The translations under genes and the position numbers were made by a program. Under the pieces are notes generated by a model. It had not been told where the DNA came from. It ran no database searches and saw nothing but the letters and a program-made list of their open reading frames with translations. Positions 1-64,000 of a stretch of 64,000 bases of DNA are shown piece by piece. How positions within the stretch are numbered: the first letter of the stretch is position 1; every line of letters begins with the position of its first letter. Origin of the DNA: Chiloscyllium plagiosum (Eukaryota); the NCBI RefSeq assembly GCF_004010195.1, contig NC_057718.1, positions 463,568 through 527,567 of the forward strand, in the 5' to 3' direction.

Positions 1-500
1 AGGATGAAGGACCCGATACCCAGCATGAGCAAAACCAATGTAGTGTACAAAATCCCATGCAAGGACTGCACAAAACACTACATAGGACAAACAGGAAGAC
101 AGCTAACGATCCGCATCCATGAACACCAACTAGCCACGAAACGATACGACCAGCTATCCTTAGTAGCCACACATGCAGATGACAAGCAACATGAATTCGA
201 CTGGGACAACATTACTATTATAGGACAAGCCAAACAGAGGCCAGGGAATTCCTAGAGGCACAGCACTCATCCACAGATTCTATCAATAAGCACATTGACC
301 TGGACCCAATATACCGGCCACTGCAACGGACAGCTAGAACTGACAACCGGAAGCGGCAGGTACAAATCACTATAAATACCGGAGGAAAGATCACAGAACG
401 CTTCACAGGAGGCTCCCAAGCACTGAGGATGTCACGTAGACAGGGGGCGAAATGTCTGCAGCTTAAATTCCCAGCTCGGCGAACAGAACCACCACAACTA
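1..500 (+). mobile_element. Penelope-like element 3' end (GIY-YIG endonuclease remnant plus pseudo-LTR)
   Basis: VVYKIPCKDCTKHYIGQTGRQLTIRIHEH GIY-YIG motif, frameshifted at its C-terminus, followed by a hammerhead motif. Confidence 0.9.
420..459 (+). ncRNA. Minimal type I hammerhead ribozyme motif (Penelope pseudo-LTR)
   Basis: gca-CTGAGGA-tgtc...ggc-GAAA-tg-TC-tgc; stem I gca/tgc. Confidence 0.7.
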
Positions 501-665
501 AGCATGTCCCAGTCAATATAAGGGAACCTGTTTTTATGTTCCTACTGTGCTATCAAATGACTCTTAAAATCACCAGTGTGTTTCCTTTGATGTACAATCC
601 CTCCATGAGCATTCATATTATCATGACTGACCACAACATCCTCTTTCTTTCCTAGTCCCACCTAC

Positions 666-762
666 CATTAGCATGAACATGGCTGGAATCCACAGCAACA
701 TCCCCCATGTCCCTCCGTAACTGCTCCAGCTGCTCCTCTTTCTTCTTCACCTCTGCCTCAGC
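666..762 (-). CDS. GPN1: GPN1 exon 12 (97 nt); remaining exons not seen in the window
   Basis: AEAEVKKKEEQLEQLRRDMGDVAVDSSHVHAN; ttccag/gtaggt. Confidence 0.9.
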
Positions 763-859
763 CTGGAACACAGCAGAACAACATGGATGAAGCAGGCTGA
801 GCAAGGGGGCCAGAGTGAAGGTACTGGGTCCTGTTCTCTCTGTCGAACAATGCACTCAC

Positions 860-899
860 CAGATCCTGTCGCAGTCTCTCATAATGTGGTCGATATTCA
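860..899 (-). CDS. GPN1: GPN1 exon 11 (40 nt)
   Basis: EYRPHYERLRQDL; ccccacag/gtgagt. Confidence 0.94.
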
Positions 900-1266
900 C
901 TGTGGGGAGATGAACAGAGTTTAAATAACTAGTATCACAATCTGTCACCTAACAGCATTAAACCAGAGTCTCCCCTCAGTGCGTACACACACAAACAACC
1001 CCCTGTACATCTCTCATGCACAGACACCCTCTTGATCTTAAGTCATAACATCATTTCCCCATTAACCATCACATAAAGACAGTCCTTGTAACCCAGGTCA
1101 GTGGCAGCTCCGGGGATACACCCTCAGCTGAAGGTTTTTCAGGCTGAGACACCCAGATACCCAGGCCCAACTTTGCACTGGGTTTAGGACCCCCATCCCT
1201 GTGAGTAAGGTTACTGCTTCTTCTCAATCACATCAACACCCAACCAAATATCATCTCTGTGCTCAC

Positions 1267-1349
1267 GTTTCATACTCAGCCGCAGCATCAGCGACCTGCT
1301 GGAGAAAGCCATCCATCCCAGTGCCATCCACTGCGGAAACGCCAACCAC
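1267..1349 (-). CDS. GPN1: GPN1 exon 10 (83 nt)
   Basis: VVGVSAVDGTGMDGFLQQVADAAAEYE(T) (G5 VSA motif); tcag/gtgagc. Confidence 0.95.
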
Positions 1350-2792
1350 CTGACAGAAACAACAAGAGTTAGAGAACAGCCAAGAGGACAAATGTCAGTC
1401 CACCCTTGTCTTCCTGTACCTCCACCGACACCCCATTTTCTGGTGTAACCACATACCAACACAATATTCAACAAAGAGGGGAGAGAGGGGTTTAATGCAG
1501 AGTCTGATCCCACCCCAATGAAATTGTCAGCAAAGCAGATTGGACAGCAGAGAATTGTATCATGTCTCCTCTCTTTACTTCAGTACTGCTCATTATCAAT
1601 GGAATGTAACAGACTACATGGTGGCCATTTGGCCCACCATGACTATTCCAGCTCCTTGAGTGTGCTTTGCAATTAGTGCAACTCTCAAGTACATGAGAGG
1701 TGGGAAGAGTAGGCTATACACAGCCCGACAGGCCTAACCTGCCATTCACCATAATCACGACTGACCTCAGGCTTCAACTCCACATTACTGCCCACTCCCT
1801 AAGTCATCTCATTTCCAAGACCCAACAATCTGTCTAAAACCTCACCTAGGAACATAATCAATTATACAGCATCCACTGCGATCCCTATACCTCACCTCAC
1901 GGGGTGCAGCCACAAAATCTGCTTCAGCTGGCACATTCACAATTGTAACTAACCCAGTTTCTTGCTCCAGTAATTAACAGAAGATTGGAAAACTGCTAAT
2001 GTAATATCTTTATTTAAAAAGAGACAAAAAACAGGTAATTATAGGCTAGTTAGTTTAGCACAAAGAACAGTACAGCATAGACCCGGCCCTTGGGCCCACC
2101 AAAACTGCAGAGAGATATGATGCTTTTCTCAACTAAAAAACATTTTCCCTCTCCACACTCCATTTTCCCTGTCGACTCATGTATCTGTCAAGATGCCTTA
2201 GATGTTCTGGATCTGCCTCCATCTCTCCTATCAGCACATTCCAGGCACTGAACACCCTCTGTGTAAAACCTATTCCCTTTTACCCCAAACCGATGTCTCC
2301 TGGGTTGATATTTCTACCCTGGAGAAAAGACTTTGACTATCCACTCTATCCATGCTTCTCTCAGTTGTGTAAGCTTTTATCAGATTGTTTCTCATCCTTC
2401 AACGTTCAAGTGAAAACAAACCAAGTTTGTCCAATCTCTCCTTATCGTTAATACCCTTCAAACCTGGTAACATCCTGGTAAACTGTTCCTGTATTCTCTA
2501 CAAAACCTCCACATCTGTTGCGGGGAAACGTAAATGTTAATTGCAAAGGAAGCAAAAGCACAACATTTGGAAACCCATAATAAATTCAAGCAGCGTCAGC
2601 AAAGGTTTATGAAAGGCAATAATGCCTGACAAATGTATTACAGATTTCTGAGGTATCAAGGAGAGATAAAGGGTTTCAGTCAATGTAATATATTTAGTTT
2701 CTCAAAGATGTTTTATATGATACTGCAAATAAGGTGACTTAATGAGATAAGAACCCATGGTGTTGGCATAGTGCATTAGAATAGATTGAGGA

Positions 2793-3095
2793 ACAAAAAC
2801 AGAAATTGCTGGAAAAGCTCAGCAGGTCAGGAGAGAAATCAGAGTTAACCTTTCAGGTTGACTGACCCTTCCTCAGAACACAATAGATTACATCAAAAAG
2901 GTGCAATGCTGGAAAAGCCCATCCAGTCAGGCAGCATCCGAGGAGGAGGGTCAACATTTCAAGCATAAGCTCTTCATCAGGAATGTGAAGACTCTCCTGC
3001 TCCTCGGATGCAGCCTGACCAGCTGTGCTTTTCCAGCACCACACTTTTTGACTCTGATCTCCAGCATCTGCAGTCCTCACTTTCTCCTATACAAC
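2793..3095. mobile_element. Composite Penelope pseudo-LTR insertion (two related families, inverted arms)
   Basis: Two degenerate minus-strand hammerhead cores; flanked by agattgagga at 2783-2792 and 3096-3105. Confidence 0.7.
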
Positions 3096-4039
3096 AGATT
3101 GAGGATTGGTTAACTAATAGAAGTCAAAGAATTGGAAATGGGGTGGGGGGGGGGGGGGGGGGGCATTTTCAAAAGGCAGCCTGTAACTATTAGTCATGAA
3201 AGGACACTTTGCTTGGAGCAGCAGTGGGACCCGGGCAGCAGCAGGTCTGTTTCACTATAATCTGTAACTTTATGGTTTGACATATTCCTCACATTACCAT
3301 GATCAAGTCAGGGTCAGTCCTTTTCTTCAACAAGTGCAGAAGGTGGGGCATAGACTCTAAACATGCAAGGCCGACATAGTGAAGCTACAAAACAAACCAC
3401 TACACAGGCTAAACAGCAAAGGCAGGAAGTTACAGAAATAGGGAAATAATCCCAGAACAATGGATCAGATCAAAGACCTGTCACATCTAGTTATGACGGT
3501 TGCATTTCATGGAGGAGCATGCTCAAGGTGTTGAACTGCCTTTTCCTGCTCCTAGTCCTTACCTACCTACCTAACCCTGATTGATGGTCAATAATTCAGT
3601 GACCTACTGGAAGAGTAAACTCCATGATCATCCCATCCTTAATAATGGTGTAGGCCCTGCACAATACAGAAGGTAAAACTAAAGCATTTCCATCCAGCTT
3701 TAACCAGAAATATAAAGTGAGTGACCTATTTTGGCTTCCCAGTATCACAGACACCAGTTTCCAGCCAACGCGATATGCACTGCATGATATATAAAAAAAA
3801 GACAGTTGAAGGCACAGGGTACTGAAAAGCCTGTGGATCCCAAAAATATTCAGGTAATAATACAAACAATTTGTGCTTCAGAACTAGCCACATCCCTAGA
3901 AAAGCTGCTTCACTGTATCTTTAGGAACGGCATTTACCTGGCAATATGAAAAACTGCCCATTTATGTTCTGTACAAAAAGCTGAACAAATTCAATCTATC
4001 TAATTCGCATCCTATTAGTCAAAGTTTGAACATCAGTAA

Positions 4040-5020
4040 GTGATGGACGGTGTGGATGGTGGGCATTGCTGGCTGGCCAGCATTTATTACTCCTCTCTCG
4101 TTGTCCTTGAGAATTTGGGGGTGAGCTGCCTTCTTGAACCACTGCAGTCCACCTACTGTGGGGTTGACCCACAATGCCATTAGGGAGGGAACTCCAAGAG
4201 TTTGGCCCAGAGACAGTAAAGGCAAATTATTTCCAAGTCAGGATAGTGAGTGGCTTGGAGGGGAGCTTGCATGTGGTGGTGTCCCCATGTATCTGCTCTC
4301 CTGTCCTTCCAGATCAAAGCAGTTGTGGGTTTGGAAGGTGCTAAAGATGTTTGGTGAGTTTCTGCAGTGCGTCTTGTAGACAGTACACACTGTTGCCGTT
4401 ACTGTGCGTCAGTGAGGGAGAGAGTGGGTGTGTGTGGATTTGGTGCAGGCTGCTTCATCCTGGACGGTGCCAAGCTTCTTGAGTGTTGTTGGAGCTACCC
4501 CCATTCAGGTAAGTTTGGGAGTATCCCAACACACTCCTGACTTGCGCCTTGTAGCTGGTGGACAGGCTTTGGCGAGTCAGGAGGTGAGTTACTCCCTGCA
4601 ATATCCCTAGTGTCTGACCTGTTCTTGGAGCCACTGTGTTTATGTGGTGAGTCCAGTTGAGTTTCTGACCAAGGAGTTACTATTGTTTTGGATTCTCTTG
4701 GCTCTTATGCTGTTTAGCACAGACAGTCCTGTTTGGTGGCTTCGCCATGTTGACACCATATCTTCAGGTACACCTGGTGTTGCTCCTCCTGCACCCTCCA
4801 TTGCACCAGGGTCAATCTCCCGGCCTGATAGTAATGGTTGACTAGGGGATATTCTGAGTTATAAAGTTATAGATTAACTAGTGTACAATTCTGCTGCTTT
4901 TAATGGCCCATAGCACAAATGGATGCCCAGATTTGAGTTGCTAGATCTGTTTGTAATCTGTCCCATTTAGCACAGTGACAGTGCCACATAATACAACAGA
5001 TGGTATCCTCAATGTGAACA
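4040..5020 (-). mobile_element. Degraded LINE-derived repeat (CR1/L2 group); related pieces at about 36560-36915, 40925-41150 and 47520-47810
   Basis: Recurrent blocks ttccaagtcaggat...ggcttggaggggaacttg and ttgagtgttgttggagctg within the window. Confidence 0.6.
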
Positions 5021-5389
5021 GAGGAGTGACATTATGGAGGCCTGAACTCACGGGGAAACTTTGTGAAACTCTCCACCGGCTTGAATGATGCCAACCACCC
5101 TCTTAATTACCAATTTATATTTAGGGACATAGACTTTGGGTTTCCTTTTGTTGGCTGATGTTCTCATATTCTCTCTGCCCTTCAGCTCTCTGTTCTTTTC
5201 TGTATGCATCGCGGCTCATGACTATCATGAACCCAACAGTTATGATAAGTTAGTTCTAGAGAATGACGAGAAAACAGAGAGTCTGAACATAACTTCCAAT
5301 TGACATGAAGTGAGACAGAATAAAATTGGAGATAAGGAGGGTATAACGGAGAAGGATTCAGGGTGTGCTCGAATTTGCAGGCAATTTAC

Positions 5390-5536
5390 CCGGAGCTGAC
5401 TGTAGAACTCATCCAGGACAAGACTCATGGAACGGGTCAGATTACTGGCAAAAGTCGTCTCCTGGTTCAGTGCATCCTGAAAAGTTTCAAAATCTTTCAT
5501 CCACTCCACGGCAAAGGAATGATCAACAATATCAAT
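5390..5536 (-). CDS. GPN1: GPN1 exon 9 (147 nt)
   Basis: [49 protein letters not shown]; ttag/gtaaat. Confidence 0.97.
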
Positions 5537-5538
5537 CT

Positions 5539-6795
5539 AAAGTCACAGGAACAAGGTAATGATCAGTGTACAGTCAAAGCAACTGGGTAATGTCCGTGTA
5601 AAATCACAGCAACAAGGTAACGATCAGAGTATAGAAACAAGGTAATGATCAGCGTCCAGTCACAGGAACAGGATAATGATCACAGGACAGTCACAGGAAC
5701 AGGATAATGAGCAGTATCCAGTCACAGGAGCAGGGTAATGATCACAGGAACAGGGTAATGAGCAGCATCCAGTCACAGGAACACGGTAACGATCACAGGA
5801 CAGTCACAGGAATACGGTAATGATCACAGGACAGTCACAGGAACAGGATAACGAACAGCGTCCAGACACAGGAACAGGGTAATGATCACAGGAACAGGGT
5901 AATGAACAGCGTCCAGTCACAGGAACATGGTAACAATCACAGGACAGTCACAGGAACATGGTATCGATCATAGGACAGTCACAGGAATACGGTAATGATC
6001 ACAGGACAGTCGCAGGAACTGGGTAATGATCAGTGTCCAGTCACAGGAACAGGGGAATGATCACAGGACAGTCACAGGAACAGGGTAATGATCAGCGTCC
6101 AGTCACAGGAACAGGGTAATGATCACAGGACAGTCACAGGAACAGGGGAATGATCAGCGTCCAGACACAGGAATAGGATAATGATCACAGGACAGTCACA
6201 GGAACAGGATAATGAGCAGTATCCAGTCACAGGAGCAGGGTAATGATCACAGGAACAGGGTAATGAGCAGCGTTCAGTCACAGGAACACGGTAACGATCA
6301 CAGGACAGTCACAGGAACAGGATAATGATCACAGGACAGTCACAGGAACAGGTTAACGAACAGCGTCCAGACACAGGAACAGGATAATGGTCACAGGAAC
6401 AGGATAATGAGCAGTATTCAGTCACAGGAGCAGGGTAATGATCACAGGAACAGGGTAATGAGCAGTGTTCAGTCACAGGAACACGGTAACGATCACAGGA
6501 CAGTCACAGGAATACGGTAATGATCAGTGCACAGTCACAGGAACATGGTAATGATCACAGGACAGTCACAGGAACTGGGTAATGATCAGTGTCCAGTCAC
6601 AGGAACCGGGTAATGATCAGTGTCCAGTCACAGGAACCGGGGAATGAGCAGTGTCCAGTCACAGGAACAGGTTAATGATCAGTGCACAGTCACAGGAACA
6701 GGGTAATGATCAGTGCACAGTCACAGGAACAGGGTAATGATCAGTGTAAATGTCACAGGTGCAAGGTCATGATCAGTGTACAGTCACAGCAACTG
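5539..6795. repeat. Intronic minisatellite, about 31-bp unit with 20-bp variants
   Basis: agtcacaggaacagggtaatgatcagcgtcc repeated about 40 times, degenerate. Confidence 0.95.
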
Positions 6796-7977
6796 GATAT
6801 CTCCTGCATTAAAAAAGACCAGGAGGCTCCAGGCATAACAAACCGCTTGTTCAGATGTTAATTTTCCCACTCATCACATTTCCAACAACTGCATGCAGTG
6901 GCTACACAGCTCCCTCCCCTTACATCACTCCCGAATCCAATCTCCACATGACGATCACTGCTTAACCTGTCCTCACCCATACCCTGAACTTTTCTCCATA
7001 TCCTTTCAGCTCATTTTTTTCAAAAACCACTCATATCCTCAACCCCAATTAACATTTTGCATGTCCGTCAAGTATTTCTCTGCACTGTCCCATACGTTTC
7101 TACTTACCGGAAAGGTTAGATGCACAGTGAAACTCAACTTGTGTTATCCCAACAAATATTCCCAGGACAAGAACAGAACTGTTCAGGTATACCTGTAAAG
7201 CTCCCTCAACACTGTAACTATCCCCGCGCAGTACTGTTTGATAGGCAAAGAGTAAAGTTCTGTCTACTCTTTTAAAGTCAAAGTAAAACTACCTTGACAC
7301 TGGCCCCATTCCCAGGGACAGCACGTGGTTAGACAGATAAGAACCAGGAGCAGGAGTTCACAATTCAGCCCCTCGAGCCACAGATTCACAACCCTTTGGA
7401 AGTCATTCTTCCTCATCTCTGTTTTAAATCTGCCACCCTTTCTCCTCAAACTATGACCTCACATTCTAGGTTACCCCATGCATCCTCTCAATGTCTACTT
7501 TGTCAATCTCCTTCAGATATAGGTCTCAGTTAGATTTTGTTTCATTATTCTAAACTCCAGCAAGAATAGTCCTAAAATGCTGACTTTCTGCCCAAAGCAA
7601 ACCCCTCCTCTCTGGAATTAATCGAGTGAACTCCTCTGACTTGTCTCCAACGCAATTACATCCCTCCCCAAGAAAGGTGACCAGAGTTGTAAGCAATACT
7701 CCAGCCGGCTGGATAATTGAAGGGACATTTCCCCAGTTTTATTCTTTAAGCAATAAATAACAAACCCCCTGCTGCCTTCCTTATTACCAGCTGTATCTGC
7801 ATAATAGTTCTCTCTGATTAACATATGAGGACACCCAGATCCCTCTGCACCAAAGCACTCTGATGTTTCTCTACACTTAGATAATAAGCTGCCTTTCTAT
7901 TCTCCAATTCAAATGAATAACTTTGCATTTATCCACATTAAACTCAAGAATATAGAATAAAGCTCCCTCTATATTGT

Positions 7978-8090
7978 TTATGCCCGAAACGTCGATTCTC
8001 CTGTTCCCTGGATGCTGCCTGACCTGCTGCGCTGTTCCAGCAACACATTTTCAGCTCTGATCTCCAGCATCTGCAGACCTCACTTTCTCT
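7978..8090 (+). mobile_element. Short Penelope pseudo-LTR insertion
   Basis: gcccgaaacgtcg...ctgcagacctcactttc; 14-bp TSD tccctctatattgt (7964-7977, 8091-8104). Confidence 0.8.
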
Positions 8091-8408
8091 TCCCTCTATA
8101 TTGTCCCCACCAAACACTTCCAGCCTGGGTACAACATTCAGCTAGATACCCAATAAAGTTCCCCATACACTCTGACTAAATGTGGCCAAGATCCACCTTT
8201 GAAAGATCAGTACAAATACAAGTCAGTATTTCCTGCAACCAAGCCCAGCCATTGCACATCCTGAGTAACTGGACTGGGACTACCTTGGACCTAATTACTT
8301 TACAGCCCCTAGGTGATTTTTATTCAGTTGGACACATCTGAACATAGATCATTGGAGTGCAACGTCACTGTGTGATCCTTATATTGTCCCAACCTAAGTG
8401 ATTCTTAC

Positions 8409-8454
8409 CTTATTCATGATGACAATGAATGGCAGTCTGGTCTTGTACAGAATA
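8409..8454 (-). CDS. GPN1: GPN1 exon 8 (46 nt)
   Basis: ILYKTRLPFIVIMNK (start of G4 NKxD); tttcag/gtaaga. Confidence 0.96.
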
Positions 8455-9159
8455 CTGAAAGAGGAACGATTGACATTTTAATTTAGCACACAGGCCCTTG
8501 TAAAGCCTGAAAATGTACAACCAACAGACTTTTGTAAAAGATTTACAGAAACAAACAGAGATGAAATACAAAGGGACTGCACTACTAGCAGAGTTGTTTC
8601 AGAGTCTACTCCCCCCTCCATTATGGGAGGAAAATCAAATAAATTATTAGGAATAACAATAAGACTGCTGTCAAAGATTTGAATTAATTGCTGAGGTAGG
8701 AAGGAATCTCAAGTGGGAATCCAATTCTTAAATTGTACAAAGTTAAAATAGTAAAGGAAAATAATTTATATAGAGACCAGAGCATCAGATTACACCAGAG
8801 GAAGATGTCAGAAAGGTGAGGAAAGGATCAACATGACTGTGACAGAGGTACAAAATATTGTCATAGGGGGTGACTGAAATGTTGCTGATCTTTAATTAAT
8901 GACACTACTTCAAGCTTCAGACAACATGGACAATAAAGAGGTTGCAGCAAACTGAAATTAAGGAGCACATATGGCTCATATAGATGCATAAGAGATTAAG
9001 AAAAAAATAAAGAAAGAATAAGCGTGACAAGAGAGAAATATGACGAGGAGGAGTCAGGACTGTTTAAACCTATCAGTATGAATGAGTTGTGAAATGAGGC
9101 ATGGGACAAGAGGAAAGGAAACAAGATTTTGAAAATAAGGAGAGATAAACACTGAGTCA

Positions 9160-12100
9160 GAGGCACACAGAATAGAAACAGGCCCTTTGGTCCATCACAT
9201 CTGTGCTGACTAACAAACACCAAACAACAGTAATTCCATTTACCTGCACTTGGTCTGTAGCCTATCATGTCCTGCAATTTTAAGTCAGTGGTGCTGGAAG
9301 AGCACAGCAATTCAGGCAGCATCCGAGGACAGGCAAAATCGACGTTTCGGGCAAAAGCCCTTCATCAGGAAACTGAGGCTTTTGCCCGAAACGTCGATTT
9401 TGCCTGTCCTCAGATGCTGCCTGAATTGCTGTGCTCTTCCAGCACCACTGATCCAGAATCTGGTTTCCAGCATCTGCAGTCATTGTTTTTACCTCTGCAA
9501 TTTTAAGTGCTCATCCAGATGTTTCTGAAATGTTGGGACAGTACTAGCTGGGTTAGCTATGGGGAATACAGGGTTGCAGGAATTGCGTAGAGTGGAGTGT
9601 CTGGGTGAGGTACTCTTCAGGAGAGTTGGTGGGGACTCGATAGGCCAAATGGCCTGTTTTCACACTGTAGGGATTCTATGATTCTACCACCCTCTCATGC
9701 AGCACATTCGTTATTTCTATCACCGTCTGGGTGAATTTTCTCTCTCTTCATATCTCCTCAAAGCCAGTTGCTCCTCACCATAAACTTATGCCGTCTGAAA
9801 CATCTGCCATGAGGAAGAGACTCTCATGACTTAGTCTGTCTCATAACTTTGGATACCTCAATCAGAACCCCCTCAGCCTCCCGTCATAACTGAGACTTTT
9901 CATCCAAAGCAACATCCTGGTTAATCTCCTCTGCACCACCTCCAGTGCAATCGCATCTTTCCAACAATGCAGCGAGCGTAACTGTACTCAATATTCCATC
10001 TGTGCCCTAACCAAGGTTTTATCAAGTTGTAATAGGACTTCCCTGTTCCTATAGTCTATGCCCTGGTTAATGAAGGCAAATATCTCATATGCCATCTCCC
10101 TGTGCTGACATCTTCAGGGATCTAAGGACCTGTACACCAAGGTCCCTTTGCTCCTCAGTACTCTCTAGGAACCTACCATTCATTGTGGATATCCTTCCCT
10201 TATTACACCTCCCAAAATACAGGTTTAAACTGTATCATTGCTCTGCCCAAATTACCAGCTGATCAATATCAGACTGGAGCCTGAGACCATCCTCCTCACT
10301 ATCAACACCACCACCAATTTTCATATCATCTGCAAACTTACTAATTATACCTGTGACATCCATATCCAAGTTGTTATTGTACATAACAAACAGCAAGGGT
10401 CAAGGGTCCCAGCACTGATCCCTGTGGTACATCTTGATGGTCACAGACTTCCAATTACAATGACAACCCTCTACCATCACTCTTTACTTCTTATTTATAA
10501 GCTAGTTTTGGATCCAGTTAGCCGACATGCCTTGCATCCCATGGGCTCTTGTCGTTTGCACCAGCTTTCCATGTGAGACCTTGTCAAAAGCCAACATGAA
10601 GTCCATATAAACCACATCAACTGTGCTACCCTCATCAACATAGTTAGTCACCTCTTCAAAAAACTCAATTCAATTAATCAGACAGGATCCCCTTTGAACA
10701 AATCCATGCTGACTATCCCTGATCAATCTCTGCATTTCAAAATACTGATTTATCTTGTCCTTCAGAATTTTTTTCCAACAATATCCTTACCACTGATGCC
10801 AGATTAACTGCTCTGTAATTACCTGGTCTATCCTTGCTGCCCTTCTTCAGCAAAGCTACCCTCCAGTCAGCTGGCACTTCACCCACGGCCAACGAGGTAT
10901 TAAGTATCTCTGCCAGGTCAGCAGGAATCTCTTCTCTTGCCTTCCTGGGATATACTTCATCAGGCCCTGGGTATTTGTGCACCTGTATGCCTACTAACAT
11001 ATCTAATACCTCCTCCTTATTAACCGTAACATGTTCCAGAATCTCACCGTCCCAAATGACATTTCCACTGACAATACGTCTCTCTCCTCTGTGAATTCAG
11101 ATGAGAAGTTCAGTTAAGACCTCACCTATCTCCACTGGCTCCATGCACAGATTGCCCTTTTGGTTTCTAATCGGTTCCACCATTTTCCTGGTAATCCTCT
11201 TACTCTTAATCTACCTTTAAAAAGCCTTGAGGTTTTTCTTGATCTCATTTCTAAAATACATTTTGCCCTCTAAATTTATTTTTTAAACAACGCCCTGCCT
11301 GGTATGTTTGCTCATTTCCCTTTAGCAAACTCGCGATCTCCCTTGACATTCAGGGTTCCCTGCACTTCATGTCCTTGCCCTTCACTCTTACAGAAACACA
11401 CTGACTCATCTCTTGGGGGAACTACCTACATTGGCACAAAAAGGCTTCCTTGGATGCATTTAAAAAATTGCATCTGATTCTTTCACACTAAGGCAATCCT
11501 AATTAATGTTAGCAAAGTTGAAGTCCCCTCAAACTGGAACCCTATTTCTCTCACACCTTTCCGCTTACATATCTGCTACCTTACCTCCCTCTGATTATTG
11601 GGAGGCCTGTATTATAATCCCAGCAAGGTAACTGCCCCTTTGCTTATGTCTAAGCTTTACCTCGATGGCCTCATTTGATGACTCTTCTGCAACATCCGCC
11701 CTCATTACTGCAGTAGTGGTTTCCTTTATCAATACCTCACTCACTTACTTGCTCACTACTCCACGTGAAACTACTGTCCCCTGGAATGTTAAGCTGTCAG
11801 TCCTGTCCTTTCTTCAACCATAACTCAGCGATTGCAACAATATCATATTCCAACATGCTGATTAACACTAAGTTCATCTGCCTTGCTAATCAAGTTCCTT
11901 GCATTCAGATAGATAAGATTTAGTTTTCTACACTTATCAAATAGCTTACCCTGCCTATGATTTCTCTGCTTGCTGAACTGTACTGGCATTTCTTCACAAC
12001 CGAGTGAGTCTGAATTTATATTTCCTCTATGCTCCATTCCCCATCAAATCAGCTTAAAACTTCCCCATCAGCATGAGCAAATTCCCAGCAAGGAAACTGG

Positions 12101-12325
12101 ACTCATTCCAGTTTAGGTGCAACCCATTCAACTCCCAGAAGTTGTCCCAATGATCTAAAAGGCACCCTCCTACACCATCTCTGCAGCCATGTCTTCACCT
12201 GACTCATCTTCCATTTCCTGTACTCACTAGCATGTGGCAGGGATTACTATCTCGAGCCTGCCTCTTTAATCTTCCCAACTCCCTATACTCATGCTGCAGG
12301 AGCTCATTTCTTTTCAACCCTCAAC
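9160..12325 (-). mobile_element. Degraded CR1 LINE (APE and RT remnants), interrupted
   Basis: ORF fragments YLNARNLISKADEL and PGPDEVYPR...DWRVA...PGNYRAVNLASVV. Confidence 0.85.
9286..9494. mobile_element. Palindromic Penelope pseudo-LTR insertion with hammerhead core
   Basis: Inverted arms; 14-bp TSD ctgcaattttaagt (9272-9285, 9495-9508). Confidence 0.85.
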
Positions 12326-12327
12326 AT

Positions 12328-12520
12328 TGATTAGATTAGATTAGATTAGATTAGATTACAGTGTGGAAACAGGCCCTTCGGCCCAACAAGTCCACACCGA
12401 CCCGCCGAAGCACAACCCACCCATAGAATGTGCAAACTCCACACAGTCAGTCGCCTGAGGCGGGAATTGAACCCGGGTCTCTGGTGCCGTGAGGCAGCAG
12501 TGCTAACCACTGTGCCGCCC
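12328..12520 (-). mobile_element. Internally deleted HE1-like SINE with (TCTAA)n tail
   Basis: Reverse-complemented tRNA-like head at about 12460-12520; (ttaga)n tail. Confidence 0.8.
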
Positions 12521-13099
12521 GTGATTGCTGGCTGTTCACCCTCCCCCTTCTAGATGTTCTGCAGCTGCTACTGAACTGGCCAGAAGTGAGATAACAGAGA
12601 TTGAAATAAATTGAAAGGAAGTATTTAAGATAAAAAGATGGACAGTGTTGAGATCTGACAGAATACACACACGGATCCTATGGAAAATGGAAGAAAGACC
12701 CAGAAGTTGTACCTTGTTTTGTTGATAAATATGAGCTCTGTCACATGCAGATCAGAAAGGACAATTCAACTTGTGCAATTCTCACTTAATTACCACTCTG
12801 CCATGGTAGGATTTGAACTCAGGTTCCCAGAACATTACCTGGATCTGGATGAACAGACCAGTGATCACTTGGCCATCACCTGCCCTAATATACAATATCA
12901 AATCCTAACTGTAAGATTTTGTCCAATTTACAATTGTTACCAAATCCCATTAGAGCTTTCTTTGGTTCTCAATTATTCATTATCACTTCTATTTCACAAC
13001 GATATGAAAACATGGACACAGGTGCCTCTCCAGCGACACCCACATCACTGGAGAGCATGGGGACCAGCTCCTTCCCCGGTACACAGCTTGGGAACATAC

Positions 13100-13194
13100 C
13101 TGCATGCATACAGCATGTTAGACATGAAGGTGACTGGGTTCGTGCTGCGTGAGGTGTCCATCACATAGACAACAACTGTGGAGAAGGTGGAAGC
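13100..13194 (-). CDS. GPN1: GPN1 exon 7 (95 nt)
   Basis: [31 protein letters not shown](S); cacag/gtatgt. Confidence 0.97.
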
Positions 13195-13470
13195 CTGTGA
13201 AGAAAATCACTGTTAATATAACAGACAGAAACAATCAGGATTAGGTTCCAACATTAATACCCCGTGGCAGACAGGGAACCTGGAAGGCTGCTAGATTTCA
13301 AGCTCGCATTAAAAAGGTGGGAAAACGTGGGTACAGTTGCAGATATAGCAGAGCCTGGGAACATTAGGAGGAAGATGTATTGACAGATTTACAGGAAAAA
13401 AGCTGCGCTGAATTGCTGGGGCATTGGATGAGCTACATAAGTAAGTCTGTGAGATTGACAGGAGAGGCAT

Positions 13471-14063
13471 TGTTATGGACCAGACCAAACCCCCTCAAAT
13501 ATATTAGGCAGATAGCCTAGACCCTAACGTTTTCTTATTTTTAAAAGCTAAGTGTATGGTGTGGTGTTCTGGATGCAATTCCATTGGTCAAACTATCCAG
13601 CTTAAAGCAAGAAAGAAGAATTGGAATAATTTAACTCTACTGGAAAACTTAACAGAATAATAGATGATTTAATTACTCAACAGCAACTGTTCCAATATGG
13701 TAACATCCTATAAACACGCGTTTGGCAAAGGCAAATTCAGTAAAATAGATTGTCTGACATGCAATTCTAGCAGCAAGAAGAGAAGCCAAAATTCTAGCTG
13801 CTGCAGAGAGAGAGGAATAACATCTTCCACATCCAGCTTCAAGACCCCAGCAACTACTGAAAGCTGAAACTAAAATCCTGGGTCAGTGGGAACGTGACCT
13901 CACCCACTCATGCCACTTCTATTTTTTCCAACTTTTAAAAATAAAACCTCAAGGTCTCACAGGCTGTTTATTTGGTTGGCTTGGAACAGAGTGTTCAGCA
14001 TGTCTGTCTCAGCCTTTCTACACAAAAAAACCATGACAAAATATACCTCACTGTATTGTCACA
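13471..14063. mobile_element. Solo LTR (593 bp)
   Basis: TGT...ACA termini with 4-bp TSD gcat (13467-13470, 14064-14067). Confidence 0.7.
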
Positions 14064-14166
14064 GCATGTAGGTGCGAATGGATTTGAGGTGGGAAGAGGA
14101 TTAGGGCATCAAGCTAACCCACAGCTCATTTCCCATACTCTACCACTTACGTACAACTCTCACATC

Positions 14167-14794
14167 TGTCACAATGTTGCTCCCTTTTTTATAAAAGTTG
14201 TTCCTTTTCTCAAGGAGACTGTGTCCTTGGTTTTGTTCAGAGGGGTCATAAAATGCTCCTGGCCCCAATTAGACTGGTTTGGTACAGAGATTAAAGGGTA
14301 TTGAGGGACCTTTTTGTTTATAAGTAAACAGATGAGACTTCAGGCCAAAGTGGTCATGTTTTAGAAGTGACCTGTATAATGACAGGGGAGTGGTCAGCTC
14401 TCAAGTCCAGAACTAGTTGGAAGTTCAGCAGTGGACTGTGTGAATAGGCTCTCTCTCTCCTTCTGCCCTTCTAACTTCAACCTGTAAGCATTTGTTCCAT
14501 TTTTTAAACTGTGTTTTAAGGGGGTTTGCTTATTGGGGCTGTTGTGTATATTCGGAACAGCATAATTAAGTCTAGTTTGGATAGGCTGAGTTCTGTCGGG
14601 GTTCTTTATTCTGTTCTTGGTGTTTCATTGTGTAATTTTGTGAATAAATTTCTGTCTGTTTTAAAACCTAGTAGTCAACCTAGCTAAGCTACTCTGGGTA
14701 ATTCTCACTGTACACTTACCAAAACAAATTGCAAAGTTATGGTCTGGGTTGCCTGCTCAAGAACGTTTTGAGTGGTCTGGCCTAGTCCATATCA
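14167..14794 (+). mobile_element. Probable solo LTR
   Basis: TGTCACA start, ...ccatatCA end, internal TATA-like motif and AATAAA; no exact TSD. Confidence 0.5.
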
Positions 14795-14959
14795 CACTGT
14801 CTTGGAGGACCTTCTAGATTATGAACCTAACCTAGGAGGAGGCTTCACGTACACCAATTCACCTCGCAACTTTCTCCGTATCCCAATATTCCCAGCCACC
14901 AACAACTCGACCTTCCTGACATAAATCCATCACCGCTGACCTACATGGGCATTCCCAAT

Positions 14960-16800
14960 TAATCAATTGTGTTACAGCGAATTTGTGTTGACGAAACGCA
15001 TGTTATAATACAATGTCCTGTACATCCAGCTCGGTTTTGAAACCTCCTCCACCATTCTCTCAGACAGTGCATTCCAAATCCTAACAACTCCCTGAGTAAA
15101 GAAGTTTCTCCTCATCTCACTCCTAGTTCTCTTGCTGACAATCTCGAAGGTGTGACCCCTAGTTACTGATGTACTAACTAGTGTAAATAGCATATCCTTC
15201 TTTACCCTGTCACATGGTAGGAAAGTTAGTGGAAGCATCACTAAAGGAGAGAACAGAAGAATCTCCAGAAATGCAATAATGCAATAATAAATAATGTGCA
15301 TTTCAAAAGGGAAAATAGACAATGGTAATACATGGATGTAATTTATCTGAGTTTGTGAAAGGCCTTCAGTAAGATGTCCCATAACAAATAAAGGAATAAG
15401 ACCTGAGATCATAGAGTTAGGGAACTCACAGCAGACAGAACTCTGCCTGGCTTCAGAACAGAAAGCAGCTAATGGGAACAAAGGACTGTTGTCAAAGAGC
15501 TCAGGGTAGGAGGTAAGGCTCTGTAAGATCAGTGCTGGGACCATGGCTGCTCATGATTTACATTAACGATTTGAAGACTGGGATTAAGAATGCAATTTCC
15601 ACATTTGTGAATGATATCAGCTTAGAACACAGAGGGGTGGTGGAGATAGTGAACACAAACGTCATAGACTCAGATGTACAGCACGGAAACAGACCCTTTG
15701 GTCCAACCCGTCCATGCCGACCAGATATCCCAACCCAATCTGGTCCCATCTGCCAGCACCCGGCCCATATCCCTCCAAACCATTCCTATTCATGTACACA
15801 TCCAAATGCCTCTTAAATGTTGCAATTGTACCAGCCTCCACCACATCCTCTGGCAGCTCATTCCATACCCGTACCACCCTCTATGTGAAAAAGTTGCCCC
15901 TTAGGTCTCTTTTANNNNNNNNNNNNNNNNNNNNNNNNNNNNNNNNNNNNNNNNNNNNNNNNNNNNNNNNNNNNNNNNNNNNNNNNNNNNNNNNNNNNNN
16001 NNNNNNNNNNNNNNNNNNNNNNNNNNNNNNNNNNNNNNNNNNNNNNNNNNNNNNNNNNNNNNNNNNNNNNNNNNNNNNNNNNNNNNNNNNNNNNNNNNNN
16101 NNNNNNNNNNNNNNNNNNNNNNNNNNNNNNNNNNNNNNNNNNNNNNNNNNNNNNNNNNNNNNNNNNNNNNNNNNNNNNNNNNNNNNNNNNNNNNNNNNNN
16201 NNNNNGATTTGCTTTCCCAAACTGCAGCACTTCGCATTTATCTGAATTAAACTCCATCTGCCACTTCTCAGCCCATTGGCCCATCTGGTCCAGATCCTGT
16301 TGTAATCTGAGGTAACCCCCTTCGCTGTCAACTACAAAAGCATCATATCAAATTACAGGAGGACATTAATAAACTTCAAGAATGGAAAAATAATTGGTAA
16401 ATACTTTCCAACACATAAATGTGTGGTATACATCTTAGGGAATTGATGCATTATTTAGATGTTGCAAGTCCAGCTGGAGTACAGGAACGGAGGCATTGCA
16501 GATCCAAATCACTGGATGGTGCAGCACAGATTAGCAAAGCCATTAAGAAAGCAAACAAAGCCTTCGGCTTTATTTCTAAAGGTATGGAATTTAAAAGTAG
16601 GAAGGTTATGCATCGAATCTTGTTTAGACCATAATGTTCTGGTTACAAAATCATTAAAAGATTAATTAAAAGGACAATATCAAAAATGCAAAGTTATACA
16701 TCTCAGAAATAGATGGTTAGGTAGGGTCTCTTCTTGAACAAACAGCTAAGGGCAAGCTAGAAACATTATTCATGTTTTTGGGAGAGTGGACACAGAGGAA
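14960..16800. mobile_element. Nested CR1 fragments on both strands (includes N gap 15915-16205)
   Basis: TRGHTF...RRNFFTQGVVRIWNAL; WAEKWQMEFNSDKCEVL. Confidence 0.8.
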
Positions 16801-16902
16801 AGAGTGTTCACAGAAACACAGAAATTATGACAAGTAGGTCATTCAGTCCTTCGATCCTGCTTCTCCATTCATTTTGAGGATGGCTGCTCATCTAACTCAA
16901 TA

Positions 16903-17111
16903 AGGTAAAAACAATGACTGCAGATGCTGGAAACCAGATTCTGGATCAGTGGTGCTGGATTGCACAGGATCTCAGTGAATTGAACTGTAAACCATCAGCG
17001 AGGTAAAAACAATGACTGCAGATGAAGGGCTTTTGCCCGAAACGTCGATTTCAAAGCTTTTCAGATGCTGCCTGAATTGCTGTGCTCTTCCAGCACCACT
17101 GATCCAGAATC
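16903..17111. mobile_element. Complex Penelope pseudo-LTR insertion
   Basis: 14-bp TSD catctaactcaata (16889-16902, 17112-17125); repeated inverted element ends. Confidence 0.8.
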
Positions 17112-17784
17112 CATCTAACTCAATAGCCTGTTCCTGCTTTCTCTCTATCCTCTTTGGATTCCTTTATCCCAAGTGCTTATATCAAATTCCTTTTTGAAAT
17201 TGGTGTGGCCTTGACAGCTGTCTGTGGCAGAGAATTCCACAAGATCACGCTCTCTGGGTGAAGAAATCTCTCCACCTTTCAGCCCTAAATGGTCAAACCC
17301 ATTTCCATAAACTGTGACCCACCCCAGTTCTGGACTCCCCTATCACATTTACCTTCAGTAACTGATGCATAAGGATACACAGGTCCATGAAACCATAAGG
17401 AATAGGAACAGGAGTAGGCTGATTGGCTCCATGACCCTGACTCCACCATTCAATAGGATCATGCTTGATCTAACACTCCTCACGTCTTTCCTGCTCATGA
17501 CCTTGATTCCCCTATTGATCAAGAAATTATCTCAGCCTTAAGAATACAAGGACTCTGTCCCCACAGTTCTCTGTGGCAAGGAGTTCCAAAGACCCACAAC
17601 CCTCAGAAGAAATCCCTCCTCACAGCACAGGGGAATGGCAAAACTCATCGATACTGTCTCCATCAAACACTCCCAGGATAGGGGTACAGCACATTTATAT
17701 GTATTGGGCTGTGGACAAATGGTACCACTGGTTGGACAAGAGCTGACGTGATCCACAAATTCCACGCCATGTTTTAATACTTAC

Positions 17785-17863
17785 CAAAGCTTCTGTGATG
17801 ATGGTTCCAGAAGCTGACCAGGTAAATACTTCAATCTGTCCAGGAGTATCTATCAGAACAAAC
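17785..17863 (-). CDS. GPN1: GPN1 exon 6 (79 nt)
   Basis: [26 protein letters not shown] (G3 DTPGQ motif); tttcag/gtaagt. Confidence 0.97.
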
Positions 17864-18274
17864 CTGAAAGAAATGAGGGGACAACACCCCCTAATTAATC
17901 AAAGGAGAGCAATCCCAGGTCTAGTCCCTGACATCACACATGTCCCTCAGTCATGTCCCTCTCCTCAGTTGAAGGGCAGCTGGGGGTGGACAACAAACAC
18001 TGGCCTTGCCAGAATATCCACATGGCACAAAAGAACAAAATAATGCACCTTTGAATAAAAGTTTAACAATGTATGAAGATGAGGTTTCAGTTCAATCCTT
18101 CACTGCCCAGAACAATACCCCAGCTGGAGATAAATCCTCATCTTTCATACTTCTGGTCTATTTATAAAGGCAAGGATTTCTGTTACATCTTTGTTTGGAG
18201 CTACTGTCAGGAAATGTTAATCAAATAAAGTTGGGAATTGACTTCTGAAATAAAAGCAGAAAATGCTGGAAACA

Positions 18275-19800
18275 TCAGAACATAAGAACAAGGAGAGGTG
18301 GGCAATTCAAGCCCTCAAGGCTGCTCAGCCATTTAATACAATCATGTCTGATCTCATCTCAGCCTCAACCTTCCTGCCTACTCACTTAAATTATTTAACC
18401 TGTTATCAACAAATAATCTGTCCATCTCCTCCAATTTACTCTGGGATAGTGAATTCCACAGATTTATGACCTTTTAAGAGAAATAATTCCTCTTCATCTC
18501 CATTTTAAATCTGCCACCTCTTCATCTAAATCTGTTCCAGATTGTCCAACAAGGGGAAACACCCTCTCTACATCCACTATGTCAACGTCCTTTAACAGTT
18601 ATACACCTCAATTAAATCTCTTCTCATCATTCTGAACTCTAACAAGTACAGGCCTAAATGTTCAATGTCTCTTCATAAAACAAACCCTTTCATCTCTGGA
18701 ATTAATCTCATGAACTTTCGCTGAACTGTCTCCAATGAAGTTACATTCTTCCTCAATTAAAGGGACTAGAACAATACACAGTATCCTGACGCAATTTCAC
18801 CAACAGCTTGTACAGTTGCAACAACACTTCACTGCTTTGATACTTCTTCCTTGAGCAATACATGCCAAAATTATAGCTGCCTTCCTTATTATTTGCTGGA
18901 CCTGCATAGTTTGCTGTGATGCATCCACAAGAACACCCTGACCCCTCTGCACCAAAGCATTTTGAAGTTTCTCTCCATTTAGATAATAAGTTCCTTCTTT
19001 ATTCTTCCAATCAAATTTGATAACCTCACACTTATCCATGTCATTACTCTATCTGCCAAATTTTGGCCAATATCCTTCAATTTCACCCCCCCCACCTCAC
19101 CCTTCTAAACTCCGCTGTGTATAAACCCAGAGTCTTCAAACATTGCTGATATGTTAAGCCTTTCATTCCTGGGACCATTCTCGCGAACCTCCTCTGAACA
19201 TGCTCCAAGGCCAGGACATCGTTCCTGAGATAAGGGACCCAAAACTGCACACAATACTCCAAATGTGGTCTGACCGGAGTCTTACAGAGTCTCAGAAGTA
19301 CATCCCCGCTTTTTTTCTCTAGTCCTTTCAAAATAAATGCCTTCATTCCATTTGCCTTCCTAACCACTGACTCAAACTCCAAGTTTACCTTGAGAGAATC
19401 CTGGACTAGAACTCCCAAGTCTCTTTGCACTTCAGACTTCTGAATTTTCTCCCCATTTAGAAAATAGCCCATTCCTCTACTCCTCCTACCAAAGTGCATC
19501 ACCTCACACTTTCCCACGTTGTACTCCATCTGCCACTTCTTTGCCCACTCTCCTAACCTGTCCAAATCCTCCTGCAGCCTCCCCACCCTCTCAACGCTAT
19601 CTGTCCCCTTTACCTATCTTTGTATCATCTGCAAACCTAGCCAGAATGCCCTCAGTTCCTTCATCTAGATCATAAATATATACATGAAAAGATGTGGTCC
19701 CAACACTCAGCCTTGTGGAACACCAGTTGACCCCAGCTACCATCCTGAAAAGGACCCTTTTACCCCACTCTCTGCTTTCATCAAAGCTAATCCCACTCTT
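18275..19800 (-). mobile_element. CR1 LINE RT/3' fragments
   Basis: LQEDLDRLGEWAKKWQMEYNVGKCEVMHFG...VRPHLEYCVQFW. Confidence 0.9.
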
Positions 19801-20160
19801 TATATCCCTCTATCAATCTAAAACCCAGCTGACTGTTGAGACTGAATTAGCGAAGGTCAGTGATCGCTCCACTGGAGGCCATACAGCCTTTGATGCTCTT
19901 TTTGGCCTTACACCCTCAGGTCCCAAATTAATGCCATGGCCTCACTGTCACCACAGCTCGATATGAGTTCCAAACACTTTCTCACAGTCCAGTATCCATC
20001 TAAATGTCCTCACTATATCCTCTGAAAGTGTCTGTGAGCCGTTCGACATATTCCCCATGACACTTTGAGAGTGTCCTTATAAACATACAATAGCAGAATA
20101 ATAAGGATACAGGTATTCTGAAACAAGAGCTGGTCCACAGCACATCATGATGCACAGAGG

Positions 20161-20500
20161 GGGCACGGTGGCTCAGTGGTTTGCACTGCTGCCTCACAGC
20201 ATCAGAGGCCCAGTTTCGATTCCAGCCTCGGGTGACTGTTTGTGTGAAGTTTGCATATTCTGTGGGTTTCCTCTGGGTGGTCCGTTTCCTCCATAGTCCA
20301 AAGTAGTGCAGATTAGGTTGATTGGCCATCCTGAATTGCCCATAGTGTCCAGGGATGAGTAGACTAGGTGGGTTAATTATGAGAACTATAAGGTTAGAGG
20401 GATATAGTGGAGGTGCTGGGTGTGGGTGGGATGCTTTTCAGGGGGTCAGTGTGGACTCGGTGGGCCTAATGGCCTGATTTCGCACTGTAGGAATTCAATG
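20161..20500 (+). mobile_element. tRNA-derived SINE (HE1-like)
   Basis: A box tggctcagtgg, B-box-like tttcgattcc, conserved core, CR1-like tail ...cactgtag. Confidence 0.8.
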
Positions 20501-22272
20501 ATCATGAATAGAAAATAAAACACAGTTTCCCAGGGAGCAGGTTTTAAGAAATTGGTATCTGTATATCACTCCACTTGGAATCTGTTTGTAGTAGGTTTTC
20601 ATCTGCTGCGTCTGACCATTGCAAGAATTATGTCTGTAAGCTAACTCCACCATCTACTTCCCCTTCATTATTAGGGGAAATCTCTTGATCCCCAATTTCT
20701 GTCTCTAAAGATGTTCTCTTCTTGTTGAATGAAGCTGTGGCGGGTGTAGCACACTACAATGGTGTGATTATTTCTTCTGGTACAGGATATTTTCTAACCA
20801 ACTGGTCCAGAGATTCTGTTACACACCTTTGGAGCAGATGGGACTTGAATAAGATTTCCTGGTTTAGAAGTTAGGGCATTACTACTGTACCACAAAAGCC
20901 TCTTTTGTTTCTGGTGTTTACTGGAGTGCACCACCTAAGAGGGCTAATCACCTGAAGCTCAGTTTGAGCAGTTCTATCACCATTTCAATGCTGACCTTTG
21001 TGGAAGCATGTACAATGTTCTCCCTCTCTTTAGCAGCAGTCTGATGACACCATTTGTGTCAGGGCTTCATGGTGTAGTCTTCACCTTCCAGTAACCAGCT
21101 GGAAGTGAGATTACAGCCACTTGAGCACTCCGGAATGTAGGAGCCTTGAGAATTCCCTGGATATTGTGAGAAGCTGGAGTATTTGGAATGGCGTGGTCAC
21201 ACATTAGTTGTATGTTACAGAAATTCTATTGAAGAAGACAGTTGCAATTCCCAAGGCATTCTAATGGTAGTGAGAGCTACCTACTGTATTTTGCACCTGT
21301 GGGAAACAACACTGCCGTGGTCTCTGCATCCATGGGAACCCTTACAAACCCCTGGGCTCTTCAGAGGAGAATATCAGTGACCTCCTGTATGCACTTGAAT
21401 AGCTGGCAGTGAGTCCACAGAGGTTCTCAGCGGAGCCTGTGACAAGCCTTAAGTTCAGGACTGTGGATAATGTCAAGGCACCAGGCACCGGATTGTCTCA
21501 GAATTCCTGCAGTTGCATGCCCTCATCCAGCAGTTGCCATTGGTAGAACACAACCCACTGAAATATCTTAGTGCACCTTCTGCATTGTATTGGCTAGTAG
21601 AGTTGGCTGTAGCATCATTTAGACTCTGTTTCTGACCAATGCGCAATGTGATTCTGGCTCCTGCTTACTTCGATCCTGAGCCTCTGCAGGCTCAATCTGC
21701 GTCTGCTCTGGCTGCTCCCTTATCCTTCTGCCCTTTTCCCTTTTCATCTGCAGTATAACCAGGAGTGTGGAGTTGTTCTCTTTTATAGTATTATCAGTTT
21801 CAGTAGATCTGCAAATACAGTTGATTGATCCATACAGGTGTAATTGTCTTTCAGTTGTGTCCTCCATACCTGCTCCATGATGCCACACTAAGCCCTTCAT
21901 TTAGGCGGCCTCTCCTGGCCACCTCCTCATCCAACAGGTATATCATGCCGAGGTCTATCCCTGTCATCTCACAGGACAACTATTTCAGCAAAACAATCAC
22001 AGCACGGAGACAATGGGAAATGCTGGGATACGTGAAGCATGTCCATGCATCTTCCTGGACACAACAGTGAGGATCTCTACAGCGAGGATGAAAAACAACC
22101 CCGATGGTATTCACAGATCTGCTGCCAAGCTGACCCCATCACTTACAAACTTTCAGCTGGGAAACCTTTGCCACATGAGGTCCTTAACACTTATATAAAA
22201 TGGGTCTTTTTCAGGCTGGCATGATCTCATGTGTGGTTTGCCACAGGGCCCAGTACTGGGCCATGAAATGCA

Positions 22273-22392
22273 ATTCCTGATGAAGAGCTTATGCTCAAAA
22301 CACCAATTTTCCTGATCCTCGGATGCTGCCTGACCTGCTGTGCTTTTCCAGCACCACACTCTTTCACTCTGATCTCCAGCATCTGCAGTCCT
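22273..22392 (+). mobile_element. Penelope pseudo-LTR fragment with degenerate hammerhead
   Basis: attcctgatgaagagcttatgctcaaaa...ccagcatctgcagtcc. Confidence 0.75.
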
Positions 22393-23340
22393 TGTGTTCT
22401 GAAGCAATGCTGATTCATTAGCCGTACAAGACTCTTTATCCATTGGACTCAATAAAATATCTCTTCAGACAGATAAAGATTCTAAACATTAGCTTGGCTC
22501 ACCAAAAAAAAACTGTTCTCCTGCTTTCTGTATTGCTTATTTGCCAGCACCTCGGCTTTCTCAGGAGAATATCGAAAGCTCAGATGTATCACTTTCTCAC
22601 TTCTCTCTCCTTCTACCCTAAATCAGCATTCACCCACACCACCTTGTGATCCATGTTACCATTTCTCTGGAACCTTCCTCCATTTTCACTAATCCCATCC
22701 TTTGTGCCCAAGCACTAAGCAAGAGGTCCCAGTCCCCTCCTGACCTAGAATTCTCCCACTCTCTAGGTGACCTGCTCTGAGGTTATATAAGCCCTGACCA
22801 TGACCATACAATTCCCACTGTACCTCCAACTCTTCCCCGTGCCTGATGATTGTAGTTTTTGTCACTCAGAACCACTATTCACATCATCAGGAGTTAATGT
22901 CCGACAGTGCCATAACACTCAGCTCTTTGTGATGCACCCTGCCTGTACGACCCAGGGCAGATATGGAATGTGCAGGAATGTCTACTCTTCTAGCCTTGGA
23001 CAGACAGCGCTTGTCTATTTATAGACCTTGTCTATTTATCCATGCCCCTCATGATTTTATAAACTTCTATAAGGTGATCTTGCTGTGTATCATTTTCGCT
23101 CCACTTGCACAGCCTACACAATTCAAAATTAACCTTGACTTAAAGCTACACCACAATAAAAGCAAAGCAACAGGTATTCACTCTGAAGACCAGGGAGAAG
23201 TGGAGCTCGGCAGGCGGAGGCTATTTAGAAACAGATAGTCAGGTTTGTGAAGGCACGTAATTCACAATTGAGTGAACTTAATTAGCAGAGTAACTTATTA
23301 CCAGCAAGTTGCAACAGCAGTAGACTTGGTAACTTTAAGG

Positions 23341-23542
23341 CGAAAGTGAGGACTGCAGATGCTAGAGATTAGAGTTGAAAATGTGGTGCTGGAAAAGCAC
23401 AGTAGGTCAGGCAGCATCTGAGGAGCAGGAGAATCGACATTTCGGGCAAAAGCCCTTCATCAGCTGTTTTCTGAAATGTCAATGCTCCTGCTCCTCGGCT
23501 GCTGCCTGACCTGTTGTGCTTTTCCAGCACCACACTCCCGCC
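23341..23542. mobile_element. Inverted Penelope pseudo-LTR insertion
   Basis: Minus-strand CTGATGA...GAAA core; aactttaagg duplicated at 23331-23340 and 23543-23552. Confidence 0.75.
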
Positions 23543-24311
23543 AACTTTAAGGGCATTTAAATGGTCATTGGACAAACATATGGATGAGAATGGAATTGTG
23601 CAAGTGAGATGGGCTTCTGACTGGTTCCACAGATCGGTGCAACATCGATGGCCGAAGGACCTGCACCACGCTGTAATGTTCAATGTTCTAAGTTGTGTTT
23701 TTAATGAGATGCAAATACATGCAGATGGGCTTCCCAATATCTGCAGTCGGAAGGTCAGTATGCTTTCTAAAGGTTAGAGAACATCATTGCAAAGGTTTAC
23801 CCTGCACTGAGCTACTGAATTTTCAACTCTCACCTAATTAAATACTCCTACCCATTCCTCATTTCTTTTTCAGGACTAGAGAATTCGGCCTAACCTCATG
23901 GATTTGACGTTTACACATTAGTGTACACACACATTGACTTATTTAACTTTTCAACACAATGAATTTGTCCCAAATCACCTGTGTCTTTGATTTTGCCTGT
24001 TTGTAGCCTACAACCTTGTCATGGGCCCTAATCTCACTGCATTGCAGTCGTGATATTGCTCCATTATTTATTTGTTCGATTTAGTTCTCTGTCTAAATTT
24101 CTGTTACATTCCAGTGTGGCAACAAACACTTTACCGACATCCCCACACAACAATCTAAAGAATGTGAGGCATTATAATTGAGAATATTTGAAGTTTAGGA
24201 TGGATAAGGCAGAGATTGTAACATCATTTCAAAGAGAGAAACTGAAAAGCTAATGTGGAGTTCCAGGTAATGGCTCAAATGGCCTCCCAGTTTACGACAA
24301 AATTCACTCAC

Positions 24312-24349
24312 CGACAGTCCTGTTGTCTCTTCTCAATAAATTTCATAAC
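24312..24349 (-). CDS. GPN1: GPN1 exon 5 (38 nt)
   Basis: VMKFIEKRQQDC(R); cag/gtgagt; phase consistent with neighbours. Confidence 0.93.
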
Positions 24350-24579
24350 CTGTACCAGAGAGTGAAGAGGGATAGCATCAACAACAAAACACACAAAACC
24401 CTTCAGGAAATTTCAACACCACAGTTTAGTAAATTCAACAACTAGAACATCATCTAGCCGGGTGATAGGAAGGCTCGGACAGGGGTCAGGGCCCCAATGA
24501 TCAGGCAGAAGCAGCGGAGTTGTAGATCCTAAAATGAACACTCTCCCTCCATCCCTCCCCACAACCAATAGGCTCTCAC

Positions 24580-24646
24580 CTGATCAAAACGTGTAGCGAA
24601 CAGGTTTAAAGCGGTTACGATGCCACCATTGGGTCCAAGGCCATAC
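24580..24646 (-). CDS. GPN1: GPN1 exon 4 (67 nt), GPN loop
   Basis: [22 protein letters not shown] contains the family-defining Gly-Pro-Asn motif. Confidence 0.97.
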
Positions 24647-24719
24647 CTGGAGCTGCAGTTCAGGGAAACAAATCAGCTGCTTGATCAAGAACAGACAGGC
24701 GGAGAACGCACACGGATAT

Positions 24720-26440
24720 AAACGTAGAAACATCAAAACTTACAGCAGGAGTTGGCCTTTGGCCCTTCAAACCTACTCCATCATATTTTGTCCCCATACC
24801 ATTTGATCCGTTTAACCATAAGAACTATATCAGTTTCCTTCTTGAAAATATTCCACATCTTGGGCTGAACTGTGGCAGAGAATTCTACAGGCTCAGTCTG
24901 GGTGCTCACCTCAGTGATAAACATCTGCCCATTATCCTTAGAGCCTGGTTCTGGACTTCCCAGTCATTGCAAACATCCTTTCTGCATCTGCCCTATTTAA
25001 TCCTTTAACAGGTTTATACCTTTCAATGAGATCCCTCCTCATTCTACTAAACTTCAGTGAACATAGAAGATTACAGCGCAGTACAGGCCTTTGACCCTTG
25101 CTGTTGCGTCGACCTGTGGAACCAATGTGAAGTCCATCTAACCTATACTATTCTCATCATACGTCTATCCAATGACCATTTAAATGCCCTTAAAGTTGGC
25201 GAGTCTACTACTGTTGCAGGCAGTGCGTTCCACGCCCTACTACTGCTCTCTGCAACATAGTCCTAATAGATCCAATCTCTCTTCAGACATAACCCCAGGA
25301 ACCAATCTGGTGTACCTCTGCTTATAGCAGAACATCCTTCCTGAGGACGGGAGACCAAACCTGCACATAATACTCCAGGTGTGGTCTCACCAAGACATGC
25401 CTGCGCCTGTACTCGAATCCTCTTGCTATGAAGGTCAACACACCATCTGCTTTCTTCACTGCATGTTACACATTTACTTTCAGTGACTAGTGTCCAGGAA
25501 CACCTAGGTCTCATTGCACCTCCTCCTTTCCCAACCTATCATCACTCAAATAATCTGCCTTCCTGTTTTTGCTACCTTCACATTTACCCACATAATAGTT
25601 CATCAGTTATACACTTGCCCACTCACATAAAAGAGGATAACTAAAGCACTGAAGTTGATTTCCTGAGGGATAAAACCAGAAAGTGGGAGCAGTTAATAAT
25701 GTATACAGTGTTCTAGGTTTTATTCACAACTGTATATAACAAAGTGATGTTGCTCTTGCCTCAGACCTCAGTCCTGAACACTTCAGAGGAAGGATATCAA
25801 CACATTGGAGAAAGTGCAGCAGAGACTGGTTTCAGGAATAACAGACTTTAGTTATGAGCTGAGATCAGAAAGGATGGGATTGTTTTTGCCAAGAGAAGAT
25901 TTAATAAAAGTTTGCAAAACGATGTGAAGGCTGGAGAGAATGGATGGGGAGAAATTGCTCTCACTTGTCAAGGATCAAGAATAAGTGGACACAGAATAAA
26001 ACTGATTTGCAAAAGAACTAAGCACAATATAGGAAAGAACATATTCATTCAGTGAGTTGTTAGGGTCTGGAGAGCACTGTTTGGAAGTGTGGTGCAGGTC
26101 AGAGAGATGTCCAGCATAGTACAAACTCTTTGGTGGAACTTGGCCATGCTGACCATGCTAAATTAATCGAGACCCATTTGCCAGCACTTGGCCCATATCC
26201 CTCTAAACCCTTCCGATTCATATTCCCATCCAGATGCCTTTTAAACATTGTAACTCTGCCAGCCTCCACCAGATGCTCTGGCAACTCATTCCATACACAC
26301 CACCCTCTGCAAGAAAACCTGCCTCTGAGGTCCCTTTTAAATTATTCCCCCCCACCAGCATCTAAAAACCTAGGCCCTTTAACTTTGGACTCCTCTCCAC
26401 TGGGGAAATGACCCTGACTATTCAACGTACCCATGCTCCT
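24720..26440. mobile_element. Cluster of CR1 3' fragments
   Basis: CR1 3' motifs such as FKRHLD and ggagtattatgtgcag. Confidence 0.75.
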
Positions 26441-29400
26441 CATAGAACAGAGCATTACAGCGCAGTACAGGCCCTTCGGCCCTCCACATTACGTCATCCT
26501 ATGAAACCAATCTGAAGCTCACCTAACCTAGATTATTCCATTTTCATCCATATGTCTATCCAATGTCCATTTAAATGCCCTGAAACCTGGTGACTCTACG
26601 ACTGTTGCAGGCAGGGTGTTCCATGCCCCTACTACACTCTGAATAAAGAAACTACCTCTGATATCTTTCTTACATCTATCACCCCTCAATTTAAAGCTAT
26701 GTCCCTTGTGCTAGTCATCGCCATCCAAAGAAAAAGGCTCTCACTGTCCACCCTACCTAATCCTCTGATTATATGTCTCAATTAACTCCCCTCTCAACCT
26801 TCTTCTCTCTAACGATAACAGCCTCAGGTCTCTCAGCCTTTCCTCATAAGACTGCCCCTCCATACCAGTCAACATCTTAGTAAATCTCCTCTGTACCCTT
26901 TCCATAGTTTCCACATCTTTCCTATAATGCTGTGACCCAAACTGTACGCAATACTCCAAGTGTGGCCGCACCAGTGTTTTGTACAGCTGTAGCATGACCT
27001 CAAGGCTCCGAATGTCAATCTCTCTACCAATAAAAGCTAACATACCGTATGCCTTCTTAACAACCCTATCAATCTGGGTGGCAACTTTCAGGGATCTATG
27101 TACCTGGACACCAAGAACTCTCGCTCATCTACACTACCAAGAATCTTACCATCAGCCCAGTACTCTTTATTCCTGTTTATCCTTCCAGAGTGAATCACTT
27201 CACACGTGTCTGCATTAAACTCCATTTGCCACCTCTCAGCCCAGCTCTGCAGCTTATCGATGTCCCTGTGTAACCTACAACATCCTTCGTCACTATCCAC
27301 AACTCCACCGACCTTATTCCGCAAATTTACTAACCCATCCTCCTGTGCCCTCATCCAGGTCATTTTTATAAATGACAAACTGCAGTGGCCCCAGAACAGA
27401 TCCTTGCAGTACCCCACTAGTAACTGAACTCCAGGATGAACATTTCCCATCAACCACCACCCTCTGTTTTCTTTGAACTAGCCAATTTCTGATCCAAACT
27501 GCTAATCACCCTCAATCCCATGCGTCTATATTTTGTGCAATAGCCTACTGTGGGGAACCTTATCAAATGCCTTACTGAAACCCATATACACCACATCAAC
27601 CCCTTTACCCTCATCCACCTGTCAGGTCACCATCTCAAAGAACTCAATAAGGGTTTGTGATGCACGACCTACCCTTCACAAAACCGTGTTGACTATCCCA
27701 AATTGACTTATTCCTTTCTAGATGATTACAAATCCTGTCTCTTATGATCCTTCGCAACACTTGACCCACAACCAAAGTAAAGCTCACTGATCTATAATTA
27801 CCAGGGTTGTCTCTAATCCCCTGCTTGAACAAGGGAACATTTGCTATCCTCCAGTCTCCTGGCACTATTCCTGTAGACAGTGATGACATAAAGATCAAAG
27901 CCAAAGGCTCAGCAAATTCCTCCCTGGCTTCCCAGAGAGTCCTAGGATAAATCCCATCCGGCCCAAGGGACTTATCTATTTTTACACTTTCCAGAATTGC
28001 TAACTCTTCCTTGTGAACCTCAATCCCATCTAGTCTAGTAGCCTGTATCTCTGTATTCTCCTCGACCACATTGTTCTTTTCCAGTGTGAATACTGACAAA
28101 AAGCATTTATTTAGTACTTCCCCATCTCCTCGAACACCATACACAATTTCCCACTGCTGTCCTTTGATTGGCCCTAATCTTTCTCTAGTCACGCTTTTAT
28201 TCCTGATATAACTATACAAAACCTTAGGGTTTTGCTTGATCTTATCGCCAACAACTTCTCATATCCCCTCCTGGCTCTTCTTAGTTCTCTCTTTAGGTCT
28301 TTCCTGCTTAACTTGTAACTCTGAAGCGCCCGAACTGAGCCATCACGTCTCATCCTAGAATAAGCCTCCTTCTTCCTCTTGACAAGAGATTCAACTTCCT
28401 AAGTAAATCATAGCTCCCGCGTTGACAGCTTCCTCCCTGCCTGACTGGTACATACTTTTCAAGGGCATCCAGTAGTTGGTCCTTGAATAAGCTCCATATT
28501 TCAACTGTGCCGATCCCCTGCAGTTTCCTTCCCCATCCTATGCATCCTAAATGATACCTAAACGCATCATAATTGCTTTTACTCCAGCTATAACTCTTGC
28601 CCCGCTGTAGATACCTATCTCTTTCCATCACTAAAGTAAACATAATCGAATTGTGGTCACTATCACCAAAGTGCTCACCTACTTCCAAATCTAACACCTG
28701 GCCAGGTTCATTCCCTAGTACCAACTCCAATATGGCATGGCCCCTTGTAGACCTGTCTACATACTGTGTCAGAAAACCCTCCTGCACATATTGGACAAAA
28801 ACCGACCCATCTCAAGTACTCAAACAATAGTATTTCCAGTCAATATCTAGAAGGATAAAGGCCCCCATAACAACTACCCTGTTACTCTCGCTCCTATTCA
28901 GAATTATCTTTGCTACCCTTTCCTCTACATCCCTGGAATGATTTGGAGGCCTATAGAAAACTCCCAACAGGGTGACCTCTCCTTTTCTGTTTCTAACCTC
29001 AGTCCATACTACCTCAGTAGACAAGTCCTCAAACATCCTTTCTGCCACATAATATTGTCCTTGACTAACAATACTACACCTCCCGTTCTTTTACGATCTT
29101 CTCTGTTCTTACTGAAACCTCTAAATCCCGGAATCTGCAATAACCATTCCTGTCCCTGCTCTATCCCTGTCTCCGCAATGAAAACGGCCAATGGCCACAA
29201 CATCGATGCCTCAGGTACCAACCCACGCTGCAAGTTCACTCACTTTATTCCGGTTGCCCTGGAGTTGAAGTAGACACACTTAAAAGTAATTCTTACTTGC
29301 CGGTGCCTTCTTGCGATCTTGGCCACCATAATATTGTCCTTGACTAACAATACTACACCCCCCGTTCTTTTACCATCTTCTCTGTTCTTACTGAAACCTC

Positions 29401-29865
29401 TAAATCCCGGAATCTGCAATAACCATTCCTGTCCCTGCTCTATCCCTGTCTCCGCAATGAAAACGGCCAATGGCTACAACATCGATGCCTCAGGTACCAA
29501 CCCACGCTGCAAGTTTACTCACTTTATTCCGGATGCCCCTGGAGTTGAAGTAGACACACTTCAAACTAATTCTTACTTGCCGGTGCCTTCTTGCGATCTT
29601 GAAATCTTAGTTCTGACTTCACTACTCTCAACCTCCCCTTTTCTTGAACTACAATTTCGGTCCCCATTCCCCTGCTAAATTAGTTAAACCAACTGGAAGA
29701 ACATCAGCAAATCTCCCCCCGTCAAGATATTGGTACCCCTCTGGTTCAGGTGAAGACTATCCTGTTTGTAGAGGTCCCACCTATACAAGAAGGAGACCCA
29801 ATTATCCAGGAATATAAAACCCTCCCTCCTGCACCATCCCTGCATCCACATGTTCAACTCCTCTC
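26441..29865 (-). mobile_element. Long CR1 LINE (ORF2 from APE to 3' tail), frameshifted
   Basis: Collinear ORF fragments IAETG...WLLQIPGF, GVFYRPPN, GDSDHN, GPDGIYPR, SQHGFVKGRSC, VRPHLEYCVQF. Confidence 0.93.
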
Positions 29866-30039
29866 TCTCCCTCGGAGACTAGGAGTGTTTTCTCCAGACG
29901 GGAAAAGACTGATGGATGACCTGATGCAGACTTTTGATATTATTACATAATTCAGAAGAGTCGGTGGGAAAATAATGCTGTAATTCTGTAAGACCTCTTC
30001 GTTTTGAGGTAAAAATGTAGAAGACACTTCCACAGAGCA

Positions 30040-30760
30040 GATGAGGCATGAAAGATAGAAGCATTGAAAGGGAAGGTGGATAAGCATAAGGTGCAAAGAA
30101 ATACAGGAATATATTGAGGAGGAGTTGGGAGCTCATATTGCAGCTGTAGAGGACATTGGTTAGGCCACTTTTGGAATATTGTGTGCAATTCTGGCCCACA
30201 CACACACACCCCACACACACACACACCCCACACACACACACTGCTATAGGAAGGATGTTGTAAAACTTGAGAAGGTTCAGAAAAGATTTACAAGGACGCT
30301 GGCAGGGTTGGAGGGTTTGAGTCATATGGAGAGGCTGAATAGCTGGGATTATTTTCCCTGGAACATCAGAGGCTGAGGGGTGACCTTACAGACATTTATG
30401 AAATCATGAGGGGCATAGATAGGGTAAACAGTCAATGTCTTTTTCCCAGTGTAGCGGAGGCCAAACTAGAGGATATAGATTTAAGGTGAGGGGGGAAAGA
30501 TTTAAAAGGGACTTAAGGGGCAACCTTTTCATGCAGAGTGTGGTGTTTGCATGGAATGAGATGCCAGAGGAAGTGATGAAGATTGGTACAGTTACAACAT
30601 TTAAAAGACATCTGGATGGGTATGTGAATAGGAAGGATTTACAGAGATATGATCCAAATGCTGGCAAATGGGACTAAGTTTAATTCAGGATATCTGGTCA
30701 GCACGGTCGAGTTGGATTGAAGGGTCTGTTTCATGCTGTACAGCTCGAAGAGTCTAAGAC
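30040..30760 (+). mobile_element. CR1 3' fragment with CA microsatellite
   Basis: YRKDVVKLEKVQKRFTR; TRGYRFKVRGERF. Confidence 0.85.
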
Positions 30761-30952
30761 TATATGACATAAGACTTAGATTAGACAAAGAGGGGTGGGA
30801 GGAGACTCTTACAAAATCTAAACATCACTATGGGCCTGTTCAGCTGAATGGCATGTTTCTGTACTTAAGTAATACACTCGCCTTTTTCACACACCATCAG
30901 TCCCTAATTGCTTATATGGATATCACCCACCACCCCCCCACGAGAAGGATAC

Positions 30953-30992
30953 TGCTTCATCACTTCCTTGTAGTTCACAGTGTCCCGAATAT
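30953..30992 (-). CDS. GPN1: GPN1 exon 3 (40 nt)
   Basis: (D)IRDTVNYKEVMK(Q); ttttgcag acceptor; donor GTATCCTT. Confidence 0.95.
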
Positions 30993-31187
30993 CTGCAAAA
31001 TAAAGAACTCTATCAGGTCACAGTACATAGCTCCTGAACCCCATAAGACTTGGCCCCATGAAAAATGGATACATAGGCCAGTCCTCACCCAAGAACCTTG
31101 CACCAGCCTAATTCTGCAACCCCTCCCATCCCCAGACTTCCACATGCCAGCACAATTGGAAACCTGTTCTTGATTCAGGGCCCTCAC

Positions 31188-31281
31188 CTATATTGGCTGG
31201 GAAAGGAATCTCATGTACCGCTGGATCCAGGTTTATCAGGTAAGGTGGAGTTCCCTTACTGTGGAGATGGCTGGTCAGTCT
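31188..31281 (-). CDS. GPN1: GPN1 exon 2 (94 nt)
   Basis: [31 protein letters not shown]; cag acceptor, gtgagg donor. Confidence 0.96.
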
Positions 31282-32401
31282 CTGTAGGACAGAAAAAAGG
31301 AGGAAAAAGAATCACATGGTGTCCATCAGCTGATGCACAAACTGCAGCCACACATGCACCAAGCCTCCACATCTCAGTACCCTTATCCTCTTTCTCATTC
31401 TGTCCTCATTAATCACTGATCTCTTTACGTCAATCCTCATTTCTCTCTGGTCATATATACCTCTTACCCCTCATTTACTCTCACTCACCACTTTCCCTCA
31501 TGCCCTAATTGTAACAGACCAATTGTATAAAGACTTGTGAGACTACACAAAGAAAACTATATACAGTCTGTGTCCTTAACTTGTCGATGCATATTGTTAT
31601 ATGTTTCATTTCTAATAGGTCTGAGAGGAGTTAGATTTTGAAGGACTGTGGAAAAACTGATATATTTCACGTTTTCTGGAAAGATCTGGAGTAGTTTCTT
31701 GAATTTTAAAAGTGGAGACCGATGGAGAACGCTCTGGTACTGGGAATTAGTGGGGACAAGAAGTCTGAGGAAGAGCTTCCCCAGTGATCTCTCCAATTGC
31801 TGAAAAGGAAACTCGTGTTCCGTTCAGGATGAAACCTATTTATTTTTCTCAATATCATATTTCCAGAGCAAGTTGCGTCTGAAATATTGCAGAGACAGTT
31901 GTGTGGAATTAGTGATGACCACAATCCCCAAAACATGAGAGCAATAGACTCCAGAACATTCTATTCTTTATCTTTTGACATTAAAGAATAACCAATTCCA
32001 AATGTTTCTCTAGATAGACAAGCTCTGCAGAATTATCAGTTCTTCTTCCACTAATTCAGAAGACGGCGTGCTTTGGGGATAGTCTTCTAATTTATGGAAT
32101 TCCTTGCCCAGTGAAGTAGTTAACGTTACTTCGGTAAATGTTTTTAAAGCCAAGACAGATTATTTTTGAACAATAAAGGAATAAGGGTTATGGTGAGATG
32201 GCGGGTAAGTGGAGCTGAGACCACAAAAAGCTCAGCCATGATCTTATTGAACGGCAGAGCAGGCTCAAAGGGCCAGACGGCCTACTCCTGCTCCTCGTTC
32301 TTATGTTACGATTGAGTTTCATTCTGGATTCATTGTAAAAGTACTTCAGACACAGCAGACACAAACATACAAACTGGAAGTTGGCCATTCAGTCCATCTA
32401 G

Positions 32402-32619
32402 GAGCAAGTGTGATCAGAGTCAAAAAGTGTGGTGCTGGAAAAGCACAGCAGGTCAGGCAGCATCTAAGGAGCAAGAGAATCGATGTTTCGGGCATGAGCC
32501 CTTCATCAGGAATGTGTCAAGTCATTCCTGAAGAAGGGATCATGCCCAAAACATTGACTCTCCTGCTCCTCAGATGCTGCCCGACCTGCTGTGCTTTTCC
32601 AGCACCACACTTTTAGGCT
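32402..32619. mobile_element. Inverted Penelope pseudo-LTR insertion
   Basis: Two opposed hammerhead cores; TSD cattcagtc(c/t)atctag. Confidence 0.8.
32478..32513 (-). ncRNA. Minimal hammerhead motif
   Basis: attc-CTGATGA-a-gggc-tcat-gccc-GAAA-ca-TC-gatt. Confidence 0.6.
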
Positions 32620-33299
32620 CATTCAGTCTATCTAGTCCGCACCACTATTCACTATGATCATAGCTGATTGGTTTATATCCACATTCCAATCGCTCTCCGC
32701 CATCTTGCCAGCCAGTGACCCAAAATCACACTAGCTCCAAAAAAGCTTTCATTCAAAGGGGTTACCCTAACTTTAAAACAATGACCTTAGATCTGGACGG
32801 ACTCAAAAGAGGCATCAGTATTTCCATATCCACTGGGTCAAGTCATTCAGGATCAGTTACATTCTGATCATGTTACTACTGCTTACCACCGCTTCACCCC
32901 CCTCACCACCACATGTTTTAAAATCCACTGGAATGAAACCCAGTCTGTCGATTCTTACCTCATTAGGAAATCCAACCATTCCAGCCATCAATCTAGTACA
33001 TCTCCACTGAATCGCTTTCAACACATTTATACACCTAACCCCACCATCCCCTACACTCTCCCAACACCCCTCCCTGTACACCCACAGTAATCCCACCATC
33101 TGCTACAAATACGAAGGCTGGAAAACATACCAGACCTGGCAATCTTTGTGGAAACAGAAACAGAATTAATGATATAACTCTTCTTCAGAACTAATACTAT
33201 GGTTGCTGCCAGACCTGCTGAGTTGATCCAGCATCAGGCTTCCACTATCCACAGCAGTTTGCTTTCATTGCACTATCAGGTGTCTGGTATATGAGAACC

Positions 33300-33790
33300 A
33301 AGACTTACTGCCTCTCTACTGAGTATTGTGTGCAGTTTTGGTTCCCCGGCCTGAGGAAGGACGTTCTTGTATTGAGGGAGTCCATAGACCGATCACTGAG
33401 ATAGTGGGATGATCTATGAGGAAAGACCGAATTGACTGGACTTGTATCTGAATTTAGAAAAACGGGGGGGGGGGGGGGGCAATGTCATAGAAATATCCAA
33501 AATCCTAAGGGCCCCGACAGGCTGGATGCAGGAAGAATGTCCCTGGAGTTTGGGAAATCTAGAACGAGGGGCCATTCATAGACTGAGATGAGGAAGAATT
33601 TCTTCACCAGCGAGTTATAAACCTGCGGAATTATCTCCCACAATAATTTGTTGGGGCCTGTCCATTGGATACATTAAAGAGGGAGCTGGACGTGGTCCTT
33701 GTGACTGAGGGGATCGAGGGGGATGGGCAGAGGGCGGGAATGGTACAGGCCCGAGGGGCTGAATGGCCTACTCCTGCTCTAATTTGTACC
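33300..33790 (+). mobile_element. CR1 3' fragment next to the GPN1 exon 1 donor
   Basis: gagtattgtgtgcagttttgg...gaatggcctactcctgctc tail. Confidence 0.8.
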
Positions 33791-33808
33791 TTTCGCAGTC
33801 AGCAGTAC

Positions 33809-33940
33809 CTGAACAAACGTGGTTTTTCCCGAGCCCGCCATGCCCAGTACGATCAGGCAGACAGTGCTGGCTTGGTGCTGCTGCACACACCCGGCCACAG
33901 GCCCCAGGCCCCGCTCTCCATCCATCGCCGCCATCGCCAT
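33809..33940 (-). CDS. GPN1: GPN-loop GTPase 1, coding exon 1
   Basis: MAMAAMDG...VCLIVLGMAGSGKTTFVQ contains the GPN1 P-loop; GT donor (gtactg) follows; lies in a CpG-rich region; the true start could be any of three in-frame ATGs. Confidence 0.95.
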
Positions 33941-34450
33941 TCCAGTCCTGACATCATCAACACGCGACAAACGGACTGGGCGGGAAACGTCATCGAGACG
34001 GGACACCGCCAGGAGGCGGGGCTCTGGAGATACCGCACCCACCTGAAGGCGGAGCCATGGCGTGACCACACCCACATGGAGGCGGGTACAGGACGAGCCC
34101 ACGGCCAAGGTGGGGGGAAGGGAGACCACACCCATAAATGGGCGTGTCCCATAGAGGACACGCCCACAGGGGGGGGGCCGTGGCCAAACGGAAATCGCAT
34201 CGACACGGAGGCGGAGTAAAGAATAAAGCGCACGCGGGTAGGCGGGGTCATAAATAAACCCCACCCACGGGGAGGTGGGTCCGGGGAGTCCACGCCCCAT
34301 ACGAAGGCGGGTCCGGTGATAGAACACACCCATAGGTGGGCGTGGCCAGGGAGAGACCACACCCATGGAGACCTCGCCCACTATGGGGGCGGGGCCAGAT
34401 GAAGGGCACAACCACATGGAGAACACGCCCACGGGTAGGCGGGGCCATGG
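33940..34450. promoter_or_regulatory. CpG-island promoter with repeated GC/GT boxes, possibly shared by GPN1 and NEIL2
   Basis: Most CpG-rich non-satellite stretch in the window; many GGGCGG/GGGCGTG/CCACACCC motifs and a CGGAA (ETS-like) motif; lies between the divergent genes. Confidence 0.75.
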
Positions 34451-34454
34451 GATC

Positions 34455-35630
34455 ACTGCAGGAGGAGGCCATTCAGCCCATTGAGTCTGGTCTAGCATTC
34501 GATCAAAGCTGATATAACCGTAAAGCCAGGTCACACCTGCTATATCTTTGTAACCCTTGGTCCCAGAACCGATCAAGAACCTCTATCTCTGTCAAGAGAA
34601 TAAATTGTTAAGAAATCCCTCTGCATCTCAGTTCTAAAGAGTCCCCCCTTCACCCCGAGGTGGTGCCCCTGGATCCCGGTCTCTCCTCCGAGTGGAAACA
34701 TCTTCTCCACATCCACTCTATCCACGCCTCTCATATCTCGTAAATGTCAATCATATACCCCCAACCCTTCTAAACTCCGAATATAGACTCAAAGACATCA
34801 ACCACTCCTCATATGGCACGCACTTCATCCCTAGGATCACTCGTGCAAACCTCTTGTGGACCCCCTCTAATGCCTGCTCATATTTCCTCAGAGACGGGGC
34901 CCAAATCTGCTCACAATATTCCAAATGTAATCTGACCAGAGTCTAATGCAGCCTCAGCAGTACAAATCTGCTCTTGTATTCCAGCCCTCTTGAATGAAAA
35001 CTTTGCATTTGCCTTCCTGTCAACTGAACCTGCATGTTAACCTCAAGAGAATCCTGAACAAGGTCTTCCAAGTCGCTTGTTGCTTCAGATTTCCAGAGTC
35101 TTTCCTCATTTCTAAAATAGTCTACACCTCAATGCTTCTTGCCAAAATGTAAAACCTTGCATATTACCACACTATATTCAATCTGCCGCTTCTTTGCCAA
35201 CTCTCCTGTCCAAGTCCTTCTGCCTCCTCACTCCCTCAACACTACCTGTCCCTCCATCTATCTTTGTGTAATCTACAAATCGAGCAACAATGCCCTCAGT
35301 TCCTTCATCAGGTTGTTAACACATAACATGAACAGTTGTGGTCCCAACACTGACCCTTGTGGAACTCTATCAGTCACTGGTTGCCATCATGAAAATGACC
35401 CCTTTATCCCCACTCTGTTTTCTGTCAGTCAGCCAATTATCTATCCCAATACCTTGCCCTTAAAATCATGGGCTCTGATTTATCGAGCAGCCTCCTGTGT
35501 AGTACTTTGTCAAAGACCTACTAGAAATCCAATTAGATCACTTTCACTGGCTTCTCTTTGTCTAACTTGCACATTACCTCCTCAAAGAATTCTAACAGAT
35601 TTGTCAGGCATGATCTTCCCTTGATGAAGC
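34455..35630 (-). mobile_element. CR1 RT/3' fragment between the CpG island and NEIL2
   Basis: Reverse complement shows CR1 RT motifs (PQGSVLGP, HLEYCEQIW) and 3' tail. Confidence 0.85.
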
Positions 35631-35819
35631 CTTTTTTTAGTGTGTGCTGTTCTAAGTACTCCATTGGACTCTCAGGAAGAAGGAACTACAAGGAAAAATA
35701 CTCTGATGAAGAATCATCGAGACTTGAAATGATAGTTTGCTTTCTCTCCATTAATGCTGCCTGACTTGCTATGATCGTTGTTATCAAAACAAGGTCAGCA
35801 CACCTCCTGCATCTGGGAG

Positions 35820-36130
35820 GAGGGGGCCATAGGCCACCACCCCCTTAGAGGCAGAGCCACCTGGTGACCACACCCCCTGGGAGGATGGGCCATGTGGTGA
35901 CCACACCCCCTGGGAGGATGGGCCATGTGGTGACCACACCCCCTGGGAGGATGGGCCACCTGGTGACCACACCCACTGGGAGGATGGGCCATGTGGTGAC
36001 CACACCCCTAGGGGGGGCACATGCCCCTGGGAGGATGGGCCATGTGGTGACCACACCCCTAGGGGGGCACATGCTGAGACCACACCCTCTGGGAGGAGGA
36101 GCCACAAGAGAACCAGGAGACCACACACCT
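35820..36130. repeat. 33-bp tandem repeat upstream of NEIL2
   Basis: gtggtgaccacaccccctgggaggatgggccat, period 33 (35894 to 35927). Confidence 0.9.
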
Positions 36131-36346
36131 TCAGAAGTGACTCTCTGATGGTGCTGCACTTTTATGGCAGTTCCCATTGGCCCTCCTTTGTCCCGCCCCC
36201 TGAACCAAGTCAATGTATTGGATTCTGGTGCCTAGTCAATTGTTTGCAGGTTTTCTCTTTGAAGTGTGGGATAGAGTCACTGTTGTCCAGACCTTGTTCC
36301 AGGTTATAGACAATACACAGGAGTGATAGCTGCCAGTATCAGGGAG

Positions 36347-36484
36347 ATGCCGGAGGGCCCTTCAGTGAGAGTGTTTCACTCTGTTACATCCCCGTTTGTT
36401 GGTAAAGTTGTGCAGAGAACCTCAGGTAGCACCAAACAAGTGTGCCTGCAACAATTTGTGAGTCTGAAACTGCAGCACAGTGAA
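36347..36484 (+). CDS. NEIL2: Endonuclease VIII-like 2 DNA glycosylase, first coding exon (138 nt)
   Basis: MPEGPSVRVFHSVTSPFVGKVVQRTSGSTKQ... has the Fpg/Nei catalytic MPEGP N-terminus; gtgagt donor. Confidence 0.95.
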
Positions 36485-36949
36485 GTGAGTATGATTTATT
36501 TCTTTTTGAACTTTGAGCTCACCTCTGTTTTAATCTTTTAAATTATTTGCTCAGGGATTGTGAGTCTTGCTGGCTGGGCAGCATTTATTGCCTGGTCCTA
36601 GATGCACTTGAGAAGGTGTTGGTGAGCTGCCCTTCTTGAACCGCTGCAATGATGTAGTTCCCCACCACCCCCTGCCCAAAGTGCTGCTAGTGAGAGTTTC
36701 ATGATTTTGACCCAGTGAAAGTGAACATGTTTCCAAGTCAGGATGCTAAGTGGCTTGGAGGGGAACTTGTAAGTGTTAGTGACCCATTTACTTGCTACCC
36801 TTGTCCTTCTAGATTTAAGTAGTTGTGGATTTGGAAGTTGCTACTGAAGGAGCCTCACTGAATTGCTGCAGTGCACCTTGTAGATGATGTACACTGCTCC
36901 TACTGAGTGTCATTGGTGTGACAAGGATTCTGGATAATCCAAGATGGAG

Positions 36950-39900
36950 GACTGGAAAAATTGTGGCTGTAAGAGCTGCTCCTTTTTAATTGAGGTATTT
37001 TAGGTGCTGGAGGTGATTTCATCGAATTCCACGAGCAGCAATTACTGTTTTATATGCATTGTTTTGGAACTTTGGGGGAAAAAATGTCAAAACAATGGTA
37101 CTTTTAAAAGAGAGAAAGACAGACAAAAGGCAATGACCACATGGTCAGTGAGGGAGAGAGAAAGAAACCTACACTACTGTCTGACACAGCAGTGAATCTG
37201 CACAGTTACTGCCTTTGCTGTTTGAGTCCATTTATATCTGGCCATCGGATTGCATCTAGGAAAAATTAACAAACAGCGAAATTCACAGCTGACCTTGGAG
37301 GAGCCCGAGTGGGAGAGCTCACAGCACAGGGACAGATAAATGCATAGCTTTTATGTGAAACTTTGCTGTAAGTCTGCAGTAGTGGGTAGAGTTGATTCTT
37401 TCTTGATTTTATGTTTATTGAAATCTGTCTCTTGATTACATTTTAAAAATATAAACCATAGATACTAAGTTAGCCCAGAACACTATTTTTATAGCAAAAC
37501 GATGGTGCTGTGTTCTGGGTCTGTAGATTGTGAAGGAGCAAAGATGGCCTTTAGTAGAGCGACGTGCTCTTCCTGTCCATTGTGAGAGTTTAGGAAGAGT
37601 TTCCATATTACTGATAATTATGAATGCAGGAAGTGTCTTTGATTCCGAATATTATCAAATCGCATGGATCGATTGGAGCAGCAGTTAGAGACAATGAAGA
37701 ATTTACAAGAGGAAGGGGGTGTGATGAATGGCAGTTATAGGAAGGGAGATAAATCACAGATACAGTTAGGTAAGAGAGGGAGGTAGGTTGTGCAGAAGCC
37801 TCATGTGTCTATCCCCATCTCAAATGAGTATGCTATTTTGGAAAATGTAGGAGATGATGGACTCTCAGGGGAATATAGCACGAGCAGCCAAATATCTGGT
37901 ATGGGGTGCGTTGGGTTCCAAGAGATCGATTGCGAGAGGGGACTCTGTAGTCAAAGGCACAGACATTTCCGCAGCCAACAGCGAAAAATCAGAATGGTGT
38001 ACTGCCTCCCTGGGGTCAGGATCAGGGATGTCTCACAGAGGATTCAGAATGTTCTGAAAGGGAAGAGAGACCACCAGGAGGTCATTGTACACATTGGAAC
38101 CAATGACATAGGAAAGGAAAAGGATAAGATTCTGAAGGGAGAGTATAGAAAGTTAGGCAATAATTTAAAAAGGAGGTCGTAATATCTGGGTCAGTCACAA
38201 GCTAGTGAGGGCAGGAATAGGAGGATAGAGCAGATAAATGCATGGCTGAGGAGCTGGTGTATGGGAGAAGGATTCACATTTTTAAATCATTGGAATCCTT
38301 TCTGGGGTAGAAGTGACCTGTACAAGAAGGATGGATTGCACCTGCTTTGGAAGGAGACTAATATACTGGCAGGGAGATTTGCTCGAGCTGCTTAGGAGGA
38401 TTTAAGCTAATAAAGTGAGGGACTGGGATGTGGGGGGGCGCCCAGGGAAATAGTGAGGAAAGAATCAATCTGAGACTGGTACAGTTGCGAAAGGGAGCGA
38501 GACAAACAGTCAGGGCAGGGACAAAGCAGAGAACAAGGTAGGACTGAAAAATTAAACTGCATTTATATCAATGCAAGGGGCCTAACAGGGAAGGCAGATG
38601 AACTCAGGGCATGGTTAGGAACATGGGACTGCGATATCATAGCAATTATGGAAACATGGCTCAGGGATGGGCAGGACTGGCAGCTTAATGTTCCCGGATA
38701 CAAATGGGACTGCACAGTGGCTCGGTAGTTAGCACTGCTGCCTCACCGCACCAGGGTCCTGCATTCAATTCCAGCCTTAAGCGAATGTCTGTGTGGAGTT
38801 TTCATATTCTCCCCGTGTCTTGTGTGGGTTTCCTCCCACAATCCAAAGATGTGCAGGTCAGGTGAATTGGCCATACTAAATTGCCCATAGTGTTAGGTGC
38901 ATTAGTCAGGGGTAAATGCAGGGGAATGGGTCTGGGTGGGTTACACTTCAGAGGATCTGTTTAGACTTGTTCGGCTGAAGGGCCTGTTTTCACACTGTAG
39001 GGAATCTATTCTAATCTGATAGAAAGGGGAGCAAGAGAGGAGGGGGAGTGGTGTTTTTAATAAAGGATAGCATTGTGGCTGGACTTGGGGAAGATATTCC
39101 TAGGGAATACATCCAGGGAAGTTATTTGGGTGGAATTGAAAAATAAGAAAAGGATGATCATCTTATAGGGATTGTACTATAAACCCCTGAATAGTCAGAG
39201 GGAAATTGAGAAACAAATTTGTAAGGAGATCTCAGCTATCTGTAAGAATAATAAGGTGGTTATGGTAGGGGATTTTAACTTTCCAAACATGGACTGGGAC
39301 TGCCATGTTGTTGAAGGTTTAGATGGAGAGGAATTTGTTAAGTGTGTACAAGAAAATTTTCTGATTCAGTATGTGGATGTACCGACTAGAGAAGGTGCCA
39401 AACTTGACCTACTCTTGGGAAATAAGGCAGGGCAGGTGACAGAGGTGTCAGTGGGGGAGCACTTTGGGACCAGCGACCATAATTCTATTAGATTTAAAAT
39501 AATGATGGAAAAGGATAGACCAGATCTATAAGTTGAAGTTCTAAATTGGAGAAAGGCAAATTTTGACGGTATTAGGCAAGAACTTTCAAAAGCTGATTGG
39601 AGGCAGATGTTTGCAGGTAAAGGGATGGCTGGAAAATGGGAAGCCTTCAGAAATGAGATAATGAGAATCCAGAGAAAGTATGTTCCTGTTAGGGTGAAAG
39701 GGAAGGCTGGTAGGTATAGGGAATGCTGGATGACTAAAGAAATTGAGGGTTTGGTTAAGAAAAAGAAGGAAGCATATGTCAGGTACAGACAGGATAGATC
39801 GAGTGAATCCTTAGAGTATAAAGAAAGTAGGAGTATACTTAAGAGGGAAATCAGGAGGGCAAAACGGGGACATGAGATAGCTTTGGCAAATAGAATTAAG

Positions 39901-40897
39901 GAGAATCCAAAGTGTTTTTACAAATATATTAAGGACAAAAGGGTAACTAGGGAGAGAATAGGGTCCCTCAAAGATCAGCAAGGCGGCCTTTGTGTGGAGC
40001 CACAGAAAGTGGGGGAGATACTAAATGAATATTTTGCATCAGTATTTACTGTGGAAAAGGATATGGAAGATATAGACTGTAGGGAAATAGATGGTGACAT
40101 CTTGCAAAATGTCCAGATTACAGAGGAGGAAGTGCTGGATGTGTTGAAACGGGTAAAGGTGGATAAATCCCCAGGACCTGATCAGGTCTACCCGAGAACT
40201 CTGTGGGAAGCTAGAGAAGTGATTGCTGGGCCTCTTGCTGAGATATTTGTATCATCGATAGTCACAGGTGAGGTGCCGGAAGACTGGAGGTTGGCAAACG
40301 TGGTGCCACTGTTTAAGAAGGGTGGTAAAGGCAAGCCAGGGGACTATAGACCAGTGAGCCTGACGTTGGTGGTGGACAATTTGTTGAATGGAATCCCGAG
40401 GGACAGGATGTACATGTATTTGGAAAGGCAAGGACTGATTAGGGATAGTCAATGAGGCTTTGTGTGAGAAATCATGTCTCTCAAACTTGATTTGAGTTTT
40501 TTCGAAAAAGTAACGAAGAGGATTGATGAGGGCAGAGCAGTGATCTATATGGACTTCAGTAAGGCATTTGACAGGTCTTTTCCCTGGGGTGGGGGGGTCC
40601 AGGCCTAGAGGGCATAGGTTTAGGGTGAGAGGAGAAATATTTAAAAGGGACCTAAGTGGAAACTTTTTCCTGCAGGGTGTGGTGTGTGTAAGGAATGAGT
40701 TGCCAGAGGAAGTGGTAGAGGCTGGTACAATTACAGTATTTAAAAGGCATCTGGACAAGTAAATGAATAGAAAGGCTTTATTGGGATATGGGCCAAGTGT
40801 TGGCAAATGGGACTACATTAGGTTAGGTTAGCTGGTTGGCATGGATGAGTTGGACCAATGGGTCTGTTTCCGTGCTGTACAGCTCTTTGACTCTATG
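36950..40897 (+). mobile_element. Near full-length CR1 (5' UTR, ORF1 zinc finger/esterase, ORF2) with an internal RT deletion
   Basis: ORF1 MAFSRATCSSC... and VIVHIGTND (SGNH); ORF2 GDFNFP, SDHN, SPGPDQVYPR, MDFSKAFD joined directly to the 3' end. Confidence 0.9.
38706..39017 (+). mobile_element. HE1-like SINE inserted in a CR1 endonuclease region
   Basis: Same head, core and tail as the other copies; interrupts the CR1 APE-coding sequence. Confidence 0.8.
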
Positions 40898-41387
40898 AAT
40901 GTTTGTGGGTGTGATGTCAGTCAAGAGGGCTACTCTGTCCTGTATAGTGTTGAGTTTCTTGAGTGTTGTTGGAGCTGCACCCATCCAGGCAAGTGGCAAA
41001 AGTTCCATCACACGCCTGACTTGTGTCTTGTAGATGGTGGACAGACTTGGGGGAGTCAGGAGGTGAGTTACTTGCTGCAGTATTCGAGCCTCTGACCAGG
41101 TCTTGTAGCCACATTTATATGGCTTGTCCAGTTACGTTTCTGGTCCATGGTATAACCTGGAGAGTCTAACCTGGATCTCTCTCCTTCTTTGTTCCACTCT
41201 CCCTTCATCTGTTGTTTGCTCTATCTGGTGCTTGCCCTCTTGTTGTTTGGAATGTCTCTGATTTTGCTGGATTTGTGGTCACTCTGTCTAACTCCATGTT
41301 GAAACCTCTGTCTGTCTGATGCACTCGGCTCTCCATGCTCCCTCACAATGCTGTCTCTGATTAGATCAACGCTTTCTCCTTGTCCAG

Positions 41388-41737
41388 GTGCATGGCAAAA
41401 ACCTCTTCCTGGGTTTCACATCTGCTGGTCATGGACTGGGATCTGATTGTCCGAAACTAGTGAGAACACATGGCCAGAAGATACCGGATCCAGCCTGGAG
41501 GCCAGCACTGGGCTCTCCCAGCAAGCAACAAGTAATGGAAGATGGCCGCTTGAGAGAAGAGCAGGAGGAGGCTAGGGAAAGCTGTGCTCTGTCCTTGGGG
41601 CAAGGCCAGTTGACCCCTCAGCACAAAAGGCTATGGCTGCGATTTCACTTTGGGATGTTCGGAAGTGTCAGAGCCAATGAGTTTTCGCGGGCAAAACGTG
41701 CCAATAAGAAGGGAGACTGGAAGGATCCATCACCAAG
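41388..41737 (+). CDS. NEIL2: NEIL2 coding exon 2 (350 nt)
   Basis: VHGKNLFLGF...WLRFHFGMFGSVRANEFSRAKRANKKGDWKDPSP(R); ccag/gtatgg. Confidence 0.95.
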
Positions 41738-42534
41738 GTATGGGCAAAGAGGAAAATGGGTTATCATCCAGGCTGCCTGTCCTGGGTTTAAAGTTGGTGG
41801 AGTTGTGACATCCATTGCCTGGGGAGCAGGAGGTTTTGGAGGGTAACTGGTTCCAGCCTTTGTGAGGTAGCAGCAGAGAGCAGAAGGCCGAATTTGAGGT
41901 GAAGGGGAGGATACAACGGACTCTAGGAAGCCTCTAACTTTATGGGAGAGATGAGGAGGATGCAGGAAAGCCCAGCGTAAAAGGGAGAATGGTTCTTGGG
42001 GCTTGGTCCTTAACCCGGAGAGGGGGCACAGTGGGATATGCCTGGATAGTTGTTGGAGGTTCCAGACAGAAGGGGAGTACCCATAGATAAGGAATATTTT
42101 CTTCTGGAATGTTTGTGTGTCTTTTACTGAGAAAGCAGACCAGTACATTTGTTCATGGCCTCTGTCATTTTTAATTTGCGATGATCATTTCTCCTGCCTT
42201 TGTCCGTGAAGTGAATCTATGTCCTTTAGCTGCTTGGTGGGGCGGCACAGTGGCCCAGTGGTTAGCACTGCTGCCTCACAGCGCCAGGGACCCAGGTTCG
42301 ATTCCAGCCTCGGGGGACTGACTGTGTGGAGTTTGCACATTCTCCCTGTGTCTGTGTGGGTTTCCTCCGGGTGCTCCGGTTTCCTCCCACAGTCCAAAGA
42401 TGTGCGAGTGAGGTGAACTGGCCATGCTAAATTGACCGTAGCGTTCAGGGTTGTGAAGGTTAGGTGTATTAGTCAGGGATAAATACAGGATCATAGTGTA
42501 GGGGAATGGCTCTGGTTGGGTTACTCTGTGGAGG

Positions 42535-42626
42535 TTGAAACTTTATTGCTGGAACAGCACAGCAGGTCAGGCAGCATCCAGGGAACAGGAGATTCGACGT
42601 TTCGGGCACAGGCCCTTCCTCAGGAA
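42535..42626 (-). mobile_element. 92-bp hammerhead-bearing insert inside a SINE
   Basis: TSD tctgtggagg (42525-42534, 42627-42636). Confidence 0.85.
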
Positions 42627-42629
42627 TCT
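42590..42629 (-). ncRNA. Minimal type I hammerhead ribozyme motif, best-preserved copy
   Basis: agattc-CTGAGGA-a-gggc-ctgt-gccc-GAAA-cg-TC-gaatct; 6-bp stem I, 4-bp stem II, palindromic ACGT at stem III. Confidence 0.8.
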
Positions 42630-42913
42630 GTGGAGGGTCAGTGTGGACTTGTTGGGCTGAAGGGCCTGTTTCCACACTGTAGGGATTCTATGATACTCTC
42701 CTGCTTTTTATGTATTTTTAGCAATTCTTAAAAGCTGTTTCTAGATATTTCTACCTAGTTTTCTGTCATTATGTTTCTCCCTCTTAACCATATTTTAATC
42801 ATCCTTTTGGCTGATATTTATTTAAAACTTTCTCAGTCTACAAGTTTACAACCTTTGGCTCTTTTTAAATAAATACTAGTCTTAGGCCCGCTGATGAACT
42901 TAATGTCTCTTCA

Positions 42914-42985
42914 AGGTAGGTTGATTTCGAAACTCCTTGGATGCTGCCTGAACTACTGTGCTCTTCCAGCACCACTAATCCAGAA
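42914..42985 (+). mobile_element. Short Penelope pseudo-LTR fragment
   Basis: 14-bp TSD ttaatgtctcttca (42900-42913, 42986-42999). Confidence 0.75.
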
Positions 42986-43296
42986 TTAATGTCTCTTCAC
43001 CCCAGAGGGATACGAGGAAAGAGAGTGGGAGTTCGGGGCTGTGGATCAGGATCAGAGTGTATTGTATTTTAATGTGAATGACCCTTTCTCATAGGGGAAA
43101 GACATGCTGACTGTGTACACACTGATCGGGAGAATCTGTTCTCACTCTGAGCACCCAGAGGGGCAACAGATCATAGAATACTGTCAGGTTTGGGGAAGGC
43201 ACAGAGCAGAAAATGGTGTGAATGAGGAGATTGATATTCTAAGTGGAGTTCTGTGAGGAGATGTAAAAATCTCTCTCTCTCTCTCTCTCTCTACAG

Positions 43297-43493
43297 ATTG
43301 GTGCTGTACTTCCCGGGACGACAGTTTCTTGTGTTCTATAATTGCCGGATTTGTCTCTGTAACAGCCCTCCCTCTGGACATACCTGCGATATCCTACACC
43401 CAAATTTCAACAGAAATCTGGCATTACAGGCTCTACGACAAGCTCAGCCTGTCTGCTACACCCTGCTCAACCAGCAGCTGTTCTCTGGCCTTG
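43297..43493 (+). CDS. NEIL2: NEIL2 coding exon 3 (197 nt)
   Basis: LVLYFPGRQFLVFYNC...CDIL...QAQPVCYTLLNQQLFSGL(G) (H2TH motif); (CT)n tract then ctacag acceptor, gtcagt donor. Confidence 0.96.
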
Positions 43494-43984
43494 GTCAGTA
43501 ACACATTCCAGATCTCGTAATAAATGGCTGGTGGCGAGGTGGATTGTGAAGGGAGAAGCTGGGCATGTTTGATACTTGTTGTTTTGCCTGGGTCAGGAGT
43601 TGACTGTTCCCACATTCTCGTGTCTTTGCCTGACGGCCAATGGTAACCCAGTTATTGTCTCAGACACTCTGGTCCCAGCGATGAAAGTCTATTATTTGCT
43701 GTGAACTCCCCCCCCCCCCCCCCCCCCCCCACCTTACTGTGCACCAATCATTGTGAACCCTGCCTTTTACAAATTGTCTCCAAGACCTGGTTATAGCACG
43801 CATCATCTAAGTAGGAAATGGGAGAGAAATGAGCTAACTACACATTGGCCAGCTTCACATAAAGTTTCAGCAAGTGATTGGAATTTATTCTGAGAGATAA
43901 TGGTGACTCAGCACTTTGTCCAATGTTTTGTTGAATCATTTGTGGGACTTGCTCATCACTGGCTGGCCAGCATTGATACCAGGG

Positions 43985-45115
43985 ATATATTTCCCTCCCC
44001 ACCCCTTTCTGCCTTCCCCAAAGACTGTTCCCTCCGTGACTACCTGGTCAGGTCCACGCCCCCCCCTACAACCCACCCTCCCATCCTGGCACCTTCCCCT
44101 GNNNNNNNNNNNNNNNNNNNNNNNNNNNNNNNNNNNNNNNNNNNNNNNNNNNNNNNNNNNNNNNNNNNNNNNNNNNNNNNNNNNNNNNNNNNNNNNNNNN
44201 NNNNNNNNNNNNNNNNNNNNNNNNNNNNNNNNNNNNNNNNNNNNNNNNNNNNNNNNNNNNNNNNNNNNNNNNNNNNNNNNNNNNNNNNNNNNNNNNNNNN
44301 NNNNNNNNNNNNNNNNNNNNNNNNNNNNNNNNNNNNNNNNNNNNNNNNNNNNNNNNNNNNNNNNNNNNNNNNNNNNNNNNNNNNNNNNNNNNNNNNNNNN
44401 NNNNNNNNNNNNNNNNNNNNNNNNNNNNNNNNNNNNNNNNNNNNNNNNNNNNNNNNNNNNNNNNNNNNNNNNNNNNNNNNNNNNNNNNNNNNNNNNNNNN
44501 NNNNNNNNNNNNNNNNNNNNNNNNNNNNNNNNNNNNNNNNNNNNNNNNNNNNNNNNNNNNNNNNNNNNNNNNNNNNNNNNNNNNNNNNNNNNNNNNNNNN
44601 NNNNNNNNNNNNNNNNNNNNNNNNNNNNNNNNNNNNNNNNNNNNNCTAATCAAGATAAGGAGAAGTCACGTAGGGGCAGTCAGGTCACAAGTTAGGCAGA
44701 GAACTAGGGTGATTGGGTCATGTAGGAGTCGGGAGAGGTGACCTCACACAGCTCAGAGGTATAACTGTGTACTTGTTTCAATGCTCGTTGCTCATTTGCT
44801 TTAGCATTTGACGCCCCTTTTTGCAAGATCATAAAATAAATTGTCTTGTTTCCAGTTTTGGTGGTCTTGGCTAATTTTTGTTAAGTTTATTTCTAACATG
44901 ATCCACCCTCCCCTCTGACCTATCACCTCCATCCCCACCCCCATTCACCTATTGTACTCTATGATACTTTCTCCCCACCCCCACCCTCCTCTCATTTATC
45001 TTTCCACTCTGCAGGCACTCTGCCTCTATTCCTGATGAAGGGCATTTGCCTGAAACATCGATTTTCCTGCTCCTCGGATGCTGCTTGACCTGCTGTGCTT
45101 TTCCAGCACCACTCT
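43985..45115 (+). mobile_element. Penelope (Neptune-like) fragments on either side of an assembly gap
   Basis: DIFPSPPLSAFPKDCSLRDYLVRS resembles the PLE RT-to-GIY-YIG linker; C-rich 3' region and hammerhead pseudo-LTR at about 44900-45115; continuity across the gap not demonstrable. Confidence 0.6.
45028..45063 (+). ncRNA. Minimal hammerhead motif, slightly degenerate, in a Penelope 3' region
   Basis: attc-CTGATGA-agggcatttgcct-GAAA-ca-TC-gatt. Confidence 0.6.
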
Positions 45116-45499
45116 ACTCCAGCATTGATAGCCAATCCCTTGAAAAGGTGGGGGTGAGCTGCCTCCTTGAATCACACACTGCTGTAGAATCACAGATTTT
45201 CTGGGGATGGAGACAACATCTTGGGTTGAGAGTTGATTTGATAATTGGTGTTCCCCAAGGCTCTGTATTGGAGCCTCAACTTTACACTCCATTGACAGCG
45301 ACATAGGTGAAGGACCAGGAAGCTCTGTCTCTAGGGTTTTTGACTGCATGAGTTGATGTGGCACCATAAATATGGTGAGAGGAGGAAGCTGCAATGGGGA
45401 TACATTAAGGCAAATGGATAGCTGGGACTTGATATACAAATAAAGATCAACATTATTTCAAAATGGGGAGGAGCTAGAGATTGTGGGGAGCAGACTATA

Positions 45500-46820
45500 A
45501 GGCCAGCCTTAGTCAAGGACCCATAGGAGACTAATAGAGAAGGTTAAAAACTCATGGGACCCACGCTAACTTCACAAATCCTAAATTGGCCTAGTAGCAG
45601 GAGACAGAGGGTAAAAGTGGACAACTTATGTGACTGAAGGCTGGTGTGCAGCGGTGTATCACAGATGATCAGTGCTGGGCCCTTTATTGTTTGTGATATT
45701 CACAAATGATATAGATGGGAATGTTGGGGGAATGTTAAGTTTGTGGATAACACAAAGATTGACTGGGCAATCAACATTGAGGATAAAGGTCTTGGGTTAA
45801 AGATAATATAAACTTCCCAGAGGTCTGTATCCTATCACTAAGTCGCCCTTTATTGAAATGTGGAAATACCTTGACTCTGGCACAACCATGTTAGACTCAG
45901 CACCCGAGTATGAAAATCTCTGGCACTCATCCTTTTTTTCCTGTCAGCCAGGGCTCTCTAATTGGACCAGATTAACTGCCCCAGTTACAGAACTCATGTT
46001 CTGAGAGGTCCCAATGGGAAGCTCAGTCACAGATGGAATTTAACCCTGAGAAATGAGAGGGTCAGGCATTTCAGAAGAAGTAACAAAGGAGATTACAATT
46101 CATGTCAGGACACTAGGATGCTCAGAGGAAACAGGGTAATACTTATCCACACATCCCTGAGGGTGGTTCAACAGGTTAGCAGAGTAGTTAAGAAGGTTAC
46201 CTTTACTAGTCAAGACATAGACTATAAGAGCAGGGAGATGATGTTGGGGCAGGACAGGACATTGGTCAGGCCCCAGCTGGAGGACTGTGTGCAGTTCTGG
46301 TTCCCACACTACAGGAAGGATGGGATTGTACTGGAGGGGGTGTAGAGGAACTTCAGGATGGTCACTGGGATGGAACATTTCAGCGATGAAGAGAGGCTGG
46401 ATAACTCTGGTTTTCTTTAGATCAGAGGAGGTTGAGGGGGGACCTGATTATGAGGGGTATGGAATGTAGTGAATAGAAAGCAGCTGTTCCCCTGGGTTAA
46501 AGGTGAAAAGTGTAGCACTGGAAAAGCACAGCAGGTCAGGCAGCATCCAAGGAACAGCAGAGTCAGCGGATCAACATTCCTGATGAAGAGCTTATGCCTG
46601 AAATGTCGATTCTCCTGCTCCTCAGATGTTGCCTTACCTGCTGTGCTTTTCCAGCACCACACTCTCGATACTGATCTCTAGCATCTGCAGTCTGCACTTT
46701 CTCCCTTTAGTTAAAGGGTCAACGACCAGGGAGCATAATTTTAAAGTGAAAGGCAAGTGGTTTAGATGGGATTTGGGAAAGCATTTTTATCACCAGAGGG
46801 TGGTGAGGGTCTGGCATAGT
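45500..46820 (+). mobile_element. CR1 RT/3' fragments, interrupted
   Basis: LVRPQLEDCVQFWFPHYRKD. Confidence 0.8.
46504..46704. mobile_element. Inverted Penelope pseudo-LTR insertion within a CR1
   Basis: Inverted arms, CTGATGA...GAAA core at about 46580-46603, imperfect TSD ending gttaaagg. Confidence 0.75.
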
Positions 46821-47505
46821 GATTGTAATGAGGCTAGCCAACTGGATTTCATAGAATACGAGTTCCCTGATTGGGCCAGTTAATTTGGCCCAATCAGGGA
46901 GCCTTGACTGACAGAGAAAAAGGCTGAGTGCACTTTGTATAAACAACAAAGAGCTAAACAGAATTGGAAGCAACCAAAAAAACAACGACTCATTGACTCC
47001 TGTGGTTCAGGCTGGTGCTATTAAACTGTGTCTACTTGTTTTAATCTCTTTCTGCCCTTTCATATTCAGGACTTGTCTGTCATAGAGTCGTAGAAAAAAG
47101 AAAAAGGCTGAGTGTCAGAGATTCTGAGACTCTGGGTGTGAGTCTGATGACACTATGCCAAAGCCAATGACTTTCCATGTGTATATGAAGGGTGACTTAT
47201 TAATGGGATACTAGCCCTTTTGGTGCTATTTTGGTGGTGATGAGAGTAAAGCATGTTCCTGAAGAAACTCACTGGCAGCAACTATCTTTGTGCTGGGCTA
47301 AGCATTTCTGGCATCATGCCATTAGTTGGGAAGCAAACTCATTAGATCCTGCTGTCAAAGACTATGCCCCACGTTTGGAAAGAATGTGGTTTTTTTTCTG
47401 GGCTAATGACATTGGAGCAGATGAAAAGCATCGAGTAATTCTCCTAACAGTCTGTGGACCCAGAGCTTTTTTGGTTATGAGGAGGCTAACTTTTCTTGAG
47501 GTACC
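46820..47505 (+). mobile_element. Gypsy-type LTR remnant and gag N-terminus
   Basis: DPAVKDY...ERMWFFFWANDIGADEKHRVILLTVCG resembles a Gypsy gag start. Confidence 0.55.
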
Positions 47506-47973
47506 AGTATTTTTTGCCTATCTCTAATTGCCCTTGAGAATGTGGTGAGCTGCCTTCATGAATCACTGCTGGCCATCTGCTGTAGGTTTACCCATAATAG
47601 CCATGAGGGACGGAATCCCAGGATTCTGAACCAGCCACAGTGAAGGAACGACAAAATATCTCCAAGTCAGGATGGGGAGTGGCTTGGAGGGGAACTTGCA
47701 GAGAGTGGTGTTTCCATGTATCTGCTGCCCTTTTCCTTCTAGATTGAAGTGGTCATGGATTTAGAAGTTGCTGTCTGAGGAACTTTGATGAATTTCTGCA
47801 GTGCCTCTTCCCTGTAACCCTTGGTGTTGCCTTACTAATTAAGTAAGTTCAGGCTGAACATGCGCTGTCCCCTACCGCTGTGCACTGAGACTTCCTTTTC
47901 AAATAATGTTCATTTTCAGTTCAGTTCAGTTTTTTTAATTGTTGATCTCTCACTGTACCCACTCTGTTTTTAG

Positions 47974-48257
47974 GGAATATCATTAAGAATGAGGTGCTGT
48001 ACCTGTCTGCGATTCACCCCATGTCTCTGGGCTGCCTGCTCCATGTTGAGCAACTACAGACGCTGCTGGACAACGTGATCCAGTTCAGCCACGAATGGCT
48101 GGACAAGAAGGTGAAAGGCAAAGGCTTAAAGTACCACATCTATCAGAGAGAGCAGTGCCCTCAGGGTCATGCTGTGGAGAGGGCAGACCTGGGAGCACCT
48201 CGTTGTCTTCAGCGGCCTACATGGTGGTGTCCTGTGTGCCAACCTGCAGTGCATTGA
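47974..48257 (+). CDS. NEIL2: NEIL2 last coding exon with CHCC zinc finger
   Basis: [19 protein letters not shown]...[11 protein letters not shown]...[13 protein letters not shown] then TGA; the four exons sum to 969 nt = 322 aa plus stop. Confidence 0.96.
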
Positions 48258-48383
48258 GAGCTGATATATCGTCAAACAGTTCACTAGGTCCCAGAGCATG
48301 AGCGACCCTTGGCTGGATGGCAGGATCTCTTCAGGGATTTTGTTTGTTGTTATTTTGTTTATTGTTGTTGTTTTTTCTGCATA

Positions 48384-48389
48384 AATAAA
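48384..48389 (+). terminator. Probable NEIL2 polyadenylation signal
   Basis: AATAAA about 127 nt after the stop codon, with T/GT-rich sequence downstream. Confidence 0.6.
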
Positions 48390-49794
48390 AATATACCTTC
48401 TGCAATCAGCCTAATCTTTTGTGGGGAGAAAGTGGAGAAAGTGAGGTCTGCAGATGCTGGACATCAGAGCTGAAAATGTGTTGCTAGAACAGCGCAGCAG
48501 GTCTTGTGGGGACATCTTTTAGCAAGGAGAGAGTGCATTTTGTGTCCAATTCTCTGTACAGTTGATGAGTTAAATATTGTGTTGTATCTGTTAGTATTTG
48601 AAGCAATTATTCAACTGGATTATTCACAATTTGACATTAGGAGAAATAGGTAGGGACTCTGAAACAGCAATTTTTTTTATACTTACACTTCTCGTTATCC
48701 CCTTGATGACCAGGCAGCAGAGGTTTAAGGCCACAGCAGAGGGAATGGGAGGAAAATGTTCACCCAGATTCCAGGTGGGAATCTGGAGCTCTCTGCAGAA
48801 CGCCGGCCCCCAACATTTACAAAGTATTTAGATGTGCACTTGTGGTGCCAAAGCGCACACGTCTATGGACCACGTGCTAGAAAATGGGTTTACAATAGTT
48901 AGGGAGGTGTTTTAGACTGTCACGGCTGTGATGGGCCTTTTTCTGTGCTGTCACTCAAATGAAAGGCAAACTCAATTTGAATGTGCGATTTCAACTCCAC
49001 AAGGGCTGTGTGGTGACGCATACATCTGTGTCAGGCAGGTAGAGAAGGATGACTATGTCTCTCCCCCTCGTTGGTTCCTTCACCATCTGCCGCAGACCCA
49101 GTCCAGCAGTTATGTCCTTTAGCGCCCGACCTGCTCGATCAGGTGGTAGATGTTGAAAGCCCCTGCCCAGAATCTATTCTGTGCCCTTGCCACCTAAGTG
49201 CTTCCTCCAAGTGTTATTCTGCATGTAGTTGTACTGATTGATCCGTTAAGGAGACGGTACATGGGTAAGGAAACTTCCTGCTGATTACCATGTTTGACAT
49301 GATACTGTGAGACTTCATGGATTCCAGAGTCAATGTTGTGGACTCTCAGAAAATCTCCCTCTTGACTGTATCTCACTGTGCCACCACCTTTGCTCTGTCT
49401 GTCCTGCAGCTGGTGACACTGCTGTTGTCTGGATCATTGTAGAGTATGACTCTGCTTGCATTGCCTTTCAGGGAGGAATGTGTGAGGGTAAGAATGTGGA
49501 CATAGAGTATTGAAATGAGAACAAAAAATGACAGCTCCTTATGTAGATAAAAATAGCCCTGGGATTGCAGGAACATTGGGGCAAGTCCACTGGAAGGTTT
49601 GCCATTTTTCAACTTGCAAGTGAAAGTAAATGTCATGCACTAACAGAATGTGTCATTGTTAATTCAAGACATCCTTATTATTAATTCAGGTTGTTTCCAG
49701 AGATGGTCAAATTTAAGTCTTTTGGGTGTTGCAGTTAAAATAATGCACCCTGGTTAGATCCAAAGAAGAGATATATCTGCACAATATTACAAAA

Positions 49795-51480
49795 CGGGTT
49801 TAGGAGAATCCCAAAGCATTTTACACACATATTAGGAGTAGGAGGGTAGCTAGGGAGAGTTGGCTCATCAAGGATATAAAGAGGGAGGTTATGTGTAGAG
49901 CCAGAGGAAGTAGGTGAGACCTTATTGAGTGCTTTACATCAATATTCACCCAAGAGAGGGACATGAGGGATGCTGAGGTTAGGGAAACGTGTATGAATAC
50001 TCTTGGGCAGGTCAACATAATGAAGGAGGAAGTGTTGGGTGTCTTGAAATGCATTAAGGTAGTCATGTCCCCAGATCCAGATGGGATCTATTCCATGATA
50101 GTGTGGGAGGCAAGGGAGGAAATAGCTGGGGCTGTTAACAGGTATCTTTGCATCGTCTTTAGCCTCAGGCAAGGTTTTAGGGGACTGAACAGTGGCCAGT
50201 GTTATTCCTTTGTCCAAGAAGGGAAACAGAAATAATTCAGGTAATTACAGGCCAGTAAGACTGGAGTCAGTGGTGGGGAAGCTATTGGAGGAGATATTGA
50301 CAGACAGGATTTCATTAACTTGATTTTTGAGGAAGTGGTAAGAATGATTGATGAAGGAAGGACGGTGGATGTTGTCTACATGAACTTTAGTAAGGCATTC
50401 AATAAGGAACCTCATGGCAGTCTAATACAAAAGACAGAATGCCATGGGAACCACAGTGTGCTGGATAGATAGATATTGAACTGGCTTAGTCTTTGAAGTG
50501 AGAGGAGCAGTGGAAGGGTGCTTTTCGAAATAGATCAGTAACTAGGGTTCCCAGGGAACAGTGTTGGGACCTTTGAAGGGAAATCTAGGTGGTTTGATTA
50601 GTAAGTTTGTGGACAATACCAAAATTGGCAGAGTTGCAGGTAGCAAGAAGATTGTCAAAGGATACTGCAGGATCTAGATAGATGACAGAGTTGGGCAGAA
50701 AAATGGCAGATGGAGTTTAATCCAGACAAATGTGCATTATTGCATTTTGGAAGATCAGATTCAGGTGCAAATTATACAATACATGGCAGAACCCTTAGAA
50801 ACATTGACATACAAAGGGATCTGGATGTACAGTTCCACAAATTCCTGGAATTTGGAACACAGGTGGAAAAGGTGGCTAAGAAGGCACACAGTATGCAATC
50901 TCATCTGCCAGGGCATCGAATATAAACGTTGGCAAGTTATGTTACAGCTGTATAAAACTTCAGTTAGGCCACATTTGGAATATTGTGTGCAGTTCTGGTC
51001 GCCACACCAGCAAATGGATATGGATGCTTTGGAGACAGTGTAAAGAAGGTTTTCTGGGATATTACTCGGACTAGAGGGTTTTAGGTATGAGGAGAGGTTG
51101 GATAAACGTAGATTGTTTTCACTGGGAAAACAGAGGCTGAATGTCAACTTGATAGAGAAGACTCAGAAGCTTGGATAGGGTGGATAGTCAGATGTTTTTC
51201 CCACCAGGATGGAAAGGTCAACTACAAGAGGGCACAGGTTCAAGGTGAGCGAGGGAAAGTTTTTCACTTAGAGAGTATGGGAGCCTGGTACACACTGCCA
51301 GTGGAGGTGGTAGAAGCAAGCATGTTAGCAATGTTGAAGGTGTAACTTGTTAGACACGTGAACAGGAGGTGAACACAGGGATAGAAACCACATATGGGCA
51401 ATAAGTGTAGAGTCTAAATAAGGACTAGGAATTGGTGCAGGCTTGGTTGGCCGAAGGGCCTGTTCCTGTGCTGCGTTGTG
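49795..51480 (+). mobile_element. CR1 ORF2 3' part
   Basis: SPDPDGIY; MEFNPDKC; YKTSVRPHLEYCVQFWSP. Confidence 0.88.
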
Positions 51481-51672
51481 TTATATAGGTGATCTAATTA
51501 TCTGGCAAAGATGTGGTTATGAAGGTGTTAAACTGAAATGTGATCTTTTAATGAGCTTTTTCTTGTTTCTTGGTCTGCCTTGAGGGATATGAGACATGGC
51601 CAGATGACAATAAAGTTCTAAAGTCATCCTAAATTTCTCGACATTAACGGCCGAGGAGTGAGGTTGAGATGC

Positions 51673-52346
51673 TGTTATGAAGGTGTAGGTGTACTGTACC
51701 TTTAAGAGAGTCGAAAGACTGGCAAGCATACAGAGTACTGGAAAATTGAAAATGTAACATTTGGTCGAATAGCTGGGTTTCTATGAGACAAAAAAAATTC
51801 AAATTCAGCCAATCTGTTTAAATTATGCCCCGAGATACCAAACTCCAATTAAGTTTGAATTTAGTATTTTGATAATATTAGAACCAATGAAAGGATACGA
51901 TGTTTTGGGGTATAAATATCAGACATTTTGAACAGTTAGCCTGAGCAGGAGAACTGCCAAGTCACCATCAAGTACAGACTGCCAATAGAACAGCTCTCAG
52001 AGAGGTACAGCAGAACATCGAGGCCGATCTGAAGAGAGAATCGACAGAGGAAACTCAGCAAAGCTGACTGGGTTCAAGCCGTTTTGTAAATCGTAATCGG
52101 GATTTTTTTTCAGATTGGTGTTGTCGTGGAGGAGGTAAAAGATAGCTTTAAGGGAAAGGGGTTGTAAATAGTTGTTAGTTCATATTCTCTGTTAGCCTTA
52201 AAGAATAAAGTTGTTAATCTTTACTTCAAATAGTGACTTTTGGGACAGTTCTTTGTCTCTTGAAGTGTAACAGATTACAGCGTGGGGTGAATCTTTCCTG
52301 TGTTGCTGGTTTAAATTAGTTGAGGGGTTTACCCCATGTCAAAACG
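51673..52346 (+). mobile_element. Probable solo LTR
   Basis: TGTTATG start, TATAAA at about 51911, AATAAA at about 52204, flanks atgc/atgg. Confidence 0.5.
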
Positions 52347-52944
52347 ATGGTGGGACCTTCGTGGTGATCTCAGCCAATGTGGGAAATGAGCCCATGCTGT
52401 TGGTGTCACTCTACAACATAAGCCAGTTGTCTAGCCACCTGAGCTAACCAAAATACTTCAGCCATGACACCATTCCAGTAAAAGAAGCCCTTAAACTAGC
52501 CTGACCACTTTCTATGACTTTTCCATTATAAGTTGAAGTATACTGCAGTCAGAATGCTAAAGAAATGTAGAAACATTGGAACAGGAGTAAGCCACTGAGT
52601 CCCTTGAGCCTGGTTTGCCCATGAGTAATCTCACTGCACACACAGCTACTTCATTTCCCTTTGTTGGAAAGTATCAGAATCAGGGCATTCAGGCCATCTA
52701 TTGAGCCTCCTCATAACCCTCTTTATCTGAGCTCATCCATCTGCCATTCATGTTTAACTGGTTGTCCCTTGCATGCATCTTTGTCAATATTTCAACACCC
52801 TGTGTGATCTCCAGTTCCATTTACTCACCCTCACATTCTCAAAGACAATGGGATGAGTCAGGGAATAAAAGCTTGTCGGGGTAGATGATTCAGATCAACC
52901 ATGATCTTATTGAATGGCAGAGTGGTGTTTTGAACAGAAGAGTT

Positions 52945-54800
52945 TTATTTGCAACTTTCCCTCTGATGGAACCTTTCCAAAAACAAGTGGAACTTGGAAA
53001 TTAACACAAATGCACCTGCTCCCTTATTAGCCACCTCTTTTATAACACCAGGGTGAAGGCCATCTGCTCCCAGTGGCTTGTCCTCATGTATTTCCATCCG
53101 TTTGCTCAGTGCTGTTTCCCTGCTGATGCCTAATTTCAACAAGTTCCTCTCTCTTCCCACCTGACTGCAATTATTACCAGAATGGGTTTTGTATCCTCCA
53201 TCATGAAGACAGAAGCAGAATATTTGTTTATGTCACCCACATTTCTTTATCATCTGCTATTAACTTCCTGTTATCACTCTCTGGAGGACCAATAATCAGT
53301 TTCCTTCCTCCTGTCCTTGTTAGATTCCTGTAGACATTCTCATGATCTATTTTTGCATTTTTAACTTGCTTCCTCCCCCATTCTAATTTCTTCGTCCTGT
53401 TTAACCTTTGTTATTTTCTATCGTTCTTTACATTCTGACCAATCATCTGATTTACCACTCACCATTACACAATTAGGAGCTTTTTCCTTAAGTTTGATGT
53501 CTTCCTTCAATAGTTAACCTCAGATGGTGGGTCTTCCCTTTAGAATCTTTCTTTATGGTTGAAATGTGCTAATGCTGCATTTTCTGAATGCCTGCCTTGT
53601 GTCTACATGACCTATACCTGAACTCAGGAGTCCAGTGCACTTCAGCTAGTTCAGCTTTCATGCCCACATAAACATTCTTATTTAGTTTAAAAACTAGTCT
53701 TCACCCAGATCTTCTCCCTTTCAAACTAGATGTATCATGTTGTGGTCATTTCTACCCTGAAGTCATTAATGAATCCTGTCACATTAAACAATGGCAGATT
53801 GATTATAACAAGCTCCTGGGAGTGGTCATCCACAACAAGCTTTCTTGGACTCTTCATGTGGACGCACTGGTTACAAAGGCCCAACAACGTCTCTTCTTCC
53901 TCAGGCAGCTGAGGAAATTTGGCATGATGGCAAATACCCTTGCCAACTTTTATAAGTGCGCCATCGAGAGCATTCTGTCTGGATGTATCACTACCTGGTA
54001 TGNNNNNNNNNNNNNNNNNNNNNNNNNNNNNNNNNNNNNNNNNNNNNNNNNNNNNNNNNNNNNNNNNNNGCTGTTTACCTATTATTTACTTATCTATGCT
54101 ACTTAACTCAGTGATCTGCCTGTATTGCTCGCAAGACAAAGCTTTTCACTGTGCCTCGGTACACGGGACAATAAATTCAATTCAACTCAATTCATGCTCT
54201 TTTGTTGGTTCCAAAATGTGCTGCTTTCTGAGATGACGTTGAAAGCATGCTATATAACTCTTCATCCTCATCCAGATTGGCTGTTGCTAATGTGATTTCT
54301 TTCAGATAAATTAGTTGTCATCCTTTGTCTGAACACCCAATATGTATTTTTACAAATAGCAGCCTTCATTGTGTCTTGGGGTTGGCTGTTGGTATTATTC
54401 CTCGATTTATTCTATCTGTCCCTTCCTGCCATTCTCTGACCGTTTCATTCCCCACATTAGTATATTGTTCTCATGCCTTGATCCTACCCTTTGTTTTGCT
54501 ACATTTACCCTTGATTCCTCACCCCTATTGTGTAGCTTCAAGCCTTTCCTACTTCCCTGGCTACACCGTTTGCTAAAAACTAGTCCCAGAATGGGGCAGG
54601 TGTTTGCCGTCCCAACAGTACAGATCCGATTTTCCAAGCACAGGTGTCTGTGGACTATGGACTAAAACCCACTTCTCCCACATTGGCTTTCAAACCACGT
54701 TTTCATCCCACTATGTGCACTCTGCCAGTTGGCAAGTGACTTGGGTAATAACCAGGAGATTATTTTCCTTGAGGTCTGCTCTTTAATTTAGTGCCTAGCC
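52945..54800 (-). mobile_element. Old CR1 fragment, interrupted
   Basis: KPLGADGLHPGVIKEVA and further degraded ORF2/ORF1-like sequence. Confidence 0.6.
53812..54195 (+). mobile_element. Rex1/Babar-like LINE 3' end (includes N gap 54003-54069)
   Basis: KAQQRLFFLRQLRKFGM...FYKCAIESILSGCITTWY; AATAAA plus (ATTCA)n tail. Confidence 0.75.
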
Positions 54801-55996
54801 TGATCAGCCTGAAAACTTCGGAGCTAAATGTTCACAACTACCCAGGAGGAGGGGAGCTGAAGACATCAAAACCACATCACCCTACATCCTGAAATGTAGA
54901 CAATGTTTCTGTTTGCAGCCAGAAAAACTCAATATCCACCTCCTGCTAAAGGTAAAGAGGGAAACTGAAGCTATGTAAAACTGTGAGAGAACTAAGCAGC
55001 AGGCTGTTGGGGATAGTCCCAGTAACTAAACCAATGGATCTGGCAGAATCTGTGTCGATCCTTATACAATTCAACACAGCAAGTGAATGCAAAGTTCATC
55101 CAATGATATCTGTGGATGAAATATCAGCAAAATTGAGAAAAGTTTAACCTTCATGAAGCTCAATTAAAATAGAACTGCTTGGAACGGTCCCTTGGTGAAA
55201 AGTTTCAGTTCCTCCTGACCTTTGTTAACTGATGATTGAAGGTTTTGTTTCAACAGAATGCTCTTTGGCATTACATCAGTGGCAGAGGTCTACATGAGCA
55301 TAACGTTAAGCATCTGAAGAGGACTTGATGGAGATTTATCTCACATGGATAATGTCCTGATCCATGGATCTGCTCAGACAGAACAAGACACTAGAGTGTG
55401 AGCTATGCTGTGATGTCTACAGGACATGGGACATACACTTCACTGATGCATAACATTCAATTTTTAGCTGTGTGTGTTGGGGAATTTTAGAAGTGGGTTA
55501 GAGTTTTAATTAGTAAAGTTATGTATTGAATAATTATTTAACTGTAATTACAATCTTTTTAGCTTTCTTGATTATTGTTCATTATAGACAATGGAAAGCT
55601 GTCCCTTGAATCTCAAATATAGGATGCAGACTTGGAGTACTGTGAGCAGATCCCACATTTGGAAAGACATATAGTATGCAAATTAGGCCTGTTTGCTCTT
55701 GAATTTAGGAGGTTAAGGAATGATATGATTGAAATCTTCAAGCAAGAGACTTTTTTCAGTTGGACTTTAATGAAGAAACAGATCCCAGAGTAATACAACA
55801 TGAATAAACCCCCTGGGCAGCAGAAACAGAAGCAGGAGGTGATGTACGATTAACATCACTGCAAGTACAACATTTACACTGAGGCAAGACTGCTCTCAAG
55901 GAGAAAGTGAGGACTGCAGATGCTGGAGATCAGAGCTGGAAATGTGTTGCTGGAAAAGCGCAGCAGGTCAGGCAGCATCCAGGGAACAGGAGAATC

Positions 55997-56362
55997 CAGC
56001 TGCCACTGGAAGAGTCCACAATGGTTTAAAATTTTCTGCACACACTTCCAGGCTCAGCTGACAATATCAGACTCTGGACACAGAAAGATCCCACCCTGGC
56101 GAAACTGAAACAGCTGGTGGTGATGGGGGAAACCAAAGGGTCATCACAACCATAACGGAAACCTTTCTGGACCAGGAGAGACTGGATCAGAGTAGAGAAC
56201 GGTGTATTATTATGAGAGTGATTGTCCCAAGAAAAGGTCATCAGCTGATATTGGACAAACTCCACATGAAAATGAAAATGTTGGCAAGAAGTTATGTCTG
56301 GTGGCCAGGATTTGATGCCAACATAGCTGTGTTGATGAGACAGTGCCCAAAGTGCCAACAAA
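55997..56362 (+). mobile_element. Gypsy integrase N-terminal (zinc-binding) fragment
   Basis: WTQKDPTLAKLKQLV...VIVPRKGHQLILDKLH...MKMLARSYVWWPGFDANI...CPKCQ. Confidence 0.8.
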
Positions 56363-56542
56363 ACTTTCAAATTTAGAAAATTTAAAATCAAAAGTGTGAT
56401 CCTTTCTTCTCTAATGTCCAGATCCAAATTACTGCAGAAGCAGAGAAGTGTAGTCCTTGCTTTGGTTGAGAGCAGTCTTGAAAATGTGTTGCTGGAAAAG
56501 CGCAGCAGGTCAGGCAGCATTTCGGGCATAAGCCCTTCTTCA

Positions 56543-58935
56543 GGAGGGTCAGTGCTGTGGGAGGGTCAGTGCTGAGGGACGGTCAGTGTTGAGGGAGTGG
56601 GCGCTGTGGGAGGGTCAGTGCTGAGGGACGGTCAGTGTTGAGGGAGTGGGCGCTGTGGGAGGGTCAGTGCTGAGGGACGGTCAGTGTTGAGGGAGTGGGC
56701 GCTGTGGGAGGGTCAGTGCTGAGGGACGGTCAGTGTTGAGGGAGTGGGCGCTGTGGGAGGGTCAGTGCTGAGGGACGGTCAGTGTTGAGGGAGTGGGCGC
56801 TGTGGGAGGGTCAGTGCTGAGGGACGGTCAGTGTTGAGGGAGTGGGCGCTGTGGGAGGGTCAGTGCTGAGGGACGGTCAGTGTTGAGGGAGTGGGCGCTG
56901 TGGGAGGGTCAGTGCTGAGGGACGGTCAGTGTTGAGGGAGTGGGCGCTGTGGGAGGGTCAGTGCTGAGGGACGGTCAGTGTTGAGGGAGTGGGCGCTGTG
57001 GGAGGGTCAGTGCTGAGGGAGCAGGTGCTGAGGGAGGGTCAGTGTTGAGGGAGGGCCAGCGCTGAGGGAGAGTCAGCGCTGAGGGAGGGTCAGTGCTGAG
57101 GGAGGGTCAGTGCTGAGGGAGGGCCAGCGCTGAGGGAGAGTCAGCGCTGAGGGAGGGTCAGTGCTGAGGGAGGGTCAGTGCTGAGGGAGGGCCAGCGCTG
57201 AGGGAGAGTCAGCGCTGAGGGAGGGTCAGTGCTGAGGGAGGGTCAGTGCTGAGGGAGGGCCAGCGCTGAGGGAGAGTCAGCGCTGAGGGAGGGTCAGTGC
57301 TGAGGGAGGGTCAGTGCTGAGGGAGGGCCAGCGCTGAGGGAGAGTCAGCGCTGAGGGAGGGTCAGTGCTGAGGGAGGGTCAGTGCTGAGGGAGGGCCAGC
57401 GCTGAGGGAGAGTCAGCGCTGAGGGAGGGTCAGTGCTGAGGGAGGGTCAGTGCTGAGGGAGGGCCAGCGCTGAGGGAGAGTCAGCGCTGAGGGAGGGTCA
57501 GTGCTGAGGGAGGGTCAGTGCTGAGGGAGGGCCAGCGCTGAGGGAGAGTCAGCGCTGAGGGAGGGTCAGTGCTGAGGGAGGGTCAGTGCTGAGGGAGGGC
57601 CAGCGCTGAGGGAGAGTCAGCGCTGAGGGAGGGTCAGTGCTGAGGGAGGGTCAGTGCTGAGGGAGGGCCAGCGCTGAGGGAGAGTCAGCGCTGAGGGAGG
57701 GTCAGTGCTGAGGGAGGGTCAGTGCTGAGGGAGGGCCAGCGCTGAGGGAGAGTCAGCGCTGAGGGAGGGTCAGTGCTGAGGGAGGGTCAGTGCTGAGGGA
57801 GGGCCAGCGCTGAGGGAGAGTCAGCGCTGAGGGAGGGTCAGTGCTGAGGGAGGGTCAGTGCTGAGGGAGGGCCAGCGCTGAGGGAGAGTCAGCGCTGAGG
57901 GAGGGTCAGTGCTGAGGGAGGGTCAGTGCTGAGGGAGGGCCAGCGCTGAGGGAGAGTCAGCGCTGAGGGAGGGTCAGTGCTGAGGGAGGGTCAGTGCTGA
58001 GGGAGGGCCAGCGCTGAGGGAGAGTCAGCGCTGAGGGAGGGTCAGTGCTGAGGGAGGGTCAGTGCTGAGGGAGGGCCAGCGCTGAGGGAGAGTCAGCGCT
58101 GAGGGAGGGTCAGTGCTGAGGGAGGGTCAGTGCTGAGGGAGGGCCAGCGCTGAGGGAGAGTCAGCGCTGAGGGAGGGTCAGTGCTGAGGGAGGGTCAGTG
58201 CTGAGGGAGGGCCAGCGCTGAGGGAGAGTCAGCGCTGAGGGAGGGTCAGTGCTGAGGGAGGGTCAGTGCTGAGGGAGGGCCAGCGCTGAGGGAGAGTCAG
58301 CGCTGAGGGAGGGTCAGTGCTGAGGGAGGGTCAGTGCTGAGGGAGGGCCAGCGCTGAGGGAGAGTCAGCGCTGAGGGAGGGTCAGTGCTGAGGGAGGGTC
58401 AGTGCTGAGGGAGGGCCAGCGCTGAGGGAGAGTCAGCGCTGAGGGAGGGTCAGTGCTGAGGGAGGGTCAGTGCTGAGGGAGGGCCAGCGCTGAGGGAGAG
58501 TCAGCGCTGAGGGAGGGTCAGTGCTGAGGGAGGGTCAGTGCTGAGGGAGGGCCAGCGCTGAGGGAGAGTCAGCGCTGAGGGAGGGTCAGTGCTGAGGGAG
58601 GGTCAGTGCTGAGGGAGGGCCAGCGCTGAGGGAGAGTCAGCGCTGAGGGAGGGTCAGTGCTGAGGGAGGGTCAGTGCTGAGGGAGGGCCAGCGCTGAGGG
58701 AGAGTCAGCGCTGAGGGAGGGTCAGTGCTGAGGGAGGGTCAGTGCTGAGGGAGGGCCAGCGCTGAGGGAGAGTCAGCGCTGAGGGAGGGTCAGTGCTGAG
58801 GGAGGGTCAGTGCTGAGGGAGGGCCAGCGCTGAGGGAGAGTCAGCGCTGAGGGAGGGTCAGTGCTGAGGGAGGGTCAGTGCTGAGGGAGGGCCAGCGCTG
58901 AGGGAGAGTCAGCGCTGAGGGAGGGTCAGTGCTGA
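56543..58935. repeat. G-rich satellite; 17-bp monomer in 49-bp then 68-bp higher-order repeats
   Basis: Monomer gagggagggtcagtgct; period 49 up to about 57020; period 68 thereafter (lines 57061 and 58081 identical, 1020 = 15 x 68). Confidence 0.97.
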
Positions 58936-59427
58936 GAATCTAAAAAGTGAGATAACGGAGTTTTACATAAATTCATGCAGTTTTTGAGCTCAGAGTTCTA
59001 CATGAATGTATGTGGTTTTTGAGCAAAGTACAATGTAATTCTGAAAGTACCAAAAAAATTCACCACACAAAATATATGTGTCCATGTGGGTCTTTGTCTG
59101 TGTGTGTATCTGTCTGGGGTGGGGTGTGTGTGTGTGTGTGTGTAGGGTGTCTTAAGTCTGAGAGGGGGTGCATGTGTCTATAAGGGTGTGTGTGGGTGTC
59201 TGTGTGCGCGTCTGTGTATATGTGTGTCCGTGTGTATGCGTGTATAGGAGTGCGTGTGTGTGTGTGTGTAGGAGTATCTGTGTGTGTGTATAGTGCAATG
59301 GTGGTCACCTGTAATGTGACATGAACCCAAGGTCCCGGTTGAGGCCCTCCCTATGGGTACCGAACTTAGCTATCAGCCTCTGCTCGGCCACTTTTCGCTG
59401 CTGCCTGGTGTTGTGTGATTTTTAACA
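58936..59427 (-). mobile_element. Penelope (Neptune-like) 3' fragment with CA-rich microsatellite UTR
   Basis: Minus strand QRKVAEQRLIAKFGTHREGLNRDLGFMSHYR* resembles the GIY-YIG C-terminus; ends in the same gtgttgtgtgatttttaac as the 59730 element. Confidence 0.75.
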
Positions 59428-59729
59428 ATTGGGTTATGTTTAATTTAGTGATGGAAAGAGATAGGTATCTACGGCAGGGCAAGAGTTATTGCTGGGGGAA
59501 AGGCAATTATGATGTGTTTGGGTATGATTAATGATCCATAGGATGGGGAAGGAAACTGCAGGGGATGGGCACAATTGAAATATGGAGCTTACTCAAGGAA
59601 CAGCTACTGTGTGTCCTTGGTAAGTATCTACTGGTCAGGCAGGGAGGAAGTTGTCGAGTGAGGGAGCTGTGATTTACTAAGGAAGTTGGATCTCTGATCA
59701 AGAGGAAGAAGAAGACTTATATTCGGATG

Positions 59730-59912
59730 ATGTGGAGGTGTCGGTGTTGGACTGGGGTGTACAAAGTTAAAAATCACACAACACCAGGTTATAGTCCAAC
59801 AGGTTTAATTGGAAGCACCAGCACAACCACCTGATGAAGGAGCGTTGCTCCGAAAGCTAGTGCTTCCAATTAAACCTGTTGGACTATAACCTGGTGTTGT
59901 GTGATTTTTAAC
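59730..59912. mobile_element. Hairpin-shaped Penelope pseudo-LTR insertion (family 2) in a CR1
   Basis: 54-bp inverted repeat (59765-59818 / 59860-59913); TSD tat(a/g)ttcggatg. Confidence 0.85.
59828..59862 (+). ncRNA. Minimal hammerhead ribozyme motif, second family
   Basis: cac-CTGATGA-a-ggagc-gtt-gctcc-GAAA-gc-TA-gtg; palindromic AGCT at stem III. Confidence 0.8.
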
Positions 59913-61342
59913 TATGTTCGGATGGGATGTGAAGGCTCAGTTAGGGCAATTGAGATTTACAAGTTAGCCAGGAAAGACCTAAAGAGAGAGCTAAGAAGAG
60001 CCAGGAGGGGAGATGAGAAGTTGTTGGCAGATAGAATCAAGGAAAACCCTAAGGCTTTCTATCGGTATATCAGGAATAAAAGAATGACCAGAGAAAGATT
60101 AGGGCCAATCAAGGACAGCAGTGGGAAGTTGTGCATGGACTTCGAGGCAATGGGGAAGCGTTAAATAAATACTTTTTGTCAGTGTTCACACTGGAATAAG
60201 ACAATGTTGTCGAGGAGAATACTGAGATACAGGCTATAGACTAGATGGGATTGAGGTTCACAAGGAGGGGGTGTTAGCAATTCTGGGAAGTGTAAACATA
60301 GGTAAGTCCCTTGGTCCAGATGGGATTTATCCTCGGATTCTCTGGGAAGCCATGGAGGAGATTGCCAAGCCTTTGGCGTTGATTTTTATATCATCATTGT
60401 CTACAGGAATGGTGCCAGAAGACTGGAGGATAGCAAATGTGGTTCCCCTGTTCAAGAAGGGGAGTAGAGACAATCCTGGTAATTATAGACCAGTGAGAGC
60501 CTTACTTCAGTTGTTGGTAAAGTGTTGGAAAAGGTGATAAGAGATAGGATTTATAATCATCTAGAGAGGAATAATTAAGGACAGTCAACATTGTTTTGTG
60601 AAAGGTAGGTCGTGCCTCACAAACCTTATTGGGTTCTTTGAGAAGGTGACCAAACAGGTGGATGAGGGTAAAGTGGTTGATGTGGTGTATATGGATTTCA
60701 GTAAGGCGTTTGATAAGGTTCCCCATGGTAGGCTATTGCACAAAATAAGGAGAAAAGGATTTGGGTTTGATTTAATGGTTTGGATATAATTTGGTTTGCT
60801 GAAAGAAGACAGAGGTGGTGGTTGATGGGAAATATTCATCCTGGAGTTCAGGTACTAGTGGGGTACTGCAAGGATCTGTTTTGCGTCCACTGTTTGTCAT
60901 TTTTATGAATGAGGGCTTGGAAGGATGGGTTAGTAAATTTGCATTTTATACTAAGGTCTGTGGAGTTGTGGATAGTGATGAAGGATGTTGTAGGTTACAG
61001 AGGGACATAGATAAGCTGCAGAGCTGGGTTGAGAGGTAGCAAATGGCGTTTAATGTGGAAAAGTGTGAGGTGATTCAGTTTGGAAGAAGCAACAGGAATG
61101 CAGAGTCCTGGGCTAATGGTAAGATTCTTGGGAGTGTAGATGAGCAGAGAGATCTCGGTGTCCAGGTACACAGATCCCTGAAAGTTGCCACCCAGTTTGA
61201 TAGAGTTGTTAAGAAGGCATATGGTATGTGAGCTTTTATTGGTAGAGGGATTGAGTCCGGAACCATGAGGTCATGCTGCAGCTGTACAAAACTCTGGTGT
61301 AGCCACATTTGGAGTATTGTGCACAGTTCTGGTTATAGGAAG

Positions 61343-61860
61343 GATTAGATTAGATTACATTACATTACAGTGTGGAAACAGGCCCTTCGGCCCAACAAGT
61401 CCACACCTACCCGCCGAGCGCAACCCACCCATACCCCTACATTTGCCCCTTACCAAACACTACGGGCAATTTAGTATGGCCAATTCACCTGACCTGCACA
61501 TTTTTGGACTGTGGGAGGAAACCGGAGCACCCGGAGGGGACCCAAGCAGACACGGGGAGAACATGCAAACTCCACACAGACAGTCGTCTGAGGTGGGAAT
61601 TGAACCCAGGCAGTAGGCCATTTGGCTCATTAAGTCTACACCAACCCTTGGAAGAGCATCCCAGCCAGACCCAACCCATCTCTGTAACCCTACACTTCCC
61701 ATGGTCAATCCACCTAACCCACACATCTCCGGAGAAAACCCACACAGGCAGACACGGGGAGAATGTGCAAACTCCACCCAGACAGTCACCCAAGGCTAGG
61801 ATTGAATCCGTGTCCCTGGTGCTGTGAGGTAGCGGTGCTAACCACTGAGCCGCTGTGTGT
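61343..61860 (-). mobile_element. Two adjacent or nested HE1-like SINEs
   Basis: Two core/B-box segments (about 61590 and 61800) and a (ttaga)n tail. Confidence 0.8.
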
Positions 61861-61978
61861 CTGAGGACCACTTAGCTGACCTGGTTACTACCATTACATT
61901 CAAATCCCCCCAGCCTTGGTTACAAGCTTGGAACTGTAAATCACACTGGATTTTCTGTTGTCTCTCCTCGGGCTGCAG

Positions 61979-62161
61979 TTGTCTGTCCACGACCTGTGCC
62001 TGAAACAGCTTCTGTTAGTGGAACTCCTCTCACTGAGACAGCAGCTGCTGCGAGGCGGCAGTATTTTATTCGGACAGTGTCATCCAGCAGATTCTTACCT
62101 TCTTGAGAATTCTGATCAAGCACAAGCCATAGCATTATTATATGAGCTCTGCACGTCACAG
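61979..62161 (+). CDS. Candidate internal exon of an unidentified gene (183 nt, phase 0-0)
   Basis: Pyrimidine tract plus ctgcag acceptor, 61 open codons LSVHDLCLKQLLLVELL...LLYELCTSQ, cag/gtacat donor; sequence looks non-repetitive. Confidence 0.45.
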
Positions 62162-62756
62162 GTACATATTGCACATATTGCTTATCCCTAATTGAGAAAC
62201 TGACTGTAGCATTGAGCCGCAGTCCATAGTTCCACAGACTCAGCTGTTTGGAACTGGGTTCTCAGGTGTATACCAATTGACAGGTGTATGGAAGCAGGTC
62301 AAGATCGTATGTGAATTGTAAGCCACTTTGCAGGGATTGATTTTATGATGCATACACGGAGAGGCTGAATTGGCTGGGGCTTTTTCTCCTTTGAGTGTTG
62401 GAGGCTGAGGGCTAATCTTACAGAGGTTTATAAAATCATGATAGGGTGAATCGCCAAGGCCTTTTTCCTCGGGTGGGTGTGCGGTTCAGCAGAAACACAC
62501 AGGCCAGGAAAGAACAAAAAGGGGGTGAATTTATTCAATTCTGATCATTAGGATCAGAATCAAAGTTTCCAGTGGCAATACTAATGATAAAAAGGGAACT
62601 AAAGTGAGCAGGTAGGTATGACTGTTTAACACAGAAATAGCCCTCGAGCGCACAGCAGGAGGTAACCACAGAGTGTTTACATTTGGTCTAAACCGAATTG
62701 TCTTAAACTGAACAGGCAATTCTCAAGTACCTGTCTGAATGGGTCAGTTTCAAGTA

Positions 62757-63185
62757 CTAGAGGCTGAATAGGCTGGGGCTGCTTTCCCTGGAGCGTCGGA
62801 GGCTGAGGAGTGACCTTAGAGAGGTTTACAAAATTATGAGGGGCCTGGATAGGATAAATAGGCAAAGTCTTTTCCCTGGGGTGGGGGAGTCCAGAACTAG
62901 AGGGTATAGGTTTAGGGTGAGAGGGGAAAGATATAAAAGAGACTTAAGGGGCAAATCTTTCACACATGGTGGTACGTGTATGGAGTGAGCTGCCAGAGGA
63001 TGTGGTGGAGGTTGGTACAATTGAAACGTTTAAAAGGCATTTGGATGGGTATATGAATAGGAAGGGGTTTGGAGGGATAAGGGCCGGGTGCTGGCAGGTG
63101 GGATTAGATTGGGTTGGGATATCTGGTCGGCATGGACGGGTTGGACTGAAGGGTCTGTTTCCATGCTGTACGTCTCTATGACTAT
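62757..63185 (+). mobile_element. CR1 3' end
   Basis: VWSELPEDVVEVGTIETFKRHLDGYM; tail tctctatgact. Confidence 0.85.
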
Positions 63186-63343
63186 ATGGCTAATAATGGA
63201 ATAGTGGAGGTTAGATAGACTTCAGGTTGGTTCCACAAGTGGGTTGTGCTTTGGCGGGTCGGTGTGGACTTGTTGGGCTGAAGGGCCTGTTTCCACACTG
63301 AGTAATCTAATCTAATCAAAATAGAGTTTGAGGAGGAAATAAA

Positions 63344-64000
63344 TCACTGCACCCCTTGCAGTGCCGGGCTATGCTGAACTGAACAGCTCCTTCTCATAAA
63401 GGCTGGAACTGAAGTTTTATCTTTAATCTGTAAAAGTTTTCCAGTATAGGTTCTCAGTCTAGCTGAGGTTTTGCACAAACTTAAGGGTTGGAATGCAGAT
63501 TGAATCTTGTTCAAGCGTGGTTCTGTGATCACTGATACAGCCGCACCAGTATCAAGCTCCATTAGAACCTGGTCACCATTTAACCAGATGTTATTTTGGT
63601 TGGTTCTGATATGGATGTTGCTGAGTAATGTAACTGCTCCAAACCAGCTGTAGGTGGCCTTTCCAGGTGTGCACTATCCTAGATACCAGCCTACAGGTTC
63701 CCTGATTCAGTCCAAGTCTGGTCAGACTCCTTTACTGTCTTGAGTCCACATAGCGCTGCACCTACAATGCCATGACGGGCAGGATCCTGAAGAAAACGTT
63801 AACCATTTGGTTGAGACTTGGCTTTGTTTTGGTGTTTTGCTATTGGCTGACATGGAGTCCCTCTGTTCAGGATATGTCCAGAGTGAGGCTGGGCAATTGC
63901 TTTTGTTCAAGTGATGTCCCCCAAGGTCAGTCAGCCTGAGGAGGGTGTCCCCTTCCATCAGTGTACCCTGTAATTCATATGCTCCACTTGCTGCCTTTTC
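63344..64000 (-). mobile_element. Gypsy gag/aspartic protease remnant
   Basis: MELDTGAAVSVI (DTG protease motif)...LRTYTG. Confidence 0.75.

Follow-up and report, generated by a model that had tools for sequence, protein, structure and literature searches.

Hammerhead-bearing inserts in the window

The window, i.e., the whole stretch of 64,000 nucleotides of Chiloscyllium plagiosum DNA analyzed here, contains a minus-strand GPN-type gene, one H2TH exon, three copies of CR1/L2-like LINEs, and a population of short dispersed inserts carrying a hammerhead-like motif. All 11 hammerhead sites named in the original prediction hold CTGAnGA-N(8-30)-GAAA on the strand given. Within the window this pattern matches 15 times, compared with 5.9 +/- 2.5 matches in 100 dinucleotide shuffles, none of which reaches 15. 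A strict descriptor, consisting of CTGAnGA, zero or one bulged nucleotide, helix II of 4-8 bp, a loop of 3-8 nt, GAAA, two nucleotides, U, and H, yields nine sites (423, 2847, 2953, 9341, 23436, 32482, 42596, 45032, and 59831), against a mean of 0.03 and a maximum of 1 in 200 shuffles. Chance origin of the motifs is rejected by both excesses over the shuffled expectation. Outside the strict descriptor fall 46580, whose helix II of 4 bp includes one A.C mismatch, and the degenerate site 35703. Degenerate or truncated cores that had not been listed before are found at 17021, 22277, and 32528 on the plus strand and at 56520 on the minus strand.

The inserts can be assigned to families. Family A is the main repeat, with 17 loci and 23 arms in the window, whereas family B is represented by one palindrome and one 26-nt fragment. 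Candidate family C is a single-copy site (423..456, plus strand), which satisfies the strict descriptor: a bulge is present, helix II is 5 bp long with one mismatch, and the loop has 8 nt; no second copy occurs within the window. This census fits the expected number of about 15 inserts of 70-300 bp. Of the predicted minimum of three families, A and B are seen, and the third depends on the single-copy candidate. In all three, the core lies at the same end of the unit, and the flanks are unrelated.

Searches with existing models returned little. The Rfam hammerhead models gave no match at the gathering score or at E up to 10, either in the whole window or in stretches of 81 and 91 nt, as expected for cores without helix III; the only Rfam output on the palindromes was weak spurious hits to miRNA-like hairpins. 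A degenerate 32-nt pattern for the arm had zero matches in metagenomes, and no report of such elements was found in the literature on the hammerhead ribozyme or on Penelope/SINE in shark.

No Penelope reverse transcriptase (RT)/GIY-YIG ORF was found among the scanned ORFs of the window, which comprised those of at least 38 aa on the minus strand in 1-36.5 kb and on the plus strand in 32.8-61.8 kb, and elsewhere the largest ORFs, the other strand of each half being scanned at >=131 aa. The only reverse transcriptases detected among these ORFs belong to CR1/L2-like LINEs. At least two cores, 9341 and 23436, are sense within the GPN-type gene, as had been proposed for cores in this host gene.

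Anatomy of the unit and state of the core

The repeated unit is a stub of 90-130 bases with the motif at its beginning. It consists of 4-6 nt, a 28-nt minimal type I hammerhead, and approximately 55-70 nt ending in a small hairpin and then an AC-rich stretch. In the hammerhead, CUGAUGA is followed by a single bulged A, then by helix II (4-5 bp) and GAAA, and finally by two palindromic nucleotides that stand in for helix III. Beyond the AC-rich stretch there may be a tail of about 30 nt, present in nine of the 23 family-A arms. In the alignments, an AUG inside the core opens a reading frame that closes after 17 codons, and runs of four T are seen inside the arms. In unit positions, the 3' ends fall in two classes, +80 to +97 and +113 to +123, that is, ~77-94 and ~120 nt downstream of the core AUG.

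The 5' ends are clustered. Nine of the 23 arms start within -7 to 0 (eight of these at -7 to -3) and none starts further upstream, a distribution with p = 0.0013 under uniform truncation; the other 14 arms are truncated within the unit. The sharp edge at -4/-5 is shared by the window and the contigs of two species, including the longest aligned contig pieces, and in single arms the target-site duplications abut the -4 edge. The unit is discrete and ribozyme-sized, and is unlikely to be a product of random 5' truncation. The proposal that ribozyme-sized pieces are mobilized is supported in this respect, insert ends being non-random relative to the ribozyme.

Three single family-A arms are full-length. 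The arm at 22272..22400 (plus strand) extends from -5 to +123 with a tail and has a core inactivated by a G12 to A change; this insertion is also present in a related organism. The arm at 42531..42627 (minus strand; canonical core 42596-42623) lacks the tail, has a duplication of 10-12 nt, and shows the best helix I among all copies. The third, 45028..45115 (plus strand; core 45032-45059), is also tailless. Other single arms are 5'-truncated: 7978..8088 (plus strand) begins at +12 inside the helix II loop, has a tail, and is bounded by a 14-15-nt duplication flush with both ends; 42915..42984 (plus strand), a member of subfamily A2, is tailless, with a duplication of 14-15 nt; 48436..48503 (minus strand) is truncated at +55 and has a tail and a duplication of 9-11 nt; and 55902..55996 (minus strand), also with a tail, starts exactly at +28, the first nucleotide past the predicted cleavage site. 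In the arm at 56468..56546 (minus strand; core 56520-56543), an internal deletion directly follows GAAA, and the 5' end abuts a 2.4-kb minisatellite. More diverged are the family-A-like arm at 2807..2877 (minus strand), with a hammerhead-like core (2847-2876), helix II GGGU/ACCU, and a non-palindromic III; a short fragment at 33201..33236 (plus strand), covering +44 to +79; and an old family-A-like arm with a degenerate core at 35703..35773 (plus strand).

The core elements CUGANGA, GAAA, U16.1, and H17 are present at the nine strict sites, and the full canonical core is also found in the genome-wide loose-end consensus upstream of 22306, built from 733 contigs of X1, 793 of X9, and 146 of X17, the last being a run only guessed to be RNA. 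Helix II has the sequences GGGC/GCCC, GAGC/GCUC, and GGAGC/GCUCC and is paired in each family, in agreement with the original prediction; in family B it has 5 bp and a sequence unlike that of family A. In an alignment of 15 copies, pairing holds for 90% of helix II cells, and at two of the four pairs both sides vary: GC occupies pair 22-34 in 10 copies, AU in three, and GU in one, and pair 24-32 has CG in 11 copies and UA in two. In family A these changes are at the subfamily level, and hence they represent few independent events. The G10.1-C11.1 pair is present in the motifs, and a nucleotide is bulged between A9 and G10.1 at eight of the nine strict sites, although the descriptor allowed either state. 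Positions 15.2/16.2 are palindromic (ACGU or AGCU) in three of nine strict copies and in the genome-wide consensus, with no helix III; in the remaining family-A copies CpG decay has turned these positions into UG or CA. The bulge, the G10.1-C11.1 pair, and the palindromic 15.2/16.2 of the master sequence match the published Penelope minimal type I hammerhead with palindromic stem III, to which the original prediction referred.

Helix I, of 4-5 bp in the published minimal hammerheads, is weaker here. Only 54.5% of its cells are paired, U.U predominates at the third pair, and no more than 4-6 nt of the unit precede the core; all five pairs form only in copy 42596, partly through flanking DNA. 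Inserted copies decay neutrally by CpG loss and are not maintained. Because of this loss, the weak helix I, and the expected burial of the core in palindromic transcripts, most of them are probably relics rather than working ribozymes. The exact start at +28 in three of the 14 truncated family-A arms provides an indirect hint of possible self-cleavage at the predicted site.

Palindromes, target-site duplications, and abundance

At six of the 17 family-A loci, and in family B, two arms form a head-to-head inverted pair, with 1-45 nt between the arms. The palindromic nature of these seven inserts had not been described in the original prediction. The tail is carried by one arm only in five of the six family-A palindromes and in the family-B one, where it is 28 nt long.

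The youngest family-A palindrome, at 9282..9489, has arms that are 99% complementary: a complete minus-strand arm (9282-9371; canonical core 9341-9368) and an inverted plus-strand arm (9377-9489), which starts at +9 and has the tail; the duplication is 14-15 nt. The palindrome at 2890..3090 combines a complete minus-strand arm (2896-2984; core 2953-2980) with a tail-bearing inverted plus-strand arm (2990-3085) starting at +28, and is flanked by a 10-nt duplication with one mismatch. In the palindrome at 23342..23536, the minus-strand arm (23342-23463; core 23436-23463) covers 0 to +122 and bears the tail, the inverted plus-strand arm (23473-23536) starts at +20 without one, and the duplication is 10-11 nt. 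At 46506..46700, the plus-strand arm (46573-46700), which starts at -7 and has a tail, contains a core (46580-46607) with one helix II mismatch, and is paired with a minus-strand arm (46506-46564) starting at +28; the duplication is 8 nt. Both arms of the palindrome at 32412..32615 reach -4 around a filler of about 10 nt, tails are absent, and the duplication is 16 nt; the minus-strand core (32482-32509) is intact and the plus-strand core (32528-32555) is inactivated by a G12 to A change. The remaining insertion, 16908..17111, is a composite: a tailed minus-strand arm (16908-16975) from +53, a 45-nt filler, and a plus-strand arm (17021-17099, possibly to 17111) from +2, with a 14-nt duplication around the whole. 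The family-B palindrome (59733..59920) lies within a CR1/L2-like LINE and includes the one-sided tail (59733-59760), an inverted minus-strand arm (59761-59822), and a plus-strand arm with a canonical core (59831-59859) extending to about 59917. Comparison with an empty paralogous LINE site reveals its duplication of ~20 nt.

Duplications of 8-16 nt occur at 10 of the 15 family-A entries examined, all six palindromes included, these being counts without a shuffled control; over the seven palindromes of families A and B their length is 8-22 nt. Each palindrome is one insertion event, flanked by one duplication. Whether the two arms of a palindrome are mutual closest relatives was answerable in two of five cases, 9345 and 32486. 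Relative to the host genes, the complete arm is sense in five of the five palindromes of the window.

Sequencing contigs indicate that the elements are abundant. About 70,000 contigs match per DNA run in each of two species, and the summed contig depth, which is no copy number, is ~22 million in the core bins versus ~13 in unique flanks. The contigs of the two species suggest 10^5-10^6 copies of the elements. None of the 8,328,510 reads in the raw single-cell RNA run X22 aligned, a result that does not count as a test. Among the opposite-strand joints listed for these species, 11 of 11 have one side at 22272-22276 (-5 to -1); with the reference copy diverged between +20 and +39, the true starts of the inverted arms are not readable from the joints. 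Joints of the head-to-tail type, e.g., 22362 to 22272, are found in three contigs of X1 and two of X9. In the window there are neither partial head-to-tail tandems (pseudo-LTR) nor, among 26 Tandem Repeats Finder rows, any hammerhead-bearing tandem array. Hence the suggestion of a retrozyme-like class, understood as tandem arrays, does not stand in the window, and genome-wide only the few contigs just mentioned have head-to-tail joints.

Origin of the stubs and comparison with known systems

The elements are real, very abundant in the genome, and of a kind already described for Penelope-like elements (PLEs). The insertion signature is of the PLE type: the tail is optional and one-sided, a second copy lies adjacent in inverted orientation, and the duplications vary in length. 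Probably, the inserts are very short, non-coding, non-autonomous Penelope-like retroelements. Anatomy, end classes, the single duplication per insertion, and abundance are observed directly; the enzyme, internal initiation, and a ribozyme acting only in the master RNA are inferred, the mechanism by analogy with Poseidon PAc of Anolis (PMC11167929). A PLE reverse transcriptase/GIY-YIG endonuclease would act in trans, and the cDNA would begin internally, at the AC-rich hairpin or one tail-length beyond it. One or both cut DNA strands could serve as primers, and synthesis would run to a constant RNA 5' end lying shortly upstream of the ribozyme. A single arm would then result from priming by one strand, and priming by both strands would give two arms joined head to head, i.e., a palindrome with a usually one-sided tail; a head-to-tail pair would be a rare outcome.

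Another explanation is that the inserts are the usual 3' ends left by random 5' truncation of full-length autonomous PLEs, which have the hammerhead near the 3' end, with no separate short element involved. Heavy 5' truncation of PLE insertions is known, dispersed single motifs were read in this way by Cervera and de la Pena (2014), and truncation inside the unit does affect the 14 arms noted above. Still, this scenario seems unlikely in view of the ends: not one of the 23 arms extends beyond -7, the starts cluster at the edge, duplications abut -4 in single arms, and this edge is seen again at inverted joints and among the longest contig pieces of two species.

Two further scenarios place the inserts outside PLEs. 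A SINE-like retroposon could have been moved by a CR1/L2-type LINE, the motif being coincidental or convergent. Three such LINE copies are present in the window, and twin priming by LINEs can yield inversions, which would account for the palindromes. Nevertheless, the arms have no similarity to the LINE copies, their 3' ends carry neither a microsatellite nor poly-A, and neither a tRNA-like head nor any other tRNA-like sequence was detected by ARAGORN in the window. Both the bulged minimal hammerhead and the tail of ~30 nt, optional and one-sided, are PLE hallmarks, and the core-to-end geometry is common to two or three unrelated families. We regard this origin as quite improbable. Even less credible, to the point of being nearly negligible, is an origin as miniature inverted-repeat DNA transposons (MITEs) with the motif in their arms by accident. 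The seven inserts are indeed near-perfect palindromes, and miRNA-like hairpins were their only, weak, Rfam hits, but the duplication length varies from 8 to ~20 nt, single arms carry duplications of their own, the outer ends are asymmetric owing to the one-sided tail, and the inner junctions differ between copies.

Returning to short non-autonomous PLEs, a more tentative extension is that the stubs, rather than being decayed long elements, are what the Penelope machinery of this lineage mainly produces; we consider it possible, with the odds against it. The cDNA could start from the 5'-proximal of two identical internal RT entry sites in a terminally redundant PLE mRNA, or could be copied from a self-sustaining RNA of ~130 nt beginning 4-5 nt before the ribozyme. 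In vivo cutting of some templates would explain the arms that start right after the predicted cleavage site. If this extension is true, the ~10^5-10^6 copies would form a larger reservoir of hammerhead motifs than is known from any other vertebrate genome, and would supply perfect intronic RNA hairpins of 60-100 bp throughout the genome.

A ~100-nt module of ribozyme plus RT entry site in perhaps a million copies is a natural data set with sharp edges: the 5' end is fixed, the 3' ends fall into two classes, and joints are head to head. It could test the model of internal initiation and double-strand priming that came from in vitro work on PAc; copies starting at the cleavage site, if counted, could show whether the ribozyme cuts in vivo; and the tolerance of many intronic, sense-oriented perfect hairpins could be assessed. 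The cause of the sharp 5' end and the reason why arms start at the predicted cleavage site are the leads to follow. In annotation, the palindromes are easily taken for MITEs or miRNA precursors.

The closest known motifs are the min-HHRs in pseudo-LTRs of metazoan PLEs, reported as thousands of dispersed single motifs, with opposite-strand pairs 100-700 bp apart and counts of 4,000-9,000 for coelacanth and Xenopus (Cervera and de la Pena, 2014; PMC4209133). The motifs described here share with them CUGANGA and GAAA, the unpaired nucleotide between A9 and G10.1, the G10.1-C11.1 pair, palindromic 15.2/16.2, a short helix I (weakly paired in the stubs), the lack of a real helix III, families with covarying helix II, dispersed single motifs, and opposite-strand pairs. 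Unlike them, the motif occupies the extreme 5' edge of a discrete ~90-130-nt unit, the opposite-strand pairs are directly abutted (1-45 nt between arms), and the apparent copy number exceeds the published counts, which were obtained by different methods, by one to two orders of magnitude.

PLE insertions are described by Craig et al. (2021; PMC8557442) as 5'-truncated, accompanied by an inverted copy next to them, and bearing at one end a tail of 30-40 bp. For PAc, cleavage and extension of both DNA strands are reported, together with RT initiation in an AC-rich stem-loop 111-118 nt after an AUG within the hammerhead core (PMC11167929). The stubs agree with these descriptions in 5' truncation, an adjacent inverted 5'-truncated copy, an optional ~30-40-nt tail at one end, variable duplications, and 3' ends ~110-120 nt after the core AUG beside an AC-rich stem-loop. 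In contrast to PAc, they lack an ORF, the frame of the core AUG closing after 17 codons, and have no sequence corresponding to the pseudo-LTR upstream of the ribozyme; the head-to-tail partial tandems of PLE architecture are absent from the window.

Animal non-LTR retrozymes are type I hammerhead repeats that are short, non-autonomous, and derived from PLE termini (Cervera and de la Pena, 2020; PMC7229834; 10.64898/2026.07.22.740005). With these retrozymes the stubs have in common the non-autonomous hammerhead repeats and the solo monomers dispersed in the genome. Retrozymes are defined by tandem arrays; the window has no hammerhead-bearing array, and the dominant multi-copy form here is inverted, not direct. 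Finally, according to the preprint by Li, Clavereau and Pollet (2026; 10.64898/2026.07.22.740005), Xenopus retrozymes are depleted from introns; unlike these, the copies described here reside inside introns, in the sense orientation.

Hammerhead cores and insert families

The original prediction of a dense population of hammerhead-bearing mini-elements proved largely right in its interpretation. It is corrected here in that the inserts are often palindromic pairs, do not form retrozyme-like tandem arrays, and have mostly become decaying relics. The loose pattern CTGANGA-N(8-30)-GAAA has 15 matches on both strands of the window, compared with 5.9 ± 2.5 expected from 100 dinucleotide shuffles, none of which gave more than 13. 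All 11 places listed initially are among these matches, the one at 35702 beginning one base further on. A strict descriptor, modeled closely on the published minimal-hammerhead descriptor (CTGANGA, 0 or 1 bulged nucleotide, helix II of 4–8 bp, loop of 3–8 nt, GAAA, two free nucleotides, U, H), identifies nine sites: 423, 45032, and 59831 on the plus strand and 2847, 2953, 9341, 23436, 32482, and 42596 on the minus strand. Since 200 shuffles yielded a mean of 0.03 and a maximum of one, the hammerhead-bearing inserts are real. The optional bulged nucleotide is present in eight of the nine sites. Two of the places listed initially are rejected: 46580 has one A·C mismatch in helix II, and the core of 35703 is degenerate. 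The Rfam search found no hammerhead family, whether at the gathering threshold or with E values as high as 10, including with 81- or 91-base stretches; its sole weak matches were miRNA-type hairpins, the first sign of palindromic inserts.

Family A consists of 23 arms (copies of the insert unit) at 17 loci in the window, as determined by BLAST, profile search, and strict local alignment to the computed consensus. Three subfamilies can be distinguished within it, and sites 2847 and 35703 are its old, diverged relatives. Family B is a palindrome at 59761–59917, with an arm sequence unrelated to family A. Both families have the same core, bulged A, and core-to-end distance; family B differs in having a 5-bp helix II of other sequence and AGCU instead of ACGU. 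This palindrome lies within a CR1/L2-like LINE, and alignment provides an empty site in a second copy of that LINE (28180–28420), relative to which the insert is accompanied by a duplication of about 20 nt and by a one-sided tail of 28 additional nt. Site 423–456 passes the strict descriptor and is alone of its kind in the window; with 0.03 chance matches expected, it probably represents a third family in relic form, seen as one copy. Of the at least three families proposed initially, A and B are present and the third is this single-copy candidate.

The unit ends and integration

Family-A positions are counted with the C of CTGATGA taken as 0, which places the predicted cleavage between +27 and +28. 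Random placement of insert ends relative to the ribozyme would have pointed to ordinary 5′ truncation; the starts are non-uniform. Nine of the 23 fall within −7 to 0 (−7, −5, −4 in five arms, −3, and 0; p = 0.0013 if uniform over −7 to +55), and none of the 23 carries common sequence beyond −7. The other starts are further in, at +2, +9, +12, +20, about +22 (arm 42915, corrected by use of its duplication), +28 (three arms), +44, +46 (two arms, one due to an internal deletion), +52, +53, and +55. The 3′ ends form two classes. One (+80 to +97) lies directly past an AC-rich stretch and a small conserved hairpin seen in minimum-free-energy folds; the other (+113 to +123; nine of 23 arms) includes an extra tail of about 30 nt.

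At six family-A loci, two arms lie inverted and head to head (2890–3090, 9282–9489, 16908–17111, 23342–23536, 32412–32615, and 46506–46700), and at five of these loci exactly one arm has the tail. Target-site duplications of 8–16 nt surround 10 of the 15 family-A entries examined, a count that has no shuffled baseline; nothing convincing was found at four. Duplications flank all six palindromes, so every one of these arose in a single insertion. The inner junctions vary by locus, with a filler of 1–45 nt; hence, the pairs mostly arose independently. In the two best preserved palindromes, 9345 and 32486, the two arms are mutual closest relatives; the comparison, which also took in three older palindromes, resolved the arms of these two. 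The 45-nt filler in the center of the composite insertion 16908–17111 (16976–17020) repeats about 24 nt of the outer tail end and 5 nt of the flank, pointing to a template switch or a second round of priming as the insert integrated. The palindrome 2890–3090 is inserted within a few nucleotides of the 5′ end of an older arm, 2807–2877 (gap 2877–2890); PLE-type elements may insert next to their own kind.

The likely explanation is that the inserts are non-autonomous mini-elements that depend on Penelope-like elements (PLEs) and insert through target-primed reverse transcription, with one DNA strand or both serving as primer; we infer the PLE enzyme and internal initiation. The fixed 5′ end at −4/−5 could reflect transcription that begins a short way ahead of the ribozyme, cDNA begun at the 5′-proximal of two identical entry sites in a terminally redundant PLE mRNA, or a strong stop for reverse transcriptase. 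No PLE ORF was found in a scan of the window that covered ORFs of at least 38 aa on the minus strand in 1–36.5 kb and on the plus strand in 32.8–61.8 kb, and ORFs of at least 131 aa on the opposite strand of each half. The reverse transcriptases found belong to CR1/L2-like LINEs, with decayed copies containing Exo_endo_phos and RVT_1 matches at 26100–29470 (minus strand), 38400–41800 (plus), and 59874–63180 (plus). The family-B palindrome interrupts the last of these copies close to the 5′ end of the LINE, and the copy at 38400–41800 is preceded by weak GDSL-esterase matches (37787–38392), possibly an esterase-type ORF1.

Abundance and genomic neighborhood

Contigs of public sequencing runs were aligned to the single arm 22272–22400 at 80% likeness. 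Matches were obtained for 69,708 of 19,387,400 records in run X1 (DNA, same organism label), 72,438 of 25,386,572 in X9 (DNA, related organism), and 7,519 of 1,837,852 in X17 (guessed to be RNA); the 0 of 8,328,510 in X22 (raw RNA reads) is no test. The summed word depth, which is not copy number, is about 22 million in two central bins vs. about 13 in unique flanks. It falls towards the ribozyme side to 1.07 million and then 84,000, exactly where the reference copy has diverged. The density in the window (23 arms in about 63 kb) agrees with the summed depth in order of magnitude, and we put the copy number roughly between a floor of 7 × 10^4 and a ceiling of about 10^6. The loose-end consensus just upstream of 22306 is a complete canonical core (733 contigs in X1, 793 in X9, and 146 in X17), and thus the master sequence is intact. 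All 11 opposite-strand joints among those listed have one side at 22272–22276, which confirms, for two species, both the −4/−5 edge and the head-to-head arrangement. Head-to-tail joints are few among those listed, e.g., 22362 to 22272 (three contigs in X1, two in X9). The insertion 22272–22400 is also present in the related organism, with flank identity of about 96%, and is therefore older than the split of the two organisms.

The suggestion that several cores are sense to host pre-mRNAs was upheld in part. Exon matches to ATP_bind_1 (GPN-type) follow the profile order on the minus strand (31111–31311, 24532–24672, 17698–17898, 13048–13206, and 5243–5536), and thus cores 23436 and 9341 are intronic and sense; cores 32482, 2953, and 2847 would also be sense, provided that the gene reaches that far. 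Cores 45032 and 46580 lie upstream of a single H2TH (Nei-type) exon (47946–48254, plus strand) on the same strand. In all five family-A palindromes of the two gene regions (2890–3090, 9282–9489, 23342–23536, and 32412–32615 in the minus-strand gene, 46506–46700 in the plus-strand gene), the complete ribozyme arm reads in the sense direction of its host gene (p of about 0.03 in one direction, uncorrected and with small n). Single arms have no sense-strand bias.

Other repeats adjoin these features. A 2.4-kb G-rich minisatellite (56543–58936; 68-nt period of 17-nt subunits, 35.5 copies, 93% matches) has its start precisely where the family-A arm 56468–56546 has its 5′ end; a target preference of PLEs for microsatellites has been reported (PMC8557442). 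A tandem array at 5541–6793 (31/62/93-nt period, up to 21 copies, 73–79% matches) adjoins the GPN-type exon 5243–5536. GC-rich 33–51-nt tandem repeats occupy 33900–36100, probably the shared promoter region of the divergent GPN-type and Nei-type genes, where GC skew flips sign. The fragment 56062–56373 (plus strand) with an integrase zinc-binding domain (Integrase_H2C2, E = 1.2e-6) is probably an LTR retrotransposon remnant.

Ribozyme activity and known systems

Most inserted copies are not working ribozymes, as follows from CpG decay, weak helix I, the lack of helix III in a monomer, and burial of the core in palindromic transcripts. The CpGs of the family-A consensus read TG or CA in 35 of 63 cases vs. 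9.2% change elsewhere. Three of them are inside the ribozyme (at G12, 15.2/16.2, and the cleavage site), and every deviation from ACGU in helix III is a CpG decay product. For the 5′ strand of helix I the unit supplies just 4–6 nt; 54.5% of its cells are paired, and U·U recurs. Helix III is impossible in a monomer. Folding of palindromic transcripts of 208, 224, and 193 nt gives minimum free energies of −171, −176, and −110 kcal/mol, compared with −21 to −27 kcal/mol for single-arm transcripts, and a palindromic transcript would bury the core in a near-perfect hairpin. The predicted covariation of helix II across copies was found, with changes at the subfamily level within family A, and speaks for selection on master RNAs rather than inserted copies. 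A remaining hint of ribozyme activity is provided by arms starting at the predicted cleavage site. Three of 14 truncated family-A arms start exactly at +28, the first nucleotide past the predicted cut (p of about 0.002 if the position is taken as prespecified), two of them at palindrome centers, where filler blurs the boundary by a few nucleotides; the inverted arm of family B starts at +25 to +29.

Penelope-type hammerhead inserts belong to an already known kind, and the value of our observations, moderate and for specialists, lies in the discrete unit, the scale, and this hint. Retrozymes are defined by tandem arrays, and no array carrying the motif occurs in the window; in this sense the inserts are not retrozyme-like. 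Minimal hammerheads were described in flanking repeats of metazoan PLEs (Cervera and de la Pena, 2014, PMC4209133), with an unpaired nucleotide at the helix II 5′ end, a conserved G10.1-C11.1 pair, palindromic 15.2–16.2, short helix I, and covariation-rich families. That work reports single motifs dispersed by thousands, some opposite-strand pairs 100–700 bp apart, and weak, dimer-dependent cleavage in vitro. Described hallmarks of PLE insertion include strong 5′ truncation, partial tandems, a directly adjoining inverted 5′-truncated copy, and a 30–40-bp tail, often at one end only (Craig et al., 2021, PMC8557442). In vitro, PAc, the Poseidon PLE of Anolis, cleaves and extends both DNA strands, with reverse transcription starting from two internal sites on either side of the tail, in an AC-rich stem-loop 111–118 nt into the ORF; its cleavage as a ribozyme requires protein, and insertion is reported to be independent of cleavage (PMC11167929). 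The AUG of the PAc ORF sits in the hammerhead core, with the cut 26 nt past the start codon (PMC11167929). Families A and B closely match this described geometry, with the cut 25 nt after the AUG and ends about 77–94 and 120 nt after it; unlike in PAc, the reading frame that begins at the core AUG reaches its end after 17 codons, and nothing lies upstream of the ribozyme.

Follow-up and report, generated by a model that had tools for sequence, protein, structure and literature searches.

The question that this locus raises is what the many short inserts carrying hammerhead-ribozyme motifs are, and by what route they came to be there. The window, i.e. the whole stretch of 64,000 nucleotides of Chiloscyllium plagiosum DNA that was analysed, holds 15 sites with the pattern CTGANGA-N(6-30)-GAAA against a mean of 6.9 after shuffling, and none of 100 shuffles was as high. 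A covariance model of 62 aligned arms of the main family, here family A, finds 17 window sites at E<=3.2e-4, and CTGANGA, one bulged base, stem II and GAAA-NN-UH are present in most of the window's copies. The motifs are homologous repeat copies and not the work of chance, and the window is as dense in hammerhead-bearing mini-elements as the original prediction had it: family A is present as 22 arms in 16 places, family B as one foldback and a fragment, and family C as one copy. The whole genome (3.56 Gb) contains 82,714 exact intact-pattern sites of one family, with none in the reversed control, so the window is typical rather than special. The Rfam hammerhead families (types I, II, III, HH9 and HH10) gave no match, whether by gathering score or at E<=10, which is expected since these motifs are without helix III. 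Run on the window's foldbacks, Rfam returned weak microRNA-like matches only.

Eleven motif sites had been listed beforehand. Eight of them are clear minimal hammerheads, on the minus strand at 2957-2980, 9345-9368, 23440-23463, 32486-32509 and 42600-42623, and on the plus strand at 45032-45055, 46580-46603 and 59831-59855. One more, at 423-456 (+), belongs to a third family (C) with a long loop II, and the remaining two, 2851-2876 (-) and 35703-35729 (+), are degenerate family-A copies. The list lacked the core at 56520-56543 (-), the decayed ones at 32516-32577 (+), 22265-22326 (+) and 17007-17068 (+), and all the foldbacks, in which an inverted arm lies beside a sense arm (2898-3108, 9286-9494, 16903-17111, 23341-23542, 32412-32642, 46443-46702 and 59730-59912). 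The features are as follows, with ref for positions on the family reference.

337-500, plus strand: family C copy, minimal-hammerhead-like motif at 423-456.
2807-2876, minus strand: decayed family-A arm, degenerate core at 2851-2876 (score 22; covariance model 10.4 bits, E 0.69).
2898-3108: family-A foldback; minus arm 2898-2985 (ref -5 to +87) with core 2957-2980; plus arm 2978-3108 (ref +19 to +148) bearing the tail; weak microRNA-like hairpin matches in Rfam.
7978-8091, plus strand: single family-A arm, 5'-truncated within loop II (ref +13); 13-bp target duplication at 7965-7977 and 8092-8104.
9286-9494: family-A foldback, intact core 9345-9368 (-); 14-bp target duplication at 9272-9285 and 9495-9508.
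16903-17111: family-A foldback with a partial inverted arm and a damaged core at about 17007-17068 (+); 14-bp target duplication.
22273-22408, plus strand: single full-length mini copy of family A (ref -4 to +132), decayed core; served as search query.
23341-23542: family-A foldback, core 23440-23463 (-); 10-bp target duplication.
32412-32642: head-to-head family-A dimer, both arms starting at ref -5/-6; core 32486-32509 (-) intact, plus-arm core decayed.
35703-35780, plus strand: badly decayed family-A-like copy, stem II pairing lost.
42536-42660, minus strand: family-A copy of subfamily A4, extending upstream of the ribozyme (ref -28); core 42600-42623.
42920-42975, plus strand: short 3' family-A fragment (ref +26 to +81), without core.
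44932-45134, plus strand: long-form family-A copy, 100 nt of PLE 3' UTR upstream of core 45032-45055.
46443-46702: family-A foldback, core 46580-46603 (+).
48436-48507, minus strand: family-A 3' fragment (ref +52 to +123).
55899-55996, minus strand: family-A fragment starting at ref +29, the predicted cleavage site; the window's only convincing case.
56439-56625, minus strand: family-A (A4) long form, core 56520-56543, internal deletion after GAAA; abuts a 2.4-kb minisatellite.
59404-59429, plus strand: family-B 3'-terminal fragment, 26 nt.
59730-59912: family-B foldback, core 59831-59855 (+) at the apex of a roughly 55-bp hairpin, tail on the inverted arm only; 12-bp target duplication with 1 mismatch.
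5369-31287, minus strand: host GPN1-like exons (Pfam ATP_bind_1) at 31189-31287, 17779-17865, 13093-13194 and 5369-5536.
47946-48254, plus strand: host NEIL2-like exon (Pfam H2TH, sub-threshold).

The family-A hammerhead is of the minimal type I, with one bulged base after A9, a stem II of 4 bp and no loop III. Its helix III, A-C-G-U, can pair only between two molecules; family B has A-G-C-U at this place and family C A-U-G-U. Helix I of family A consists of C-G and U-A, an unpaired U/U or U/C (paired in 5 of the 62 arms) and A-U, and that of family B, read by eye, of 3 bp, a mismatch and 2 bp. Family C has a bulged U after A9, a stem II of 3+1 bp with a long loop, GAAA-UGUC and a 3-bp helix I, and at two more genomic copies (L020 and L027) the core is conserved except for CpG decay. 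In the 62 family-A arms the bulged A between positions 9 and 10.1 is found in 97%, and the full core is intact in 31; where it is lost, this is mostly through CpG decay, at G12 and in the 15.2-16.2 pair (C-G in 26; decay products CA in 23 and UG in 10). The pair G10.1-C11.1 is GC in 42 and GU in 13, and pair 10.2-11.2 is GC in 34, AU in 20 and unpaired in 5. That the stem II sequences differ between families yet stay paired is confirmed for A, B and C, with one compensatory GC/AU pair within family A. The covariation score within family A is 0.190 versus 0.166 in shuffles, 5 of 500 shuffles being as high, with a paired-cell share of 83.0% versus 81.9%, and it is essentially one pair that carries the covariation.

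Family A is the 3' end of an endonuclease-bearing (EN+) Penelope-like element (PLE). In longer copies from the genome, the sequence upstream is that of a decayed open reading frame for a reverse transcriptase and a GIY-YIG domain. At three loci (L065, L066 and L072) such an ORF, with a YIDD motif, lies upstream of a family-A core, with 80% DNA identity between copies, and in L065 the core is at position 4152, about 170-200 nt past the end of the ORF, and followed by the family-A 3' module. The Pfam GIY-YIG match of these linked copies is below threshold (E 0.05), and the relatives of the ORF are shark proteins, of which those of 688-900 aa join RVT_1 and GIY-YIG above the Pfam cut-off (23.6 bits for P0008 and 22.8 bits for P0014). 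The link emerged only from the longer copies, as Pfam gave no match on the ORFs of the first 1.26-kb long forms, and a whole-genome Pfam search for GIY-YIG was of no use for locating PLEs, with 1 match among 150 scored candidates. All PLE copies seen are decayed and 5'-truncated; walking 5', the copy in L066 ends at about position 2011, and the one locus looked at that has a long open frame is N over 2,294 bases. Three motif families can be told apart, as originally predicted under the name of at least three Penelope families, with the PLE origin shown for family A only.

What has moved is not a ribozyme-sized piece, as had been proposed, but a module of about 135-140 bp that holds the hammerhead and about 100-110 nt of 3' sequence. 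In family A it begins 3-5 nt upstream of the core, and the roughly 100 nt behind the hammerhead can end at either of two places, about 35-40 nt from each other, the difference being the PLE "tail". In a 3'-anchored sample of 30 family-A loci (30 sense and 13 inverted arms, 43 in all), 12 of 13 inverted arms end at +82 to +95 and the sense arms at +122 to +142, a difference of about 35 nt, and in 14 family-B loci, chosen regardless of upstream sequence, each of the 8 foldbacks has a tail of 36-38 nt on one arm and one only. Foldbacks make up 13 of the 30 family-A loci and 8 of the 14 family-B loci, and the target duplications in the window are 10, 12, 13, 14 and 14 bp. As these enclose whole foldbacks, one event gives one foldback.

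We consider it probable that the inserts arose by retrotransposition from the 3'-terminal non-coding module of EN+ PLEs in a genome of the shark type. The copies display the ORF link, the two 3' ends, the inverted arms, the target duplications of 10-14 bp and, in both of two unrelated families, 5' ends piled up at the 5' edge of the ribozyme. The PLE reverse transcriptase would have two alternative start sites within the module and copy to a discrete RNA 5' end at the edge of the ribozyme; head-to-head and rare head-to-tail multi-unit inserts would then result when both target strands are primed or when the enzyme jumps templates at the RNA end. The hammerhead would travel as a part of the module, and most genomic copies are presumably dead and unable to cut in cis, since another sense copy hardly ever lies close by. 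A footprint of hammerhead cleavage was not found; as an indirect check, the arms that start at the predicted cut site are 1 of 22 in the window and 0 of 43 in the sample. We considered other inner ends, at +19 to +26, as further cases, but they keep parts of GAAA or helix III, and only 55899-55996 stands. In published work hammerhead cleavage proved dispensable for insertion in vitro, and cleaved RNA was looked for in vivo and not found.

The most serious alternative is that these are PLEs with ordinary random 5' truncation and the usual inverted copies, that there is no discrete RNA, and that the clustering of 5' ends comes from alignment, sampling or microhomology of the palindrome. There are long forms with many truncation points (about 170, 220, 415, 560, 1,020, 1,260 and 1,390 bp retained), the inner junctions of several foldbacks fall in the self-complementary stem II, and single motifs have been ascribed to truncated PLEs (PMC4209133). 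The unselected window sample also shows the weaker clustering, with 7 of 22 arm starts in -8 to +8 and 10 scattered from +10 to +62. In the 3'-anchored sample, however, the start of 19 of the 30 sense arms is no more than 8 nt from the first core base of the ribozyme (13 at -8 to -1 and 6 at +2 to +8; the others are two at +34, one each at -36 and -42, and 7 further upstream), for which the binomial probability is 1e-18. Seen over the 23 truncated arms, these 19 lie within a span of 17 nt, and the 250 nt upstream of it and the 50 nt downstream contain 2 starts each. The same boundary recurs in DNA contigs of an independent run, with 352 loose ends at ref -4, and in the unrelated family B, whose sense arms start at about -3 to -9, and it is fixed by target duplications at four loci (L053, L079, L073 and L074), in the family-B copy L079 at -4. 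The position of the insert ends relative to the ribozyme, which had been put forward as a check, is therefore non-random in both families, and we regard random truncation as unlikely to account for the short copies.

Much less likely still is a retrozyme-like class, in which tandem transcripts would be cut by their hammerheads to unit-length RNA, circularised and copied by the PLE reverse transcriptase. The unit does have discrete ends, 23 head-to-tail junctions exist in the genome against 0 in the reversed control, 9 of them with 0-2 nt between units, and a preprint (10.64898/2026.07.22.740005), in its accessible part, relates animal retrozymes to PLE terminal repeats. These 23 junctions should however be compared with 86,154 exact tail ends (about 0.03%), and the window contains no tandem unit array. 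Five of the seven junction loci looked at are one and the same composite, in which a unit of one subfamily comes after the tail of a different one, and which is also found within a PLE 3' UTR (L072). Two loci (L073 and L074) do hold two sense units of the same subfamily inside a single target duplication, but the units are only 74-79% alike, and they are therefore not rolling-circle products. The rarity of arms that start at the cut site speaks against such a class as well, and the motif is the minimal one of PLEs, not the canonical type I with loop-loop contacts by which animal retrozymes are defined in the part of PMC7229834 at hand. The label of a retrozyme-like class, suggested earlier, thus fails on both tandem arrangement and ribozyme type.

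The foldbacks could also be taken for miniature inverted-repeat DNA transposons with a central loop that merely resembles a hammerhead, and the family-B foldback would look the part: its ends are the same in 40 of the 40 best genomic matches, and it folds to a near-perfect hairpin of about 55 bp (-108 kcal/mol, z = -16). This is nevertheless hardly credible, for the target duplications vary from 10 to 14 bp, the arms are asymmetric, one always with an extra 36-38 nt, the 14 family-B loci include 4 long forms and 2 single arms, and family-A arms are continuous with a PLE ORF.

Some cores do lie in sense orientation in host introns, as the original prediction pointed out (9345(-) and 23440(-) lie between minus-strand GPN1-like exons, in a gene span with family arms on both strands), but that these intact cores are working host ribozymes on GPN1 or NEIL2 pre-mRNA can be practically discounted, since they are 2 of 82,714 sites at average genomic density, monomers without helix III and with no second sense copy nearby, placed inside foldbacks whose long hairpin would sequester the motif, and of a kind that cuts poorly even as dimers (PMC4209133).

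Returning to retrotransposed PLE ends, a more tentative idea, which we think possible but would not favour, is that the short copies faithfully reproduce a discrete RNA of about 140 nt, with the folded hammerhead or a bound PLE protein setting its 5' end and the start sites of the reverse transcriptase lying in its 3' region. Such an RNA could be trimmed from any transcript with a sense copy, host introns included, in the way that intronic snoRNAs are trimmed to a protein-bound core. The module would then be a promoter-less, SINE-like parasite of the PLE machinery, which would explain copy numbers of the order of 10^5 or more, and the hammerhead would be mainly a structural 5' handle and not a cutter. 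Other origins of the 5' boundary were tried. An initiator-type transcription start, by what we take to be the initiator consensus, fits family A and not family B, and the upstream sequences differ between subfamilies; a splice acceptor fits one subfamily only. ARAGORN finds no tRNA-like gene in the window that could serve as a tRNA-derived SINE head for pol III, and the module has runs of T4-5 upstream of its 3' ends. One run of poly(A) single-cell RNA sequencing gives reads of either strand over the short module, at a depth of about 200-970 versus about 1-30 upstream, a ratio that tracks the depth ratio in DNA contigs. In this library, which is of a type unsuited to a 140-nt RNA, 97% of the reads continue into unlike flanks, and molecule ends do not accumulate at the 5' end proposed for the RNA.

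That the short copies of two unrelated families set in at the ribozyme's 5' edge, and almost never at the cut site, points to a structural or protein-binding role of the motif, which is hereby made testable. The 82,714 sites, with many near-identical young copies as single, head-to-head and rare head-to-tail inserts bounded by target duplications, make up an unusually large natural data set, from which RNA template ends and template jumping of the PLE reverse transcriptase can be read directly. For annotation, a large share of the "unknown" short repeats and hairpins of sharks are PLE ends, some of which weakly match Rfam microRNA families.

That PLEs carry minimal hammerheads has been known since 2014. 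The motif described by Cervera & De la Pena (2014) in the terminal repeats of metazoan PLEs has the core CUGANGA...GAAA...UH, a palindromic 15.2-16.2 and no loop III (PMC4209133). Family A shares with these motifs of metazoan PLEs the core, the unpaired base between 9 and 10.1, G10.1-C11.1, the palindromic 15.2-16.2 and the short helix I, as well as thousands of mostly solitary copies per genome with occasional pairs on opposite strands (PMC4209133). It differs in a stem II of 4 bp where 6-8 bp is the rule, and in a helix I weaker than the usual 4-5 bp, the Drosophila virilis variant having one of 2 bp (PMC4209133). The 82,714 sites of one family are also about ten times the roughly 9,000 of Xenopus and the 4,000 of the coelacanth, and the sharp 5' boundary of short copies is absent from that paper (PMC4209133).

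The comparison with insertions of EN+ PLEs is close, as far as the accessible parts of PMC8557442 and PMC11167929 go. Common to both are the heavy 5' truncation, the inverted 5'-truncated copy beside a sense copy, the target duplication of variable length, the tail of 30-40 bp at one end and the hammerhead near the 3' end. We also count as a likeness that in those elements the reverse transcriptase starts at two adjacent internal sites and both target strands are cleaved and extended in vitro, much as we propose for the present copies. In the shark the distance from the end of the ORF down to the hammerhead is about 170-200 nt, whereas the ORF of the anole Poseidon starts inside stem II, and partial tandems, which in PLEs form pseudo-LTRs around a full-length ORF, are very rare among our short copies. 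With animal non-LTR retrozymes, by the portions available of PMC7229834 and of Li, Clavereau & Pollet (2026), the inserts have in common that they are short, non-autonomous, hammerhead-bearing and akin to PLE ends, and that many are solitary monomers. Retrozymes are however defined there by tandem arrays of about 150-450 bp, a mostly canonical type I ribozyme and circular RNA, while here tandems amount to about 0.03% of tail ends and the ribozyme is of the minimal type. The hallmarks of PLEs that we see are those described in PMC4209133 and in the parts at hand of PMC8557442 and PMC11167929, and the inserts of this window are further members of a kind already known, the hammerhead-bearing ends of Penelope-like elements.

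The hammerhead pattern in the window is real, as the original prediction had claimed: CTGANGA-N(6-30)-GAAA has 15 matches, whereas shuffles average 6.9 and none of 100 reaches 15. Chance is not the main question, however, and what recurs here are repeat copies. When the window is compared with itself and aligned locally to a reference copy from the genome, 22 family-A arms (single copies of the module) appear at 16 places, and family B is found as one foldback, i.e. an inverted arm beside a sense arm, and one 26-nt fragment. The site at 423 belongs to family C, which has two more copies among the other fetched loci and shares the layout of the other families except for its long loop II. With a covariance model derived from 62 arms of family A, 17 window sites are recovered (E<=3.2e-4); the Rfam hammerhead families have no match in the window, even at E<=10, and the sole Rfam matches there are weak, microRNA-like and on the foldbacks.

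Counting the C of CTGANGA as +1, with the predicted cut after +28, the family-A unit starts at about -4 and has two alternative 3' ends, at about +82 to +95 or +122 to +142. Its hammerhead runs from the core through a bulged A and a stem II of 4 bp, closed by a loop of 4 nt, to GAAA; next come four bases, A-C-G-U, for which a second molecule is the only possible pairing partner, and then the cleavage base. Stem II differs among the families yet remains paired, as predicted, being GGGC/GCCC or GAGC/GCUC in family A, GGAGC/GCUCC in family B and GUC..GAC in family C. Of 91 family-A arms collected, 29 were set aside for indels, N or loss of the 5' part; in the alignment of the other 62, the core is fully intact in 31 and the bulged A is kept in 97%. 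The pair G10.1-C11.1 is GC in 42 arms and GU in 13, and CpG decay makes up the bulk of the remaining variation. Covariation in the stems is modest over the whole structure (0.190 versus 0.166 in shuffles, 5 of 500 shuffles being as high); the pair 10.2-11.2 speaks for it, with GC in 34 arms, AU in 20 and only 5 unpaired, but helix I is poor, with two pairs, a next position paired in 5 of 62 arms, and then one pair.

The motif is very abundant in the genome, where the 28-base intact-core pattern occurs at 82,714 sites and the 21-base tail end at 86,154, with 0 sites for either reversed control. Many of the listed sites are identical and have retained their CpGs, which suggests recent activity. 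The 28-base pattern has 2 sites in the window, where about 1.5 would be expected in 64 kb; the dense population proposed for the window is therefore a property of the whole genome and not of this locus.

Seven of the window inserts are inverted-repeat structures, a feature that the original prediction had passed over. Target duplications were found around the following inserts:

9286-9494, whole foldback inside a target duplication of 10-14 bp
16903-17111, whole foldback inside a target duplication of 10-14 bp
23341-23542, whole foldback inside a target duplication of 10-14 bp
59730-59912, whole family-B foldback inside a target duplication of 10-14 bp
7978-8091, single arm with a 13-bp flanking target duplication

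Because the duplications enclose whole foldbacks, each foldback is one insertion event. In the predicted fold of the family-B foldback (-108.4 kcal/mol, z = -16), a hairpin about 55 bp long is capped by the ribozyme core. Among 30 family-A loci collected with the last 70 nt alone as query, 13 are foldbacks, with inverted arms that stop at +82 to +95 in 12 of the 13 and sense arms that reach +122 to +142. Foldbacks likewise make up 8 of 14 family-B loci, and a 36-38-nt tail is present on exactly one arm in all 8.

The ends of the inserts are non-random with respect to the ribozyme. Sense arms in the 30-locus sample start at -8 to -1 in 13 loci and at +2 to +8 in 6, with two more at +34, two at -36 and -42, and seven far upstream in long forms, so that 19 of 23 truncated arms start within a 17-nt window (binomial p = 1e-18); the alignment end points are precise to a few bases only. 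The inner ends of inverted arms coincide with these starts (11 of 13 at -7 to +8), and DNA contigs of an independent run, aligned to a long-form copy, have 352 loose ends at -4 and opposite-strand joints into -4 to +2. In family B, the sequence of which is unrelated to that of family A, the starts of sense arms are at about -3 to -9, and a target duplication fixes one of them at -4. The unselected window arms give a weaker peak: 7 of 22 start within -8 to +8 (p = 2e-4), and another 10 are spread over +10 to +62. Few arms start at the cut site: 55899-55996 is the one convincing case in the window, and there is none among 43 sampled arms.

The Penelope origin predicted for the inserts holds for family A, the one family examined in this respect. 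In a search of the 3.56 Gb genome, family-A copies with further upstream sequence have as much as about 1.4 kb in common, and three fetched loci (L065, L066 and L072) share a decayed upstream ORF; in L065 the family-A core lies at position 4152, about 170-200 nt past the ORF end, and over this end (339-359 nt) L072 is 80% identical to the other two. Motifs of a reverse transcriptase, YIDD among them, are found in the ORF, as is an endonuclease block of GIY-YIG type with a below-threshold Pfam score (E 0.05). The ORF's nearest database proteins are uncharacterised shark proteins with 75% identity, and longer relatives of 688-900 aa have RVT_1 and, at the C terminus, a GIY-YIG above the Pfam cut-off. 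By its domains, this arrangement is the Penelope-like element (PLE) architecture. A 158-aa piece of the decayed reverse transcriptase has at least 18,012 candidate genome sites (150 scored), among them many long stop-free frames, although at the one inspected locus the frame is a stretch of N.

The inserts represent a known kind, short copies of the PLE 3' module. The best explanation of their discrete 5' boundary, the shared inner arm ends and the multi-template inserts is that reverse transcription copies a short RNA whose 5' end is fixed at the ribozyme edge; the compound inserts would then arise when both target strands are primed, or through jumps at the RNA 5' end. One idea that survives for this end is that it may be set through protection by the folded motif or a bound PLE protein. 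The retrozyme-like class suggested earlier predicts head-to-tail copies, and 23 such junctions do exist in the genome against 0 in the control, 9 of them with a spacer of 0-2 nt, but they amount to about 0.03% of tail ends, and the 64-kb window has no tandem array of units. Five of seven fetched junction loci are the same composite of one subfamily's tail and another subfamily's unit, which in L072 sits within the PLE 3' UTR; the other two are tandems inside one target duplication, and since their units are merely 74-79% alike they point to two templates in one event, not to rolling-circle copying. We therefore reject the retrozyme-like class. A transcription start, a splice acceptor or a pol III effect as the source of the 5' boundary each fails on at least one family.

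One PLE subfamily, seen in L072 (G000:C32:24141450-24142250) and in four further loci (L068-L071), has two modules in its 3' UTR: a tail-like, A4-like one without ribozyme (reference +45 to +135) directly precedes a complete A2 ribozyme unit, with the same junction in all 5 loci. In the window, the family-A copy at 56439-56625 adjoins a 2.4-kb minisatellite (56543-58936, 68-nt period, 35.5 copies, 93% matches), the unit of which is the reverse complement of a short repeat just 5' of the ribozyme in that copy's subfamily. The array therefore seems to have grown from a PLE 3' UTR, and it accounts for the peak of G+C (0.58) and GC skew at 56-60 kb. Remains of other retroelements lie at 39169-40452 (+), where an Exo_endo_phos_2 endonuclease-reverse-transcriptase domain (E 7.6e-10) precedes an open frame of 307 aa, and at 27647-28258 (-), with a weak RVT_1 match (E 0.002).

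The host genes are represented by these exons:

31189-31287, minus strand, GPN1-like exon
17779-17865, minus strand, GPN1-like exon
13093-13194, minus strand, GPN1-like exon
5369-5536, minus strand, GPN1-like exon
47946-48254, plus strand, NEIL2-like H2TH exon

The intact cores at 9345(-) and 23440(-) lie between minus-strand GPN1-like exons and are thus intronic and sense, in line with the prediction; the same gene also holds antisense arms, at 7978, 17007 and 22273. Upstream of the NEIL2-like exon, and on its strand, are the cores at 45032 and 46580. Sense and antisense copies in the window are far too few to judge an orientation bias. A 31/62-nt minisatellite of about 1.25 kb (5541-6793) directly adjoins the GPN1-like exon at 5369-5536. 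Between the host genes, 33647-34582 and 35833-36306 are G+C-rich, with tandem repeats of 33-51 nt and open frames in both orientations, and may be a shared promoter region. In one poly(A) single-cell run, both strands of the module are covered by reads to a depth that follows the excess of its DNA copies; 97% of the reads run on into unlike flanks, and there is no pile-up at a start or end. This pattern fits passive transcription within longer RNAs and, in such a run, is uninformative for small non-adenylated RNA.

The family-A 3' module, e.g. at 22318-22390, appears to have conserved parts that are self-complementary (CAGCAUC near +112 would pair with GAUGCUG near +46), and directly ahead of the inner 3' end it has a small hairpin. 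These would recall the stem-loop found where reverse transcription starts in the anole PLE. PLEs are described as heavily 5' truncated: a truncated inverted copy accompanies the sense copy, a tail of 30-40 bp is present at one end alone, reverse transcription starts at two neighbouring internal sites, both target strands are extended in vitro, and the terminal repeats hold minimal hammerheads (PMC8557442, PMC11167929, PMC4209133). Each structural trait in this list is also present in the inserts described here.
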